Source: an uncultured delta proteobacterium
GTDB taxonomy: Bacteria > Desulfobacterota > Binatia > Binatales > Binataceae
Direction of reading: 5' to 3'
Assembly: GCA_963842085.1 (NCBI GenBank)
Contig: CAWJET010000001.1
Location: forward strand, 3,168,001-3,232,000
Length of the DNA: 64,000 bases
Part shown: positions 1 to 64,000 of the stretch, in pieces
Numbering within the stretch: position 1 is the stretch's first letter
Layout: each line of letters begins with the position of its first letter
The notes under the pieces: model-generated
What the model was told of the DNA's origin: nothing
Database searches by the model: none
What the model saw: only the letters and a program-made list of their open reading frames with translations
Position numbers and translations under genes: made by a program

Positions 1-260
1 GTCGATTTTCCGGCGCCCGGCGGCCCGGTTATTCCGACCACCTGCGCGCGGCCGGTTTTCGGGTAGATTCGCTCGATGATCGCGCTCGACTCGGGCGCAC
101 GATTCTCGACCATCGTGATCAGCTGGGCGAGCGCGCGCATCTCGCCCGCCTCGAAGCGCCTGAGCAGGGCGTCCAGCCGCGCGCCTTTGGCCTTGGAGTT
201 CGCGGCCGGCGCGGCCGGATGATGTGGGGATTCAGCAGGCATACGAGGTTGTTCAGTCAT
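1..260 (-). CDS. meaB: Methylmalonyl-CoA mutase-associated GTPase MeaB/ArgK, 5' part (runs off window)
   Basis: Manual translation: [14 protein letters not shown]...[12 protein letters not shown]...[23 protein letters not shown] (MeaB-type P-loop). Start 260 or 242. Confidence 0.85.
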
Positions 261-367
261 GATAGCGGCTTGCGATCGGACGGCGCAACAAAACCCTGCG
301 CCGGTGAATAAATCGCGCGACGCGGCATTGTTTTCCCTGCACGAGCGCCCTAGTCTCGGATCTCGGA

Positions 368-793
368 ATGAAGCTTCCTGACATCTATACCGACTGGAAA
401 ATCGTGATCGGCCTGGGGCTTATCCTGCTGGGCGCCGCCAACTGGATCATCGGGGTGGAACGGACGCAGATTTACAGCCGCATAATCGTCGCGCACGAGC
501 AGCAACCGGCCGCCGCCGCGACGGACTATCGGAGTTTCGACGAACTCGATGCGGGTGCGGGGGGCGCGGTGCTCGAACCGCTCACGGCCGAGCAGCGGCA
601 GGCTTCGTACGCGACGGCGCGGATGGATTTTTATCACGCTGCGTTCCTGGCGGGTCGCGCGATGGTGTTGCTCGGGTTGCTGCTCACTTTGTTGGGCTTT
701 ATCAGCGTGATTCAGCAGGACTCCCGCCGCGCGTTTCGCCGTCCCGAGGAAGACGCTCCGCTGCCGCGCGGATTGCCGCGGGCGCCTCAATAG
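368..793 (+). CDS. Hypothetical membrane protein, two TM segments
   Basis: 141-aa ORF with two hydrophobic stretches, ending 10 bp before ispE. Confidence 0.7.
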
Positions 794-803
794 AATTTCC
801 ACA

Positions 804-1697
804 ATGGCAACGGAGCTATGCGGGCGCGCGTGCGCGAAGATCAATTTGTTCCTGCGCGTGACCGGGCGCCGCGCCGACGGCTATCACGAACTCGACTCGG
901 TGTTTATCCCGATCTCGCTCGCCGACGAAATCCGCGTCGAAGTCCGCTCTGCGGCTGAATCTTCGGTCGCCGTCAAATGCAACATCCAGGAACTCGCGAG
1001 GAGCCAGAACAACCTGGCGGCGCGGGCTGCGCGCGCATTCTTGAGCGAATTCGATTTGATCGGCGAAGTGTTGATCGACCTGGAGAAACACATCCCGGTC
1101 GGCGCCGGCCTCGGCGGCGGCTCGAGCGACGCCGCCACGGTCTTGTACATGATGGCGGCAGCAGCGCAGCTCAACGACGAAACCGCGGCGAGCAGGCTGC
1201 GTCGAATCGCGCCGTCGCTCGGCGCCGACGTGCCATTTTTTCTCGATCCGCGCCCGTCGCGGGTGACGGGAATCGGCGAGCGAATCGTCGCGATCGAAGG
1301 CGTCCCGCGTATGCCCATAGTGATCGCAGTGCCGCCGTTCGAGGTTTCGACCGCCGCGATCTTTCGCGCGCTCGAGCCCGCGGGTTGGAGCGGCGCTGCG
1401 CCGGACGCGCATATCGAAGCGATCGCGCGCGGCGACATCTCGCCGGAGTTGGCGGTAAACGATCTGGCGGCGGTGGCGATCGCGCAATTTCCGGAGATTC
1501 GCCGCCTTAAAGGATTACTTGAGAATTCTGGCGCGCGCACGGCGCAGATGTCCGGCAGCGGCGGCGCGGTGTTTGGCGTGTTCGATTCGATCGACGAGGC
1601 CGAGAGTGTGGCGGCAAAAATCGCGCGGCGTGCGCCGTTCGCGACGGTGATTGCGGCCACCACGCTCGATGGCGAACCCGATGACGAAGTAGCCTGA
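804..1697 (+). CDS. ispE: 4-diphosphocytidyl-2-C-methyl-D-erythritol kinase
   Basis: AKINLFL...GYHEL, KHIPVGAGLGGGSSDAA, MSGSG motifs. Confidence 0.97.
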   Translation: MATELCGRACAKINLFLRVTGRRADGYHELDSVFIPISLADEIRVEVRSAAESSVAVKCNIQELARSQNNLAARAARAFLSEFDLIGEVLIDLEKHIPVGAGLGGGSSDAATVLYMMAAAAQLNDETAASRLRRIAPSLGADVPFFLDPRPSRVTGIGERIVAIEGVPRMPIVIAVPPFEVSTAAIFRALEPAGWSGAAPDAHIEAIARGDISPELAVNDLAAVAIAQFPEIRRLKGLLENSGARTAQMSGSGGAVFGVFDSIDEAESVAAKIARRAPFATVIAATTLDGEPDDEVA

Positions 1698-1743
1698 AAT
1701 CTGCAAACGCGACGGGGCTGTGCAAGATTGCGGAAGCGGCGGA

Positions 1744-1772
1744 TTGACAGCGAAAAACCGCATCAATAACAT
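1744..1772 (+). promoter_or_regulatory. Sigma70 promoter for tRNA-Gln/prs/rplY
   Basis: TTGACA (1744-1749), 17-bp spacer, TAACAT (1767-1772). Confidence 0.75.
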
Positions 1773-1979
1773 CGCAATTCCTGCGCACCGGCTGCTAAAC
1801 TCGAAAGTCCGGGCAGGTCCGCTACGACACTCGAGCGGTGCAGTGTCGCGACGGTTCGGTCCGTAAAGATTGGATTGCTCGATTCGCCGGCTGAACGCCC
1901 CACATGGCGTTTCGCCGGTTGTCAGTTTTGACGGGTCGATTGGGAGACGCGGGCCCTGAGCCTTTGAATCCAAATGCGC

Positions 1980-2055
1980 TGGGCGGTCGCCAAGCTGGTA
2001 AGGCACCAGGCTTTGGACCTGGCATTCGAAGGTTCGAATCCTTCCCGCCCAGCCA
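1980..2055 (+). tRNA. tRNA-Gln(TTG)
   Basis: TGGGCGG...CCGCCCA acceptor stem, anticodon arm CCAGG-CT-TTG-GA-CCTGG, GGTTCGAATCC T-arm, encoded CCA; conserved ispE-tRNA-Gln-prs synteny. Confidence 0.97.
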
Positions 2056-2118
2056 AGCTGACGGTGATTTGCGACAATTGAAGAATCGCATGACGATCGC
2101 GACGCAAGGAAATTAAAG

Positions 2119-3078
2119 ATGTCGGACAGGGTCAAGGACCAACTCGAAGTTTTCACCGGGAACTCCAATCCCGAGCTGGCGCGCGAGGTGACTCAGCATC
2201 TCGGCGTGAAGATGGGTGAAGCCGAGGTTGGCCGCTTTCCCGACGGCGAAGTGATGATCGAGATCCGCGAGAACGTGCGCGGCGGCGATTGCTTCATCAT
2301 CCAATCGATATGCACTCCGCCCAACGAGAACCTGATGGAGCTGCTCCTGCTCACCGATGCGCTGCGGCGCGCGTCGGCCGGGCGTATCACGGCGGTGATC
2401 CCGTACTTCGGCTACTCGCGGCAGGATCGCAAGGTCGCGCCGCGCGTGCCGATCAGCGCAAAGCTGGTAGCCGACCTGATCACGACGGCCGGCGTGAATC
2501 GCGTGCTGACGGTGGACCTCCACGCCGGGCAGATCCAGGGCTTCTTCAACATCCCGGTGGATAATCTGTACGCGATGCCGGTGTTGATTACCTACCTGCG
2601 CAAGCGAATCGACGGCAAGAAGGTTTCGGTGGTGTCGCCCGACGCGGGCGGGGTCGAACGCGCGCGCGCCTACGCGCGGCGGCTCAACGCGAACCTCGCG
2701 ATCATCGACAAGCGGCGCCGGCGTGCGAGCGAAGTCGCCGAGATGCAGCTGGTCGGCGAAGTGAAGGACTCGATCGCGCTGCTGGTCGACGACATGATCG
2801 ATACCGCCGGCACCATCACCGAGGCGGCCAAGGTCGTCGTCAACGCCGGCGCGACGGAAGTGATCGCGGTCGCGACGCATCCGATACTGTCGGATCCGGC
2901 GTGCGATCGCCTGAACAAATCGAACATCACAGAAATTGTTACGACCAACACGATTCCGCTGCGCGCCAAGGCCCAGGCCGAGCTCACCAAGCTGCACGGG
3001 CTGTCGGTCGCGAGCCTGCTGGCGGAAGCGATGAAGCGAATTCATAATGAGGAGTCGGTAAGCTCGCTCTTTTCATGA
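2119..3078 (+). CDS. prs: Ribose-phosphate pyrophosphokinase
   Basis: FPDGE, PYFGYSRQDRK, DLHAGQIQGFF, SPDAGG, VDDMIDTAGT motifs. Confidence 0.98.
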   Translation: MSDRVKDQLEVFTGNSNPELAREVTQHLGVKMGEAEVGRFPDGEVMIEIRENVRGGDCFIIQSICTPPNENLMELLLLTDALRRASAGRITAVIPYFGYSRQDRKVAPRVPISAKLVADLITTAGVNRVLTVDLHAGQIQGFFNIPVDNLYAMPVLITYLRKRIDGKKVSVVSPDAGGVERARAYARRLNANLAIIDKRRRRASEVAEMQLVGEVKDSIALLVDDMIDTAGTITEAAKVVVNAGATEVIAVATHPILSDPACDRLNKSNITEIVTTNTIPLRAKAQAELTKLHGLSVASLLAEAMKRIHNEESVSSLFS

Positions 3079-3105
3079 GCGCGCGAACCATCAAGCGAGG
3101 ACACA

Positions 3106-3840
3106 ATGGAGACCGGTGAACTAGCCTGCGAGAAACGAGCGACCCGACCCAAGGGTCGCAACAACGCGCTGCGGCGCAATGGCCGCGTACCCGCGATATT
3201 GTACGGACCCAAGACTGCGCCGACGGCGCTGGCGATCGATCGTCTGGAATTGAAGGCCAGGATTTCGGCGGCCGCGCACACCCGTATCATCAGGCTCAAG
3301 TCGAGCACCGCGGAACTCGACGGCAAGCACGTGATCTTCAAGGATGTGCAGCGCGCGCCGGTGTCGGGCGAAATCCTGCACGCGGATCTGTACGAGGTCG
3401 ATCTCAACCGGCCGATTCGCGTCGAAGTGGCGTTCAAGTTCAACGGCAAGGCCAAGGGCGTCGCCAACGGCGGAATCCTGGCGCCGCTCGAGCGCACCGC
3501 GACGGTCGAGTGCCTGCCGCTGGAAATTCCCGATTCGATCGAGGTTGACGTATCCGACGTCGATATTCACGACGTCATTCACGTGTCGGCGGTCAAGTTC
3601 CCCGACAAGGTAAGGGCGATCTTCGATACCGACTATCCAGTGGTCACCGTGCTGCCGCCGACCGTTGCGGAAGTCGCTGTCGTTGCGGCTGCGGAGCCGG
3701 TCGAAGGCGCGGTTGTCGAAGGTGCTGCGCCTGCGGAAGGCGCCGCCGCGGCCGCTCCCGCCGAGGGCGCGCCGGCCAAAGAAGGTGGCGACAAGGACAA
3801 GGCTGCCAAGAAGCCAGAGGCGGCCGAAAAGAAGAAGTAG
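3106..3840 (+). CDS. rplY: 50S ribosomal protein L25 / general stress protein Ctc
   Basis: LRRNGRVPAILYG, ILHADLY, second beta domain and Ala/Glu/Lys-rich tail; follows prs. Confidence 0.95.
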   Translation: METGELACEKRATRPKGRNNALRRNGRVPAILYGPKTAPTALAIDRLELKARISAAAHTRIIRLKSSTAELDGKHVIFKDVQRAPVSGEILHADLYEVDLNRPIRVEVAFKFNGKAKGVANGGILAPLERTATVECLPLEIPDSIEVDVSDVDIHDVIHVSAVKFPDKVRAIFDTDYPVVTVLPPTVAEVAVVAAAEPVEGAVVEGAAPAEGAAAAAPAEGAPAKEGGDKDKAAKKPEAAEKKK

Positions 3841-3975
3841 TAGAGTTTTCGTTTTTCGTTGTGCTCGCGCGCGTCGCCATGCAATCGCCGGCCGGCGACG
3901 CGCGCGGGCAATATAGATGTGAGGGGAACGGGCGGGCAGTGCAGCTGCAAGTCCGGTGCAGGAGGAGGGGCCGCT

Positions 3976-6900
3976 ATGAGTTTCGTCCATCTTCACGTCC
4001 ACACGCAGTACAGCCTCCTCGACGGCGCCAACAAAATCGGGCCGCTCATCGACCACGCCAAGGCGTCGGGGATGGAAGCGATCGCGATGACCGACCACGG
4101 CAACATGTTCGGCGCGGTCGAGTTCTATCAGAAGGCGAGGGCGGCTGGGGTCAAACCGATCATCGGATGCGAGGTCTACCTTGCGCCGGGCAAGCGCACC
4201 GACCGCACGCAGGTTCCACGCAGTGACGACTTCGACGGCGGCGGCAATTTTCACCTGATACTGCTCGCGCAGAATCGCGAAGGTTACCGCAATCTGTGCA
4301 AGCTGCTCACGACCGCGTACCAGGACGGTCTCTACTACAAACCGCGCATCGACAAGGAAGTCCTCGGCGAGCTGTCCGGCGGCTTGATCGTGCTGTCAGG
4401 ATGCCTGTCGGGTGAGCTCGCGCGATGGCTGCGGCAGGATCGCATGGACAAGGCGCGCGAGACGGCCGAGTCGTACGCGATGATGTTTCCCGGCCGCTAC
4501 TATCTCGAACTCCAGGACAACAAACTGCATTCGCCGTACAACGAGGCGCTGCGAGAGATCGGCAAGCAGGTCGGGCTGCCGCTGGTGGCGACCAACGACT
4601 GCCACTACCTGCATCGCGACGACGCCAAGGCGCACGAGGTCCTGCTGTGCATCCAGACCGGCAAGACGATGGCCGACGAGACGCGATGGCGCTTCGACAC
4701 CGACGAACTTTACGTCAAGACGCCCGACGAGATGGCGAGCGCATTCGGCGCCGACTCCGAAGAGCTGCGCAACAGCGTGGAGATAGCGCGGCGAATCGAT
4801 TTCGAGTTCGAATTCGGCAAGTTTCATTTTCCTGTTTACAAATCGGGTCCGGGCGTCGACCTCGACGCCGAGATGGAGACACGGGCGCGCGACGGGTTGA
4901 CCGCGCGGCTGGCGGAGATTCGCGCGCGGCGTGCCGACGTCGACGAGTCGCAGTACCAGGAGCGAATCGATCGCGAGCTCCCGGTCATCCGCGACATGGG
5001 CTTCTCGGGCTACATGCTGATCGTCGCCGATTTCACTGGCTACGCGCGCGGGCTTGGAATTCCGGTAGGTCCGGGCCGCGGCTCGGTGGTCGGCAGCCTG
5101 GTTTCGTACGCGCTGGGAATCACCGAGGTCGATCCGGTCGAGCATCGGCTGCTGTTCGAGCGATGGCTCAACCCGGGGCGCAAGTCGATGCCGGATATCG
5201 ACGTGGATTTTTGCTTCGAGCGGCGCGACGAGGTGCTTGAGTACGTGCGCAAGAAGTATGGCGACGATCGCGTCGCGCAGATAATCACGTTCGGCACGAT
5301 CAAGGGCAAGCAGGCGATCCGCGACGTCGGCCGCGTGCTCGGGCTGTCGTTCGCCGAGACCGACAAGATCGTCAAGCTGTATCCGGCGCCCAAGCAGGGC
5401 CGCGATTTTCCGCTGGCCGACGCGCTCGAGATGGAGCCGCGGCTCAAGGCCGAGCGCAAACTGCATCCCGATCTTTTCAACTACGCGTTCAAGCTCGAAG
5501 GCCTGCTGCGCCACGCGTCGCGCCATGCGGCGGGCGTCGTCATTTCCGATCAGCCGCTCACCGACCTGGTGCCGTTGTACGTCGACAAGGAGCGCGACGA
5601 GGCGGCGCTTTCGATCACGCAGTATTCGATGAAGGGCGTCGAAGAGATCGGCCTTATCAAGTTCGACTTCCTGGCGCTCAAGAACCTGACGCTGATCACC
5701 GACACGCTTGCGCTGATCAAGGCCGGCGGTAAGGAGGCGCCCGACCTGAACCGCCTGCGGCTCGACGACGCCGACACTTACAGGATGCTCTCGCGCGGCG
5801 ACACGGTAGGAGTGTTCCAGCTCGAAAGCTCGGGCATGCGCCGGTTCATCACCGAGCTCAAGCCGACCTGCTTCGACGACGTGATCGCGGCAGGCTCGTT
5901 GTTTCGTCCCGGCCCGCTAGACGCGATCCAGGACGGCAAGACGATGGTCCAGCATTACGTCGATCGCAAGCACGGCAAGGAGCCGGTCGAGTACGATCAT
6001 CCGCTGCTGGAGCCGGTGCTGCGCGATACCTATGGCGTGATCGTGTACCAGGAGCAGGTGATGCGCGCGGCGCAGGCGCTGGCGGGATATTCGCTCGAGC
6101 AGGCCGACATCCTGCGCGCGGCGATGGGCAAGAAGAACCACGCCGTGATGGAAAAAGAGCGTGTGCGGTTTATCGACGGCGCGAAGAAAAACGGCGTCAA
6201 CCCCACGCTCGCCACTTCGATCTTCGAGAAGATCGAAACCTTCGCGTCGTACGGATTCAACCGGTCGCACGCCGCCGCGTATGCGCTGACCACCTACACG
6301 ACCGCATACTTGAAGGCGCACCATCCGCACGAGTTCATGGCGGCGCTGATGTCGCTCGACATGGACGACGTCGACAAGACCTACAAGAATATCGCGGCGC
6401 TGCGCGACATGAAGATTGCGATCCTGCCGCCGGACGTGAACCAGAGCCGGGTGAAATTCACGGTCACGGACGGCGCGATTCGCTTCGGCCTGGCCGCGAT
6501 TCGCGGCGTTGGCAGCAAGCCGGCGGAGGCAATTATCGCGGAGCGCGAGGCCAACGGCCCGTTCGAGAGCATGGCCGATTTCTGCATGCGCGTTGGCGCG
6601 CAACTGATCAGCCGCCGCGTGCTCGACGCATTGATCAAGTGCGGCGCGTTCGATTCTGTGAGCGCAGTGCGTGCTGCGCTGATGGCTGAGGCTGAGCAGG
6701 CAATCAAACTCGCGCAGAAGGCGCAGAGCGATGCCGAGAAAAATCAGATTGGCCTGTTCGGCGGCGCGGTCAAGGTACCCAAGCTGGCGGCGCGCGAGCC
6801 GATCCCCGAATGGGACGCCAGGGAGAAGCTTAAATTCGAAAAAGAAGCGCTCGGCTTCTACATCACGGCTCATCCGCTGGACAAGTACGAACGCGAACTC

Positions 6901-7449
6901 GCGCGAATCAGCAAGCTGACGACCGCCGACCTTTCTTCCGCTCCCGACGGTAGCCCGGTGCAGATTGCCGGCGTGATCCACGCGGTCAAACTGAAGAACA
7001 ACAAGTCGGGCAAGCGCTACGCGACTTTCTCGCTCGAGGATCGCGAAGGCGCGGTCGAGGCGATCGCATGGTCGGAGACCTACCAGAAGTTCGAGGCGAT
7101 CATCATGGGCGACGAGCCGGTGGTCGCGCGCGGCAAGCTGGACGTTGACGACGAGCGCGCGCAGATTATTTTAGAAAACTTGACGCCTCTCGATTCTGCT
7201 CTGCTCGACTCGATTCGCGAGGTGCGGATCACGGCGCCGATGAAACGTCTGGAGAACGGCGGCCTCGACGCGCTGAAGGCGATGCTCGCGCGGTATCGCG
7301 GCAAGTCGATGACGTACCTGCATCTCGGCCTCGACGACGGCCGCGAGGCGGTGATGCTGCTGGGCGACAGCTATCGGGTGACACCGACGGAGACGTTCGT
7401 CGCCGAGGTGGAGGAGATCTTGGCGCCCGGTGCGGTGGAGTTGAGATAG
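3976..7449 (+). CDS. dnaE: DNA polymerase III alpha subunit
   Basis: SD GGAGGAGG before ATG 3976; FVHLHVHTQYSLLDG, PGRGS, MPDIDVDF, FASYGFNRSH. Confidence 0.98.
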   Translation: MSFVHLHVHTQYSLLDGANKIGPLIDHAKASGMEAIAMTDHGNMFGAVEFYQKARAAGVKPIIGCEVYLAPGKRTDRTQVPRSDDFDGGGNFHLILLAQNREGYRNLCKLLTTAYQDGLYYKPRIDKEVLGELSGGLIVLSGCLSGELARWLRQDRMDKARETAESYAMMFPGRYYLELQDNKLHSPYNEALREIGKQVGLPLVATNDCHYLHRDDAKAHEVLLCIQTGKTMADETRWRFDTDELYVKTPDEMASAFGADSEELRNSVEIARRIDFEFEFGKFHFPVYKSGPGVDLDAEMETRARDGLTARLAEIRARRADVDESQYQERIDRELPVIRDMGFSGYMLIVADFTGYARGLGIPVGPGRGSVVGSLVSYALGITEVDPVEHRLLFERWLNPGRKSMPDIDVDFCFERRDEVLEYVRKKYGDDRVAQIITFGTIKGKQAIRDVGRVLGLSFAETDKIVKLYPAPKQGRDFPLADALEMEPRLKAERKLHPDLFNYAFKLEGLLRHASRHAAGVVISDQPLTDLVPLYVDKERDEAALSITQYSMKGVEEIGLIKFDFLALKNLTLITDTLALIKAGGKEAPDLNRLRLDDADTYRMLSRGDTVGVFQLESSGMRRFITELKPTCFDDVIAAGSLFRPGPLDAIQDGKTMVQHYVDRKHGKEPVEYDHPLLEPVLRDTYGVIVYQEQVMRAAQALAGYSLEQADILRAAMGKKNHAVMEKERVRFIDGAKKNGVNPTLATSIFEKIETFASYGFNRSHAAAYALTTYTTAYLKAHHPHEFMAALMSLDMDDVDKTYKNIAALRDMKIAILPPDVNQSRVKFTVTDGAIRFGLAAIRGVGSKPAEAIIAEREANGPFESMADFCMRVGAQLISRRVLDALIKCGAFDSVSAVRAALMAEAEQAIKLAQKAQSDAEKNQIGLFGGAVKVPKLAAREPIPEWDAREKLKFEKEALGFYITAHPLDKYERELARISKLTTADLSSAPDGSPVQIAGVIHAVKLKNNKSGKRYATFSLEDREGAVEAIAWSETYQKFEAIIMGDEPVVARGKLDVDDERAQIILENLTPLDSALLDSIREVRITAPMKRLENGGLDALKAMLARYRGKSMTYLHLGLDDGREAVMLLGDSYRVTPTETFVAEVEEILAPGAVELR

Positions 7450-7493
7450 GACGGGATTCAGTTGATCTAATGTGAAACCGACCGTGGGTTTCA

Positions 7494-7517
7494 GCAGGGT
7501 GACCCCCGCACCCAATG
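7494..7517. repeat. Short palindromic intergenic repeat, copy 1
   Basis: GCAGGGTGACCCCCGCACCCAATG, near-identical to 9587-9611. Confidence 0.55.
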
Positions 7518-7647
7518 TTGTGAAGAGAGAGGTGAGCGCTCTTGCCTAACCGCTTCTTCTCCGAGGAGAGGCTAGGAGGTGGCGTACCTCGGGTTGGTGG
7601 TATCTGATAGCATTGGGTAAAGGTTTTTCTGCGATTGAGGTAAAAAT

Positions 7648-8943
7648 CTGGCTAAGTCGTACGACGTTGCCCACGAGCATCACGAGAGCGCTGTCCTGGT
7701 CGGGATTGATCTCGGTGCCGACAACAAAGCGGGGATTGGCAGCGAAGAATCGCTCGACGAACTCAAAGCCCTGACTGAAAGCGCCGGCGCGGGAGTTGCC
7801 GGAGTTGTTCGGCAGCGCTTGAAGGCGCCTGATCCGCGCACGTTTGTCGGCAAGGGCAAAGCGGCCGAAGTGCGCGAACTGGCGCATGCGAAGGGCGCGT
7901 CGCTGGCGATTTTCGACGACGCGCTCAGCCCCGCGCAGGCGCGCAATCTCGAAAACGAACTGAAGATTCGCGTGATCGATCGCAGCCAGTTGATTCTCGA
8001 CATTTTCGCGCAGCGCGCGCATACGCTCGAGGGCAAGCTGCAGGTCGAGATCGCGCAGCTCAGCTACCTGCAGCCGCGGCTGACGCGCCAGTGGTCGCAT
8101 CTTTCGCGCGTTCGCGGCGGTGGCGCGGGCGGCGGCGGCGTGGGCACGCGCGGACCCGGCGAAACGCAGCTTGAAGTTGACCGGCGGCGGTTGCGCGAGC
8201 GGCTCACCCGGCTCAAAGCGCGGCTGGGCGAGGTCGAGCGCACGCGCACGATTCAGCGCCGGCGCCGTCTCGAGGTTCCATTTCCGACCGTCGCGCTGGT
8301 GGGTTACACGAACTCGGGCAAGTCGACGCTGATGAATGCGCTGACGGCAGCCGGCGTCGAAGTCGCCGATCGCCCGTTCTCGACGCTCGATCCCACGATT
8401 CGGCGCCTAAAGCTGCCCGGCGGTATGAACGTCATGCTCGTCGATACGGTCGGATTTATCCATCGCCTGCCTCATATGCTGATCGACGCGTTCAAGGCCA
8501 CGCTCGAGGAGGTGCGCACGGCGACGATGCTGCTGCACGTCGTCGATGCGAGCTCGCCGCTGGCGGCCGAAAGGATGACGATTGTCGACGAAGTGCTGCA
8601 GGAAATCGGCGCGGGCGCCGCGCCGCGTATCGTCGTCATGAACAAAACTGACCTCGCCGAGCACGGATCGAATCGTAACGGCGCGCATGACGCGGTCTCG
8701 ATCTCGGCGCTGGAAGGCGAGGGCCTTGACGAGTTGCTCGACGCGATCGAACGCCATCTAGGCGGCTCGCGCGAGGAAGTATCCGTCACCTTTCCGGCCC
8801 GGCGCGGGGACCTGGTGGCAATGGCGCGACGCGATGGAGAAGTGCTAAGCGAGGAATACCGAGACGGCCTGGTTTCGGTGCGGGCCCGCGTCAGCGCGCC
8901 CGTTGCCGGGCGCCTGCGCAAGGCTGCGCACGCCGCAATCTGA
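7648..8943 (+). CDS. hflX: Ribosome-splitting GTPase HflX, probable CTG start
   Basis: GPGETQLEVDRR, GYTNSGKST, DTVGF, NKTD. HflX-like N-terminus (AVLVG...SLDELKALTESAG) extends in frame upstream of TTG 7819 to CTG 7648, behind SD GAGGT. Confidence 0.93.
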   Translation: MAKSYDVAHEHHESAVLVGIDLGADNKAGIGSEESLDELKALTESAGAGVAGVVRQRLKAPDPRTFVGKGKAAEVRELAHAKGASLAIFDDALSPAQARNLENELKIRVIDRSQLILDIFAQRAHTLEGKLQVEIAQLSYLQPRLTRQWSHLSRVRGGGAGGGGVGTRGPGETQLEVDRRRLRERLTRLKARLGEVERTRTIQRRRRLEVPFPTVALVGYTNSGKSTLMNALTAAGVEVADRPFSTLDPTIRRLKLPGGMNVMLVDTVGFIHRLPHMLIDAFKATLEEVRTATMLLHVVDASSPLAAERMTIVDEVLQEIGAGAAPRIVVMNKTDLAEHGSNRNGAHDAVSISALEGEGLDELLDAIERHLGGSREEVSVTFPARRGDLVAMARRDGEVLSEEYRDGLVSVRARVSAPVAGRLRKAAHAAI

Positions 8944-8966
8944 GCTCGGGTTGAAGCCGATTGACA

Positions 8967-9587
8967 ATGGCAGCGCCTTCACATAGTCGCCTTCAAGCGC
9001 ATCATGGCGCCGAGCCCGCGGTTTCGTACGGCCATCTGCTGAATCTGCCGAACTTCCTGACCCTGTGCCGGCTCGGCTCGATTCCGATCTTCCTGATATT
9101 TCTAACCCGCCAACGCTACACGGAGGCGCTATACGTTTTTGCGGCGGCTGCGGTGACCGACGGACTGGACGGCGCGGTCGCCAGATGGTTCGACTCGCGC
9201 ACCGAATTGGGTGCGTTTCTCGATCCGTTCGCGGACAAGCTGATGCTGGTGTCGGCGTTCGTCGTGCTGACGATCGACGGCGACTTGCCCGGATACCTGC
9301 TGAGTGTGGTCTTGATCCGCGACATCGTAATTGTTGTCGGCTACCTGATGATTTCGTTTTTCACCGGCGAACGGGTGCCGGTCCGGCCGAGCTATCTAGG
9401 CAAAATCAGCACGTTCATGCAGCTCGCGTGCGTAATTGCGGTGCTGGCGCGGGCCGGACACTACTGGCCGGGCGATTTCGACGCGCTGCTGGTGGCGACG
9501 GTCGCGGTCACTGCGGCGTCGTTCGTACATTACATGTATCGCGGGCTGGTGTGGCTGCGCTCGCGGGAGCCAGAGATGTTCGCGTAG
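8967..9587 (+). CDS. CDP-alcohol phosphatidyltransferase family protein (PgsA-like)
   Basis: NLPNFLT...TDGLDGAVAR...GAFLDPFADK signature. Confidence 0.92.
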   Translation: MAAPSHSRLQAHHGAEPAVSYGHLLNLPNFLTLCRLGSIPIFLIFLTRQRYTEALYVFAAAAVTDGLDGAVARWFDSRTELGAFLDPFADKLMLVSAFVVLTIDGDLPGYLLSVVLIRDIVIVVGYLMISFFTGERVPVRPSYLGKISTFMQLACVIAVLARAGHYWPGDFDALLVATVAVTAASFVHYMYRGLVWLRSREPEMFA

Positions 9588-9611
9588 CAGGGGTGACCCC
9601 TGCACCCAATG
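9587..9611. repeat. Short palindromic intergenic repeat, copy 2
   Basis: GCAGGGG-TGA-CCCCTGC-ACCCAATG, perfect 7-bp hairpin between convergent genes. Confidence 0.55.
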
Positions 9612-9669
9612 AAAAGAAAAGATGCGGGACTTCGTCCCCGTCAGAACTCTGTGGGGCTGAAAGGCGGGC

Positions 9670-10851
9670 TCAGACAATCACTTTGGCGGCGCGGAGTTCT
9701 TCTACCTGGGTGCGTTCGATTCCGGCTTCGCGCAGGATTTCGTCGGTGTGTTCGCCGAGCTTTGGCGGCACGCGCCACATCTTCATCGGCGTTTCCGAAA
9801 ATCGAGCGCCGGGATTCACCGCGCGCACGCGGCCCGCGCTCGGATGTTCGTAGACCGAGAAGCTCTCGTTCTCGACGATTTCCGGATCCTTCAGCAGGGT
9901 TTCGTAGTTGTGGACCGGGCCGCATGGAATGTCGGCCTGCTCGAGTACGGGCAGCCATTCGGCGGTGGTTTTTTCCGGGAAGAGCCTGGCCAGGCCGCGC
10001 ATGAGATTGCGTCCACGCTCGGCGCGCTCGGTGCGATCCGAGGTCTCGGGCCACCATTCGGGATGCCCGACCGCCTCGGCCAGCCGCTTTGACTGCGCGT
10101 CGGTGAACGGAGCGATCGTGAGCCATCCGTCCTTCGTCTTGAAAGGATCGAGTGTGGTGCTCTTGGGTGCGAGATGCTTGAACTCGTCCTCGGGCAGCAG
10201 CGTGTAGCCGTAGATCGAATCGTTGGCGGTGAATGCCATCATCGCCTCGAGCATCGGGACCTTGATGTACTGGCCGACGCCGCGGGCGCGCGCCGCGTGC
10301 AGCGCACTAACCACGGACAGCGCCGCGGTCATCCCGCTTACTTTGTCCGCCAGCGCCATCTTGACCGCCGTCGGCTGGCCGGCTTTGAGGCCCTGAACGT
10401 AGGCCATGCCGGAGTAGCCCTGGATGACGGGATCGTAGGCCGGGAAATTTGCGAGGCGGCCCTTGGGCGGAAAGCCGCAAATCGAACAATAGACAACCTT
10501 GGGGTTGGCGCGGCGGATGTCGGCGTAGCCGATTCCGAGACGGTCGGCGACGCCGGGGCGATTGTTCTCGACCAGGGCGTCGGCCTTGACCGCGAGCCGG
10601 CGGACGAGGTCGCGGCCGTGCTCCTTCTTGATGTCGATGACGATGCTGCGCTTGTTGCGATTGAAGTTGAGGTACGCGGCAGTGAGGCCGCCGCGCTGTG
10701 GGCCGACGTTCCGGCGCATCGAGTCGCCCTCGGGCGGTTCGATTTTGATGACGTCGGCGCCGAGGTCGCCCAGCAACTGAGTGCAGAACGGCCCCGAAAT
10801 GACGGCGGTCAAATCAAGGATGCGAAAACCAACCAGCGGTCCATCAGCCAT
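9670..10851 (-). CDS. CoA-transferase family III (CaiB/BaiF)
   Basis: RILDLT..ISGPFCTQLLGDLGADVIKIEPP.GD, NRNKRS, ENNRPG. Confidence 0.95.
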   Translation of the reverse strand: MADGPLVGFRILDLTAVISGPFCTQLLGDLGADVIKIEPPEGDSMRRNVGPQRGGLTAAYLNFNRNKRSIVIDIKKEHGRDLVRRLAVKADALVENNRPGVADRLGIGYADIRRANPKVVYCSICGFPPKGRLANFPAYDPVIQGYSGMAYVQGLKAGQPTAVKMALADKVSGMTAALSVVSALHAARARGVGQYIKVPMLEAMMAFTANDSIYGYTLLPEDEFKHLAPKSTTLDPFKTKDGWLTIAPFTDAQSKRLAEAVGHPEWWPETSDRTERAERGRNLMRGLARLFPEKTTAEWLPVLEQADIPCGPVHNYETLLKDPEIVENESFSVYEHPSAGRVRAVNPGARFSETPMKMWRVPPKLGEHTDEILREAGIERTQVEELRAAKVIV

Positions 10852-11090
10852 GATGAAAATCCTTCAAGCGCGAGCAACGGACGCTTGGGCGTCAGAGATA
10901 CTAGCCGCGATGAAGCGGTGAGTCACGGAGCGCGGAGTCAAATGCGGTTTTGGTCAACTATCGAGCCGAAATTCCATCCGCCGCCGCAGTTCCGCTGTTT
11001 ACCCGTCGCAGTTCGTCAGATCATGACGCGAAGCCTGCTTAACCCGCGCGGGCGGGCGGCGTCAAGGCGTTTTTCAGGGAACTGGCGGCC

Positions 11091-11915
11091 TCAGTTGGCG
11101 GGAGGTTTCGGCACGCTCATGCCGAATGCCACTTTCAAGTCGTCGCCGTTGAACGGATAAACGTGGACCATCCAGCCGAACGCCTGCTTGAGGAAGTGGC
11201 CGCCCGCGGCTTCGCACGCGGAGGCGTCGGCGATTTTGCCGGTGAAACCGAAACGCCCATCGGCCAGGAAACCAAGGCGCTGGTTGATTGCCGGTGCGGA
11301 GGGGCTGGACGACACCGGCAGCATGCCGGGCATGTCGAGATGCGACGCGCCGACGTCGCCGCGCAGGACGTCGCCCAGCGTAATGCCGTTGGGCAGGCAG
11401 ATATTGGTGTGAGCGTGCCAGTGCGCCACGCTCAGCGGAATTATCGCGTCGAGCCGATCGAAGGTGTAGTCGGCAGGCGCGCTGTACATCGCGCCAACCA
11501 GCACGTAATCGCCGCTCGAATTTTTTAAGTAAAGGATCGAGCCCGGACGGGTCAGATCGGAATGGCCGATGTATTCCTCTTGCGACGCGCTGTAGTCGGT
11601 AAAATGGTAAACCTCCTGCGGAACTGTCGGCAGAAAAATCCGGAAGCCTTCCGCTAATGCTACGCGGGGATCGTGATACTTGACCAGCGCGCGGCGAAGC
11701 GTGGCAATCACGTTGCGCGCGCGCTCGATGTCTTGCGGCGTTTGCGGACGCGACGGCGTCATCACCATGTGCGCGCCCATGCCCATCTGCCCGCCCATCG
11801 CGTTGGGGGCACCGTCGTGGCCGTCCATGTCAGCCATCGCGGCCATCTCGTGCGCGAAGGCAGGTGCGTTGATCGAAAGAGCGAGCGCGACGATTAGAAG
11901 AATGAGCTTGTTCAT
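11091..11915 (-). CDS. Secreted hypothetical protein with Met/His-rich N-terminus
   Basis: Signal peptide (APAFA), Met-rich segment, YHF...WHAHTNIC...GWMVHVYP motifs. Confidence 0.75.
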   Translation of the reverse strand: MNKLILLIVALALSINAPAFAHEMAAMADMDGHDGAPNAMGGQMGMGAHMVMTPSRPQTPQDIERARNVIATLRRALVKYHDPRVALAEGFRIFLPTVPQEVYHFTDYSASQEEYIGHSDLTRPGSILYLKNSSGDYVLVGAMYSAPADYTFDRLDAIIPLSVAHWHAHTNICLPNGITLGDVLRGDVGASHLDMPGMLPVSSSPSAPAINQRLGFLADGRFGFTGKIADASACEAAGGHFLKQAFGWMVHVYPFNGDDLKVAFGMSVPKPPAN

Positions 11916-11936
11916 GCGATACGCCGACCTACAGCT

Positions 11937-12776
11937 TCACTCGCGATCGCCCCGCAGACGTGCGTGTTTCAACGCCGGCAGTTCGCGCCGTACGCGCTCC
12001 TGATATTCGAGATCGATTGGCGCAACGACGACGCCTTCCTGATCCGCCGCGCGCGCAATGACGCGTCCCCAGGGGTCGATGATCATTGAATTGCCGTAGT
12101 CGCTGTAGCCGTAAATGTTGGGACCGAACTGCGCGGGCGCGATCACGTACGCCTGGTTCTCGATCGCGCGGGCGCGGAGCAGCGGCTCCCAGTGCGCCTC
12201 GCCTGTGGGGAAGGTGAACGCGCTCGGCACGGCGATAATTTGTGTGCCGGCAAAAGCCAGGCGGCGATAGAGTTCCGGGAAACGGAGGTCGTAACAGATG
12301 CTGAGCCCGATTGCGCCGAGCGGAGTCGCGGCGGTGACGACCTCCGCGCCGGCGAGCTTCGCATCCGACTCGCGCACCGTCACGCGGCCCGCAAGATCGA
12401 CGTCGAAGAGGTGAATCTTGCGATAGGCAGCGATCTGGCCGCCGTCGGGGCCGAGCAGCACAGAGGTGTTGTAGCATCGCGAATCGCCGGTGACCTGCTC
12501 GGTGATCGATCCGGCGATGAGGTGGATTCCCAGCTCGCGCGCGAGCCGCGACATCAGCGCCAGCGATTGACCGTCGAGCGTTTCCGCCGCCGCCGCCTGC
12601 TCATTGCGTTTGCCGCGCCAGTTGAAGACTTCGGGCAGCGCGACCAGGTTTGCACCGCGAGCAGCGCCGACGCGGACGAGCCGTTCGGCGCGTTCCAGGT
12701 TTGCCGCTTTGTCGGAGCCGGCGCTCATCTGGATTGCGGCTGCCAGGTAGGTCATCGCGGGATTTCCCTTCGGCAT
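11937..12776 (-). CDS. Carbon-nitrogen hydrolase (Nit1/deaminated glutathione amidase-like)
   Basis: LPE, YRKIHLFDV, ICYDLRFPE, RARAIENQ. Confidence 0.93.
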   Translation of the reverse strand: MPKGNPAMTYLAAAIQMSAGSDKAANLERAERLVRVGAARGANLVALPEVFNWRGKRNEQAAAAETLDGQSLALMSRLARELGIHLIAGSITEQVTGDSRCYNTSVLLGPDGGQIAAYRKIHLFDVDLAGRVTVRESDAKLAGAEVVTAATPLGAIGLSICYDLRFPELYRRLAFAGTQIIAVPSAFTFPTGEAHWEPLLRARAIENQAYVIAPAQFGPNIYGYSDYGNSMIIDPWGRVIARAADQEGVVVAPIDLEYQERVRRELPALKHARLRGDRE

Positions 12777-12797
12777 TATTGCGCGTTGAGCGTCGGG

Positions 12798-13124
12798 TTA
12801 GTAGCGCGGCGTCGCCGGATCCGCGGTCTCGGACCATGCGTCGATTCCGCCTGACAGATTGAGCACGTGCGCGAAACCCATCCGCAGAAGGTACATCGCG
12901 ACCTGCGCGCTGCGGACGCCGTGATGGCATACGACGACGGTCTCGCGGTCGGGATCGAGCTCGGTCAGGCGCGAGGGAATGTCGCCCATCGGGATGTGAC
13001 TCGCGCCGGGGAATGGCGCCAGCGAAACTTCAAATGGCTCGCGCACGTCGAGGATGAAGATACGCTCGCCTTGATCGAGGCGGGCCTTGAGCGCCGCCGG
13101 TTCGATTGCGCCGATGTCAGGCAT
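12798..13124 (-). CDS. Single-domain rhodanese
   Basis: LDVREP, CHHGVRS active loop, NLSGGIDAW. Confidence 0.92.
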   Translation of the reverse strand: MPDIGAIEPAALKARLDQGERIFILDVREPFEVSLAPFPGASHIPMGDIPSRLTELDPDRETVVVCHHGVRSAQVAMYLLRMGFAHVLNLSGGIDAWSETADPATPRY

Positions 13125-13148
13125 CAGGCGACCGGGGCGCGCGCCGCG

Positions 13149-13661
13149 CTACTCTTTGATGTCGTTTGAAAACAGCTCGACCTTCGAGAACACCGGCAGC
13201 TCGGTGCATGAAATCGAAAATCCGAACGTGTCGCTCTGACCCGGCTGGATCGGATCGAAATGCGGCTTCTCGTTCAGGATTTTCTGTATATAGGGGTCAT
13301 CAGCCAGGCTCTCGGCATGATGGTTGTAAAGGCTCTCGCCGTGAAGCACCTTGCCGTCCTGATCCTCGAACGCGAAGTGCAGGCGGACATAGTCTATCGG
13401 CCGACCGCTGACGTTGGTTATTTTGCCCGCGATTACCAGGCTCGGCGGCATGCAGCACGAATGCATAATCACGTCGCGCGTGATTACAACTTTAAGCTGG
13501 TCGTTGGGAACGACCTGGGTCTTGGGATGATCGTAGCGAGCGTGCATGTCCGCTTCCGCTGCGGCATCCTCGCTATTCTTGAACTGGACGTGAGTGGCGG
13601 CAAAGGTAGCGCTGGCCACAGCGAAGACCAGAAAAGTCGCGATTGCGATTGGCTTTTTCAT
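13149..13661 (-). CDS. Secreted hypothetical protein (FxLYD-like beta-sandwich)
   Basis: Signal peptide; IAGKITN...FAFEDQDGK...IQPGQS pattern. Confidence 0.65.
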   Translation of the reverse strand: MKKPIAIATFLVFAVASATFAATHVQFKNSEDAAAEADMHARYDHPKTQVVPNDQLKVVITRDVIMHSCCMPPSLVIAGKITNVSGRPIDYVRLHFAFEDQDGKVLHGESLYNHHAESLADDPYIQKILNEKPHFDPIQPGQSDTFGFSISCTELPVFSKVELFSNDIKE

Positions 13662-13751
13662 GTCCTTGACCCCTGTCAGCCGATCTTGGTGCGGGGCTTC
13701 GCCAATGTCAATCTGCTAATTGAAGGCTAGTGTAGCCGTGGCAAGAATCAC

Positions 13752-14225
13752 ATGAGGGCCGCTGAACACCTGCAGTTTATGGCCAAGGCTATTGCTGAAG
13801 CCCGTCGCGCTGACGCCGAGGGTGAAGTTCCGGTCGGCGCGATCGCGGTCGCGAATGGGCAAATAGTCGGCGCAGGGCACAACCGGCCGATCGGGCTTGG
13901 CGACCCGACGGCGCATGCGGAAATTCTGGCAATCCGCGCGGCCGCCTCGACGCTCAAAACGTACCGGCTTACCGCCGTGTCGATATACGTCACGCTCGAG
14001 CCGTGCGTCATGTGCGTCGGTGCGATGCTGAATGCGCGAATTGCGCGAGTGGTGTACGGGGCGCGCGACGACAAGGCAGGCGCGCTCGGCTCGGTGTACG
14101 ATATCGGCCGAGACGGCAGGTTGAACCATCGATTGGAAGTCGTCGGCGGGGTGATGGAGTCCGAGTGCGCGGAGCTGATGCGCGGATTTTTTCGCGCGCG
14201 GCGCGGTGCGAAGAGCGCCGATTAA
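13752..14225 (+). CDS. tadA: tRNA adenosine(34) deaminase
   Basis: EVPVGA, DPTAHAE, TLEPCVMC. Confidence 0.95.
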   Translation: MRAAEHLQFMAKAIAEARRADAEGEVPVGAIAVANGQIVGAGHNRPIGLGDPTAHAEILAIRAAASTLKTYRLTAVSIYVTLEPCVMCVGAMLNARIARVVYGARDDKAGALGSVYDIGRDGRLNHRLEVVGGVMESECAELMRGFFRARRGAKSAD

Positions 14226-14242
14226 GAGAAGCGGGCGGGGCA

Positions 14243-14584
14243 ATGGGCAACTTCAGATTCTATCGGCGCGTCTCGATCTTTCCGGGACTGTCGGTCAACG
14301 TCTCGAAATCGGGACCGAGCGTGACGGTCGGGATGCGCGGCGCGCACTTCACGTTTGGCAGCAAGGGAATTCGCAGGACGGTCGGCATCCCGGGCACCGG
14401 CATCTACTATACGTCGCACAGCGGATACCATTCGGGGGTGCATTCGGCGCACGTCGAGCAACCGATTTCTGAAAGTCAGCAGACGACGGCGCACGGGATC
14501 GCGCAGTTGATCGGGTTGATGGTCATCATCGGCGCCGTGGCGTTTGCAATCGCGCTGGTCGGCTCGATCGCCGGCCGCAAGTGA
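14243..14584 (+). CDS. DUF4236-like protein with C-terminal TM helix
   Basis: MGNFRFYRRVSIFPG..VNVSKSG.S...TVGIPGTGIYY. Confidence 0.85.
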   Translation: MGNFRFYRRVSIFPGLSVNVSKSGPSVTVGMRGAHFTFGSKGIRRTVGIPGTGIYYTSHSGYHSGVHSAHVEQPISESQQTTAHGIAQLIGLMVIIGAVAFAIALVGSIAGRK

Positions 14585-14623
14585 TTCCGGGTGCGATCCC
14601 GAAATCTCGTCCATTCGGGAAAG

Positions 14624-15409
14624 CTACAGCGTCAGGCCGCCGTCTACGACTAATTCCGCGCCCGTGATGTATTGCGCCTCATCGGAGGCGAGAAAGAGCG
14701 CCGCGTGCGCTGCGTCCCAGGCAGTGCCCTGGCGGCCCATCGGGCAGTGCGCATCGCGCTGGTGCATGATCTTGGCGACTTCGTCGGGCGGCAGGTCGCG
14801 GTAATAGGTGCGGATGTGCGGCGTATCCATCATGCCGAGCAGGATCACGTTGCAGCGGATTTTCTTTGCGGCGTACTGGCGCGCAATGACGCGGGTCATG
14901 TGATTCAGCGCGGCCTTGGAGGTGTGATACGAGAAGTACGGCACCGGGCTCCATCTGATACTGGCGACGGAGGAGACGTTGATGATCGCGCCGCCGCGCG
15001 CCTCCATGTGCGGAATCGCATACTTGCACATCATGAAGACGCTCTTGAGATTGACCGCGTGTACGCGATCCCAGTCCTCCTCGGTGGTTGAAACGGGATC
15101 GCCGGCGATCTCGATTCCCACGTTGTTGTGAATGACGTCGATGCGGCCGAAGCGCGCAATGGTTTGATCGACAATCGCGCGGACGTCTTCCGAGCGGCTG
15201 ACGTCGGCGGCGATCGCGATTGCGCGTCCGCCCTCCGCTTCAATCGCGCGCACGGTTTCCTGCGCCGCCGCGAGATTCTGGTCCACCGCGACGATCGAGG
15301 CGCCTTCGCGCGCGAACAACATCGCGGCCGCCTTGCCGTTGCCCATGCCGTCGCCGGAGGTGCCGGCGCCGGTAACAATCGACACTCTGTCCTTGAGGCG
15401 CGTGCCCAT
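14624..15409 (-). CDS. SDR-family oxidoreductase
   Basis: VTGAG..GNG, NNVG, YHTSK, ITGAELVVDGG. Confidence 0.93.
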   Translation of the reverse strand: MGTRLKDRVSIVTGAGTSGDGMGNGKAAAMLFAREGASIVAVDQNLAAAQETVRAIEAEGGRAIAIAADVSRSEDVRAIVDQTIARFGRIDVIHNNVGIEIAGDPVSTTEEDWDRVHAVNLKSVFMMCKYAIPHMEARGGAIINVSSVASIRWSPVPYFSYHTSKAALNHMTRVIARQYAAKKIRCNVILLGMMDTPHIRTYYRDLPPDEVAKIMHQRDAHCPMGRQGTAWDAAHAALFLASDEAQYITGAELVVDGGLTL

Positions 15410-15433
15410 AGCCTTTCTCCGATCGATATTTGT

Positions 15434-16219
15434 TCAGGCCGTGCCCGCCGGCCGCAATCCCAAAAGCCGGTCGGGCGCCTGCGGTATGGTCTTCCAAAGG
15501 TCCGGGTCGTGTCCCGTGATGATCATCGCGCCGCCGTCGCGCAGCGCGCGCAGGCGCCGTATCGACTCGAGCATCTGCTCGCGATTGTACATCGCGGTTG
15601 GCAGATGGAAGTTGTCGAGCGTGCGGCGCAGGTAGCAGGCGTCGCCGGTCATCACTATTTCTTCGGAGCCGATTCGCACGCGCAGAGATTGATGGCCAGG
15701 AGTGTGGCCGGGCGTGGGGATGCACACGACCGAACCGTCGCCGAAGACGTCGTGCTCGCCGTCGATCATTTTCACTTTGTGCCCGTGGTCGTAGTCGTGC
15801 GGATCGTAGTAAACGCTTTCGATCAGCTCGGCATTGTGGCCGGCCTCCCACTCGCGGCGCTGAATCAGCAAGGTCGCGTTAGGCAATTGCTCGTTGCCGC
15901 CGCAGTGGTCGAAATGGAGATGCGAATTGATGATGAAATCGATCTTCGACAGCGCCATGCCGAGCGACTCGAGACGCGCCGCGATCTCCTCGCCGGGCTT
16001 GAATCCCACCGTGTGATAAGGGGCGAGCCGTCCGAGGCGGCGATTCGGATCGGTTTGCGTCTCGAGGTGGAGGCCGCTGTCGAAGATCGCACGCCCTTTC
16101 GGATGCTCGATCAGATATGCAGGCACGGGCACCGTGAGGCTTCCCTTTTCGCCCGCGAGCAGAAGCGCGGCCGGAAGAGTCAACCATCCGCACGTGAACG
16201 CATAGACGTTGAGCGACAT
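15434..16219 (-). CDS. Metallo-beta-lactamase fold, N-acyl homoserine lactonase (AiiA/AttM-like) family
   Basis: SHLHFDHCG, TPGHTPGHQS, TGDA, GHD. Confidence 0.88.
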   Translation of the reverse strand: MSLNVYAFTCGWLTLPAALLLAGEKGSLTVPVPAYLIEHPKGRAIFDSGLHLETQTDPNRRLGRLAPYHTVGFKPGEEIAARLESLGMALSKIDFIINSHLHFDHCGGNEQLPNATLLIQRREWEAGHNAELIESVYYDPHDYDHGHKVKMIDGEHDVFGDGSVVCIPTPGHTPGHQSLRVRIGSEEIVMTGDACYLRRTLDNFHLPTAMYNREQMLESIRRLRALRDGGAMIITGHDPDLWKTIPQAPDRLLGLRPAGTA

Positions 16220-16350
16220 ATAAACCTCGTCTGCGAATGCCGGCGCGCGCCGGACGAGCCGATTTACAGTCTGGCAAATTTCCCTTACACCAAACAGCGG
16301 CCCCGCGCGATCAACAGCGCCGGCGCCTAACGCTCTCGCAGGAGGTTGTC

Positions 16351-16902
16351 ATGAGCCTGGTCGCGTATCCCGATATTGCGAGCCTGCCCGAAGAAGTGCG
16401 CACTGCTATTGCGCGGGCTCCCGTTCAGCTCAACATCTTCAAGATGATGGCGAACGCCGAGACCTGTTTCATCCCGCTGACCCGGCTGGGCGGCACGATT
16501 CTCAGCCGCCAGCAGCTCGACGCGAAGTTGCGCGAGCTGGCCATCCTGATGGTCGCGAAGATCGAAGGCGGCGAGTACGAATGGATTCAGCACGTGCCAA
16601 TCGCGATTTCCGTCGGCGCGACGCCGGCGCAGGTCGATGCGCTCGAGCACGACGCGATCGATTCGCCATGCTTCAGCGAGGTCGAGCGCGCGGCGCTGCG
16701 CTTCACCGAAGAAGTCGTAAATCGCGTCAAGGCTGACGAGGGGACAGTCAGGGAACTGACGAAATTTCTGTCGCCGCGCGAAATCGTCGAACTGATCCTC
16801 GCGATCGGATTCTACATGACGATGGCGCGGCTTACGGAGACGACGCGCACCGATCTCGATCCGTCGGCCGGCACCAAAATCGTGGATGCAATCCGCCGAT
16901 GA
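16351..16902 (+). CDS. Carboxymuconolactone decarboxylase/AhpD-like protein
   Basis: SD GGAGG; LRELAIL...YEWIQH...VELILAIGFY. Confidence 0.85.
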   Translation: MSLVAYPDIASLPEEVRTAIARAPVQLNIFKMMANAETCFIPLTRLGGTILSRQQLDAKLRELAILMVAKIEGGEYEWIQHVPIAISVGATPAQVDALEHDAIDSPCFSEVERAALRFTEEVVNRVKADEGTVRELTKFLSPREIVELILAIGFYMTMARLTETTRTDLDPSAGTKIVDAIRR

Positions 16903-16971
16903 CGGAGCGTGAACTCCTGCGCGGCGCCGTATAGTTCGTCCATCGCTCGCGAGCGTGTTACATATTGAGCA

Positions 16972-18102
16972 GTGAGCACAACGGATTCGATCGTCATCGA
17001 TTGCGACTCGCATGTGATGGAGCCGCCGGACCTCTGGGAGAAGTACCTCGAGTCGAAGTTTCGCGATCGCGCCATCCGGATCGTCAAAGATCCCGGTGAC
17101 GGGCTCGAGGTCCTGATGGTCGACAATCAACCGCTCCTGAAAGGGATGCTCGCCGGACTTGGCGGCGCCAATCAGCCGCGCCAGGAACTTTTCATCCCGG
17201 GCCGGCTCGGCTACCTCGATGGATGCCCGCCCGCGAGCTATCTCCCCGCCGAGCGGGTCAAGCTGCTCGACGAATGGGGCGTGAACGCTGGCGTGCTGTT
17301 CCCGACGGTCGGAATTCTTTGGGATGTCGCGGACCACGAACTGGCGGCGGCCTACGCGCGCGCCTACAACAACTGGGTCAACGACTTCGCCAGCTCGGTG
17401 CGCAGCCGCGTAATTCCGATCGCGCACATCGCGTTGCAGGACGTCGATGCGGCGCTGGTCGAGCTCAAGCGATGCCTCAAGCTGGGATTCAAGGGGATCT
17501 TCCTCGCGCCTGAAAATGTAGCTGGACGACGCTTCTCTCATCCTGACTTCGATCCGATCTGGCGCGAGTGCGAGGAAGCGGGAATCCCCGCCTGCCTGCA
17601 TGTGATCGTGCGCTTCAACCGCCCGCCGGGAATTATCGGGCAGTTCTACCAGCCCGGCGAGTTTCGCACCGTGTTCGGATTCGCGCTCGGCGGGTTTGCG
17701 CAGGTAGTGCCAGCCGCGATGACGATGGTTGCCGACGGTCTGTTCGATCGCTTTCCCCGCCTCAAGGTCCTGTGCGTCGAGGCGGGATGCGGTTGGGCGC
17801 CCTACATCATGGACCGGATGGATCAGAAGTATGAGTTGCTCGGGTGGACCTATCCGACCAGGTTGAAGCCTTCGGACTACTTCCGGCGCAACCTGTGGGT
17901 GGTTGCAGAGCCCGAGGAGCGCACCATCGGTGCTGTGATGGATTTGCTCGGCGAAGATCGCGTGCTCTGGGGCTCGGATTTTCCGCACGTCGATTCCAAC
18001 CTCGAAGCGCCGCAGCTGATTCGAAATTCAATCTCGAATTTGAGCGTATCCCGGCAACGCAAGCTGCTCGGCGAGAACGCGCGCATCGTGTTCCCGGCAT
18101 AG
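16972..18102 (+). CDS. Amidohydrolase_2 family protein
   Basis: IDCDSHVMEP, EAGCGW, WGSDFPH, GENA. Confidence 0.9.
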   Translation: MSTTDSIVIDCDSHVMEPPDLWEKYLESKFRDRAIRIVKDPGDGLEVLMVDNQPLLKGMLAGLGGANQPRQELFIPGRLGYLDGCPPASYLPAERVKLLDEWGVNAGVLFPTVGILWDVADHELAAAYARAYNNWVNDFASSVRSRVIPIAHIALQDVDAALVELKRCLKLGFKGIFLAPENVAGRRFSHPDFDPIWRECEEAGIPACLHVIVRFNRPPGIIGQFYQPGEFRTVFGFALGGFAQVVPAAMTMVADGLFDRFPRLKVLCVEAGCGWAPYIMDRMDQKYELLGWTYPTRLKPSDYFRRNLWVVAEPEERTIGAVMDLLGEDRVLWGSDFPHVDSNLEAPQLIRNSISNLSVSRQRKLLGENARIVFPA

Positions 18103-18156
18103 CTAGACATCGGGGTAGGAATGAAATGACATCTTCAGAACCGTGGTGCGGACGCG

Positions 18157-18360
18157 ATGCCGAGTGACAAGGCCAAGGCAAACAAGGCGCTGACCGCGAC
18201 CTGCGTCGCGTGCAAGAAATCCGTATCAACGGAGAGCGCGGTCGCGCTGACGGGCGTCGAGGACGGACACCGCCAGCAGTACGTCGTGTGCAACGCATGC
18301 GCGAACGGCGGATGGCGTCCGCCGGGCTTCGTCGGCTTGTATGCGTTCCGCCGCGAGTAG
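18157..18360 (+). CDS. Small CxxC...CxxC protein
   Basis: 67-aa ORF with CVAC and CNAC, filling the gap between convergent genes. Confidence 0.6.
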   Translation: MPSDKAKANKALTATCVACKKSVSTESAVALTGVEDGHRQQYVVCNACANGGWRPPGFVGLYAFRRE

Positions 18361-18370
18361 CGAGCGAGAG

Positions 18371-19723
18371 CTAAACTTTGTACAGGCGTTTGGCTTCCGC
18401 TCGTAGTTCCGATCTGAAGTCGGGATGCGCGATCGAGACCAATTCGTCGATGCGTTGACGAATCGATTTGCCCTTCAGAGTCGCGATGCCGTATTCGGTC
18501 ACCACATGATGCACGAAGCCGCGCGGCGACGTCACCACGCTGCCCGCGTCGAGCACCGGCACGATGCGCGATACGCGCTTGCCATTGACCGTCGAGCTCG
18601 ACGGCACCACGATTACCGTCTTGCCGCCCGCCAGGCACGCGGCGACGACGAAGGCCGTCTGCCCACCGGTGCCGGTGTACATCAGCGGTCCGATCGACTC
18701 GCCGTTGGTCTGCCCGGTCAAATCTACCGCCAGCGCGTTGTTGACCGAGATGAGCCCTTCTTCTTGCGCGACGAAACGGATGTCGTCGGTGGTGTTGAAA
18801 TCGTAGAGCGCGAACGCGGGATTGCCGTCGATGAAATCCAGCTCTTCGCGCGGTGTCAGCGGCGCGAAACCGGCGCCGACCACCAATCCCGGAAATAGCT
18901 TCTTGTGCTTGCCGGTCAGCACGCCCGCCTCCACCAGCGGCGCAGTGTGCAGCGGAATAATCTCGGTCTGCATCCCGAGCTCGTGATGATTGAGGAGATG
19001 CTGGCACAGCTTGCCGGACATCGAGCCGACGCCAATTTGCAGCGTCGCGCGATCGGGGATCAGTTCCTTGGCGACCGTCGCGCAGACCGTCGCGATATTT
19101 CGCGCTTCCTCTTCACCGGGCTCGGGCAGGTTGATCGCCGGCAGCTCGACGGTGCGCTCGACGAAGTAGTCTATTTCCGAAATATGGATCGAGTTGTCGC
19201 CGCCGACGCGAATCGAATTCTTGTCGATCTCCGCAATCACCAGGTTGGCGTTGCGCGCGAGCAGCTTCGACATGATCTGCGCTTCGCCGAAGTTGCAGTA
19301 GCCATGCTCGTCGGGCGGCGACACGGTCATCAGGTACACATTGAAATTGTCCAGCGCGGGCGGCAGATGCCCGGCGCGATAGTACTGAATCGGCGTGAAG
19401 TCTGCCGCGCCGCGATGGTAAATCGCGCGGTCGTACGGCGACAGGTACATCGACTCGAGGCGGAAGCGCTCGCCCAGCCCGGGCAAATCCCAGTTCATCA
19501 CGGCGGCGCCGTGATTGACAACGACGTTATCCAACTCCATCAAGCGCCCCGCGAGCGCGGGGCAGAGCTCGAACGGCGTCGCCTGCGCGATCGACAGACA
19601 CACCCGGTCGCCCGACTTGATCTGCGCGACAGCTTCGTCCGCCGCGACCAGCCGCGCACCTAGTTGTGCGCGCCAATCGCTCCCGGATTTTTGGCCGCGA
19701 TGCTGGCTCGATGCGGTCGCCAT
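18371..19723 (-). CDS. Acetyl-CoA hydrolase/transferase (4-hydroxybutyrate CoA-transferase-like)
   Basis: TLQIGVG, NNALAVDLTGQ, GTGGQ, VVTEYG, IAHPDFR. Confidence 0.92.
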   Translation of the reverse strand: MATASSQHRGQKSGSDWRAQLGARLVAADEAVAQIKSGDRVCLSIAQATPFELCPALAGRLMELDNVVVNHGAAVMNWDLPGLGERFRLESMYLSPYDRAIYHRGAADFTPIQYYRAGHLPPALDNFNVYLMTVSPPDEHGYCNFGEAQIMSKLLARNANLVIAEIDKNSIRVGGDNSIHISEIDYFVERTVELPAINLPEPGEEEARNIATVCATVAKELIPDRATLQIGVGSMSGKLCQHLLNHHELGMQTEIIPLHTAPLVEAGVLTGKHKKLFPGLVVGAGFAPLTPREELDFIDGNPAFALYDFNTTDDIRFVAQEEGLISVNNALAVDLTGQTNGESIGPLMYTGTGGQTAFVVAACLAGGKTVIVVPSSSTVNGKRVSRIVPVLDAGSVVTSPRGFVHHVVTEYGIATLKGKSIRQRIDELVSIAHPDFRSELRAEAKRLYKV

Positions 19724-19724
19724 C

Positions 19725-20717
19725 TCAGGCGGCAGCAGCGAGCGTGGGGTTGATTCCCATCTCGCGCATGAAGGCTGAAGTGCGCTCGTTCAGCAACCCC
19801 ACCTTTTGCATGTTACTGACGACGGTCTGATGCATCTCGCGGCGGAAAAGTTTACGGAACAATGCGTATTCGCTGCCGAGCGCGATTTCCTTACGCGCCT
19901 TGCGGACGGCTTCGATATCGGCTGCGCTCATGCCGATCGTTTCGTAGGCTTCGCGTGGAAATTGCCCGGTCATAACGAGCACCAGCGCCTCGCGCGTGAA
20001 GTCCTCGAGTTCGTGCAGGTCACCGGGGCTGAGGCCGCGAATCTCGTCGGGCAGGCTCAGGATCGAGAAGCCCATGTGGCGCGATTCGTCAGCCAGGATG
20101 CGCCGGCAAATTTCGCGCAGCAGCGGATCCTTTGCGGTTTCCATCAGCATCCGGAACAGCGCCACCGCAAACGTCTCGGCCAGCAATTGCAGACCGACCG
20201 TTTTGATGAACCATTTGCCATTGCCGAGGATGTAGTCGAACAGCGTCTTGATATTCCCGGTTATCGGATAAATCCGGCCGCCGCACTTCTCGAGCAGGTA
20301 GCGGCTCAGCACTTCGGCGTGCCGCGCTTCATCGACGACCTGCGTCGCCTGGAAAAACTTCGCGTCGTTGCCCGGCACCATGTCGACCAGTTGGCTGCAC
20401 GCGAGCATCGCGCCTTCCTCGCCATGGAGCAGTTGCGACAGCCGCCAGCATGAGAACTCGACGTTGAGCCGCTGGAACTCGCGCGGTTCGAGGCGCTCGA
20501 GCGTGGGAGTGCCGTGGCCGTCGACCAACTCGTCGGCGAAGATGCCGTGCTCCGGGTCGACTTCGAGTTTCCAATCGATGTCGCTCGACGCGTTCCACTG
20601 GTCGCGCTTGGCATTTTCGTAGAGACGGCGGAGGTCGGGAGCCTCGACCGCGTAGTAGCGCTGGAAGGTGGTGTCGAATGAAGTCGGGATTCGGTCGGCG
20701 ATCGAATTCGATGACAT
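19725..20717 (-). CDS. Ferritin-like diiron protein (AurF-like)
   Basis: LYENAKRDQW, LHGEEGA, DEARH, AE, DESRH diiron motifs. Confidence 0.85.
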   Translation of the reverse strand: MSSNSIADRIPTSFDTTFQRYYAVEAPDLRRLYENAKRDQWNASSDIDWKLEVDPEHGIFADELVDGHGTPTLERLEPREFQRLNVEFSCWRLSQLLHGEEGAMLACSQLVDMVPGNDAKFFQATQVVDEARHAEVLSRYLLEKCGGRIYPITGNIKTLFDYILGNGKWFIKTVGLQLLAETFAVALFRMLMETAKDPLLREICRRILADESRHMGFSILSLPDEIRGLSPGDLHELEDFTREALVLVMTGQFPREAYETIGMSAADIEAVRKARKEIALGSEYALFRKLFRREMHQTVVSNMQKVGLLNERTSAFMREMGINPTLAAAA

Positions 20718-20877
20718 AAGAACGCGCTCCTGGGCTCGCTTGAGAAACCTCATCAACGCTAGCAAATTCCAGCATGATCGGAAAATCGGCGGCAACGCGG
20801 CTAATCGGCGCATCGAAATCAAGGCGACGCAGGTCAGCTTGACTGCGCCGGAGCAAACATCGATGCTCGTCTGTCGC

Positions 20878-20967
20878 GGAGAGGTTCGGGAGTCTGGTTT
20901 AACCGGCCTGACTCGAAATCAGGTGAGCCTAACGGCTCCGGGGGTTCGAATCCCTCCCTCTCCGCCA
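20878..20967 (+). tRNA. tRNA-Ser(CGA)
   Basis: GGAGAGG...CCTCTCC acceptor stem, CCTGA-CT-CGA-AA-TCAGG anticodon arm, long variable arm, GTTCGAATC, CCA; TTGACT-N17-GATGCT upstream. Confidence 0.96.
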
Positions 20968-22358
20968 CACAGTTGGTAGTGTTTAGCTACAGCCCGGAGA
21001 TGGCGACAAATTCGCGCGTGGGCGGGCCGATTCGCGCAGCTCGTGGCACCGGAGAGCGCGACCAATCTTGCAAATCGCCAATTCGCCGCGATTCCTCTCT
21101 GTTCCGAAGAGATTCGGTGCCACGAGCGGATTCTGTGCGATCGCCCCTTGACGCTTCTCGCTTCGCTAGATCGATTGGTCCTTAGTGGGTAAGTAGCAGA
21201 GAGGCCCGGCCCTCTAATCCGCAAGGAGCCGCTGCTGCGCGTCCCATTCGATCGGAAGACCGGCCTGAGTCTTGAGACGCTCGGCAGAGAGACAGACCCC
21301 TTGCCGCCCCGCGCAGATGGATTCCACGACTGCTGGAGCGAGCAGGGCTAGCGGCACCATATGACGCACATAGCTTTCGCTCACACCTTCTCGAATGGCG
21401 ATCTGACTGGTTAAAGTGGCAGTTCCTGCCGCGAGTTCGCCGAACCACTGGTACCCGCGGGCCAATGCTCGAAGCAGGGCAGGATCTGTCCGCGGAGCTA
21501 CGACCGCTTCGCTTGGGAGCACCAGCGCGTTTCCACGCCACGACGCCTCATCTGCAGCGGAACAAGACGGGTCATTCGGAGGTTGGCTCCGCCGGCGGGG
21601 AACCGATCGGGTGGCAGAAGCGCTCGTAGATTGAGTGTGATCTGCATTCCGTCCCGCCTTAGCTCGACTCGCTCTATGAGCGTCCCCGTATCCTCTGCCG
21701 TCTCGACCCGCTGATGAGATTTGACCTTCGAATCGATTGCCCCGACCGCCTGCTTGAGTTCTGCAGCAGCGAAGCCAAAAGCTCTGAGGGTTGAGGCCAG
21801 CGCCCCGCGATCCGAGAGCATTGGTCTTGTGCCGGCCATTACCGCCAGTTCAGTTCGTTCGGCAGGCAGGCGCCACCCACGTTCATCCGGCTTCGCGGTT
21901 CCCCTGACCAGCCTCTTCGAGACGAAGTACCTGTAGCGCCGCTGTCCTTTTTTCGCCCAGCAGGAATACAGCGGCTCGCCGCTCTGATCGAAGAGTTTGC
22001 CCATGAGGAGGCCAGGGCTTCTTCTGACCGTTCGTCCCCGAGGGTGAGCGGCTTTCTGGCTCAGCATCTCCTGAACCTGCTGCCAAGTCACTCTTTCGAT
22101 TATCGCTTCGTGCTGACCCGGGTAGGTGACATTCTTGTGCCGGATCTCGCCCACGTAGACCGGATTGGCGAGCAGGTGATAGAGCGCGCAGCGTCCGAAA
22201 GGGAAACCGCCGTGCCGTACACTACCTCTCGACACCCGTTGCTTGGAGAGAATCGACCTGCGGTCCAGTTCTTTTTTGACCCTACGCAAGGTCTTGAATT
22301 CGAGATAGAGCTTAAAGATCAATTGCACCGTCTTAGCTTCGGCTTCGTTTACCACTAG

Positions 22359-23634
22359 CAGGCTGCGGAAAAAGTCCGGTTAGTTATGAATTTGTCCACT
22401 CCGGGTAGTTGTTAGTGTTATTGAGCGAGCATCTAAGGGCCAGCGCAGTGGAGCGCCGACAGGTTCTGGTGTTCGCTTCAGGTGGCGATTGGCAAGAGGT
22501 TGCGCATCCTCACCAAGTTGTAGGCGGCGGCCGCGAAGGTAAACACCCAACCGACCCGGGCGGCACCCCGATGCCGGGTTTTGCGCAAGCCGCCGATGGT
22601 CTTCATCCAACCGAAGATCTCTTCCACCCGTTTGCGCTTGATCTGACTGATGGCGTAACCCGGATGGCGAGTTGTGCGGTGGTCGATGGCGCTGTGCACT
22701 TTGCGCGCGACGTGCGGAGTAACCTGATGCGCGCGCAACTCACGCACCAATTCCTTCTGATCGTAACCCTTATCGGCGCCCAGCGTGACTCGATGCTGGC
22801 CCGCGATCTGGGCCGCCATCGCGAGGGCCGCCTCGGGTTCGGCGCTGCCGCTGGCCTGAGTCAGCCGGGTGTTGACCACCAAGCCATGGCGATTGTCCAT
22901 CTGCACGTGCCCGGCGTAACAGAGCTTGGCCTCTTTGCCCGACCCTTTGCGGGCCAGCCGTGCCTGGGGATCGGTGGTCGATTGGTGCGTGGCGTTGGTG
23001 CGTCGCTCACCATGGAAGTCCACGCTCGGGTTACCGGGATCATCGGGCGGGGTTTGCTGGTCGTCTCCTTTGCGCTTGAAACTCTTGTGTCCGGCCCAGG
23101 CCTCGATCAGGGTGCCGTCGACGGTAAAATGCTCGTTGGAGAGCAGGTCTTGGGCACGCGCTTGCTCGAGCACTGCGTTGAAAAAGCCCTGCGCTACCTC
23201 GGCCACCAGCAAGCGCTCGCGGTTCTTGGTGAAGACGGTCACGTCCCATACTGGGTCGTCGATGTTGAGCCCCACAAACCAGCGAAACAGGAAGTTGTAA
23301 TCGAGCTGCTCCATCAAAAGTCGCTCACTGCGCACCGTGTAGAGCACCTGCAAGAGCAGCGCCCGCAGCAGCTTTTCGGGCGCGATCGACGGCCGCCCGC
23401 AGTTCGCGTAGACCGCGTCGAAGCGCCACGACGACTCCTTAAGGGCGGCGTCCACCATTACCCGAATCGCTCGCAACGGATGATCCTTGGGTACTCGCCG
23501 CTCCGCCGATATGTAACTGAACATTCCGCTCTGCTGATGGTCCACCCCACGCATCACCGTCACCTCCTCCTACAACCTCTTCCTACTCCACTATATCCGA
23601 TCGAGCGGAAAACTCCTCGTTTTTCCACAGCCTG
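22359..23634 (-). mobile_element. IS5-family insertion sequence
   Basis: Terminal IRs CAGGCTGCGGAAAAA / TTTTTCCACAGCCTG; CTAG duplicated at 22355-22358 and 23635-23638. Confidence 0.95.
22478..23554 (-). CDS. IS5-family DDE transposase
   Basis: MRGVDHQQSGMFSY..DHPLR, VDGTLIEAWA, GADKGYD, RKRVEEIFGW; SD GGAGGAGG. Confidence 0.95.
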   Translation of the reverse strand: MRGVDHQQSGMFSYISAERRVPKDHPLRAIRVMVDAALKESSWRFDAVYANCGRPSIAPEKLLRALLLQVLYTVRSERLLMEQLDYNFLFRWFVGLNIDDPVWDVTVFTKNRERLLVAEVAQGFFNAVLEQARAQDLLSNEHFTVDGTLIEAWAGHKSFKRKGDDQQTPPDDPGNPSVDFHGERRTNATHQSTTDPQARLARKGSGKEAKLCYAGHVQMDNRHGLVVNTRLTQASGSAEPEAALAMAAQIAGQHRVTLGADKGYDQKELVRELRAHQVTPHVARKVHSAIDHRTTRHPGYAISQIKRKRVEEIFGWMKTIGGLRKTRHRGAARVGWVFTFAAAAYNLVRMRNLLPIAT

Positions 23635-24161
23635 CTAGACGACGATCGCGCAGGTCGTAGCCCAGCGGCGGCGTGCCTCCCATCCACATCCCTTTCTGCT
23701 TGGACGCCGCGATCTTGTCGCGGATGCGCTCGCCGGTCACCTCGCGTTCGAACTGTGCAAATGAGAGCAGCACGTTCAGGGTTAATCGGCCCATCGACGT
23801 GGTGGTGTTGAACTGCTGCGTGACCGTGACAAACGACACGCCGTGGGTATCGAAGACTTCCACGATCTTGGCGAAGTCGGCCAGAGAGCGGGTCAGGCGG
23901 TCTACCTTATAGACCACGACCACGTCGATCCGCTTTTCCTTGACGTGGGCGAGCAGGGCTTTCAGGGCCGGTCGCTCCATCGTCGCGCCGGAAAATCCGC
24001 CGTCGTCGTAACCCGTTTTAATCAGACGCCAGCCCTCGCCGGTCTGACTTTTGACGAATGCTTCGCAGGCCTGACGCTGTGCGTGCAGGGAGTTGAAGTT
24101 CTGCTCGAGCCCTTCTTCCGAGGACTTGCGCGTGTAGACTGCGCAGCGTTTGGGAGCGCCG

Positions 24162-24644
24162 TCACTTCGAGCCATGACTCGCCTCCCGTCGCTTGCTGCG
24201 CAGACCGAAGAACTGTGGCCCGTTCCAGTGCGCGCTGGTGATTACCTTGGCGACCTCGGTGAGTGACCGGTAGCGCTTTCGTTTGTACAGCACTCCCTGA
24301 TCAAGCACTCGCACTTCGTGCGTCACGCCGTGCCACCCGCGCATCAGGACTGTTCCTGCAGGCGCTGCTGCGGCCGGCTCAAGTTTAAGGGGCTGTCCTG
24401 ACCGTGCGTCGTTGGCGAGGCGAATCAGCAGTCTTCGGGTGGAGGGTCTGAGTCCTCCGTGGAGTTGCTCCTGAATTCGATACGCCACGGCACGGGTCAG
24501 CAGTTTGCGGCTGATGCGAAGCGGCGGCTCGGAGTTGTAGAGCGCCCGCCACTGCTGCTTAAGCTCGGCGATCGCAGACGATTTCAAGAAAGCAACTCGC
24601 TGCGGGATCATCTCCGCCGATTTAGTAAATCTCTGGTCCTCCAT
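24162..24644 (-). CDS. DUF2924 protein
   Basis: W..LY...P...LL.R.VAYRIQE..HGGL; GTVL.R.WHG..HEV; SL..VA..IT..HWNGPQFFGL; overlaps the recombinase start. Confidence 0.92.
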   Translation of the reverse strand: MEDQRFTKSAEMIPQRVAFLKSSAIAELKQQWRALYNSEPPLRISRKLLTRAVAYRIQEQLHGGLRPSTRRLLIRLANDARSGQPLKLEPAAAAPAGTVLMRGWHGVTHEVRVLDQGVLYKRKRYRSLTEVAKVITSAHWNGPQFFGLRSKRREASHGSK

Positions 24645-24836
24645 GTGTGCCCGGCCTCCTGGCGGGCAGACACACACATTGCTCTGGTTCGCCACCGAAG
24701 CCAGTCGACGTGTTCATGCCCATTCGCCTTCCCATCGCCTTCCGGGTCTCACTAAATGAGCGCTCATCGCTCGCTTCGTGCGCGCAACAGAGCAAGCATC
24801 CGAGGCCAGCCGTTATGGCTGAAGGAGAGCAAGAGA

Positions 24837-25076
24837 ATGGAACGCGCGAAATTGACAAACGGTGAAAAGATTGAGCCGGTAAACATCAAGTCTGCACGAG
24901 CGCCACGGGAGAAGACCGAGCGTAAGCCCAAAGCGGAGAAGCTCGTGTGCCGCTACTGCGGGAGCGACGATCTGGCCCCGAGCTTTATCAAGCGACGCGA
25001 TCGCCGTTGCCGGAAGTGTTTCAGCAAACGCTATGGATCGGCGGCGCGCGGGAAGAAAGCAACCGCAAAAAAGTAG
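24837..25076 (+). CDS. Small basic Zn-finger-like protein
   Basis: SD AAGGAG; CRYC...CRKC, Lys/Arg-rich; divergent from DUF2924. Confidence 0.7.
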   Translation: MERAKLTNGEKIEPVNIKSARAPREKTERKPKAEKLVCRYCGSDDLAPSFIKRRDRRCRKCFSKRYGSAARGKKATAKK

Positions 25077-25094
25077 CTGCACTACCACAAGATC

Positions 25095-25129
25095 AGAGAC
25101 CGCGCCCGAAAGGGCGCGCTCTCTTTTTT
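25095..25129 (+). terminator. Intrinsic terminator
   Basis: CGCGCCC-GAAA-GGGCGCG stem followed by CTCTCTTTTTT. Confidence 0.75.
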
Positions 25130-25362
25130 CGTTGTTACGCTGTGCCCCGACACCGTCTGTTCCAGGGCTCCTACAGAAGTCGCCTGATGGGATGGACCCA
25201 GCCCTCACTTTTCAGTGCGGCCTCTGGATGGGCCAGTATTTACGGCTGGCCGAGATCAATCGCTAGACTTTTCAACGGTTTCGGAGTTTTAGTGGGGACA
25301 GGGATGATGCGGCGCTATTTCGAGGTTCGCATGCAATCGTGCTGACGTGAGGATGTCTGGCA

Positions 25363-26685
25363 ATGGCTGAAACAGCGATCAACGATGACGGCGATTTTTT
25401 TCGGGTGCCCGCCAACGAGGCGTGGACTCTTCTGCAGTTCACCACGCTGCTGTACTACCTGCACGAAACCAATCCAGACAACCTACTGGTCCGCGACAAG
25501 ACTGACCCGAAGACCCCGGTAAGTATTGCGGCCGTCGGAATGGCATTGGCCACGATCCCGGTGATTGTCGAGCGCGGCGTCTTCATCCGCGAATTCGCGG
25601 CCAAGCACACCTTGAAACAACTGCGATACCTGCTGCAATGCCCGCAGGGTCCCGAGCCCGAGGCCTCCGGCTACAACGGCTTCTTCTATCATTTTCTGGA
25701 CATCGAAACAGGCCGGCGCGTTTGGCAGTGTGAGCTGTCGACCATCGATTCGGCCTTTCTGTTCGCGGGCGCGTTGACGGTCGCCACCTATTTTGACCGC
25801 GGCACCGCCGACGAGGCCGAGATCCGCAGGCTCGCCGATGCGCTCTACCAGCGCGCCGATTGGAACTGGGCTCGCGATGGCGCAGCCACACTCACGCACG
25901 GCTGGCGGCCGGAGAGCGGATTCATCCCACACCGGTGGCAAGGCTACGACGAAGGCCTGCTGCTCTACATCTTGGGGCTGGGCTCGCCCACACATCCATT
26001 GCCGCCGGAGAGTTATCGCGCCTACTGCGCAACCTACCAATGGAAAAGCATCTACGCCCGCGAGTTGCTCTACTCGGGCCCGCTATTTACCCATCAACTG
26101 TCACACATGTGGATCGACTTTCGCGACATTCGTGACGAATTCATGAGACAGCATAGCAGCGACTACTTCAAGAACAGCCGTCAGGCGACCTTTGTGCAGC
26201 AAGAGTACGCAGTTCGCAACCCCATGAACTTCGCCGGCTACGGGAAAGACTGCTGGGGATTCACGGCATGCGATGGACCGGGATGGATCAAACGAGTCGT
26301 CAACGGTGTTGAGCGCCAGTTCTTCGACTACACCGCTCGCGGCGCCCCCTTCGGTCCCGATGACGGCACCGTCGCACCCTGGGTGGTCGTCGCCTCCCTG
26401 CCTTTCGCTCCGGAGATTGTCATACCGGCTGTGCGCAATTTTGCCCAACTGGATTTGGGCATGATAAGAAAATACGGATTCTTGCCTTCGTTCAATCAAT
26501 CGTTCGCCGTAGAAGGCAGTCCGACCGGCTGGTGGGTTTCGCCGTATCACTTCGGTGTCGATCAAGGTCCGGTGGTGCTGATGATCGAGAATCATCGCAC
26601 CGGGTTGTTGTGGGAGATCATGCGCCGTTGCTCGCCAATCTTGACCGGTTTGCGTCGGGCAGGCTTTACCGGAGGCTGGTTGTAG
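25363..26685 (+). CDS. Glucoamylase (Glycoamylase) family protein
   Basis: SIAAVG, GFFYHFLD, ELSTIDS, GPLFTHQLSH.WIDFR, GVDQGP..LMIENHRTG. Confidence 0.88.
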   Translation: MAETAINDDGDFFRVPANEAWTLLQFTTLLYYLHETNPDNLLVRDKTDPKTPVSIAAVGMALATIPVIVERGVFIREFAAKHTLKQLRYLLQCPQGPEPEASGYNGFFYHFLDIETGRRVWQCELSTIDSAFLFAGALTVATYFDRGTADEAEIRRLADALYQRADWNWARDGAATLTHGWRPESGFIPHRWQGYDEGLLLYILGLGSPTHPLPPESYRAYCATYQWKSIYARELLYSGPLFTHQLSHMWIDFRDIRDEFMRQHSSDYFKNSRQATFVQQEYAVRNPMNFAGYGKDCWGFTACDGPGWIKRVVNGVERQFFDYTARGAPFGPDDGTVAPWVVVASLPFAPEIVIPAVRNFAQLDLGMIRKYGFLPSFNQSFAVEGSPTGWWVSPYHFGVDQGPVVLMIENHRTGLLWEIMRRCSPILTGLRRAGFTGGWL

Positions 26686-26861
26686 TTCGGTGATCCGGGC
26701 GCCTACAGTCAGAGGAGCCTTGATATCTTTATCTTTAGGGGCACCTCGTTGCGTTCGGGCCCATGCACCGCCAAGGCCCATGGCGTCCTTCCAGAAGAAT
26801 GCGGGCTTGGAGTACTCATTGAGCGAACACCCTGCACCGTTCAAACACCAGACTATTCCCC

Positions 26862-26888
26862 TGTTCGTCCTCAAAACTTGGTCCGCAC
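26862..26888. repeat. Isolated transposon terminal repeat, inverted relative to 30186-30212
   Basis: TGTTCGTCCTCAAAACTTGGTCCGCAC matches the reverse complement of 30186-30212 at 24/27 positions (21 contiguous). Confidence 0.8.
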
Positions 26889-26908
26889 GAATTCGTTGAT
26901 GGTAGTGT

Positions 26909-26938
26909 TTGACTCAATTGGTTGGACCACTGTATAAG
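26909..26938 (+). promoter_or_regulatory. Promoter with FadR-type operator in the spacer
   Basis: TTGACT...TATAAG with palindrome TGGT-TGG-ACCA (26919-26929) directly upstream of the GntR/FadR gene. Confidence 0.6.
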
Positions 26939-27705
26939 TGGACCACCGAATGACCTCTGTCGTGAAAATCGTTGACTTCCGGCCCGCCGTGCGCCGCCGC
27001 GTCCATGAGGATATCGCCGAGCAACTTCGCGACGCGATTCTCGACGGGCGCTTTCCCGCCGGAAGCAAACTGCCGCCTGAGCGCGAGCTGGCGACTGAAT
27101 TCAGGGTGAATCGCACGTCCATCCGCGACGCCATCAAAGTTCTCGAAGGACTAAGTCTAATACGCGTACGGCAGGGCGACGGGGCGACGGTGCAGCCGCT
27201 GGTTGACGCCTCGTTCGATCTGCTGCCGGCTATGATCTTTCACGGCGGACGCCTTGATGTTCGTGTGCTACTCGAGCTGCTGGAAGTTACAAGGCCGCTT
27301 TTGTTCGAGATGGCCAAGCTCGGACTGGAGCGATCAACGGACGCGCAAATTGAAGGTCTGTGCGCCTTGAGCGATCAGATGGCTGACGAGGATTTGAAAG
27401 ACGAGGAGCGCGCAGCCGCAGGACGCGAGCTGCTGGTCGCGATCGCGGATATGACGGGAAATCGCGTCTGGCGGATGCTTGCGCGTCGCTTGCGCGCTCT
27501 GCTCGCTTCCGATCCTTTGCAGGAGGCCAGGCGCAGAGTCCGCAAGGACCATGGACGTCTCGCCGCCTTTGTCAACGATTCGATCAGGCATCACAAGGCG
27601 GGCCGTCAAGAAAAGGCGCTGGCAGCGCTTCGTCGCGCGCTCGAAGTTCTCGGTCAAGGGTTCAACGATTACGCGCAAATCAGACCCGCGAAGGGCAAGC
27701 AATGA
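26938..27705 (+). CDS. GntR/FadR-family regulator
   Basis: LPPERELA..F.VNR.SIRDA...L...LI.VRQG.G; start may be ATG 26950. Confidence 0.92.
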   Translation: MDHRMTSVVKIVDFRPAVRRRVHEDIAEQLRDAILDGRFPAGSKLPPERELATEFRVNRTSIRDAIKVLEGLSLIRVRQGDGATVQPLVDASFDLLPAMIFHGGRLDVRVLLELLEVTRPLLFEMAKLGLERSTDAQIEGLCALSDQMADEDLKDEERAAAGRELLVAIADMTGNRVWRMLARRLRALLASDPLQEARRRVRKDHGRLAAFVNDSIRHHKAGRQEKALAALRRALEVLGQGFNDYAQIRPAKGKQ

Positions 27706-27781
27706 TCCATTCATAAGCAGCAAGCACATTCCAGGAACTCAACCAACAAGATGGAAATTCCACACAGCTGAAGGAGGCTTC

Positions 27782-28879
27782 ATGAGCACCAATTCCGATA
27801 GCAACCCCGCCGGACTGTACCCTTGGCAGGAGCTTGCCGGATACGAGACTGCGATGGACGTCGCCTGGAACTTTTCTTACGAGATCGACAGCGAAAAGCT
27901 GCGCAACCTTTACTCGAAGGCGAAGCAAAACCAGTGGGACGCCGAGACTCAGCTCGACTGGTCGATCGAGATCGACCCGTCAAAGCCGATCGTCGGCGAG
28001 GGTCGCTTTCCGTTCCTGAGGGTGCCGTTCTTCCAGAAGTTGTCGAAGACCACGCGCGAGACGTTCGTCGCGCATGCGACCTGCCAGTTGCTGTCGCAGT
28101 TTTTGCACGGCGAGCAGGGGGCGCTGATGACCGCCGCCGCCGTGACGCACGCCGCGCCCGACTATGAGGCCAAGCTCTATTCCGCCAGCCAGACCTTCGA
28201 TGAGGCTCGCCACGTTGAGGTCTACGATGCCTACATCAGGAAGCTGGGACTGGTGTATCCGATCTCCGTCTGGCTGAAGGAGCTGATCGACGCGACGCTG
28301 CAGTCGCACAGCTTTGCCAAGACGATGGTCGGCATGAACATGATTGTTGAGGGGCTCGCCCTCGCCGCATTCCACAATATGCGCAAGCAGGCGTCTTGTC
28401 CGTTGCTGCGCTCGCTGACGGAGTACGTTCTGCGCGACGAATCGCGTCACGTGGCCTTCGGCAACGTTTACCTGCGAAAGACGATTGCCGACATGCACCC
28501 TGATGATCGCGAGGATGTCGCCCAGTTCGCATTCGACGCGGTCAAGGCGATGGCGGACGCTACCGGCGGCGCCGATGGGAAGGGTATGCCCAAGCCGGAC
28601 CCGGGTTTTCAGCTCGTCCTCGAGCGCAGCGGTATTGCCCTCGAAGACTTTCTCAAGGGACTGATGGAAGCGGGCGGCGCGGGTTTCGCCGCTCATCTGC
28701 CGCCGGGGCATATCCACGCCTTCCGCGATCTGATGATGCCCGCGCTTGTGCGTGTAGGTGCCGTGACCGAGCGAACACGCGAGCTCTACAAGAACGCCGA
28801 CATCCCGGTGTGGGACGATGTCCGCGTGCTCGAGTCGATGGAGGATGCCACCACCGGCGACATCCAGATGCCAAACTGA
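27782..28879 (+). CDS. Ferritin-like diiron protein (AurF-like)
   Basis: SD AAGGAGG; LYSKAKQNQW, FLHGEQGA, DEARH, VEGLAL, DESRH. Confidence 0.88.
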   Translation: MSTNSDSNPAGLYPWQELAGYETAMDVAWNFSYEIDSEKLRNLYSKAKQNQWDAETQLDWSIEIDPSKPIVGEGRFPFLRVPFFQKLSKTTRETFVAHATCQLLSQFLHGEQGALMTAAAVTHAAPDYEAKLYSASQTFDEARHVEVYDAYIRKLGLVYPISVWLKELIDATLQSHSFAKTMVGMNMIVEGLALAAFHNMRKQASCPLLRSLTEYVLRDESRHVAFGNVYLRKTIADMHPDDREDVAQFAFDAVKAMADATGGADGKGMPKPDPGFQLVLERSGIALEDFLKGLMEAGGAGFAAHLPPGHIHAFRDLMMPALVRVGAVTERTRELYKNADIPVWDDVRVLESMEDATTGDIQMPN

Positions 28880-29150
28880 TCTGAAGAGGGGCGGCACGAT
28901 CGAAGAGGCGCGGTGTCACCGCTCCGGCCTCGTCGCTGAGAGTCTGAGCTGGCGTGCCCGATGACGGTGAGCCACAAGGGACCATCACCGCCTGGGATGG
29001 CTCGCGGTTGCCGCTGGCTCGACTAGAGCCGCGACCGACCCCATTTCAGAAAGGCGATGGATGAGCGAATTTTGCTCGAAGCGTGAAGCGAACCGGCTTT
29101 TCTGCGCCTGGAGACAAACCCGAGAAATTCGCCGAATCGGCTGCAGGACT

Positions 29151-29266
29151 CGCGCTCTCCGGTTCGCATCGAGCGCACACGCGCCGCGTCACGCGGGGAT
29201 TTTCCGCTCACTCCAGATTGTGGGGAAGCACTACAGACTGTGTGGCGGAGCGAGGCGGATTCGAAC
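29151..29266 (-). repeat. Inverted, diverged copy of the tRNA-Ser 3' end plus element end (20944-21060)
   Basis: Minus strand reads GTTCGAATCCGCCTCGCTCCGCCACACAGTCTGTAGTG...ACCGGAGAGCGCG, colinear with GTTCGAATCCCTCCCTCTCCGCCACACAGTTGGTAGTG...ACCGGAGAGCGCG. Confidence 0.85.
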
Positions 29267-30212
29267 TGTGCCTTCTCAAAACTTAATCTGCAGTGATTGA
29301 TTGGCGATTTCAAACGCCTGGCGATAGCCTGCCTGCAGGACAATGCCGACCGCCGACGCGCGTAACGAGCCTCGAACTCATACCGATCTGGTCCTGGAAG
29401 CGATTGCGCTGCGCCATCAGATTGCGGTGCTGAAGCGAAGCGGAACCCGCCGCCCCTGTTTCCGTCTTTGGGATCGATTGTTTTGGATCTTTCTGTCGTG
29501 GTGGTGGCCGAACTGGCACGAGAGCCTGCTGATCGTACAACCGGCAACGGTGCAGCGCTGGCGGTGTAATGGCTGGTCAGGGCTCTGGAGATACCGTTCA
29601 CGCGGTCGCTGGCGAGGCGGGCGCCCGAGAGTATCTCGGGAAGTACGTTGCTTGATCACCCGGATGGCCCGCGAGAACTTTCTGTGGGGCGCACCACGGA
29701 TCCACGGCGAGCTTCTCATGCTCGGGTTCCAAGTCTCTCAAGCAACGGTTTCGCGCTACCTGTCGACTTCAGGCCGGAGCACGGGCCAGTCGTGGCGAAC
29801 GTTTATTCGCAATCAGGCGATTGCCTTCAGCGACAAGGACATCACGGAGCACGAATACGGTGCAGAAGACCTGGGTTTGTCGGAGCATTTTGGTGGCGGC
29901 AGACCCATGCACTTTGGTGCAGGGATTGCGAGATTAGAGGCTGCCCCTTGGATCTCGCATGAGCCGATAAGACCTAGGCGGCATGCGGAAGGACTCACCG
30001 AGCGTCCTGGATGGCGCGCACGAGGTGCTCTGGTCCCCGTCCAGCGCTTGGGCTCCCCGTCTGGTCGCACGCTCAATTCTCATCTGAATCCTTTTCTAAC
30101 CGAGGTTCAGATGCGAGGTCCTCCTCATCACGCATGGGCGTCATCCAAGCTGCAGTAACGCTCGAATCGACAGGGTCGGTCTTTTGTGCGGACCAAGTTT
30201 TGAGGAGCGACA
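29267..30212 (+). mobile_element. Defective IS with TGT...ACA ends (rve/integrase-core type)
   Basis: Left end TGTGCCTTCTCAAAACTT versus right-end complement TGTCGCTCCTCAAAACTT (15/18); no target duplication. Confidence 0.75.
29343..30158 (+). pseudogene. Transposase N-terminal half lacking the DDE catalytic domain
   Basis: ALRHQIAVLKR, VQPATV.RW, GRPRVS, WGAPRIHGEL..LGF.VSQATVSRY, W.TF.RN; similarity stops where the catalytic core should begin. Confidence 0.8.
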
Positions 30213-30213
30213 G

Positions 30214-30432
30214 CCCCACCGTAAGTGGCTCACGCAGCAACGGGTTTTCCTTGAGGTACAGCATTCCGAGGCACAGATAGAGGCTGGCGCGCCAGTAGGC
30301 GTCGATGTCGCGCAGCTCGTCCGGGCTGAGCGGCGTCCCTTTGATCGTCGAGCGGGCGGGACCATACGCCGATATCGTAGATGTCTTTTCGTCGTAAGGG
30401 ACGGCCTCCGACTTTCTTGCGACTGTGGTCAT
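30214..30432 (-). pseudogene. 5' fragment of a phosphoketolase, cut at the IS right end
   Basis: [51 protein letters not shown] closely matches the N-terminus of the 39887 protein; SD AAGGAG. Confidence 0.9.
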
Positions 30433-30478
30433 GGCCCGCACCTTCTCCTTTGAGCCCCGTGAAGCGAGGTAAGCACCC

Positions 30479-31651
30479 CTACAGGACAAATTCGGGCTGC
30501 GACGTACCCAACAGATATCCGCCCACCGCCTTTGCGAGCGGATCCGGAGACAGGTAGGCGTGCGCCATCGCCGCCTCGATGTCTTGAAAGCGCTGTTGTA
30601 GCGGGTGATCGACGAACACCGCGCGTCCAGTTGACGCCCGAAACAGATCGTTGATCGCCTGTGCGACCAAGTCGCATCCGTGGTTCATGTTCCAGCGCAC
30701 CTGCGCCTTGAGTTGCATCGGAACCGGCGCGCGGTCCTGCGCCATCTGCCACAATTCCGCTATGTCGGCTCGCAGTTGCCCGATCGTGACGTCGATAAGC
30801 CAGATCGCCTCGGCGAGCCGCCGCTGCATGAGAGCATCGTCGGCCGCCCTTCCGCCCAAGCTCAACTTGCGCTCGCGCGTCTGCGAAATCCACGCATCGA
30901 CGAACCCGCGTGAAGCGCCCAGCATCGAAGCAACCAGCGCCGTGTTAAAGACTACCGACCAGGGTAGCCGATAAAGCGGACCGCTGTTGCGCTCTTGCCC
31001 CGGCAGCGGCGCATTCATCGCGTAATCGATGAGAGACTGAGATCGATAATCAGGTACGAAAGCGCTTTCGACAATGATGTCTTTGCTGCCGGTGCCCTTG
31101 AGTCCGGCAACGTGCCAGTTGTCGTCGATGCGATATTGATCGCCCAACAAGAGAAAAGACCTGAAGTCCGGCACTGGTCTGCCCAGCACCTCGCGCGTGC
31201 CGCAAATCGCTCCCAGCATCACGCCGTGACAATGATCGCATCCGGACGAGAACGACCATCGCCCCGAAAGCTTGTAGCCGCCGGCCACCTTCTCCGCCTT
31301 GCCGGTAGGATTGTAAGACGAGGAGTGCATCAGGGCGGGGTCCTTACCCCACATCTCCTGCTGCGCTCTTTCATCAAAGAGAGCGAGCTGCCAGGGATGT
31401 AGCCCGATTACGCCGGCGATCCATGCAGCGGAAGGCGAAACGCGCGCGAGCTCGATCGTGGCGTCGACAAATTCCATCAGCGGTACTTCGCCGCCGCCCC
31501 ATCGCGCCGGCTGTAGCGATCGCAAAAAGCCGTTGTCCATCAGGATATTCCAAGTGCGATCGCTGAGCCTCCGGAGTGCGTTGTCCTCGGCGGCGGTCTC
31601 GCCAAGCTCCGGCGCGATCCGTCTTGCGGTCTCTACGAGTTCGTTCGTCAT
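30479..31651 (-). CDS. Flavin-dependent aromatic monooxygenase, oxygenase component (HsaA-like, acyl-CoA dehydrogenase fold)
   Basis: LQPARWGG, GRWSFSSGCDH, WHVAGLKGTGS, LQQRFQD. Confidence 0.88.
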   Translation of the reverse strand: MTNELVETARRIAPELGETAAEDNALRRLSDRTWNILMDNGFLRSLQPARWGGGEVPLMEFVDATIELARVSPSAAWIAGVIGLHPWQLALFDERAQQEMWGKDPALMHSSSYNPTGKAEKVAGGYKLSGRWSFSSGCDHCHGVMLGAICGTREVLGRPVPDFRSFLLLGDQYRIDDNWHVAGLKGTGSKDIIVESAFVPDYRSQSLIDYAMNAPLPGQERNSGPLYRLPWSVVFNTALVASMLGASRGFVDAWISQTRERKLSLGGRAADDALMQRRLAEAIWLIDVTIGQLRADIAELWQMAQDRAPVPMQLKAQVRWNMNHGCDLVAQAINDLFRASTGRAVFVDHPLQQRFQDIEAAMAHAYLSPDPLAKAVGGYLLGTSQPEFVL

Positions 31652-31657
31652 TGACTA

Positions 31658-32542
31658 TTACCTCCAGGATGAAGCGGCTTGGCTGGCACGCTCAGGCTGC
31701 ATTTCAGCCTCGATGGATCCGATGCGGTCTATCTCGACACGCACCTTGTCGCCTGCCTTGAGCCACTGCGGCGGCTGCATCGCAAGCCCGACGCCACCTG
31801 GAGTTCCCGTAAAGATTATGTCGCCGGGTTCCAGCGTCATGGCGCGGCTCAGGTGCGCGATCTGATCGTACACGTTGAACACGAGGTTCTGGGTATTCGA
31901 ATTCTGGCGCCGCTCGCCATTGACGAAACATCGGATGCCCATCGTGTGGGGATCGCCAATCTCCCCCGCGGTAACAATCCAGGGGCCGATCGGCGCGTGC
32001 GTATCGAACGACTTGCCCAGCACCCATTGCGTGGTCTGCATCTGCCAGTCGCGCACCGATACGTCGTTGCCGGCGCAATAGCCGAATACAACATCGGCTG
32101 CGCTCTCCTTCGGAACGTGCTTGCAGCGCTTGCCGACAATCACCACCAGCTCCGCCTCGTAATCAACCTGCGCGGAAGCAATCGGTAGCTCGATGGGATC
32201 AAACGGTCCGTTGATCGAGGTCACCGCCTTGGTGAACCAGATTTGATGCGGCGGCATCTTTTGACCTGTCTCTCTGATGTGGTCCGCGTAGTTGAGACCG
32301 ATCGCCATGATCTTGCCGGGTCGCGCTACCGGGGCGAGCAGCCGCACGTTTGCCAAAGCTGCATCCGGCGCACTGTCTGAAACGATCTTCTCCAGTTGGG
32401 GCTTAGCTTGGCTCCACTGTTGGATGAGCTCGATTGCTTTGTCGGACAGAGAAGGGAATCGGCGGGTTAGATCGATGACGCCGTCGCCTTTAACTGCTCC
32501 GAGTTTGACGCCGGTTTCATCCTTGTATCTGGCTATCTTCAT
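31658..32542 (-). CDS. Fumarylacetoacetate hydrolase family protein
   Basis: GLNYADH, DYEAEL, NDVSVRDWQ, GKSFDT, FTGTPGGVG. Confidence 0.93.
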   Translation of the reverse strand: MKIARYKDETGVKLGAVKGDGVIDLTRRFPSLSDKAIELIQQWSQAKPQLEKIVSDSAPDAALANVRLLAPVARPGKIMAIGLNYADHIRETGQKMPPHQIWFTKAVTSINGPFDPIELPIASAQVDYEAELVVIVGKRCKHVPKESAADVVFGYCAGNDVSVRDWQMQTTQWVLGKSFDTHAPIGPWIVTAGEIGDPHTMGIRCFVNGERRQNSNTQNLVFNVYDQIAHLSRAMTLEPGDIIFTGTPGGVGLAMQPPQWLKAGDKVRVEIDRIGSIEAEMQPERASQAASSWR

Positions 32543-32551
32543 GATAGCTCC

Positions 32552-33478
32552 TTATGATCCCATAGTGCTGGGAGCCATCGACCCCCATTGGGTACCGACC
32601 ACTTCCTGAATTGAGGAAACGCGCGAGCCCCACGCCGCGTCGAGCAGATCGCCATCGGTCCAATGCTCCAGCGTGTGTCCCCAAGGGTCACGCCAATAAT
32701 CGAAGATTTGGCTCCCAAGCAGATGGCGCCCGACGCCCCATTCGTGACGGCGTCCCTTCTGTTTGAGCCAGTCATGACCGCACATCAGATCGTCGAAATC
32801 CGCTACTTCAAAAGCGGCATGATTGAATCCGGGCTTGCCGGTTCCCAGCAGAAACATTGTGTGATGGTCGCTCGGGATCGGGCCGCGATCGCATCGCAGG
32901 AATGCGCCGAGTGCCTGCTCGGGAGATCCGAGATTGATTTCGTCGGAAGTAATCAGCCCTAAGCGCGACTTGTACCAGGCTTCCGACTCGCGGAAGTTCT
33001 TCACATTAAGCACGCAATGGCCGAGACGCTTCACATGCGAGGGTCCTTTTGCGAGGCGCTTGAGCGCGTTGAGCCGTGGCGTTGCATAGGCGTCGTTGAG
33101 GGGAGCTCGCGCAGGTGGCTCGATTCGCGCAGCCGGTGCACGTGCCGCGACTACTTCTATTTGGAAGCCGTTGGGATCCGTTAGCTTTAGTAGAGCACCG
33201 CCGCCGGGACCATCCAGACGATCGAGCGACGCATTTTCTTCTCGCGCGAGCGCTTCGAGGTCTTGCATTGATACGGCTTCGAATCCAGCTGCGACAAATC
33301 GCGGCTCGCCCTTGTGCGTCACATGAAGAAATGCATCTCCGTCGAGGCCGCGCATGTAAAGCGTGTCACCAGTTCGGTCTGCACGGACCATCCCGAACTC
33401 GGTTAGAAAAGCTTCCATCTGGTCCAGGTCCGGTGCGCTGAATCTTACGTATGCGATATCTTGAATCTTGATTCCCAT
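32552..33478 (-). CDS. VOC-family extradiol ring-cleavage dioxygenase
   Basis: RLGHCV, DHH, NHAAFE, WGVGRHLLGSQIFDYWRDP.G..LEH. Confidence 0.85.
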   Translation of the reverse strand: MGIKIQDIAYVRFSAPDLDQMEAFLTEFGMVRADRTGDTLYMRGLDGDAFLHVTHKGEPRFVAAGFEAVSMQDLEALAREENASLDRLDGPGGGALLKLTDPNGFQIEVVAARAPAARIEPPARAPLNDAYATPRLNALKRLAKGPSHVKRLGHCVLNVKNFRESEAWYKSRLGLITSDEINLGSPEQALGAFLRCDRGPIPSDHHTMFLLGTGKPGFNHAAFEVADFDDLMCGHDWLKQKGRRHEWGVGRHLLGSQIFDYWRDPWGHTLEHWTDGDLLDAAWGSRVSSIQEVVGTQWGSMAPSTMGS

Positions 33479-33488
33479 GAAGTACTCC

Positions 33489-34157
33489 TTACTCCCGTGG
33501 GAGAATTGCTTCGATCGCGTCACGCATGATGCGCTCCGCCTCCGCGCGTTTGAGGCCAAGCCCATGAAGCAGAATTGTGCCAAGTCCCTGTACGAATTCG
33601 CGTACACGGCCCGCCGGTAGGTCGAGCGCGCGGTTCAATCCGGCCGTGAAAACGCCCATTACGCACGCGACCACGGCATCCTCGGAGGTCGCGACGATCC
33701 GGCCTTGAGTCATGCCTTCCGCGGCATCGCGACGTACGCCGGAGTTGATGGGCGCCGCCGGATCGGTCGCGCGCGGGAAGAGCCGCATCATCGCGGTAGC
33801 CTGCTGCGGTACGCTGATGCCGAGTTGTAGCAGGCTCAGGAATGCACGTGCGATTCGCTCCGGAGGATCGATGACTCCCTCGTTCACGCGCGCGATCTCA
33901 CCTTCAATCCGCGCACGCGACTGCGATGCGAGTTCGCGTTCGAGGGCTTCCTTGTCGGCGAAGTAGTTGTAGAAGGTTCCATGGGCCACGTCCGCGCGCT
34001 CTACGATTTCGTCGACGCCCAGCGCATCCATGCTGCGTGACACGAGCAGCGACCGCGCTGCGTCCAACAGAGCGTCGCGAGTCGCAAGCTTGCGCCTCTC
34101 GCGGCGGTTGGACAACGCCGGCGGTTTTGCATGGCGAACTTGGCCTTCTTCTCTCAT
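33489..34157 (-). CDS. TetR/AcrR-family regulator
   Basis: RRERRKLATR..LL.AA; I.E.ADVA.GTFYNYF..K. Confidence 0.93.
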   Translation of the reverse strand: MREEGQVRHAKPPALSNRRERRKLATRDALLDAARSLLVSRSMDALGVDEIVERADVAHGTFYNYFADKEALERELASQSRARIEGEIARVNEGVIDPPERIARAFLSLLQLGISVPQQATAMMRLFPRATDPAAPINSGVRRDAAEGMTQGRIVATSEDAVVACVMGVFTAGLNRALDLPAGRVREFVQGLGTILLHGLGLKRAEAERIMRDAIEAILPRE

Positions 34158-34299
34158 GTGTCTTCACTGACTATCTTGCTCATAGTTGACATTAACGTCA
34201 TATTTAGACACGATTGTCAAGAGGGTGGCTCGGAGTAAAGATGGTAACTATCGGTCGGTCAGAGGATCGAATTCGATGGGAAGCCGATTGATCATCGTA
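34146..34299 (+). repeat. ~153-bp direct repeat, copy 1 (TetR promoter/operator region)
   Basis: Colinear with 58687-58838; TTGACA-N17-CACGAT overlapped by TGAC-N6-GTCA and AGAC-N6-GTCA. Confidence 0.88.
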
Positions 34300-34382
34300 C
34301 CGGAATGGCGGGAAATCCTTCATGGTCGCACTGAAGTCGTCCTCTACTTTCGCGACCTTCTTCGAACCCGCAGACCGAATAA

Positions 34383-34444
34383 GAACCCCTTCTACACCAA
34401 ATCGGGACCGCAAGATAACGACTCTTGAGGTGGATTACCTTAAC
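34383..34444 (+). promoter_or_regulatory. 62-bp conserved upstream motif, copy 1
   Basis: gaaccccttctacaccaaatcgggaccgcaagataacgactcttgaggtggattaccttaac. Confidence 0.8.
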
Positions 34445-34756
34445 TTCCCTACCATGCAAGGAGACAAACAACTGTCGTGCAACCACTTCGCTACGTCGGC
34501 TCTGCGTATGAAACTATACCGGGAGCGAAAGACGGTTCGTGCGTTGCAGGCAGCGCGTGAACTCATGCGCGGAGAGCCGGACTATGAACGGCTTTTCGCG
34601 CGAATCTGGCAAACCTCGCTCGCCCAAAGCGAGGTTGTCAGAGGCGAGACGGCGGCCGTTGCCCTCCCCCCGACGGCCGCCGTCAAAGCCAGAGTTTCGC
34701 GCTTGCTTAACCAGGCGCAAGCGCTGAACTTCAGTAGGCCAAAGAGGAGAAGTGAG

Positions 34757-34942
34757 ATGAGAGCAACTCCGCAAGGAATGGTCCGCGATCCTCGGACCGG
34801 CGAAGTGCACATGCCACACAAGGCGCTCTCAATTATACGGACCATGGAGAATCTCGACCGCACGCTGATCAAAATAAAATGGCAGGCGGGCGCTGAATCG
34901 GTTCTCCTTCCCGACGACATCGATTGGTATGAAGGCAGGTGA
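34757..34942 (+). CDS. Small hypothetical protein (61 aa)
   Basis: SD GAGGAG before ATG; MRATPQGMVRDPRTGEV... Confidence 0.55.
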   Translation: MRATPQGMVRDPRTGEVHMPHKALSIIRTMENLDRTLIKIKWQAGAESVLLPDDIDWYEGR

Positions 34943-34946
34943 GCCA

Positions 34947-35444
34947 ATGGCGAATACTATTCCCCAATTCAAGGTGACAGATCCGGCCGATTACGAGCTC
35001 TCATTTCGATCCGACGCCGTTCTGCCCGCGCAGTTCTTTCACGAGCGGCAAGGCGGCGGAGCGCTCAAGCCATTCTCGCGCCTTATGCACGCAATTCTGA
35101 TCGATGCAGTGCGATGCTATCAGATGAATTTCGACGCTCGCCGCCCGTCGAAGAAGCAGCAATTTTCGGAAGCCCGGGGCTGGCTTTTTCATGACGAGGA
35201 CAGTGGACCTTTCTCGTTCCGTAAGGTGTGCGACGCGTTGGAAATCGATCCGGATCATGTCCGCCGTGGTCTCATTAGTTGGAAGGTAAAAGGACTCGCT
35301 GGCGAAAAGGTAGCTGCGATCAGGCGTTCGCCAGTCCCTATAGCTGGCCGCATTTCCCAACCACGGTCCGGCGAGCCACGCCCCGACCTCGTCCGCCAAT
35401 CGGGCGAGAAACGCAACGGTCAAGACTCAATTGAACCAGATTAG
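34947..35444 (+). CDS. Hypothetical protein, paralog of 57731-58186
   Basis: RLM.AIL.DAV..YQ...F.EA..WLF....FSF..VCD.L.IDP.H.R..L..W shared with the paralog. Confidence 0.8.
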   Translation: MANTIPQFKVTDPADYELSFRSDAVLPAQFFHERQGGGALKPFSRLMHAILIDAVRCYQMNFDARRPSKKQQFSEARGWLFHDEDSGPFSFRKVCDALEIDPDHVRRGLISWKVKGLAGEKVAAIRRSPVPIAGRISQPRSGEPRPDLVRQSGEKRNGQDSIEPD

Positions 35445-35916
35445 GTTTACAGGGCTAGCGCTCGCCGCGATCGCACTTGCGGGATGCTCCGACCAGACTC
35501 TTACGGCGAGCCGCGAACAGCCGCGCTGCGAGCTTATGGTTTCGGATATCTGCTCAATGGCTATGCAGACGCGGATGCTTGAAGGAGTGGTGAATGCCAG
35601 CGATACCTCGAAACCCGACGAAGCACATCTGGAGGCATTCGTAATCCCGCTGTTACTCGCAAACGGACGCCCCGCCGCGATAGTTGACTGCTACGTAAAC
35701 ACCAATATGCACATGTTTTCGTTAGTTCATTCTGAGCTCTCAATTCCCGCTCGATCGAAAGACGCGATTGACTATCTTCGCAATCAGCACTTATGTGCCG
35801 ACCAGGGATCCTATCCGGAGGACAAGCACACTCGCTTCGAGACGGCGTCAAGATTTCCATCTTCTAGAGGCCCAGCCGTAGCGGGTGTCTTAGATGAGAG
35901 ACGTTACTCACAGTGA
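35431..35916 (+). CDS. Putative lipoprotein
   Basis: TTG start, lipobox LAGC, four further Cys. Confidence 0.65.
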   Translation: MNQIRFTGLALAAIALAGCSDQTLTASREQPRCELMVSDICSMAMQTRMLEGVVNASDTSKPDEAHLEAFVIPLLLANGRPAAIVDCYVNTNMHMFSLVHSELSIPARSKDAIDYLRNQHLCADQGSYPEDKHTRFETASRFPSSRGPAVAGVLDERRYSQ

Positions 35917-35956
35917 ACCGACGCGCATACTCGTCCCGTCGAAACCCGGACCCGGA

Positions 35957-36799
35957 ATGGTAGTTCTTATGTTCAGCAACCGAAACTCCCGATCTCAGCT
36001 GGCACTACTTGCCCTGGCTATCTTGCTGCTCCTGCTGCTGCGGATTGGGGGTAACGCAATCGCGGGCGGAACTGAGGAACAAGTTTGTGATGTCGGCGCG
36101 GACTATTCCCTCGCGGTCGAAGACTATGCAGAGACGATTCGTCGTCACGTCGAAGCCCTGCGAGAGCATCCGGACAACGCGCTCGCCCATTATCATCTGG
36201 GATTTGCCCTGGGGATGCTTGGCGAAAGGATGGCGGAGATCAAAGAATATCAGCGAGCCGCAGCGCTTGGGTTGAGAAATTGGGACTTATTCCTGAACTT
36301 GGGGCTGGCTCAGCTCGAGAATGGCGACCTCGACGCAGCGGCGGACAGTCTGCGAAGGGCGGTTCTCCTCGGTGAAAAACACTCTGAATCACATTTCAAC
36401 CTCGCGCTCGTAGATCAGCGGCGTGGAATGCTGGCGGATGCGGAGCAAGAAACACTCGCGTCGCTGCAGTTGAATCCCAGGCAAGCGGACGCGCGCAACC
36501 TCCTGGGCGTGATCTACGCCCAGGAGGGAAAGACTGTCCGCGCGTCGCTGGTGTGGCGTCAGCTCGTGCGCGACGTGCCGGACTATGAGCCAGCGCGCAC
36601 TAATCTGACAATTCTGGGCAGCCAAAAAGAGGTTGCTCTTGGCGAGGCGGCGGCCGTTGCCCTCCCCACCCCAGCGGCCCCCGTCAAAGCCCAAAAAAAT
36701 GAGCACAAAACGACACTCGCGGACATGCAAAATACGCCTGAGCCCGAGATCCGCGAGACAACCGGAGGTGAAAACCGTGGGCGCATTAGTTCAAATTGA
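35957..36799 (+). CDS. Exported TPR-repeat protein
   Basis: Hydrophobic signal; HPDNALAHYHLG, NLGLA, HFNLAL, ARNLLGVIYA; start uncertain. Confidence 0.85.
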   Translation: MVVLMFSNRNSRSQLALLALAILLLLLLRIGGNAIAGGTEEQVCDVGADYSLAVEDYAETIRRHVEALREHPDNALAHYHLGFALGMLGERMAEIKEYQRAAALGLRNWDLFLNLGLAQLENGDLDAAADSLRRAVLLGEKHSESHFNLALVDQRRGMLADAEQETLASLQLNPRQADARNLLGVIYAQEGKTVRASLVWRQLVRDVPDYEPARTNLTILGSQKEVALGEAAAVALPTPAAPVKAQKNEHKTTLADMQNTPEPEIRETTGGENRGRISSN

Positions 36800-37115
36800 G
36801 TCCTCGCGCTTCGCATCACTCAAGGCGATCGTAGTGCCGCCACGACCTTGGATCGTGCCGGTTAGCCCGGTTCACGTTCGCGAACCACGTGAGTTTCCTG
36901 AGGCGTCCATACCTCCAGCGCTTCCTATGACAATCCGCGACGAAATGCTGGAATTTTACGCGTTCGTATTCTGTCAGGGCGGCTTTCGCCAAGTGGGTAT
37001 GACCTTCGAACAATTCCTGCTTGTCGCCGCTGCAATCAAGCCGGCGGATCTGCCGGCGACCCGAGAGGAAACACGGACTCGGACGTTTGAACTCATCCCA
37101 CTCGATGCCGCATGA
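36777..37115 (+). CDS. Hypothetical protein
   Basis: SD GGAGGTG before GTG; TIRDEMLEFYAFVFCQGGF...MTFEQFL. Confidence 0.6.
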   Translation: MGALVQIESSRFASLKAIVVPPRPWIVPVSPVHVREPREFPEASIPPALPMTIRDEMLEFYAFVFCQGGFRQVGMTFEQFLLVAAAIKPADLPATREETRTRTFELIPLDAA

Positions 37116-37138
37116 GCCGACTATAGGAAATTCCTACG

Positions 37139-37630
37139 ATGAGCACTGGACTGCACAGCTTCAACAACGGCTCCAGCAGCAGAGGCGGCGTTGCTTGTTC
37201 TGAGCGATGCGAGTTGTCCAGGATACAGACAGCCGCACTCTACGCGATGCTATATTGGACGGCGATTGCATTGGGTATCTGGGCAGGATTGAAGGTATCG
37301 GCCCGGCCTGCGCACAGCATTACATCTGTTGTGCGCCGAACCGGACCGCTTTCATGCCGCAGTGTGAGAGAGATCGTCGCTGGGGCTCCTGTGCCGGCCG
37401 ATTACATACCGATCGGCCTTCTTGAAATCGACGACAGTTGCTTCGCCATCCTTGCTAAGCAAGCTGGGCCTTTGCCCGGGAAGGACACAGTGTCGGGCGG
37501 CGGCTCTGCAGACGTGTTTGATCGCCAAGGGCATCTGGTCCGGCGCTACATCGCCACCGAGCATACCAACAACTCATGGGAACTCACGGAACTGATAGCA
37601 CTACCGTCCGCAAGCGCGACCGGACTATAG
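37139..37630 (+). CDS. Hypothetical membrane-anchored protein
   Basis: 163-aa ORF with one TM segment, inside a same-strand ORF run. Confidence 0.55.
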   Translation: MSTGLHSFNNGSSSRGGVACSERCELSRIQTAALYAMLYWTAIALGIWAGLKVSARPAHSITSVVRRTGPLSCRSVREIVAGAPVPADYIPIGLLEIDDSCFAILAKQAGPLPGKDTVSGGGSADVFDRQGHLVRRYIATEHTNNSWELTELIALPSASATGL

Positions 37631-37643
37631 GAGCTTCCTTACT

Positions 37644-37916
37644 ATGAGCACCGAACTTCTCAATTTCAAGAGCGGCTCCAGAGTATGGGTGTGGGATTCG
37701 ACTTGGTTGCCAGCGATCGTCGTTCACCGTGCCCAGACCGATTGCTTGTTGGTCAGGCTCGCGCATGGAGTTACTTTCAGCGTACCCCCTGCCGTTCTCC
37801 GGCCGCGCGACCCCGCTTGCCGAGGCGGCGACGTCCCTTCAGCAGATACGCGTCACTGGATCACAATTGGACACCAACAAAGAGGAGCTAAAGAACATGA
37901 ACCGCGAAGAGTGTAG
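37644..37916 (+). CDS. Small hypothetical protein (possible SH3-like barrel)
   Basis: SD AGGAG; G.RVWVW...W.PA.VV....LLVRL pattern. Confidence 0.5.
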   Translation: MSTELLNFKSGSRVWVWDSTWLPAIVVHRAQTDCLLVRLAHGVTFSVPPAVLRPRDPACRGGDVPSADTRHWITIGHQQRGAKEHEPRRV

Positions 37917-38094
37917 AGAAATCCTATCCTTGGCACGCTTTGACTATCGCTACTTTCGGCGGCATCGTCGTTCGTTGCTGGCAGTGTTCCAAGCTTTGCA
38001 CCGAATACCGGGAACCATCTCAGAGATCCAACGGCGCAGAGTCTTAGCGGTCGAAGTAGGAGCGACAAGCGTAGAATCACGACCAAGGCTTTAG
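37897..38094 (+). CDS. Small hypothetical protein
   Basis: SD AGAGGAG before ATG 37897. Confidence 0.45.
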   Translation: MNREECREILSLARFDYRYFRRHRRSLLAVFQALHRIPGTISEIQRRRVLAVEVGATSVESRPRL

Positions 38095-38120
38095 TGTCCT
38101 GAGTCCTTGAATTCCTTATT

Positions 38121-39659
38121 ATGAGCGCTGATATCCAAACCGCAAATCTTCCTCCCTTCCCGCTGGATTATCGTGCCTGTGGCGTGCTCGAGCACGTCAC
38201 TTCCCTGCCCTCGCCATACGGCATCGGGGATTTGGGTCCTGCCGCCTTTGCGTGGATTGACCGCCTTTGCGAAGCGGGCCAGACGTGGTGGCAAGCACTC
38301 CCCGGGGGCCCCACCGGATATGCCAACTCACCATACCAATCTCTATCTTCCTTCGCCGGCAACTGGCTACTGATAAGCCCGGCCCGCTTGATAGAAGACG
38401 GTCTGCTGCATAAGAGCGACTGCGAAGGTCAGTCATTTCCGGCAACTGTTGTCGACTACGAGGCTGTCATCAGGTTCAAACACCGGCTGCTCGATATCGC
38501 CTGGGTCAGTTTCGTTAGTGGTGAACGACGGGACTTGGGAACGGCCTACGAGACTTTCTGCCGTGACCAGGCTCGCTGGCTAAGCGACTACGCCTTGTTC
38601 CGGGCGCTAAAAGCAAAGTACAACGGCACCTATTACCTTGATTGGCCGATTGAGGTGGTCGAGCGCAGACCGTCAGCCCTAGCCCAAGCCCGTCGAGAAC
38701 TGACGCGCGAGATTGGCAAGATTTGCTTTGCACAATTCCTGTTGTTCCGGCAAGCGGATCAACTTAAGCGATATGCGCACGCCAAGGGCGTCCGCTTGAT
38801 TGGAGACTTGCCTTTTTTTGTTTCCCCCGATTCGAGCGACGTATGGAGCGACCCAGAGCTCTTCATCCTGGATGAGCGGCGCAGACCGAGTTTCGTTGCA
38901 GGCGTACCTCCTGACTATTTCAGTGCGGATGGACAGCGCTGGGGGAACCCGGTTTATGATTGGGAAGCCCTTCGGCGGACCGGCTATCAATGGTGCGTTG
39001 ACCGCTTGCGCGCCCTGCTCGCGCACGTGGATGTGATCCGCCTGGATCATTTCCGTGCTTTCGCTGCGGCCTGGCATATCCCGGAGGCTGCATCGACCGC
39101 CCAAGCCGGGCATTGGGTGCCGGGCCCGGGCGCGGAGTTCTTCAGCACGGTGCAAAGAGAACTGGGCGGACTGCCATTTATCGCCGAGGATTTGGGACTG
39201 AGCACGCCTGACGTCCGGAGGCTTCGAGATCAATTCCATCTGCCCGGAACAAAAGTTCTCCAGTTCGCGTTTGACGGCCATTCAGACAATCCGTATCTTC
39301 CCGAGAACTACGGTGCCAACACCGTCGCCTACACGGGAACCCATGACAACGATACGACACGTGGCTGGTTCGAGGCTTTACCGCAGAACCAACGGGAAAA
39401 AGTCTGGAATTATCTAAAGCGCAGACCCGGTGAGAGCAGTGAAATCGCTTGGGAATTGATCCGCCTTGCATGGTCGTCCGTGGCGGCACTCGCGATGGCT
39501 CCGCTCCAGGATGTGCTGAACCTCGGGACGGAGGCCCGAATGAACTTGCCCGGTCGCGTCGAGGGCAACTGGCGCTGGCGTTGCCCGGAAGACATGCTGC
39601 CCGAGCCAGCCCTTCGACGCCTTCGCGAGCTGACAGCGACCTCCAACCGGGTACGCTAA
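38121..39659 (+). CDS. malQ: 4-alpha-glucanotransferase (GH77)
   Basis: GIGDLG, GVPPDYFS..GQRWGNP, RLDHFR, AEDLG, YTGTHDN, MNLPG..GNW.WR. Confidence 0.96.
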   Translation: MSADIQTANLPPFPLDYRACGVLEHVTSLPSPYGIGDLGPAAFAWIDRLCEAGQTWWQALPGGPTGYANSPYQSLSSFAGNWLLISPARLIEDGLLHKSDCEGQSFPATVVDYEAVIRFKHRLLDIAWVSFVSGERRDLGTAYETFCRDQARWLSDYALFRALKAKYNGTYYLDWPIEVVERRPSALAQARRELTREIGKICFAQFLLFRQADQLKRYAHAKGVRLIGDLPFFVSPDSSDVWSDPELFILDERRRPSFVAGVPPDYFSADGQRWGNPVYDWEALRRTGYQWCVDRLRALLAHVDVIRLDHFRAFAAAWHIPEAASTAQAGHWVPGPGAEFFSTVQRELGGLPFIAEDLGLSTPDVRRLRDQFHLPGTKVLQFAFDGHSDNPYLPENYGANTVAYTGTHDNDTTRGWFEALPQNQREKVWNYLKRRPGESSEIAWELIRLAWSSVAALAMAPLQDVLNLGTEARMNLPGRVEGNWRWRCPEDMLPEPALRRLRELTATSNRVR

Positions 39660-39745
39660 TTTGGTCAAACTGTCTGATGGAGACGCACTGCTTCGCGCCA
39701 ACATCGTCTTTTGCCTCGAGTTTCTCGACCCCACATCTCCAATAG

Positions 39746-39807
39746 GAACCCTTTTTACACCGAAACAGGACTTCAAGATAACGACTCTGAACCCGAATTA
39801 CCTTTAC
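39746..39807 (+). promoter_or_regulatory. 62-bp conserved upstream motif, copy 2 (before xfp)
   Basis: gaaccctttttacaccgaaacaggacttcaagataacgactctgaacccgaattacctttac. Confidence 0.85.
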
Positions 39808-39886
39808 CTTTGCTACGGAACCACGAGAGAATGTCATTCAAAGCACTGATAATCAACGGGTCCGTGACCCAAGGAGATTATTAACC

Positions 39887-42331
39887 ATGGCCACGCTCGC
39901 GAGAACGTCTGAGACGGTTCGCGCTGATGAAAACATCTCCGCGTATGGTAAGGCTCGCTCGACGGTTAAGGGAACGCCGCTCAGTCCCGATGAATTACGC
40001 AAGATCGACGCATACTGGCGAGCCACCCTGTATTTGAGCCTGGGGATGCTCTATCTGAAGGAAAATCCCTTGCTGCGCGAACCGCTAAAGCTCGAGCAAA
40101 CCAAACCGCGCCTGCTGGGCCACTGGGGCTCGGACGCCGGGCAGAGCTTCACCTACATTCACTTTAACAGGTTGATAAAAAAGTATGACCTCAGTGCGAT
40201 CTATGTCTCTGGCCCCGGACACGGCGCGCCTGCTGTATTGTCGAACGCATACCTTGAGGGAACGTACTCCGAAATCTATCCCGAAAAGAGTGAAGATCTT
40301 GCCGGTATGCAGCGCTTCTTCAAGCAGTTCAGCTTTCCGGGCGGTATCGGCAGCCATGCGACTCCCGAAACGCCTGGCAGTATCCACGAGGGCGGAGAAC
40401 TCGGCTACAGCATCTCGCACGCCTACGGGACGGTCTACGACCATCCAGACCTGATCACGCTCGTTATGGTGGGTGACGGCGAGTCCGAGACCGGCCCGCT
40501 CGCGACAAGCTGGCATAGCAACAAGTTTCTCAACCCTATAGTTGATGGCGCGGTGCTGCCGGTCCTACACTTGAACGGCTACAAGATCAACAATCCCACC
40601 CTACTGGCTCGAATCAGCCACGAAGAGCTGGAGGCGCTGTTCGTCGGATACGGATACACGCCTTGCTTCGTCGAGGGCAGCGATCCGCAGAGCATGCACC
40701 AGGCGATGGCTGCGACCATGGAGCATTGCGTACTCGAGATTCGCAAAATCCAGGACGAAGCGAGGCGGACCGGGAAGGCGACCCGGCCGCGATGGCCGAT
40801 GATCGTCTTGCGCAGCCCCAAGGGGTGGACAGCGCCGCGGCAGGTCGATGAGCACTACCTGGAGGGATTCTGGCGAGCGCATCAGATCCCGATTACCGAC
40901 ATCGCTACGAATCCAAAACATCTGAAAATCCTTGAAAGCTGGATGCGTAGTTACAAGCCCGAAGAGCTCTTCGACGACGAAGGTCGGTTGATCGCCGAGT
41001 TGAAGGCCTTGGCTCCCAAAGGAAATCGGCGGATGAGTGCAAACCCGATCGCTAATGGCGGTCTGGTTCGCAAGCCGCTCGATATGCCCGATTTTCGGAA
41101 TTCGGCAGTTGAGGTCAAAAAGCCGGGCGCGACTTCAGCCGGGAACGTTCCAACCCTCGGCAATTACCTGCGGGAAGTGATGCGGCGGAACATGGATCGC
41201 TTCCGTGTGTTCGGTCCGGATGAAACGCAATCCAACCGACTCGAGGCAATTTACGAAGTGGCAAAGAAGGTCTGGCTAGGAGAGTACTTCCCCGAAGACG
41301 CTGACGGCGGCGAGCTTGCTCCAAACGGACGCGTGATGGAGATGCTGAGCGAGCATACCGTCGAAGGATGGCTGGAAGGTTACCTCTTGAGCGGGCGGCA
41401 CGGCTTACTCAATAGCTACGAGCCGTTCATACATGTAGTCGACTCGATGTTTAACCAGCACGCCAAGTGGCTGGAAAAGTGCAACGAACTCCCGTGGCGG
41501 GCCAAGGTGTCGTCACTGAACCTGCTGATAACCGCTTTGGTCTGGCGGCAGGATCACAATGGCTTCACGCATCAAGACCCCGGTTTCCTCGACGTGGTCG
41601 CCAACAAGAGTCCCAGTGTCGTCCGCATCTACCTGCCGCCAGACGCTAACTGTCTGCTATCGGTCGCCGATCACTGCTTGCAGAGCGTCAATTACGTGAA
41701 CGTCATCGTCGCCGACAAACAAGTGCATCTGCAGTACCTGGACATGGAAGCGGCGATCGAGCACTGCACTAAGGGCGTCGGCATCTGGAATTGGGCCAGC
41801 AACGATCAGGGCGCGGAGCCCGATGTAGTCATGGCGAGTTGTGGCGATTGCCCAACAATGGAGTCGTTGGCCGCTACGGCTCTGCTTCGCCAGCACATAC
41901 CCGACGTGAAGGTGAGATTCGTCAACGTGGTCGATCTGGCTCGACTGGTTCCCAGCAGCGAACATCCTCATGGTATGACGGATCGTGAGTTCGAGGCTAT
42001 CTTCACACCGAACAAGCCGGTCATCTTCAACTTTCATTCCTATCCATGGTTGATTCACCGCCTTACGTATCGCCGTCCTGGCCAACACAACATTCACGTG
42101 CGCGGCTACAAGGAAAAGGGAAACATCAACACGCCGCTGGAATTGGCTATCCAGAACCAAACCGATCGCTTCAGCATCGCAATTGACGCAATCGATCGAA
42201 TGCCGCGTTTCCAGGTCACGGGAGCCGGGGTGCGCGAGGCGCTGCTCAATCATCAGATAGCAGCCAAGAGCTACGCTCACGAGTTCGGCATCGATCAGCA
42301 GGACATCACGAATTGGCAGTGGCCATTCTGA
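39887..42331 (+). CDS. xfp: Xylulose-5-P/fructose-6-P phosphoketolase
   Basis: [39 protein letters not shown]. Confidence 0.97.
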
Positions 42332-42351
42332 CGATCGAAGGAACTGTAGTC

Positions 42352-42939
42352 ATGCTGCCTGTCGTTTACCTCGCAAGGCACGGTGAGACTGCATGGAGTC
42401 TCTCGGGCCAGCACACTGGACTTACCGATTTGCCATTGACCGATCGCGGCGAAAGCAATGCACGACGTCTTGGTGAACGTTTGACCGGACTGAGTTTCAG
42501 CAAAGTCTTTACCAGTCCATTGCAGCGCGCGAGGAGGACTTGTGAATTGGCGGGCTTTGGTCGCCGAGCCGAAGTCGATCGCGACCTGCTTGAATGGAAT
42601 TACGGCGAATACGAAGGCCGCCGCACAGAAGAAATCCATGCAGAGCGCCCGGACTGGCAACTGTTTCGCGACGGCTGTCCCGGAGGCGAGTCACCGGGGC
42701 AGGTGGGCGAACGTGCTGATCGAGTGGTGAGGCGAGTGCGCGAGATTCAAGGTAACGTGCTGATTTTCTCAAGCGGTCACATTTTGCTAGTACTCGCCGC
42801 GCGCTGGCTAGGGCTGGAACCAATCGCCGGTAAGTACTTCCTGCTGAGCACTGCGAGCTTGAGCGCGCTTGGCTACGAATACAACTTGTCCCGGCCAGTA
42901 ATACAACTGTGGAACGACACAAATCACGTGAGCTCCTGA
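42352..42939 (+). CDS. Histidine phosphatase family protein
   Basis: RHGETAWS, SPLQRA, EWNYGEYEG. Confidence 0.92.
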   Translation: MLPVVYLARHGETAWSLSGQHTGLTDLPLTDRGESNARRLGERLTGLSFSKVFTSPLQRARRTCELAGFGRRAEVDRDLLEWNYGEYEGRRTEEIHAERPDWQLFRDGCPGGESPGQVGERADRVVRRVREIQGNVLIFSSGHILLVLAARWLGLEPIAGKYFLLSTASLSALGYEYNLSRPVIQLWNDTNHVSS

Positions 42940-42959
42940 TCGATAACAGGAAGAAAACG

Positions 42960-45455
42960 ATGGCAGCATCTCCCAAGACACCAACCTTCGATCTTATTTC
43001 GAAACTAATCGCGCAATACGGATGCGGCCCGATTAAATTCAGCGGCACCGATGAAGCGCTTTACGAGCGCCATCTGCTGTTCGACAACATCGTCGATGCC
43101 AGCGATGTCACGTTGCGGGAGCGATATGAAGCCGTCGCCCGATCGGTGCGGGACGTCCTCTCTCAGCGATGGATACATACTGAGCAAACTTACGAGCGCG
43201 AGAATCCCAAACGCGTTTACTATCTCTCGATAGAATTCCTACTGGGTCGCTCGCTTGCGAACAACATCAATAATCTCCTGCTCGATCCTATCGCGGCGCA
43301 CCTTATCAAGGAGAAGAACGTCGACTGGCTAGGTCTGCTCGAGCAGGAGCCTGACCCTGGTCTGGGTAATGGTGGGCTTGGGCGTTTGGCGGCCTGCTTT
43401 TTGGATTCGATGGCGACGATGCAACTGCCCGCGATGGGCTACGGGCTGCGTTACGAATACGGTATGTTTAAGCAGTCCATTAAAGATGGCTGGCAGGAAG
43501 AGCGGCCGGACCATTGGCTGCGCCACCCCGATCCTTGGCAGATATTGCGGCCACGGGAAAGCGTAGAAGTGAAGCTGAACCGCTCCTTCCAGATAGCCGG
43601 CGGAAGCTTGCACGCCCAGCCCGGAAAGCCCACCAAGTTATTCGGCATCCCTCGCGATCTCCCAATAGTCGGATATGGCGGCCGAACCATCAATTCACTG
43701 CGACTGTGGGCCGCGGCCGCACCGGATTACTTCGACTTCCAGGAATTCAGCCACGGCGATTTCGTCGGTGCACTTGCTGAGAAGCTGGCGGCCGAAACGC
43801 TGACGAGAGTCCTGTATCCCGACGATTCGACCAGCTTGGGGCAGAGCTTGCGCTTCGTGCAGGAGTATTTTCTCGTGGCATGCTCGCTCGCCGATATTGT
43901 ACGGCGGTTTCGTCGCAGCAACCCAGATTGGAGCACGCTTCCCGACAAGGTTGCGATCCAGCTCAACGATACGCATCCAACGATGGCGGTGTCCGAGTTG
44001 ATGCGGATTTTGCTCGACGAGGCGAAGCTCGGATGGGACGAAGCGTGGGACCTAACGCGAAGAACGCTGGCGTACACCAACCATACGCTGCTGCCTGAAG
44101 CACTCGAGAAATGGCCGGTTGCGTGGTTTGAGACGATGATGCCGCGGAACCTGGAGATCATTTTCGAAATCAATCGCCGGTTAGTCGATGACGTTCGCGT
44201 GCGGTTCCCAAGCGACGAAGGTCGGATTGCGCGCGTGAGCCTGATCGAGGAAGGCCCAATCAAGCACGTGCGTATGGCCAACCTGGCCATCGTCGGATCG
44301 CACAGTACGAACGGTGTAGCCGCGATTCACTCCGAGTTGCTACGCACGACCACGGTCAAAGACCTGGCCGAGATGTTTCCAGAACGCTTCAACAATAAGA
44401 CCAACGGTGTCACGCCGCGCCGCTGGCTGCTGCTGGCCAATCCGACGCTCGCTCGCACAATCAGCGACGCGATCGGTGAGGGCTGGATTACCGATCTCAG
44501 CCAACTGAGCAAGCTTAGGCCGCTTGCCGATAACAAAGCCTTTCGCGACAACTTCCGCGTAGCAACTCGCGAGACGAAGGCCCGCTTTGCCAACTGGCTC
44601 AAATCGAAGACCGGACAAACGATAGATCCGGACACCATTTTTGATTGCCAAGTCAAGCGCATCCACGAATACAAGCGTCAACTGCTGAACGCGCTGCGAA
44701 TCGTCATTCTCTACAATCGCGTCAGGCAAACCCCCAACCTTGAGATGTCTCCGCGAACATTCCTGTTTTCTGGTAAGGCGGCGCCTGCCTACCATCTGGC
44801 CAAGCTCATCATAAAGTTCATCAACAATCTGGCCAGTACGATCGATGGCGATCCCACGGTGCGCGGCCAGCTCAAGGTACTCTTCATCCCTGAGTACGAC
44901 GTAACACTTGCCGAGCAGCTGATTCCTGCCAGTGATGTATCCAATCAGATTTCAACCGCGGGCTATGAGGCGAGCGGCACAAGCAACATGAAGTTCATGA
45001 TGAACGGGGCGTTGACTATCGGCACGCGCGACGGAGCAACCATCGAGATGGCGCAGGAGGCGGGCGAGGAAAATTTCTTCTTGTTCGGGTTGACTGCGCA
45101 ACAAGTCGCGGATAGCCGGGGCTGGTACGACCCGCATTGGCACTATGAGCACGAGCCTGCGACGCGAGCGGCGCTGGACCTGATCTTTTCGGACCACTTC
45201 AGCCGCCACGAACCCGGCATCTTCGAACCGCTGCGCGACACGCTCCTGACACATGGTGACTACTACATGCATCTCGCGGATCTCACGTCCTATCTGGACG
45301 CCGACCGCAGGCTGATTGAACTATACGCGAAACCCGAAGAATGGACGCGTAAGGCGATCCTGAATGTCGCCGGCTCTGGAAAATTCTCGAGCGACCGCAC
45401 CATTGCGCAGTATGCAGCCGAGATCTGGAACGCCAAGCCGTGTCGCGTCGGTTAG
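42960..45455 (+). CDS. glgP: Glycogen/alpha-glucan phosphorylase
   Basis: LGNGGLGRLAACF, QLNDTHP, KRIHEYKRQ, EASGTSNMK. Confidence 0.97.
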   Translation: MAASPKTPTFDLISKLIAQYGCGPIKFSGTDEALYERHLLFDNIVDASDVTLRERYEAVARSVRDVLSQRWIHTEQTYERENPKRVYYLSIEFLLGRSLANNINNLLLDPIAAHLIKEKNVDWLGLLEQEPDPGLGNGGLGRLAACFLDSMATMQLPAMGYGLRYEYGMFKQSIKDGWQEERPDHWLRHPDPWQILRPRESVEVKLNRSFQIAGGSLHAQPGKPTKLFGIPRDLPIVGYGGRTINSLRLWAAAAPDYFDFQEFSHGDFVGALAEKLAAETLTRVLYPDDSTSLGQSLRFVQEYFLVACSLADIVRRFRRSNPDWSTLPDKVAIQLNDTHPTMAVSELMRILLDEAKLGWDEAWDLTRRTLAYTNHTLLPEALEKWPVAWFETMMPRNLEIIFEINRRLVDDVRVRFPSDEGRIARVSLIEEGPIKHVRMANLAIVGSHSTNGVAAIHSELLRTTTVKDLAEMFPERFNNKTNGVTPRRWLLLANPTLARTISDAIGEGWITDLSQLSKLRPLADNKAFRDNFRVATRETKARFANWLKSKTGQTIDPDTIFDCQVKRIHEYKRQLLNALRIVILYNRVRQTPNLEMSPRTFLFSGKAAPAYHLAKLIIKFINNLASTIDGDPTVRGQLKVLFIPEYDVTLAEQLIPASDVSNQISTAGYEASGTSNMKFMMNGALTIGTRDGATIEMAQEAGEENFFLFGLTAQQVADSRGWYDPHWHYEHEPATRAALDLIFSDHFSRHEPGIFEPLRDTLLTHGDYYMHLADLTSYLDADRRLIELYAKPEEWTRKAILNVAGSGKFSSDRTIAQYAAEIWNAKPCRVG

Positions 45456-45486
45456 TGTCGATTGCAGGTTCTTCGGAGAGCAAACA

Positions 45487-47136
45487 ATGGAAGTGAGTCC
45501 ACTCGCGGGTAAGCCCGCTGACCCTTCGATTCTCATCGATGTTTCCAAGTTGGTGTCTGCCTATTACAGCGAGCAACCAGATCCGTCCCTGCCTGCGCAG
45601 AGGGTCGCCTTCGGGACCTCCGGGCATCGCGGCTGCTCGCTCGACAACTCGTTCAACGAAGCGCATATCCTCGCGATAACCCAGGCGATATGTCTTTACC
45701 GCAAACAGCAGAGCATCGATGGCCCGCTTTACATCGGTTTCGATACGCACGCGCTCTCGGAGCCGGCTTTTAGAAGTGCATTGGAAGTGCTGGCGGGCAA
45801 CGGCGTCGATGTAATGGTCGATGCGGCCAATAGTTACACTCCCACCCCGGTTATCTCGCATGCGATCCTCAGCTACAACCGGGGCCGCAAGCGCGGCGGC
45901 GCCGACGGTATCGTCATCACACCATCGCACAATCCGCCTCGATTCGGCGGCTTCAAGTATGATCCTCCGCATGGAGGACCTGCGGACACTCATGTAACCG
46001 AATGGATCCAGGAGCGTGCCAACGCCTTGATCGCGGACGGCCTCCGTGGAATTGCGAGGATGCCGCTCGAGCGAGCGCGCACAGCTTCGACGACTCATAA
46101 GCACGAGTACCTGGACTTCTATGTGAACGATCTTTCCTCGGTGGTCGACCTGCAGGGGATCAAGGAGAGCAACGTGCGTATCGGCGTCGATCCCCTAGGC
46201 GGCGCCAGCGTGGGTTACTGGGATGCCATCGGCGATCGCTACGGCTTGAACCTCAAGGTTGTTAATCACACCGTGGACCCGACCTTCCGGTTCATGACCG
46301 TCGACTGGGACGGCCAAATCAGAATGGACCCTTCATCGCCGTACGCGATGGCGCGCATGGTCGGCCTGAAGGATCGGTTCGATGTCGCGTTCGCAAGCGA
46401 TACCGATGCCGATCGCCACGGAATCGTCAGCCACAGCCAAGGATTGCTCGATCCAAATCATTATCTCTCTGTGGCGATTTCATACCTATTCGCAAACCGC
46501 CCGCAATGGTCCCAGACGGTCGCCGTCGGCAAGACCGTGGTCAGCAGCAGCATGATCGATCGAGCGACGTCGCGCCTGAAACGTCAACTCTTCGAAGTGC
46601 CAGTGGGCTTCAAGTGGTTCGTCGAGGGACTTATTGATGGCAGCGTCGGGTTTTGCGGCGAGGAGAGTTCGGGTGCGACATTTCTGCGGCGCGACGGCAC
46701 TGTTTGGACGACGGACAAAGACGGAATCGTTCCCAACCTGTTGGCTGCAGAGATCACCGCTCGGACTGGCAGTGACCCGGGTGAGCATTACCGCAAACTT
46801 ACTGCGGCGCTGGGCGAATCTTACTACGAGCGCGTGGACGCACCTGCAACGGCAGAACAGAAGGAGAGGCTCGAGAGTCTATCTCCTGAAGCAATCTCCG
46901 CATCGAACCTCGCAGGCGAACGGATTACCGCCAAGCTGAACAAGGCGCCTGGCAACCATGCTCCTATAGGCGGTGTCAAAGTGACTACCATCAATGGCTG
47001 GTTCGCTGCTCGCCCCTCTGGAACCGAAAGCATCTACAAGATCTACGCGGAAAGTTTCAAGGACCGCGCTCACCTTGACGCTATACTTCGCGAAGCCCAG
47101 GAGATCGTGAACAAAGCTCTGGAGGTGAAATCATGA
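45487..47136 (+). CDS. pgm: Phosphoglucomutase
   Basis: FGTSGHRG, TPSHNP, DTDADR, GEES, RPSGTE. Confidence 0.96.
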   Translation: MEVSPLAGKPADPSILIDVSKLVSAYYSEQPDPSLPAQRVAFGTSGHRGCSLDNSFNEAHILAITQAICLYRKQQSIDGPLYIGFDTHALSEPAFRSALEVLAGNGVDVMVDAANSYTPTPVISHAILSYNRGRKRGGADGIVITPSHNPPRFGGFKYDPPHGGPADTHVTEWIQERANALIADGLRGIARMPLERARTASTTHKHEYLDFYVNDLSSVVDLQGIKESNVRIGVDPLGGASVGYWDAIGDRYGLNLKVVNHTVDPTFRFMTVDWDGQIRMDPSSPYAMARMVGLKDRFDVAFASDTDADRHGIVSHSQGLLDPNHYLSVAISYLFANRPQWSQTVAVGKTVVSSSMIDRATSRLKRQLFEVPVGFKWFVEGLIDGSVGFCGEESSGATFLRRDGTVWTTDKDGIVPNLLAAEITARTGSDPGEHYRKLTAALGESYYERVDAPATAEQKERLESLSPEAISASNLAGERITAKLNKAPGNHAPIGGVKVTTINGWFAARPSGTESIYKIYAESFKDRAHLDAILREAQEIVNKALEVKS

Positions 47137-48209
47137 AGGCTACTCAATGGCTCCACAATTTGGGGCAAAGCATCTGGCTCGATAACATCACGCGCGACCT
47201 GCTCGACAGCGGCACCCTCAAGCGCTACATCGATGATCTCTCGGTCACCGGGTTGACCTCTAATCCGACGATCTTCGATCACGCTATCACTCACAGCAAA
47301 TCGTACGATTCTGAAATTCGCCGACTCATGGGGACCGGCCTCTCCGGTGAGGCATTGTTCTTTGAGCTGGCGGTGCAGGACCTGACGCGAGCCGCCGATC
47401 TGTTTGCTCCGATCAACGAACGCAGCGCCGGCGTAGACGGCTTCGTATCGCTGGAAGTGTCGCCGCTGCTCGCGTACGACGCAAAGAATACGGTCGCGCA
47501 GGCCAAAGCGCTTCACAAAAGGGCCAATCGATGCAACCTATTCATCAAGATTCCGGGCACCAAGGAAGGAGCGCCTGCGATCGAAGAAGCGATCTTTTCG
47601 GGCGTGCCGGTGAATGTGACTCTGCTCTTCTCTCGTGAGCATTACGTCGACGCGGCCGAGGCTTATATGCGCGGACTGGAGCGGCGCATCGCGGCCGGTA
47701 TGAGTCCAGACGTCCGTTCGGTGGCGTCGCTCTTCATCAGCCGCTGGGACAAAGCGACGATGGATAAAGTGCCCGAGCGCGATCGCGACAAACTGGGAGT
47801 CGCAATCGGCCAGCAGACTTACAGGGCGTACCGCGACGTACTCCAGTCGGATCGATGGCAGCGGCTGGCGAACTGCGGTGCTCGCTCGCAAAGGTTGCTG
47901 TTCGCAAGCACCGGCACCAAGGATCCTAAGGCCTCCGATGTCCTTTATATAGGCGCGCTGGCCGCCCCCAACACAATCAACACTATGCCGGAGGAGACCT
48001 TGCTCGCGTTCGGTGAGCACGGTCGGGTAACCGGCGTCATTCCGCGCGACGGCGCGGATTGTGAACAAGTCCTCGCAGAGTTCGGTCGGGTCGGAATTGA
48101 CGTGGCAAAGCTCGGCGCCGATCTGCAGACGGAGGGAGCCAAATCCTTCGACGACTCCTGGAAGGATCTGTTAAACGCAATCGAGGCCAAGAGCAAAGCG
48201 CTGAAGTAA
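47133..48209 (+). CDS. tal: Transaldolase
   Basis: GQSIWLDN, GLTSNPTIF, IKIPGT, NVTLLFS, ASTGTK. Confidence 0.95.
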   Translation: MKATQWLHNLGQSIWLDNITRDLLDSGTLKRYIDDLSVTGLTSNPTIFDHAITHSKSYDSEIRRLMGTGLSGEALFFELAVQDLTRAADLFAPINERSAGVDGFVSLEVSPLLAYDAKNTVAQAKALHKRANRCNLFIKIPGTKEGAPAIEEAIFSGVPVNVTLLFSREHYVDAAEAYMRGLERRIAAGMSPDVRSVASLFISRWDKATMDKVPERDRDKLGVAIGQQTYRAYRDVLQSDRWQRLANCGARSQRLLFASTGTKDPKASDVLYIGALAAPNTINTMPEETLLAFGEHGRVTGVIPRDGADCEQVLAEFGRVGIDVAKLGADLQTEGAKSFDDSWKDLLNAIEAKSKALK

Positions 48210-48264
48210 TCAAGACGATTGACTCGCTCGCTTTTTTTCGACCGACCATTCGAGGAGAACTAGC

Positions 48265-49182
48265 ATGACGCGCGGATATGATCTGCCACTGTACGTCCTG
48301 CCTTTCGATCATCGAGCATCTTTTGAGACGGGGATGTTCGGATGGAAAGGCGAATTGACCCCCGAACAGACCGCTCAGATCGCCGAGGCAAAACGGGTGA
48401 TCTACGACGGTTTGAAGGCGGCAATCGCCTCCGGAGTGCCGAAGCAGAAAGCAGCTATCCTGGTGGACGAGCAATTCGGGGCAGCCATTCTGCGCGACGC
48501 CAAGGCGGACGGCTACATGATCGCGTGTCCGGTTGAGAAAAGCGGACAGGACGAGTTCGATTTCGAGTACGGCGAAGCCTTCCACAACCACATCGAGGCC
48601 TTCCAGCCAACATTCTGCAAAGTCCTGGTGCGATACAACCCGGAGGGCGACCAAGCTCTGAACCGGAGACAAACGAAGCGTCTCACGCGGTTGTCCTATT
48701 ACCTGCATAACTCGAAACCTAGACTTTTCATGTTTGAGCTCCTGGTTCCGGCAGAGAAAGCACAACTGGAAAAGGTCAAGGGCGACAAGAATGCGTACGA
48801 CCTGGAGATTCGTCCTCGGCTAATGGTCCAGACCATCGAAGAGCTGCAGGACGCGCATGTCGAACCAGACGTTTGGAAGATCGAAGGCCTTGACCGCAGA
48901 GAGGATTGCGAGCGCGTTGTGGCGGCGGCTCGCTACGGGGGCCGCGACAAAGTCGGTTGCATCGTTCTGGGTCGCGGCGAGAACGACAAGAATGTGCGCG
49001 AATGGCTGACAACCGCGGCAACCGTGCCGGGCTTCATCGGATTCGCCGTCGGTCGCACGGACTTCTGGGAACCTCTGGTCGGGTGGCGGGAGAAGAAAAC
49101 CACGCGCGAAGCTGCGGTTGATGAAGTTGCCCGGCGGTATCGTGAATTCGTCGACATTTTTGAGAAAGCACGCGCCCAATAG
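48265..49182 (+). CDS. DUF2090 protein (aldolase-like TIM barrel, IolC C-terminal-like)
   Basis: LPFDHR, LVDEQFG, KVLVRYNP, PDVWKIEG, VLGRG, GFAVGRT. Confidence 0.88.
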   Translation: MTRGYDLPLYVLPFDHRASFETGMFGWKGELTPEQTAQIAEAKRVIYDGLKAAIASGVPKQKAAILVDEQFGAAILRDAKADGYMIACPVEKSGQDEFDFEYGEAFHNHIEAFQPTFCKVLVRYNPEGDQALNRRQTKRLTRLSYYLHNSKPRLFMFELLVPAEKAQLEKVKGDKNAYDLEIRPRLMVQTIEELQDAHVEPDVWKIEGLDRREDCERVVAAARYGGRDKVGCIVLGRGENDKNVREWLTTAATVPGFIGFAVGRTDFWEPLVGWREKKTTREAAVDEVARRYREFVDIFEKARAQ

Positions 49183-49252
49183 ACGCCGAATAACCAATTG
49201 CGCCGTGCCGGGTGAGCAGTCGCATCGAGAATTCGGTGGAGGCAAACGTCAA

Positions 49253-50413
49253 ATGGCTTCTCACGTCATACTATGCGTGAACAGCGGATCCTCTTCGCTC
49301 AAATTCGCACTCTACCGAATCGGTCATGGTGAAGAACTCCTGCTCGCGCAAGGTGCGGCCGAGCTCAACGATGGGCAAATCACTCGGCTTTGGATTCACA
49401 GCGCGCACGAGAAAGTCGAGAAAACGGGCAGCGAAATTTCTTCTGCGTCAACACCGCTGCACGCACTTGCCGTCGAGTTGAAGCGGTTGCGGCTCCCGCA
49501 TCCCGACGCAGTCGGTCATAGACTGGTACACGGCGGCCGGCACCATGGCAGCCCGGAACGGATCACTGATACGCTCTTCAATGAACTGGGCAGTTTGATC
49601 CCCTTTGCACCGCTGCATCTACCCAACGAGATTGCCGGCATTGAGGCGGTCACTTCGAACTTCCCGAGCCTGCCGCAGGTCGCCTGCTTCGACACTGCTT
49701 TTCACCGCTCGATGCCGGAAGTTGCGCAGCGCTTCGCATTGCCGTGTGCGCTCTGGAACGAAGGCATTCGCCGCTACGGGTTTCACGGAATTTCCTACGA
49801 ATACATCGTGCGGACTTTGGGTGTTAATCTGCCCTCCCGCCTAATTATCGCTCATCTCGGTAACGGCGCGAGCATGGCGGCAGTGAAAGACGGAAACCCG
49901 CTCGACACCACGATGGGATTCACTCCGGCTGGGGGCTTCATGATGGGAACGCGCAGCGGAGATCTGGACCCCGGAATCTTTCTCTACCTATTAAACCAGA
50001 GGCATTTCGACGCACACAAACTCGCCGATCTTGTGAACCATAAATCCGGATTACTCGGCGTATCAGGCATCTCCGATATGAGGATGCTGCTCGAACGAAG
50101 AGATACCGCACCAGATGCTGCGCTGGCGGTGCACATGGTTTGCTATCAGCTCCGAAAGCAGATCGGCGCCTTCACCGCCGCGCTGGGCGGACTCGATCTT
50201 CTGGTTTTTACGGGCGGCATTGGCGAACGAGCCGCTCCTGTGCGATGGGAGACGTGTAATGGTTTGGAGCACCTCGGCATCAACCTCGAACGCGAACGAA
50301 ATCAGGCCAACGCCGACACGATTAGCAGCGATGACAGCCGCTGTCTCGTTCGCGTAATTCCAACGAATGAGGACCTGATGATAGCCCGTCATACCTACGA
50401 ACTTGTCTTCTAG
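49253..50413 (+). CDS. ackA: Acetate/propionate kinase
   Basis: NSGSSSLKF, GHRLVHGG, DTAFH, YGFHG, HLGNGAS, FTGGIGE, PTNE. Confidence 0.95.
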   Translation: MASHVILCVNSGSSSLKFALYRIGHGEELLLAQGAAELNDGQITRLWIHSAHEKVEKTGSEISSASTPLHALAVELKRLRLPHPDAVGHRLVHGGRHHGSPERITDTLFNELGSLIPFAPLHLPNEIAGIEAVTSNFPSLPQVACFDTAFHRSMPEVAQRFALPCALWNEGIRRYGFHGISYEYIVRTLGVNLPSRLIIAHLGNGASMAAVKDGNPLDTTMGFTPAGGFMMGTRSGDLDPGIFLYLLNQRHFDAHKLADLVNHKSGLLGVSGISDMRMLLERRDTAPDAALAVHMVCYQLRKQIGAFTAALGGLDLLVFTGGIGERAAPVRWETCNGLEHLGINLERERNQANADTISSDDSRCLVRVIPTNEDLMIARHTYELVF

Positions 50414-50426
50414 GCGCGGTAGATCC

Positions 50427-52508
50427 ATGGCTAACTGGTCGCAAATCGAAGGTTCGCCACAGCCTCTTGGCGCTACTTGGCTCAAAGAGGAAAAGAGCTA
50501 CAACTTCGCGCTGTACTCCAGGCATGCTACCGGCGTGACACTCTTGCTGTACACGGCGCGCGATTTGGTTAACCCGGTTCTTCGTATCTCGCTCAATTAT
50601 TTGACTCACAAATCAGGACGAATCTCGCATTGCCGCCTCAAAGCGGACGAGGTCGCCAATGCCTCTTACTACGCGTACTCGGTCGAAGGTCCGAGTAGCG
50701 CACTGGGGGAGGTCCACTTTTTCGATCCGGACAAAGTCCTTCTCGATCCTTACGCAAGGTCGCTCTTCTTTCCACCGGATTTTCGGCGTAGTGCTTCGAT
50801 CGGACGGGGATCGAATGCCGGAAGAACGCCTCTTGGCGCGCTGCCAGTCAACATTCCAGAGTTTGACTGGGGCGGCGAATCCAACCCGTTTGACTGGGGC
50901 GGCGAATCCAACTCCCGCCACACGTCAGACACCATCATCTATGAAATGCACGTCAGAGGTTTTACCAACAGAGACAATTCCGGAGTGTCCGCGGACAAGC
51001 GAGGAACATTTGCAGGAGTTGTTGAGAAAATTCCCTATCTCAAAGAGCTTGGAGTTACCGCGCTCGAGTTGATGCCGGTATTTCAGTACGACCCGGACGA
51101 AGGCAATTACTGGGGATACATGCCGCTGAACTTTTTCTCTCCGCATGAGGCTTACGCGGCGAATTTACCCGTCGCAGAAGCTGCAGCCGACTTCAAGGCG
51201 ATGGTGAAAGAACTCCATTGCGCCGGGATCGAAGTAATTCTGGACGTGGTCTACAACCACACCACCGAAGCAGGCGCTGACGGGCCTACCTATAGCTATC
51301 GGGGCATTTGCAATAGCACCTACTACCTTCTCGACGAAAGCATGACGCACTATCGGAACGATACCGGGACAGGCAATGTCTTGCGAGCGGCACATCCGAC
51401 GGTGCGCAAGATGATAATCGACAGTCTCCGTTTCTGGATACTTGAGATGCATGTCGACGGTTTCAGATTCGATCTCGCTTCCATCTTCAGCCGTAATGTC
51501 GACGGCTCGATCAACCTGAAAGACCCTCCATTGATTTCCGAGATAACGGGCGGCGCAGAATATGCTGATGTCCGGCTGATCGCCGAGGCATGGGATCCGG
51601 CCAGTTACGAACTAGGTCGCAGCTTCCCCGGTCAAACATGGAGCCAGTGGAATGGCAGGTTTCGAGATGATGTTCGCGAATTCGTCAAAAGCGATCCCGG
51701 AAAAGTTGGCGACCTCATGACCCGGCTCTATGGCAGCAGCGATTTGTTTCCGGATGATCTCGACGACGCCTACCATCCTGCTCAAAGCATTAACTACGTC
51801 ACTTCGCACGACGGCTTTTGTCTCTATGATCTGGTCGCGTACAACGACAAGCATAATTTGGCTAATGGCCAGAACAATACTGATGGGACCGACAACAATC
51901 TGAGCTGGAACTGCGGATGGGAGGGCGATGAGAATGTGCCAGCGGAAGTGATGCGATTGCGAAAGCAGCAAATCAAGAATTTCTTTGCGATTTTGATGGT
52001 CTCGAACGGAACCCCGATGTTCTGTGCCGGCGATGAATTCATGAATACGCAGCGCGGCAACAACAATCCCTGGAACCAGGATAACGAAACGACCTGGCTC
52101 GACTGGGATTTGCTCGAAAAGAACGGCGACATGTTCCGCTTCTTCAAAGGAATGATCGCTTTTCGCAAAGCGCACCCATCTTTGGCTCGCAGCCGATTCT
52201 GGCGTGATGACGTTAGCTGGTACGGTGTGAACGGTCAGGTGGATCTTGGCTATCTGTCGCATAGCCTCGCGTTCTGTTTGCATGGTTCTTCGCAACAGGA
52301 TCGAGACATCTACGTGATGATAAACGCATACTGGCAGGATCTCAATTTCAAAATACAAGAGGGAAAGGCCGGCGACTGGAACTGTGTAGCAGATACAGGG
52401 ATGTCGAGCCCGTCCGATTTTTTCGAGGTCGGGGAGCAAAAGGCTCTGACCTCATTGAGCTATGAGGTCAAAGCCAGATCGGTTGTAGTTCTGCTGCGCA
52501 CGGCCTGA
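50427..52508 (+). CDS. glgX: Glycogen debranching enzyme/isoamylase (GH13)
   Basis: YEMHVRGFT, NYWGY, DVVYNHT, DGFRFDLAS, AEAWD, HDGF. Confidence 0.95.
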   Translation: MANWSQIEGSPQPLGATWLKEEKSYNFALYSRHATGVTLLLYTARDLVNPVLRISLNYLTHKSGRISHCRLKADEVANASYYAYSVEGPSSALGEVHFFDPDKVLLDPYARSLFFPPDFRRSASIGRGSNAGRTPLGALPVNIPEFDWGGESNPFDWGGESNSRHTSDTIIYEMHVRGFTNRDNSGVSADKRGTFAGVVEKIPYLKELGVTALELMPVFQYDPDEGNYWGYMPLNFFSPHEAYAANLPVAEAAADFKAMVKELHCAGIEVILDVVYNHTTEAGADGPTYSYRGICNSTYYLLDESMTHYRNDTGTGNVLRAAHPTVRKMIIDSLRFWILEMHVDGFRFDLASIFSRNVDGSINLKDPPLISEITGGAEYADVRLIAEAWDPASYELGRSFPGQTWSQWNGRFRDDVREFVKSDPGKVGDLMTRLYGSSDLFPDDLDDAYHPAQSINYVTSHDGFCLYDLVAYNDKHNLANGQNNTDGTDNNLSWNCGWEGDENVPAEVMRLRKQQIKNFFAILMVSNGTPMFCAGDEFMNTQRGNNNPWNQDNETTWLDWDLLEKNGDMFRFFKGMIAFRKAHPSLARSRFWRDDVSWYGVNGQVDLGYLSHSLAFCLHGSSQQDRDIYVMINAYWQDLNFKIQEGKAGDWNCVADTGMSSPSDFFEVGEQKALTSLSYEVKARSVVVLLRTA
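50861..50912 (+). repeat. In-frame 27-bp tandem duplication in glgX
   Basis: GTTTGACTGGGGCGGCGAATCCAAC occurs twice with a 27-bp period (FDWGGESNP FDWGGESNS). Confidence 0.95.
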
Positions 52509-52573
52509 GCTCGCAGCGCACAGAGCCTTTTATCTCGCTTTGAGAGTCACTGGCGAGTGATTCCCGCAGCATT

Positions 52574-53101
52574 TTACTTGCTTTTGACGCCAGCAGCGAT
52601 ATCTAATCGTCTACGGATCTCGGCAAGCATATTCTGATCAATCCACGCGCCGTGGCGGTTGGGGCAGGCCATCCCAGCCAATCCTGCCTCACCAGGCGCG
52701 ACCGCAGCTTTGGCTTGAAGCCGAGTGCCACATTCGGGGCAATCGATTTCCGTCGGATGCTTGTGACGTAGATCTTCGACAAGTTCACCAACTTGGACAA
52801 AGGCTTTTTCGCCGAGGGACTCATGGTGAATCGCTGCCGCGTTCTTGAGGCGGGCGGCGATTTGCATCAGCGCTTCCTCGTCGCACCATGCACCGTGGTG
52901 AATAGGGCAAGCCATACCGCCAACGCCGATCGCCACCCTTGCATCAAGATTCTTGCTACACTGCGGACAATGAATCGGCTTGACGTACTTCTGCCGGAGC
53001 TTTTCAATTATCTCAGTATCGCGTTGACGCGCCCACTGATCCTCGCGGGCCCGCTCCGCTTGGTGGAGTTTGTCACCTAGCCGGTCCTTTTCGTCAGCCA
53101 T
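52574..53101 (-). CDS. Tandem zinc-ribbon (zf-TFIIB-like) protein
   Basis: Two units of CPxC..L....MACPxxHGAW.D after a charged N-terminal helix. Confidence 0.8.
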   Translation of the reverse strand: MADEKDRLGDKLHQAERAREDQWARQRDTEIIEKLRQKYVKPIHCPQCSKNLDARVAIGVGGMACPIHHGAWCDEEALMQIAARLKNAAAIHHESLGEKAFVQVGELVEDLRHKHPTEIDCPECGTRLQAKAAVAPGEAGLAGMACPNRHGAWIDQNMLAEIRRRLDIAAGVKSK

Positions 53102-53185
53102 GACTCCCAACTTATGGTCGTTTTCTGGACAGTTTCCCGTGTTGATCGTTAGGCTCGTCGAGCGTCATACAGAAGTGCGCTAATT

Positions 53186-53455
53186 TTACTTCGATGCCTC
53201 GACGTAAAGTGTGATCCGTCCTATACCTTTGGAAACTGATCGCGATGGTTAGCCGGACGGATTGTATCCAAGGAAGTACTCGACTGCGACGACAGTGTAA
53301 GAATCCCAATCTCTCGGACCCTTAAGGGGGATGAAAATGCGCTCTCCCGTCCGCGGAACGAACTTGATTTCCGTCAAGGGTGCTTTTGCGACCTTCTCTT
53401 TCCTGGCGAGATCATACAGCTCAAGGTAGCTCTCTTGTTCTTTGTTTGACGCCAT
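53186..53455 (-). pseudogene. Small hypothetical protein with in-frame TAA at 53249-53251; paralog of 63657-63899
   Basis: After the stop the frame continues PSRSVSKGIGRITLYVEASK*, matching the paralog end RVTLYVEESK*. Confidence 0.8.
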
Positions 53456-53582
53456 ACCACTGTTCTCCGAGTTTGCCCAAGTCCGGGGCTCTTAGCAACG
53501 GTATATTTCTAGCTGCCGCCCTGGGCCGGCGTATTTCGAAAAAAAGCGAAAAATTGCGGATTTCTATGAAATAACATTCAGG

Positions 53583-56500
53583 TCAAGGAAGAGATGATCT
53601 TTTGCCTACTATTTTGACTCGTTTACTCGTAGTCCTTGAGCGCGCACCATTAGTAGGTTCGCCGGTCTCGAGCAATTTGCGAACCGACGGTGCCGAGAGG
53701 AAAATCTTACGAAGCGGCTCGTCAGCCGGCATGGAATCAGCCAGTTTGAGAATCGTTGCTCGGCTAAGCTCGCGGTGATGTTCGGCCTCCTTGCTCTTTT
53801 CGCTGCCTCGACAAAGCTCGGCAGCTGTTGCGTGGACTCTCCAGGCAGCCAGCGGAACCTCGAAGCCTTGCATCGTTGACAAGGCATTCGTGATGCATTC
53901 GTGCGCGCGCTCGAGATCGCGCTGCGCCATCGCGACACGTGCGTTCGCCTCCCAAGCCACCGCCTGCCAAGTGCGCTCGGCAGTCACGAGAGTGACTTCG
54001 AGAAACCTCTCCGCCTCGGTTCGAGCCTGCTTCAAATCCCCCTTCGCCAGCCATAGTTCTGTAAGACTCGACTGGAGCTGCATGCGCCAGTACCAGTCTA
54101 CTATGACCATCTGCTGGTTCATCGCGTTTCGAGCAGTCGACAGATGCTCGAGCGCGAGATCATAATTTCCCAAACCTAATTCTGCTGAGCCTTGTATGAT
54201 CAGACTGATGCGAGCGTCCTCTGGAAGCGGGCTTGAGGAACCGGACTCCGCGCTCAGTACAGAATTTTCGGGATGAGAAAAAGACGATTCACAGATCTTC
54301 AACGCGCCCTCAAAGTCCATGGCGTGGAGATGTGCCCATGCCGGATAGAGCATCAAGGCGCTCGCGCGATACTGTTCACCATTCTTGTCCAGCATTGCGA
54401 TTCCGGATCTATATTCGCGTAAGGCTTCTCCCCACTCTCCCAAAAAGAGAAGGCTTGAGGAGCCGAAGAGCTGATATACCCAGACGGCAAGGCTCAGATT
54501 TAGATAGTTCTCTTCGACGGTCTCGAACATCTTGTTGGATACAGTCCCGGACAAGTTGCGGTGAGCATCGCGGTATTCGGAGGAAAGCCACTGTATCAAG
54601 CTGTATTGCGCCAAATGGTAGGAAAAGGTCACTGGGTCGCCGACCTCACGAATTTCATTCAGCGCAATTCGACACTCTTCCGCGTCCTGCGAATTCCATC
54701 CGCCTGCCCAAATTCGATAGAAGAAGCAGTTCATTCGGAAACTTGCCCGCAGCAGCTGAACACTCTGGCTATTGCTAAGGAGTAGAGCCCGTTCCAGTAC
54801 TTTGAGGCACCGATCGGAACTGATCCACATCAGGGGATATGCCAATCCGATCAGGGCGCGCGCCTCAACATCAATCAAGCCGAGGTGAGCGGCCCGCGAT
54901 GCCATCGCTTCATAGTTGTCAATTGCCCGACGGTCATATTCGAGAGAGTAGATCATCCCCAGCTTCTCAAGAATTTCGATCTCGCTGACCGCACGCTTCT
55001 CCTCCGGAAGTTTGCTCGATAGTTCGAGTGCGCGCTGCAAACTGGCCATAGCTTCCTGACTGGCAAAACGGTGTCTGGCGGTTTCAGCCGCGACGCGAAG
55101 ATATTTGACTGCGCGCTGCCAGTCCGAAGCCTGCTCGAAGTGATGCGCCAATTCGGGCGCTGCCTCGCTCAAACGATCCGAGAAGAGTGTTTCCATCTCC
55201 TCTCCGATCCGCTGATGCAGCCTGGCCGCACGCCCCGATGCCAGCCTGCGATAGAGAACCTCTCGATAGAGTGCATGCACAAATTCGTAGCGCGCAGAGA
55301 CGGTTCCGTCCGGCGATCGCTCCGAACCTGCCGAACGCACTATGTGATGCCGGCGTGAGAGTTCTTCGCAGAAGTCTTCAAAGTCTTCTTGATCAACACC
55401 GGCTGCCGCCGCGCAGACCCTTGCTGAGAAGGCAACTCCAGCCACGCTTGCCACGTCCAGGGCGTGCCGCTGTTCGTCTGAAAGGTTGTCAATCTGCGCT
55501 TCGATCATGCGCCGCAACTTCTCTGGCGCGGCGAGAGCGACTTGCTCCAGGGGGACCCGGAGCTTCCATGCCCCGCGCTCCTGGAAAACGAGGCCCTGCT
55601 CGGTCAGGTGGTCAAGCATCGCCACAACGAACAAGGGATTCCCCTCCGTGTGGTGATAGATCAACTTGGCCAAGCCCTCGGTAAGTTTGTCGCCCGACGA
55701 CTCCGCCTCAAGATATTCAGCGACTTCTGCTTCGCTCAGTGGCTCCAAGTTGATCTGGCGACATAGCTGATGCAGCAGCAGGTCCTGCTTCAGCGCCTTC
55801 AACGGATGTTCCGGAATCACCATGTCCACCGGTCGCTTGGTCGCGACCAGCATCAGTTTGGCCGGCGCCCGTCGGCGCGCCAGCGCCGAGATGAGATCGA
55901 CCGTCGAGGGATCCACCCACTGTAAATCCTCAAACAGCAAGAGCATGGGACTTGCCGAAGTGATGGCCTCCAGAGCATCGCCGATCTCGCGCAACATGCG
56001 CTCCCGTGTCGAGCCTAGAATCTCTCGCTGCAGCATCTCGCGCTGTTCGCGTTTCACCAACGCAGGAAACTGGACCAGCCAAGTTGGTGCCTGCGCGGCG
56101 AGTATTTGGACGACCGAGTCTCCACCGGCGCCGCGGCATAACTGACCAAGAGTTTCAAGCATCGGGTAATAGGCTTCTTTGCCGCCGTAGCCCTCGACGC
56201 ATTGGCCGCGCGCAATCCGAAGGCCCGGTGCCTCGACCGCCGCTTGGCGCTGGAACGCCTCGGCCAGCGCGGTTTTGCCGATGCCCGGCTCCCCCGTGAT
56301 GAACACGATCTGCCGCTCGCCCCTTAACGCTTTCCCAAGGCAATCGCCCAGCTCGCTCAACTCTCGTTCTCTTCCGACCAGTTTGCCTCGCGCCGGCTGT
56401 GCTGGAACGGCCTGCAGAGCAGCCGTGCCCTCGCTCACTGCAGCGATAAACCGGTATCCCCGGCGATGCAGAGTTTCGATAAAGAGAGGGTTATTCGCCT

Positions 56501-56747
56501 GGTCGCCCAGCGCGCCTCTGAGGTCGAGGACGAGCTTTTTTATGGCCTGCGGTTGAATGTGGGTGTTTGGCCACACCGCATCGAGGAGCTCATCATGCGT
56601 CACCAGACGTCCGGCTTGTTCCACCAGATGGTGCAGCACTGCGAACGCCTTGGGCGTCAACAGGATGCGCTCGTCGGCACCCTTCGTCCTGCGGCGCCAC
56701 AGACACTGGTTGACGGTGTCGAGCCGGAATGGCGGAAACTCCTTCAT
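53583..56747 (-). CDS. wHTH (OmpR/PhoB-type) - AAA/STAND ATPase - helical repeat transcriptional regulator
   Basis: LTPKAF..L..LV....L.....LLDAVW...IETLHRRGYRF; Walker A GEPGIGKT; Walker B LLFEDLQW; TEGNPLF; TPR-like C-terminus. Confidence 0.92.
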   Translation of the reverse strand: MKEFPPFRLDTVNQCLWRRRTKGADERILLTPKAFAVLHHLVEQAGRLVTHDELLDAVWPNTHIQPQAIKKLVLDLRGALGDQANNPLFIETLHRRGYRFIAAVSEGTAALQAVPAQPARGKLVGRERELSELGDCLGKALRGERQIVFITGEPGIGKTALAEAFQRQAAVEAPGLRIARGQCVEGYGGKEAYYPMLETLGQLCRGAGGDSVVQILAAQAPTWLVQFPALVKREQREMLQREILGSTRERMLREIGDALEAITSASPMLLLFEDLQWVDPSTVDLISALARRRAPAKLMLVATKRPVDMVIPEHPLKALKQDLLLHQLCRQINLEPLSEAEVAEYLEAESSGDKLTEGLAKLIYHHTEGNPLFVVAMLDHLTEQGLVFQERGAWKLRVPLEQVALAAPEKLRRMIEAQIDNLSDEQRHALDVASVAGVAFSARVCAAAAGVDQEDFEDFCEELSRRHHIVRSAGSERSPDGTVSARYEFVHALYREVLYRRLASGRAARLHQRIGEEMETLFSDRLSEAAPELAHHFEQASDWQRAVKYLRVAAETARHRFASQEAMASLQRALELSSKLPEEKRAVSEIEILEKLGMIYSLEYDRRAIDNYEAMASRAAHLGLIDVEARALIGLAYPLMWISSDRCLKVLERALLLSNSQSVQLLRASFRMNCFFYRIWAGGWNSQDAEECRIALNEIREVGDPVTFSYHLAQYSLIQWLSSEYRDAHRNLSGTVSNKMFETVEENYLNLSLAVWVYQLFGSSSLLFLGEWGEALREYRSGIAMLDKNGEQYRASALMLYPAWAHLHAMDFEGALKICESSFSHPENSVLSAESGSSSPLPEDARISLIIQGSAELGLGNYDLALEHLSTARNAMNQQMVIVDWYWRMQLQSSLTELWLAKGDLKQARTEAERFLEVTLVTAERTWQAVAWEANARVAMAQRDLERAHECITNALSTMQGFEVPLAAWRVHATAAELCRGSEKSKEAEHHRELSRATILKLADSMPADEPLRKIFLSAPSVRKLLETGEPTNGARSRTTSKRVKIVGKRSSLP

Positions 56748-56787
56748 AATCGCGCCTCGCGACTCCCAGTTTCCACGAACCGAACAG

Positions 56788-56849
56788 GAACTCTTTTTAC
56801 ACCAAAACGGGACTACAAGATAACGACTCTAAACCCGGATTACCTTTAT
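56788..56849 (+). promoter_or_regulatory. 62-bp conserved upstream motif, copy 3 (between the divergent regulators)
   Basis: gaactctttttacaccaaaacgggactacaagataacgactctaaacccggattacctttat. Confidence 0.85.
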
Positions 56850-56903
56850 TTTCAGACGTGCGAAGAGAGCGATCAACGCCAACGAAACGTCGAGGGGATA
56901 GTC

Positions 56904-57719
56904 GTGAGAATAGGCATCGGTTCGGACAGCAGCGGTTTCCAGTTCAAGGAAAATCTGAAGGCCAGACTCAGAGCCCGAAGTCATGCGGTCGAAGATGTGT
57001 GCGCTTCTGATGTCACTCCAAGCGCGTGTCACGCTGCGACCGATCGACTCGCATCTGCCATCGGCCGTGGTCGTGTCGAACGGGGTATACTGATTTGCTC
57101 TGGCGCTATTGGCGCGTCGATTGCCGCTAAGAAACATCCCCGAGTTCGCGCAGCCTTTTGCCACGAAGTGCGCTCAGTTCAACGCGGCGTGCAGGACGAC
57201 AACATGAATTTTCTGGTCCTGGAAACGCAGGCTGTCACGCATGATTTTGCCTGCAAGTTGGCTGATATTTTCATAAACGCCTCCTGTTCTTCACGCGACA
57301 ATACGTTCGGCATTCCTCCTCTCCGCTTGGCGCGCGTAGTTGAACGAATCAGAAGGAATCTGGATAAGCCGCTTGAGGTTGGCGAACTGTCGGGGCTAGC
57401 CGAGATGAGCCAGTCGCACTTTTCCAAGTTGTTCAAGCATAGCAGTGATCTGACCCCACATCAGTTCATCCTCCGTGAACGCATCAATCGTTCCAAGGAA
57501 CTTTTGCGTCAAGGCAAGACAAAGATTGTGGACATCGCGCTCGAGGTTGGATTCCAGAGTCAGGCTCACTTCACAACGGTTTTCGGAAGTCTCGTCGGCA
57601 TGACGCCGCGACAATTCCAGCGTTCTTGCTGTTACGGCATGCCGGTGGCGTATCCAAAAGCGCTGCCAGTTTTAAACCACCAGCAAGACGGTGTTCTTTC
57701 CTCGTTGGCTTCAACGTGA
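56904..57719 (+). CDS. RpiB/LacAB-like domain fused to an AraC-family HTH
   Basis: SD GAGGGG before GTG. RIGIGSDSSG..K..L, RGILICSGAIGASIAAKKHP.VRAAFC, DNMN; then MSQSHFSKLFK..TPHQF...IALEVGFQSQAHFTTVF..VGMTP. Confidence 0.88.
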   Translation: MRIGIGSDSSGFQFKENLKARLRARSHAVEDVCASDVTPSACHAATDRLASAIGRGRVERGILICSGAIGASIAAKKHPRVRAAFCHEVRSVQRGVQDDNMNFLVLETQAVTHDFACKLADIFINASCSSRDNTFGIPPLRLARVVERIRRNLDKPLEVGELSGLAEMSQSHFSKLFKHSSDLTPHQFILRERINRSKELLRQGKTKIVDIALEVGFQSQAHFTTVFGSLVGMTPRQFQRSCCYGMPVAYPKALPVLNHQQDGVLSSLAST

Positions 57720-57730
57720 AGGAGGATTCG

Positions 57731-58186
57731 ATGGCTAGTCCAGGTACCAATTTCATAAGGGAATCTGAAGGGCAGCCCGATCATCGGGGTGTTTGTGCCT
57801 ACCGTTCCGATCTTCGGCCCCAACTGATTCGATCAGCACACTTCCGCGGAAAACGGCTAGGGGAAAATAAGACCGAACCGCTTCGTCGCCTGATGGCCGC
57901 TGTTCTTTGTGAAGCGGTCAACCGCTTTCAGAGAAACCTGTTTCACACCTCTCTCTACGGAAGGTGCGAATTTGTCGAGGCCGAGTTCTGGTTGTTCAGG
58001 GACCAGAGCAAAGCCCTCTTTTCCTTCAACAACGTGTGCGATTTTCTCTCCCTTGATCCACAGCACATAAGACGGCGGCTCTGCGATTGGCGGCGGAGCC
58101 AGGTACGAGCCGCTAGTTCGACTGAAACCACTATGAAGGACCCCGAAAGAGATCTGAGTGGTGAGCGTCCTTCCCCCTGTGGATAA
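57731..58186 (+). CDS. Hypothetical protein, paralog of 34947-35444
   Basis: SD AAGGAGG; RRLMAAVL.EAV..FQ...F.EAE.WLF....FSF.NVCD.L.LDP.HIR..L..W. Confidence 0.8.
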   Translation: MASPGTNFIRESEGQPDHRGVCAYRSDLRPQLIRSAHFRGKRLGENKTEPLRRLMAAVLCEAVNRFQRNLFHTSLYGRCEFVEAEFWLFRDQSKALFSFNNVCDFLSLDPQHIRRRLCDWRRSQVRAASSTETTMKDPERDLSGERPSPCG

Positions 58187-58203
58187 AATGGAGGACTCGG
58201 CAA

Positions 58204-58620
58204 GTGAAAATTCATTCTAGGTTTGAAAAATGCAGCGAGGCCAAGTCCGTTTCACGCATGTTGGTCGCGAGCGTCATGATTGCGGTCGCGACTTCTGCTT
58301 GGGGCTGCTCGTCGCGCGTTGAATCACGTGTCGAATCCTCCGATGACTGGGATTCCAGCTCCTACGCGTCGTTCCCCTACTCACCCGGAAATATTTCAGA
58401 TGCATCAGCTTCGGTCGCCCATGTCCATTTGGGAGACGATTCTGCTGCAGGCGCGCGGTCCGGGTATACAGATCCTCGCTGGGAACGTGCAGAGACCAAT
58501 TGGGAGCGCGGCGGTGAAGTTCTTTCTCCCGCCACCAACAATCGAGTGCTCGAAGTTCCGCAGATGCTAGATGGGGATAATACCGCCGCGACTATACCGA
58601 TCCCGGGAGAAGGCGATTAA
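58204..58620 (+). CDS. Putative lipoprotein
   Basis: Hydrophobic stretch plus AWGC lipobox-like motif; start uncertain (58204 or 58258). Confidence 0.55.
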   Translation: MKIHSRFEKCSEAKSVSRMLVASVMIAVATSAWGCSSRVESRVESSDDWDSSSYASFPYSPGNISDASASVAHVHLGDDSAAGARSGYTDPRWERAETNWERGGEVLSPATNNRVLEVPQMLDGDNTAATIPIPGEGD

Positions 58621-58686
58621 CACTTCAGCGCGAGGCAGCGAATGGATTCCCGGAGCCTCGGCGGGTCGCGCGACAATCATCGAAGT

Positions 58687-58838
58687 TTCTTCTCTCGTGG
58701 GGCTTCACTGACCATTGTGTTCATATTTGACAATAACGTCAATATTAGACATACTTGTCAGGGGGGCCCGGAGTGCGCGTTGCTAACTACCAGCCGGTCG
58801 GAGGATCGAATTCGATGAGAAGCCGATTGATCATCGTA
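58687..58838 (+). repeat. ~153-bp direct repeat, copy 2 (promoter/operator upstream of the RND pump)
   Basis: TTGACA-N17-CATACT with TGACAATAACGTCA and AGACATACTTGTCA; shares GAGGATCGAATTCGATG.GAAGCCGATTGATCATCGTA with copy 1. Confidence 0.88.
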
Positions 58839-58895
58839 AGCGTGTCTATCATCGTGGCAACCATAGCCGGTGTATGGGTCGGCAAAAGATCGTAA
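58815..58895 (+). CDS. Candidate 26-aa single-TM small protein
   Basis: SD GGAGGA; MRSRLIIVSVSIIVATIAGVWVGKRS*. Confidence 0.4.
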   Translation: MRSRLIIVSVSIIVATIAGVWVGKRS

Positions 58896-59053
58896 TGACA
58901 ACTCTGCGAGAACGGATTAACTTTCAGACGGCCAGTGGCAGCATCTGACTATGAACTCAGAATACTTTGCGGCGTCGGCCGCGCTCGCTGGATCAGCGAT
59001 CGTCGGGTTGACGATCGGTCATGATGATCGGTTATAAGTAGGGGGATAGTAAC

Positions 59054-60298
59054 GTGGTTCAGAAACCCCAGCCATGTTTTTCGGCTTCAAGAGCGAAGCC
59101 GACCGCGCCCGCTGGCATCGCCGCCGGGATTTTGATGGTAGCAATGGCCCTTTTTGCGTCGGGCTGCAAAAAGCCGGCACTGACCGCCGCGCCACTCGTC
59201 CCCGAAGTCGCTGTCACCGAAGTCATCCAGAAGGACGTAACTTTGTACTCGGATTTTGTCGGCACCACCGTTGGGTTCGTCAACGCGGAGATCTATCCAA
59301 AAGTCTCCGGCTATCTACTGAAGCAGGATTACCGAGACGGCTCGCACGTGCACTCCAATCAACTGCTGTTTGAAATAGACGATCGCCCGTATAAGGCCGC
59401 GCTCGACCAGGCGCTCGGCACGCTCGCCGAGGAACAAGCCACCCTAAAACAAAATCAACAGGACCTTGACCGCGATACCATACTTTATCAAAAACAGGTG
59501 ATTCCCAAGGAGACTTTCGACCACATCACCCAGGCGTTTAAGGGGAGTGCGGCGCAAGTGCAAGCGGCGCAGGCTGCGGTCGAGAACGCCAAGCTCAACC
59601 TCGGATGGACCAAGGTCTACTCGCCGATAGATGGCGTCGCGGCAATCGCACAGGCCCAGGTCGGCGACCTGCTCAGCACCACGACTCTGCTGACGACAGT
59701 CTCGCAGCTCGACCCCATCAAAGTCACATTCCCAATTCCCGAGAAGGAGTACATGCACTTCGCGGCACAGATTAACGCGGTGGAGAACGGAGTTACGTTG
59801 CCGCCGCTGCCATTCCAAATGATCCTGGACAATGGCGAGACCTACCAACATCTAGGCCAGTTTTACGCTGCTAATCGGCAGGTTGACATCCAGACCGGTA
59901 CGATTCAGATTCAGGCAACTTTTCCGAACCCCGACAATATTCTGCGCCCTGGTCAGTACGCGAAGATCCGCGTCGCCGCCAGCGTCGTGCATAACGCGCT
60001 GCTCGTTCCGCAGGACGCCGTGCTCGAGACCCAAGGGCAATACCAAGTCGCCGTCGTGGGCTCGGACAACAAGGTGACGATGCGCACCGTCGAGCTCGGC
60101 CAGCAGGCAGGCGGTCTTCAACTCATCAAGAAGGGGATCTCGCCCGGCGAGCGTGTCGTCACCGAGGGATTGCAGATGGTTCACGACGGGATGGAAGTGA
60201 AACCGCGCGTTGTACCGGCCCAGCCTGCGCCGGAGGCTACACCTGGATCTGCCGGCGAAGCGCCCTCGCCCGGCGCGACCTCACGCAGCCAGAGCTAG
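59054..60298 (+). CDS. RND efflux periplasmic adaptor (AcrA-like)
   Basis: Lipobox [36 protein letters not shown]. Confidence 0.95.
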
Positions 60299-60302
60299 AG
60301 CA

Positions 60303-63300
60303 GTGTCGAAGTTTTTCATCAATCACCCGATCGTTGCGGTCGTTATCGCGATCTTCTTCGTCATCGCCGGTGCAGTGATGGCACTTCGGCTTCCGATCGC
60401 GCAGTTCCCCGACATCGTGCCGCCTCAGATCCAGACCACCGCCGTCTATACCGGCGCCGATGCGCTCACCGTCGAGGCTTCGGTCGCCACTCCGATCGAG
60501 GAGCAGGTCAACGGCGCCAAGCGCATGATCTACATGCAGTCGATCAACGGCAACGACGGGTCGATGACGCTGCAGGTCAGTTTCGAGACTGGCAGTGATG
60601 TCGATATCGACCAGGTCCAAGTCCAGAACCGGCTCTCCCAAGCGACCGCGAGCCTGCCTGCACAGGTCAACAGCTATGGGCTGACGACGCAGCAGACGGT
60701 CGGCATCCCATTGCTGGTGTTTACGATAAGTTCGCCGAACAGGACCTGGGACGCAACATTTTTGGCCAACTACGTTGCAATCAATATCGAAGACGAGCTT
60801 GCCCGGATTCCCGGCATCGGCCAGGTCAAGCTGTATGGAGCGTCCAACTATGCGATGCGGATTTGGGTCGCACCAGATGTCCTCTCCAAGCTTCAGTTGA
60901 CGGTTGCAGACCTTGAGAATGCGATCGCGGCCCAGAATGTGGTCAATCCCGTGGGCCAGATCGGAGGTGAACCAGCCCCGCCGGGCCAGCAACTCACCTA
61001 CACCGTGCGTGCCAAGGGACGCCTGATGAACGCGGAGGAGTTCGGGGAAATTATTATTCGCGCCAACCCGGACGGATCGCTGGTACGGCTAAAGGATGTC
61101 GCTCGGATTGATCTCGGCGCGGAAACCTACACGGAGCAGGCATCTTTCAACGGAGCGCCGGCTGCGATCGTCGGCCTTTTCCAGAACCCCGCCTCCAATG
61201 CGCTCGCCGCCGCCAACCTGGCGAAGGCCAAAATGGCCGAACTCGAGCGTCATTTTCCGGCAGACATGAAAGCCAATCTGACGTTGGACACGACTATCCC
61301 CGTCACCGAGGGCGCCTTGGAGATCGTGAAGACCCTGCTCGAAGCAATCGCCCTCGTGATCCTGGTGGTCTTCATCTTTTTGCAAAGCTGGCGGGCGACG
61401 TTGATCCCGCTGCTTACTATTCCCGTCTCGCTGGTAGGAGCTTTCATGTTCTTCCCGGCGGTCGGGTTCACGGTCAACACGCTTGCGCTTTTGGGGCTGG
61501 TGCTGGCGGTAGGCTTGGTGGTGGACGACGCTATCGTCGTGGTCGAAGCGATCCAGGCAAAGATCGAGCAGGGACGCTCGCCGAGGGACGCTGCCTTGGA
61601 AGCTATGGACGAGGTCGGCGGGGCGCTGGTCGGAATCGCCCTGGTGCTCTCCGCCGTCTTTATCCCGGCCGGATTCATGGCGGGAATAACGGGCTCGCTT
61701 TACCGCCAGTTCGCACTGACGATCGCATTTTCCGTGCTGCTCTCGTGCTTCAACGCTCTCACGCTGAGCCCGGCGCTCGGCGCAATTCTGCTGCGTCCAA
61801 AAAGCACCGGCACCGGCCGCGGACCACTCGCGCGCTTCTTCGCACTGTTCAACGCGGGGTTTGCGCGCGCGCAAAACGGCTACATCCGAACCTGCGATCT
61901 GCTCATCCGTAAGGTTGTGGTGGCGATCCTTGCGCTGCTGGGTTTTGCGGTATTTGCCGGCGGCTTGGGAAAGAATCTGCCGCAATCATTCCTGCCCGAC
62001 GAAGACCAGGGCTGGTTTCTAATTCAGGTCCAGCTTCCCGCGGCCGCGTCGCTGCAGCGGACTAACGCCGCGATGAAGCAAATCGATCAAATCATCAGGA
62101 GCGAACCTGCGATCCTCTACTATAGCTCGAGCTCCGGCTTAAACTTCCTCACGCAGTTGAGCAGCCCCCGGAGCGGAGCCTATTTCTGCCAACTCCAGCC
62201 CTATGGCGAGCGAGGGACCGCTGCTCAGCAATCGCCAGCGATCGTAGCTGACCTCAACCGCAAGCTGGCGGCGCTTCCCCAGGTGCAAGCTTTTGCATAC
62301 TTGCCGCCGCCGATTCCCGGCATCGGCGAGGCTAGCGGTATCGATTTCTTCGTTCAGGATCGGGCTGGCAAAACCGTCGATTATCTATGGGATAATACTC
62401 GGAAGTTCCTTGCCGCGGCGAAAAAACGGCCGGAGATTGGGCCTGTGTTCCTCCTGTTCGACCCAGCGGTTCCGCAGATGTTCGCCGCGGTTGACAAGGA
62501 CAAGGTGTTCAAGCTCGGCGTTCCTATCGAAGACGTGTACAGCGCATTGCAGACCCTGCTTGGTGGCTATTACGTCAACCAGTTCAACCGCTTCGGGCGC
62601 GTGTGGAAGGTGTTCGTCGAAGCGGAGCCGCAGTACCGAGTCAGCGCGACTGACATCGGCCAGTTTTACGTCCGCAACAATCAGGGTTCGATGGTTCCGT
62701 TGTCGACGCTGATCGACATGAAGCGGGCGTTCGGCCCCGAATATACAACCCGCTTCAACGAGTACCGCGGCATCGAGATATTCGCAGTCCCTGCTCCCGG
62801 TTACAGCACCGGCCAGGCGATGAACGCGGTGGGCGAGGTCGCAAACCAGGTTCTCCCCCGTGATATGGGATATGCTTGGAACGGAATCTCTTACCAGCAG
62901 GCTGTCGCCGGCGGTGGGGCTCAAGTCTTCGCGCTGTCGCTGGTATTTGTATTTCTGATCCTGGCTGCTCTCTATGAGAGCTGGTCGCTGCCCTTCAGCG
63001 TGCTACTGAGCGTGCCGGTCGCCGTATGTGGCGCTTTCTTCGGCCTGTGGTCACGCCATCTCGACAACGACGTCTATGCCCAGGTCGGTCTCATAATGCT
63101 GATCGGTCTGTCGGCCAAGAATGCGATCTTAATAGTTGAGTTTGCCAAAGCCGAGCTCGAGAAGGGCGAGTCGATAGTCTCGGCGGCGCTCAAGGGCGCC
63201 CGCGTGCGTCTGCGGCCGATCCTGATGACTTCCTTCGCGTTCATCATCGGCCTGTCTCCTTTATGGATCGCTTTGGGTGCTGGCGGGCAAGCCCGCCGTC

Positions 63301-63497
63301 TGATCGGGACGGTGACCATAACCGGCATGTTCTTCTCCACCGCCTTCGCCATCTTCCTCATTCCGGCGCTGTTCGTCGTTGTCGAGCGGATGTCGCATGG
63401 CATTAAGGGTAAGCCGCTTGAGCCGTCGGCAACTCAGCGGCGGGCTTCCGCGCAGGTGCGTCTACTTCGCGAGCCGGATAAAGGGCCGCTGCGCTGA
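60303..63497 (+). CDS. RND efflux permease (HAE1/AcrB-like)
   Basis: [18 protein letters not shown]; proton-relay motifs [28 protein letters not shown]. Confidence 0.96.
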
Positions 63498-63656
63498 GCG
63501 GGCGTTTAAAGATGGCAGGCTACCAGCCAAATTACGCCATTTCGCGGGCCATGTCCGGGAAAGCTCGCGTAGTGCCCGTTCACCGATTTCGCTATCGTCG
63601 ATTGTTAAAATGGGGAACTTTGTACAGATGTTGCAATACAGTTTGGAGGACGCCAC

Positions 63657-63899
63657 ATGGCAACTGACAACGAGACCTACCTGGAGTTATTGGACGTTTC
63701 CACAAAGACGCAAGTAGGCAAAGCGCCCCTTGCCTCGATTAGATTTATGCCGCGAGTAGGTGAGCGCATTTTCCTTCCGCTCGACGAACCGGGACATTGG
63801 GATTCCTACACCGTGGTGTCGGTTGAGTACTTTCTCGGTGGCCGGTCTCCGTCAGGGCGTATGGACCGGGTGACTCTCTACGTCGAGGAGTCAAAATAG
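63657..63899 (+). CDS. Small hypothetical protein, paralog of 53186-53455
   Basis: SD GGAGG; YLEL.D.....V.KAPL..I.F.PR.GERIF.PL.....WDSYTVV.VEYFLG. Confidence 0.75.
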   Translation: MATDNETYLELLDVSTKTQVGKAPLASIRFMPRVGERIFLPLDEPGHWDSYTVVSVEYFLGGRSPSGRMDRVTLYVEESK

Positions 63900-64000
63900 A
63901 ATTGCGGGTCTGTGGTCGAAAAGATCCTTGACCGTCGGGGAGACGCATAGTCTGTATCTGTGTCCCTCATCTGCGACTGCGGGGCGGTTAGATTTGAAAC

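Follow-up and report, generated by a model that had tools for sequence, protein, structure and literature searches.

A non-coding module that occurs three times on the plus strand of the 64,000-nt stretch of DNA analysed here (the window), which comes from an uncultured Binatia-like bacterium, may be a cis-acting element, namely the shared promoter and regulator-binding region of one small regulon. To this reading we assign a probability of about 0.5. The three copies themselves are real, and features of this sort are common. The module is non-coding, shows no RNA structure, always points towards a gene and is linked to a gene encoding a STAND regulator. Three units would come under common control: a cluster of unknown genes running on to malQ, an operon leading from glycogen through phosphoketolase to acetate, and the operon of an RpiB-AraC fusion protein. 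The predicted targets form a coherent theme, that of genes for alpha-glucan catabolism, and this includes the surroundings of a related locus in another genome (L005), which is preceded by branching-enzyme-like, oxidoreductase and HAD hydrolase genes.

Three copies and the extent of the repeat unit

The copies lie at 34362-34444 (copy 1), 39725-39807 (copy 2) and 56767-56849 (copy 3), as found by a repeat search of the window (repeat family D1) and by an nhmmer model built from the three. Their alignment covers 83 nt with no gap, the identities being 75% and 72%, and 54 of the 83 columns are invariant. The 15-mer CAAGATAACGACTCT has exactly three exact occurrences in the window, all on the plus strand, at 34411-34425, 39774-39788 and 56816-56830; for three copies so diverged, the permutation p of an invariant run of 15 is 0.021 when 83 nt are considered and 0.002 when 99 nt are. 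The model scores its own members at E 1.8e-29, 1.4e-27 (copy 1) and 5.5e-26 and finds no fourth copy in the window, the next-best match having E 0.48. The preliminary description of this DNA was therefore right about the number, position and strand of the copies and about the invariance of the 15-mer. A partial match to the 3' half that it had also reported, at 58897-58930 (plus strand), is not significant alone (nhmmer E 46, blastn E 0.26) and is not counted as a copy.

The repeat had been described as a gapless motif of 62 bp with unrelated flanks. It is indeed gapless, but the alignment is 83 nt long and the repeat unit is longer than 62 bp, at about 85-125 nt, because flanking sequence is shared as well: 34295-34329 matches 56719-56753 at 83% (repeat family D9), and copies 1 and 2 are also alike over about 60 nt upstream of GAAC. 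The D9 match is antisense to the STAND gene's first 8 codons. Beside copy 1 these codons form a relic on the minus strand (34300-34323) that reads MKDFPPFR, as against MKEFPPFR at the N-terminus of the STAND protein, and is followed by unrelated sequence. Since copy 1 retains these 8 antisense codons, it derives from a duplication of the copy-3 region, and the module would have spread by segmental duplication of that region.

Copy 1, in which the part conserved with the ortholog L005 begins near 34370, precedes seven ORFs on the plus strand (34508-37916). One of these has TPR repeats; the other six have no Pfam family and only weak, sub-cut-off NCBIfam matches. The cluster runs on to malQ, and one of its ORFs (34929-35444) is a paralog of 57626-58186 after copy 3. 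Copy 2 lies after a gene for a GH77 4-alpha-glucanotransferase (38121-39659) and before an operon on the plus strand (39887-52508) that encodes phosphoketolase, alpha-glucan phosphorylase, phosphoglucomutase, transaldolase, a DUF2090 aldolase-like protein, acetate kinase and an isoamylase-type debranching enzyme. Copy 3 sits within a 156-nt divergent region, with the STAND gene (53583-56747, minus strand, 1054 aa) on one side and the RpiB-AraC gene (56904-57719, plus strand, 271 aa) on the other. From the end of the motif there are 79 nt to the ATG at 39887 after copy 2 and 54 nt to the GTG at 56904 after copy 3, in agreement with the 55-80 bp given before; at copy 1 the distance would be about 63 nt, counted to the ATG at 34508 that alignment with L005 suggests as the start.

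Conservation in related genomes

When 185,579 species genomes were scanned for the exact pattern, 6 loci were returned. Two are chance matches inside a coding gene, and the remaining 4 are true relatives, all from Binataceae-type MAGs. Three of the relatives (L001, L002, L004) occupy the same divergent region between STAND and RpiB-AraC genes, and L005 is the ortholog of copy 1. Together with the window this gives only 7 instances, spread over 4 genomes and 3 paralog classes, and the orthologs among them are not independent. In 4/4 genomes the copy-3 type has the STAND gene on one side and the RpiB-AraC gene on the other, in support of the earlier placing of copy 3 in the divergent promoter of the STAND regulator, and the RpiB-AraC gene follows it directly in 3 of these. 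In all 7 instances there is a downstream gene in the direction of the motif.

The scan pattern required 19 specified bases exactly, and for this reason alone they are invariant in the MAG loci. At core positions outside the pattern, 20-23 of 23 are identical between orthologs, compared with 60-82% of fourfold-degenerate sites in the adjacent STAND gene (the binomial P ranges from 1.3e-4 to 0.16 and is 0.009 in the most distant pairs). The module is conserved beyond the neutral rate. Over the 55 nt downstream of the core, identity falls to 27-30/55 in the most distant pairs. In the same scan no exact match to the copy-2 type was found on the contigs of L001/L005 and L002, and none to the copy-1 type on the L002 contig; either these copies are absent, then, or the core varies in some places. 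Part of the copy-2-type operon is present in L001 all the same.

A protein-coding or leader-peptide function was discarded: there is no coding periodicity (period-3 power p 0.40-0.90), and one reading frame is closed in copy 1, another in copy 2 and the third in copy 3, the only copy in which the third was read. An IS or MITE end was likewise discarded, as all copies have the same orientation, the repeat search reported no inverted-repeat pair at any of them, and blastn gave no match among 72,556 plasmid and 50,697 phage records. Neither an internal repeat nor a sign of a mobile element was seen at the module. A recombinase island is located at 21.5-24.7 kb of the window.

Promoter readings and candidate regulators

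A promoter can be read in the module in two ways, which on paper fit equally well. The preliminary description had the motif end in a -10-like hexamer, TACCTT. This exact hexamer is retained in only 5/7 instances (L001 has CTCCTT and L004 CTCTTT), but a TAnnnT hexamer adjoins or overlaps its position in 7/7, accompanied in each by a poor -35 when judged by eye. The candidate -10 (model P2, plus strand throughout) would be TAACTT at 34441-34446 in copy 1 (TACCTT at 34436-34441), the second TACCTT, at 39805-39810, in copy 2 (the first at 39799-39804), and TATTTT at 56847-56852 in copy 3 (TACCTT at 56841-56846). The alternative core promoter (P1), read by eye in copy 3 at 56796-56824 (plus strand), consists of TTTACA, a 17-nt spacer and GATAAC. 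Its geometry, T(T/C)TACA and GATAAC 17 nt apart, is found inside the motif in 7/7 instances. A canonical sigma-70 promoter has two hexamers 16-18 nt apart, the second and sixth bases of the -10 being A and T. A sigma-70 scan gave no site at any of the three copies; P1 was not accepted because the last base of its second hexamer is not T. The earlier proposal of an activator-dependent promoter is thus upheld as to a non-coding, DNA-level, promoter-proximal element. It is weakened as to TACCTT being the -10, for which the P1 hexamers are a rival in every instance.

If the module is a shared promoter and operator, the -10 used by RNA polymerase would be the TAnnnT hexamer that follows the 15-mer by 15-21 nt. 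Position -35 would then coincide with the 3' end of the 15-mer (ACGACT/CGACTC), and the region from about -70 to -33 would hold the conserved blocks GAAC, TACACC, GGAC and CAAGATAAC. The STAND protein would oligomerise on a signal, place several wHTH domains on an asymmetric candidate site of about 45 bp, recruit polymerase to a promoter without a good -35, and regulate its own gene through the divergent copy 3. The adjacent wHTH-ATPase-TPR regulator is probably the protein that binds, in a manner like that of MalT and AfsR. It has an OmpR-type wHTH (Trans_reg_C, residues 26-100, E 3.8e-15), an AAA_16 NTPase domain (122-300, E 8.5e-25) and TPR repeats. The wHTH is its best or near-best conserved part (85-92%, versus 70-94% elsewhere). 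Sequence matches in the PDB cover the wHTH only, the best being response-regulator DNA-binding domains, CadC, ToxR and PhoB; AfsR is not among the matches at E<=0.01.

Known sites of OmpR, SARP and AraC proteins are direct repeats phased at 10-11 or 21-22 bp. In the module, self-similarity at shifts of 10, 11, 21 and 22 nt is not above that of shuffled sequences, and neither at 10-12 nor at 22 nt does the pattern of conserved and variable positions show a significant period (p 0.10-0.73); both results count against the promoter-operator reading.

A less probable variant keeps the promoter and operator and makes the RpiB-AraC fusion encoded after copy 3 the reader. A sugar-phosphate-sensing dimer would set two double-HTH domains on two asymmetric half-sites of about 20 bp, the proximal one touching the -35 in the geometry of AraC/XylS class II sites. 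The RpiB-like sensor domain suits a target operon of pentose-phosphate and phosphoketolase enzymes, the asymmetric, non-palindromic conserved stretch of about 45 bp is close in size to two AraC-type sites, GGAAC...TACAC and GGGAC...ATAAC are spaced 22 nt apart in the alignment, and the gene stands immediately after copy 3 in most of the genomes. Against this, the 22-nt similarity does not exceed shuffles, and the RpiB-AraC gene of L002 has lost residues ~32-246 in frame, leaving about 66 codons and neither domain, while its 44-nt core is identical to copy 3 at 44/44 positions. This deletion could be a recent event or an assembly fault. The STAND protein is favoured as the binder because the L002 core is unchanged and the STAND gene is intact (91% identity) despite the loss of RpiB-AraC.

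Somewhat more doubtful is a self-sufficient core promoter that has no dedicated activator, with the P1 hexamers as -35 and -10 and transcription beginning close to where the 15-mer ends; its reader would be either the housekeeping sigma factor or an alternative one with an unusual -10. The spacer is always 17 nt, and the two best-conserved blocks coincide exactly with the two hexamer positions. GATAAC, however, lacks the final T of a -10, which the two best intergenic sigma-70-like sites of the window (1744 and 58727) possess, and the conservation of the spacer (CC.AA.C.GGAC..CAA) and of the upstream GAAC block would be superfluous for a bare promoter. No sigma factor gene was present among the window ORFs scanned, and by eye no fit to the ECF or sigma-54 spacing rules was seen.

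It is improbable that the element acts as RNA, as an unstructured segment of a 5' leader to which a protein or small RNA binds. Its place on the coding strand, 54-79 nt upstream of the start codons in the case of copies 2 and 3 and about 63 nt from the putative start at copy 1, and a GGA triplet in A-rich context in 7/7 instances would accord with such a leader. A promoter would then be needed further upstream, though, and at copy 3 only about 40 nt separate the module from the divergent STAND start codon. RNAalifold gave 2 pairs and no covariation, single-sequence folds on both strands were no better than shuffles (z -0.09 to +1.65), and Rfam returned nothing at the gathering score or even at E<=1. 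The Rfam and covariation checks proposed earlier as a means of excluding a non-coding RNA have thus been carried out, and a structured cis-regulatory RNA or Rfam family is rejected for want of conserved structure, covariation or a curated-model match. The earlier statement that there is no palindrome or obvious RNA stem also holds for both the repeat search and the foldings.

Least probable of all is that the copies have no function and are merely what segmental duplication, or a former mobile element, left behind. The STAND relic at copy 1, the mosaic of recombination in this region and the recombinase island might point to this, but between orthologs the core is better conserved than the fourfold sites, its conservation within the window is uneven, no copy has an inverted-repeat pair or an inverted partner copy in the repeat search, and plasmid and phage records gave no blastn match.

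Comparison with known systems

MalT of Escherichia coli is a STAND ATPase activator, and the mal promoters have no -35. The logic proposed for the promoter-operator module would be that of MalT at these promoters and of AfsR/SARP at afsS. As in the MalT regulon, a STAND-type (AAA_16) NTPase with a C-terminal, repeat-rich sensor region adjoins its putative targets, which are operons of alpha-glucan catabolism (phosphorylase, GH77 4-alpha-glucanotransferase, isoamylase-type debranching enzyme, phosphoglucomutase), and a poor -35 adjoins the asymmetric candidate site on its downstream side. The differences are an N-terminal OmpR-type wHTH in place of the C-terminal LuxR-type HTH of MalT (the Pfam scan of the STAND protein showed no GerE/LuxR domain), one conserved stretch of about 45 bp with no detectable repeated short box, an operon that leads into a phosphoketolase/acetate kinase route, and a host from the phylum Binatota.

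AraC/XylS class II sites resemble the module in being asymmetric, non-palindromic, about 2 x 20 bp long and ending at the -35, and an AraC-family gene adjoins copy 3. Unlike in that class, the AraC-family gene is deleted in L002 with the site unchanged, and the module has no significant repeat at 21-22 nt. With PhoB/OmpR promoters of the pho-box type are shared the OmpR-family wHTH of the regulator and, as proposed for the module, a site in place of the -35. The STAND protein differs in having no receiver domain, so that activation would go through its NTPase/TPR part, and 10-11 bp periodic half-sites are not detectable in the module.

AfsR and other large SARPs, which act at the afs box (PMC10936776), have the same domain order of wHTH, NOD-type NTPase and TPR, and an activator site over the -35 region of promoters with poor hexamers. 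SARP sites, according to PMC10936776, consist of direct repeats spaced by 11 or 22 bp, the 3' repeat lying 8 bp from the -10; in the module no 11/22-bp direct repeats are detectable. The STAND protein has the N-terminal OmpR-type wHTH of this family. No bacterial transcriptional activation domain (BTAD) appears in its Pfam scan, and with AAA_16 starting at residue 122, about 20 residues after the wHTH, there is no space for one.

We tentatively suggest that BTAD-less wHTH-NTPase-TPR STAND proteins might be a distinct, NLR-like class of transcription factor that reads one asymmetric operator of about 45 bp instead of tandem repeats. In uncultured Binatia such a protein might govern glycogen mobilisation via a phosphoketolase (bifid-shunt-like) route, its regulon having grown by copy-and-paste of a promoter-operator cassette of about 125 bp that carried the first codons of the regulator. 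The NTPase region of the STAND protein also matches a TOMM kinase/cyclase model in NCBIfam.

Copies of the element and their gene neighbourhoods

The element is real, under selection and restricted to its lineage. It is best read as a cis-regulatory DNA module by which three operons are tied to a single regulator locus, and it has spread by segmental duplication. Its three copies (34362-34444, 39725-39807 and 56767-56849) are where the preliminary description placed them: a repeat search aligned them without gaps as one family (D1), copies 2 and 3 being 75% and 72% identical to copy 1, and an nhmmer model built from the three returned them at E 1.8e-29, 1.4e-27 and 5.5e-26, with the next match in the window at E 0.48. 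A model built from seven instances (these three and the four in related genomes discussed below) gave no further match in the window or the fetched loci. In the three-copy alignment, 54 of the 83 columns do not vary. The 15-mer said to be invariant, CAAGATAACGACTCT, has three exact occurrences across the window, each of them in + orientation. Column shuffling seldom yields an invariant run of this length (p 0.021 over 83 nt, 0.002 over 99 nt). By eye the element looks A+T-rich in a window of 59.4% G+C.

Copy 1 is downstream of a TetR gene (33489-34157, - strand) and is followed by seven + strand ORFs and then a GH77 4-alpha-glucanotransferase gene. One of the seven ORFs has TPR repeats; the other six have no Pfam family and only weak, sub-cut-off NCBIfam matches. 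The motif of copy 1 ends about 63 nt before ATG 34508, if this is the start; in the ortholog ACG replaces both ATG 34508 and ATG 34454, and an ATG occurs five codons before the 34508 position, which leaves the exact start uncertain. Copy 2 lies between the GH77 gene and an operon (39887-52508) for phosphoketolase, alpha-glucan phosphorylase, phosphoglucomutase, transaldolase, a DUF2090 aldolase-like protein, acetate kinase and an isoamylase-type debranching enzyme. Copy 3 does occupy the divergent region of the STAND regulator gene (53583..56747, - strand), in the 156 nt that separate it from the gene for the RpiB-AraC fusion regulator (GTG 56904, 271 aa). The distances from copies 2 and 3 to the start codon, put at 55-80 bp, are 79 and 54 nt. 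The STAND protein (1054 aa) consists of Trans_reg_C (residues 26-100), AAA_16 (122-300) and TPR domains, with no BTAD and no LuxR-type HTH. Downstream of copy 3 and of copy 1 lie the paralogous ORFs 57626-58186 and 34929-35444, respectively; protein atlas matches of these paralogs were Binatota hypothetical clusters only.

Related loci and selective constraint

An exact-pattern scan with GGACNNCAAGATAACGACTCT of one genome per species (185,579 species) returned six loci. About 4 chance matches are expected by our own estimate (19 fixed bases, 2 x 596 Gb), and two loci (L003 and L006) were therefore left out of all counts; they match the element over the 21-nt core only and lie antisense within orthologous ORFs of about 670 aa that resemble sigma-54 activators. 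The remaining four are on MAG contigs of Candidatus Binataceae or uncultured delta proteobacterium. Three of them (L001, L002 and L004) are orthologous to copy 3, with a STAND ortholog on one side (amino-acid identity 79%, 91% and 86%, respectively) and the RpiB-AraC position on the other. The fourth, L005, shares a contig with L001, at a distance of 18 kb, and is orthologous to copy 1. By exact pattern, the copy-3 type is thus found in 3/3 MAGs, the copy-1 type in 1/3 and the copy-2 type in 0/3. The L004 contig ends before the copy-2 type region, and on the L001/L005 and L002 contigs any copy-2 type site must deviate from the exact pattern.

Since the search pattern itself fixes 19 bases, the test of selection was confined to the 23 core positions that precede it (GGAAC...ACG). 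Between orthologs 20-23 of these 23 are identical, as against 60-82% of the fourfold-degenerate sites of the neighbouring STAND gene. The binomial P is 1.3e-4 for L001-L004, 0.009 for both pairs with 62% neutral identity, and 0.010 for copy 3 and L002; the two closest pairs that include L004 give 0.11-0.16. In distant pairs only 27-30 of the 55 nt downstream of the core are identical. Paralogs and orthologs vary at the same eight positions.

In the MAG of L005, three genes (4139-7987, - strand) stand in place of the TetR gene and precede the copy-1 type module; they encode a branching-enzyme-like protein (CBM48, alpha-amylase, alpha-amylase_C), a GFO/IDH/MocA oxidoreductase and a HAD hydrolase.

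Proposed promoter geometry and candidate binder

The most likely remaining role is that of a promoter-operator acting at the DNA level, in keeping with where the copies lie and how they are oriented. All seven instances contain two candidate promoter geometries. In the geometry we favour, TAnnnT follows the 15-mer by 15-21 nt, in a register constant to within one nucleotide, as TAACTT, TACCTT, TATTTT, TAATTT or TAGTTT. The preliminary description had named TACCTT as the -10-like hexamer, which holds for five of the seven instances and fails for two, while TAnnnT is present in 7/7. The -35 position would then be taken by the end of the invariant 15-mer, and the region from about -70 to -45 by the remaining conserved blocks, which is the layout of an activator-dependent promoter. 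The rival geometry, T(T/C)TACA and GATAAC with a spacer of exactly 17 nt, is equally constant (7/7). However, its -10 lacks the final T, which is kept by the two best intergenic sigma-70-like sites of the window (TTGACA-17-TAACAT at 1744 and TTGACA-17-CATACT at 58727), and it accounts for neither the conserved spacer nor the upstream GAAC block.

For the favoured TAnnnT geometry the predicted activator is the STAND protein, because its gene flanks a copy in 4/4 genomes, its wHTH is conserved (85-92%, among the best conserved parts of the protein), and the RpiB-AraC fusion has been lost in L002. There the RpiB-AraC gene is cut to about 66 codons (reverse complement, 4094-4288) by an in-frame internal deletion of residues ~32-246 that removes both domains, yet the motif upstream is intact, with a core 44/44 identical to that of copy 3, and so is the STAND gene. 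Against this combination of the TAnnnT geometry and the STAND protein, the element was not found to have a 10-11 or 21-22 nt repeat structure as in OmpR, SARP and AraC sites, the SARP rule on repeat spacing being taken from PMC10936776. AC dinucleotides do recur 11 nt apart (GGAAC, TACAC, GGGAC, ATAAC), but the region is AC-rich; neither self-similarity nor periodicity of conservation is significant, and tandem half-sites are a lead only.

A structured RNA was rejected, in agreement with the earlier reading that there is no obvious RNA stem. RNAalifold predicted two pairs in the seven sequences, with no covariation, and z-scores of single folds of 86-nt segments were -0.09, +1.12 and +1.65 on the + strand and +0.38, +0.31 and +1.23 on the - strand. 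At gathering score the sole Rfam matches were two tRNAs in other parts of the window, and the four loci had none; at E<=1 Rfam gave no match around any of the three copies. A coding or leader-peptide role was likewise rejected: no reading frame was shown open in common across all copies, and substitutions have no period of 3 (p 0.40-0.90). As to mobile elements, the repeat search reported no inverted-repeat pair at any copy, consistent with the claimed lack of a palindrome, orientation is identical in all copies, and blastn against plasmid and phage collections gave no match to the element. ECF-, sigma-54-, sigma-28- and general-stress-type spacings and a short run shared with the phage T7-type promoter core, judged by eye against the consensus, did not fit in spacing or conserved positions.

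MalT, a STAND ATPase that activates alpha-glucan catabolism from promoters without a -35, is the closest functional analogue; the STAND protein described here differs from it in the DNA-binding domain and is for that reason not of the MalT type. AfsR is closest by domain order, but the present protein has no BTAD. PDB sequence matches cover the wHTH only. The 15-mer was found in none of ~8.4 million texts, and the papers listed for Binatia and phosphoketolase or for a fusion of RpiB and AraC included nothing relevant.

If this reading is right, the motif marks out a small regulon in a phylum for which we know of no cultured member and no mapped promoter. This regulon would combine glycogen breakdown via phosphoketolase and acetate kinase, a sugar-phosphate-sensing regulator and two lineage-specific sets of unknown genes. 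For a STAND-type transcription factor of wHTH-ATPase-TPR architecture, which to our knowledge has not been studied before, the motif would also provide a specific DNA target. General principles are unchanged, as shared operators before co-regulated operons are routine.

Duplicated flanks and the surrounding stretch

The flanks, at first taken as unrelated, are partly shared. A second repeat family (D9) matches 34295-34329 to 56719-56753 at 83%; on the minus strand the former reads as ATG plus seven codons (MKDFPPFR), and the STAND gene starts with MKEFPPFR. Because D9 carries these first STAND codons, copy 1 is the product of a duplication of the divergent region of copy 3. This relic of the regulator's start codons shows that the module was copied from there to the front of other genes. 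Copies 1 and 2 have about 60 nt upstream of GAAC in common, and copy 1 shares a downstream block with the L001/L004 version of copy 3.

A partial fourth match had been noted at 58897-58930; it is not significant (nhmmer E 46, blastn E 0.26) and was rejected as a copy. The preceding stretch, 58.6-58.87 kb, instead duplicates the TetR-side promoter, together with the start of a short ORF, from 34.1-34.3 kb (D4, 90% over 58 nt) and is conserved in L002. The duplicated promoter, with a TTGACA...TGTCAA-type operator, is seen at 34186-34299 and 58700-58869 and in L002 (reverse complement) at 5144-5414. Within the duplicated segment a short hydrophobic ORF starts (MRSRLIIVSVSIIVATIAGVWVGKRS at 58816-58896), which the copy-1 module cuts short after 8 codons at 34.3 kb. 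In L002 the matching ORF start is ~40 nt before the onset of similarity to the membrane-fusion protein of the RND pump.

Directly upstream of the motif core, L001 and L004 are identical over about 22 nt (22/22). The RpiB-AraC protein of each locus is 80% identical to that of the window, yet no two STAND genes are more divergent than theirs (76% amino-acid identity, 60% at fourfold sites), a pattern suggestive of recombination across the intergenic region.

Further repeats were observed in the window. Within the copy-1 cluster, 34519-34587 matches 36520-36588 and 34624-34681 matches 36622-36679 (75-78% over 58-69 nt), such that the first unknown ORF is similar to a stretch that takes in the end of the TPR ORF together with ORF 36633-37115. 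An inverted repeat of 163 nt with 76% complementarity links 30213-30375 (-) with 39935-40097 (+). ORF 30073-30489 (-) carries a fragment of a phosphoketolase N-terminal domain, and thus a relic second copy of the first gene of the operon; it adjoins an HTH_32 transposase-like ORF (29343-30158).

On the minus strand, a strong hairpin of 14 pairs with a T run after it (52442-52475) is directly downstream of a small zinc-ribbon-like ORF (52574-53110), which follows the STAND gene, and is likely the terminator of that minus-strand unit. The stretch 20878-24695 looks like an integrated element, with a tRNA gene (20878-20964) followed on the minus strand by recombinase-domain, resolvase-domain and DUF2924 ORFs; its serine recombinase is apparently split between ORFs 21498-22355 and 23591-24175.
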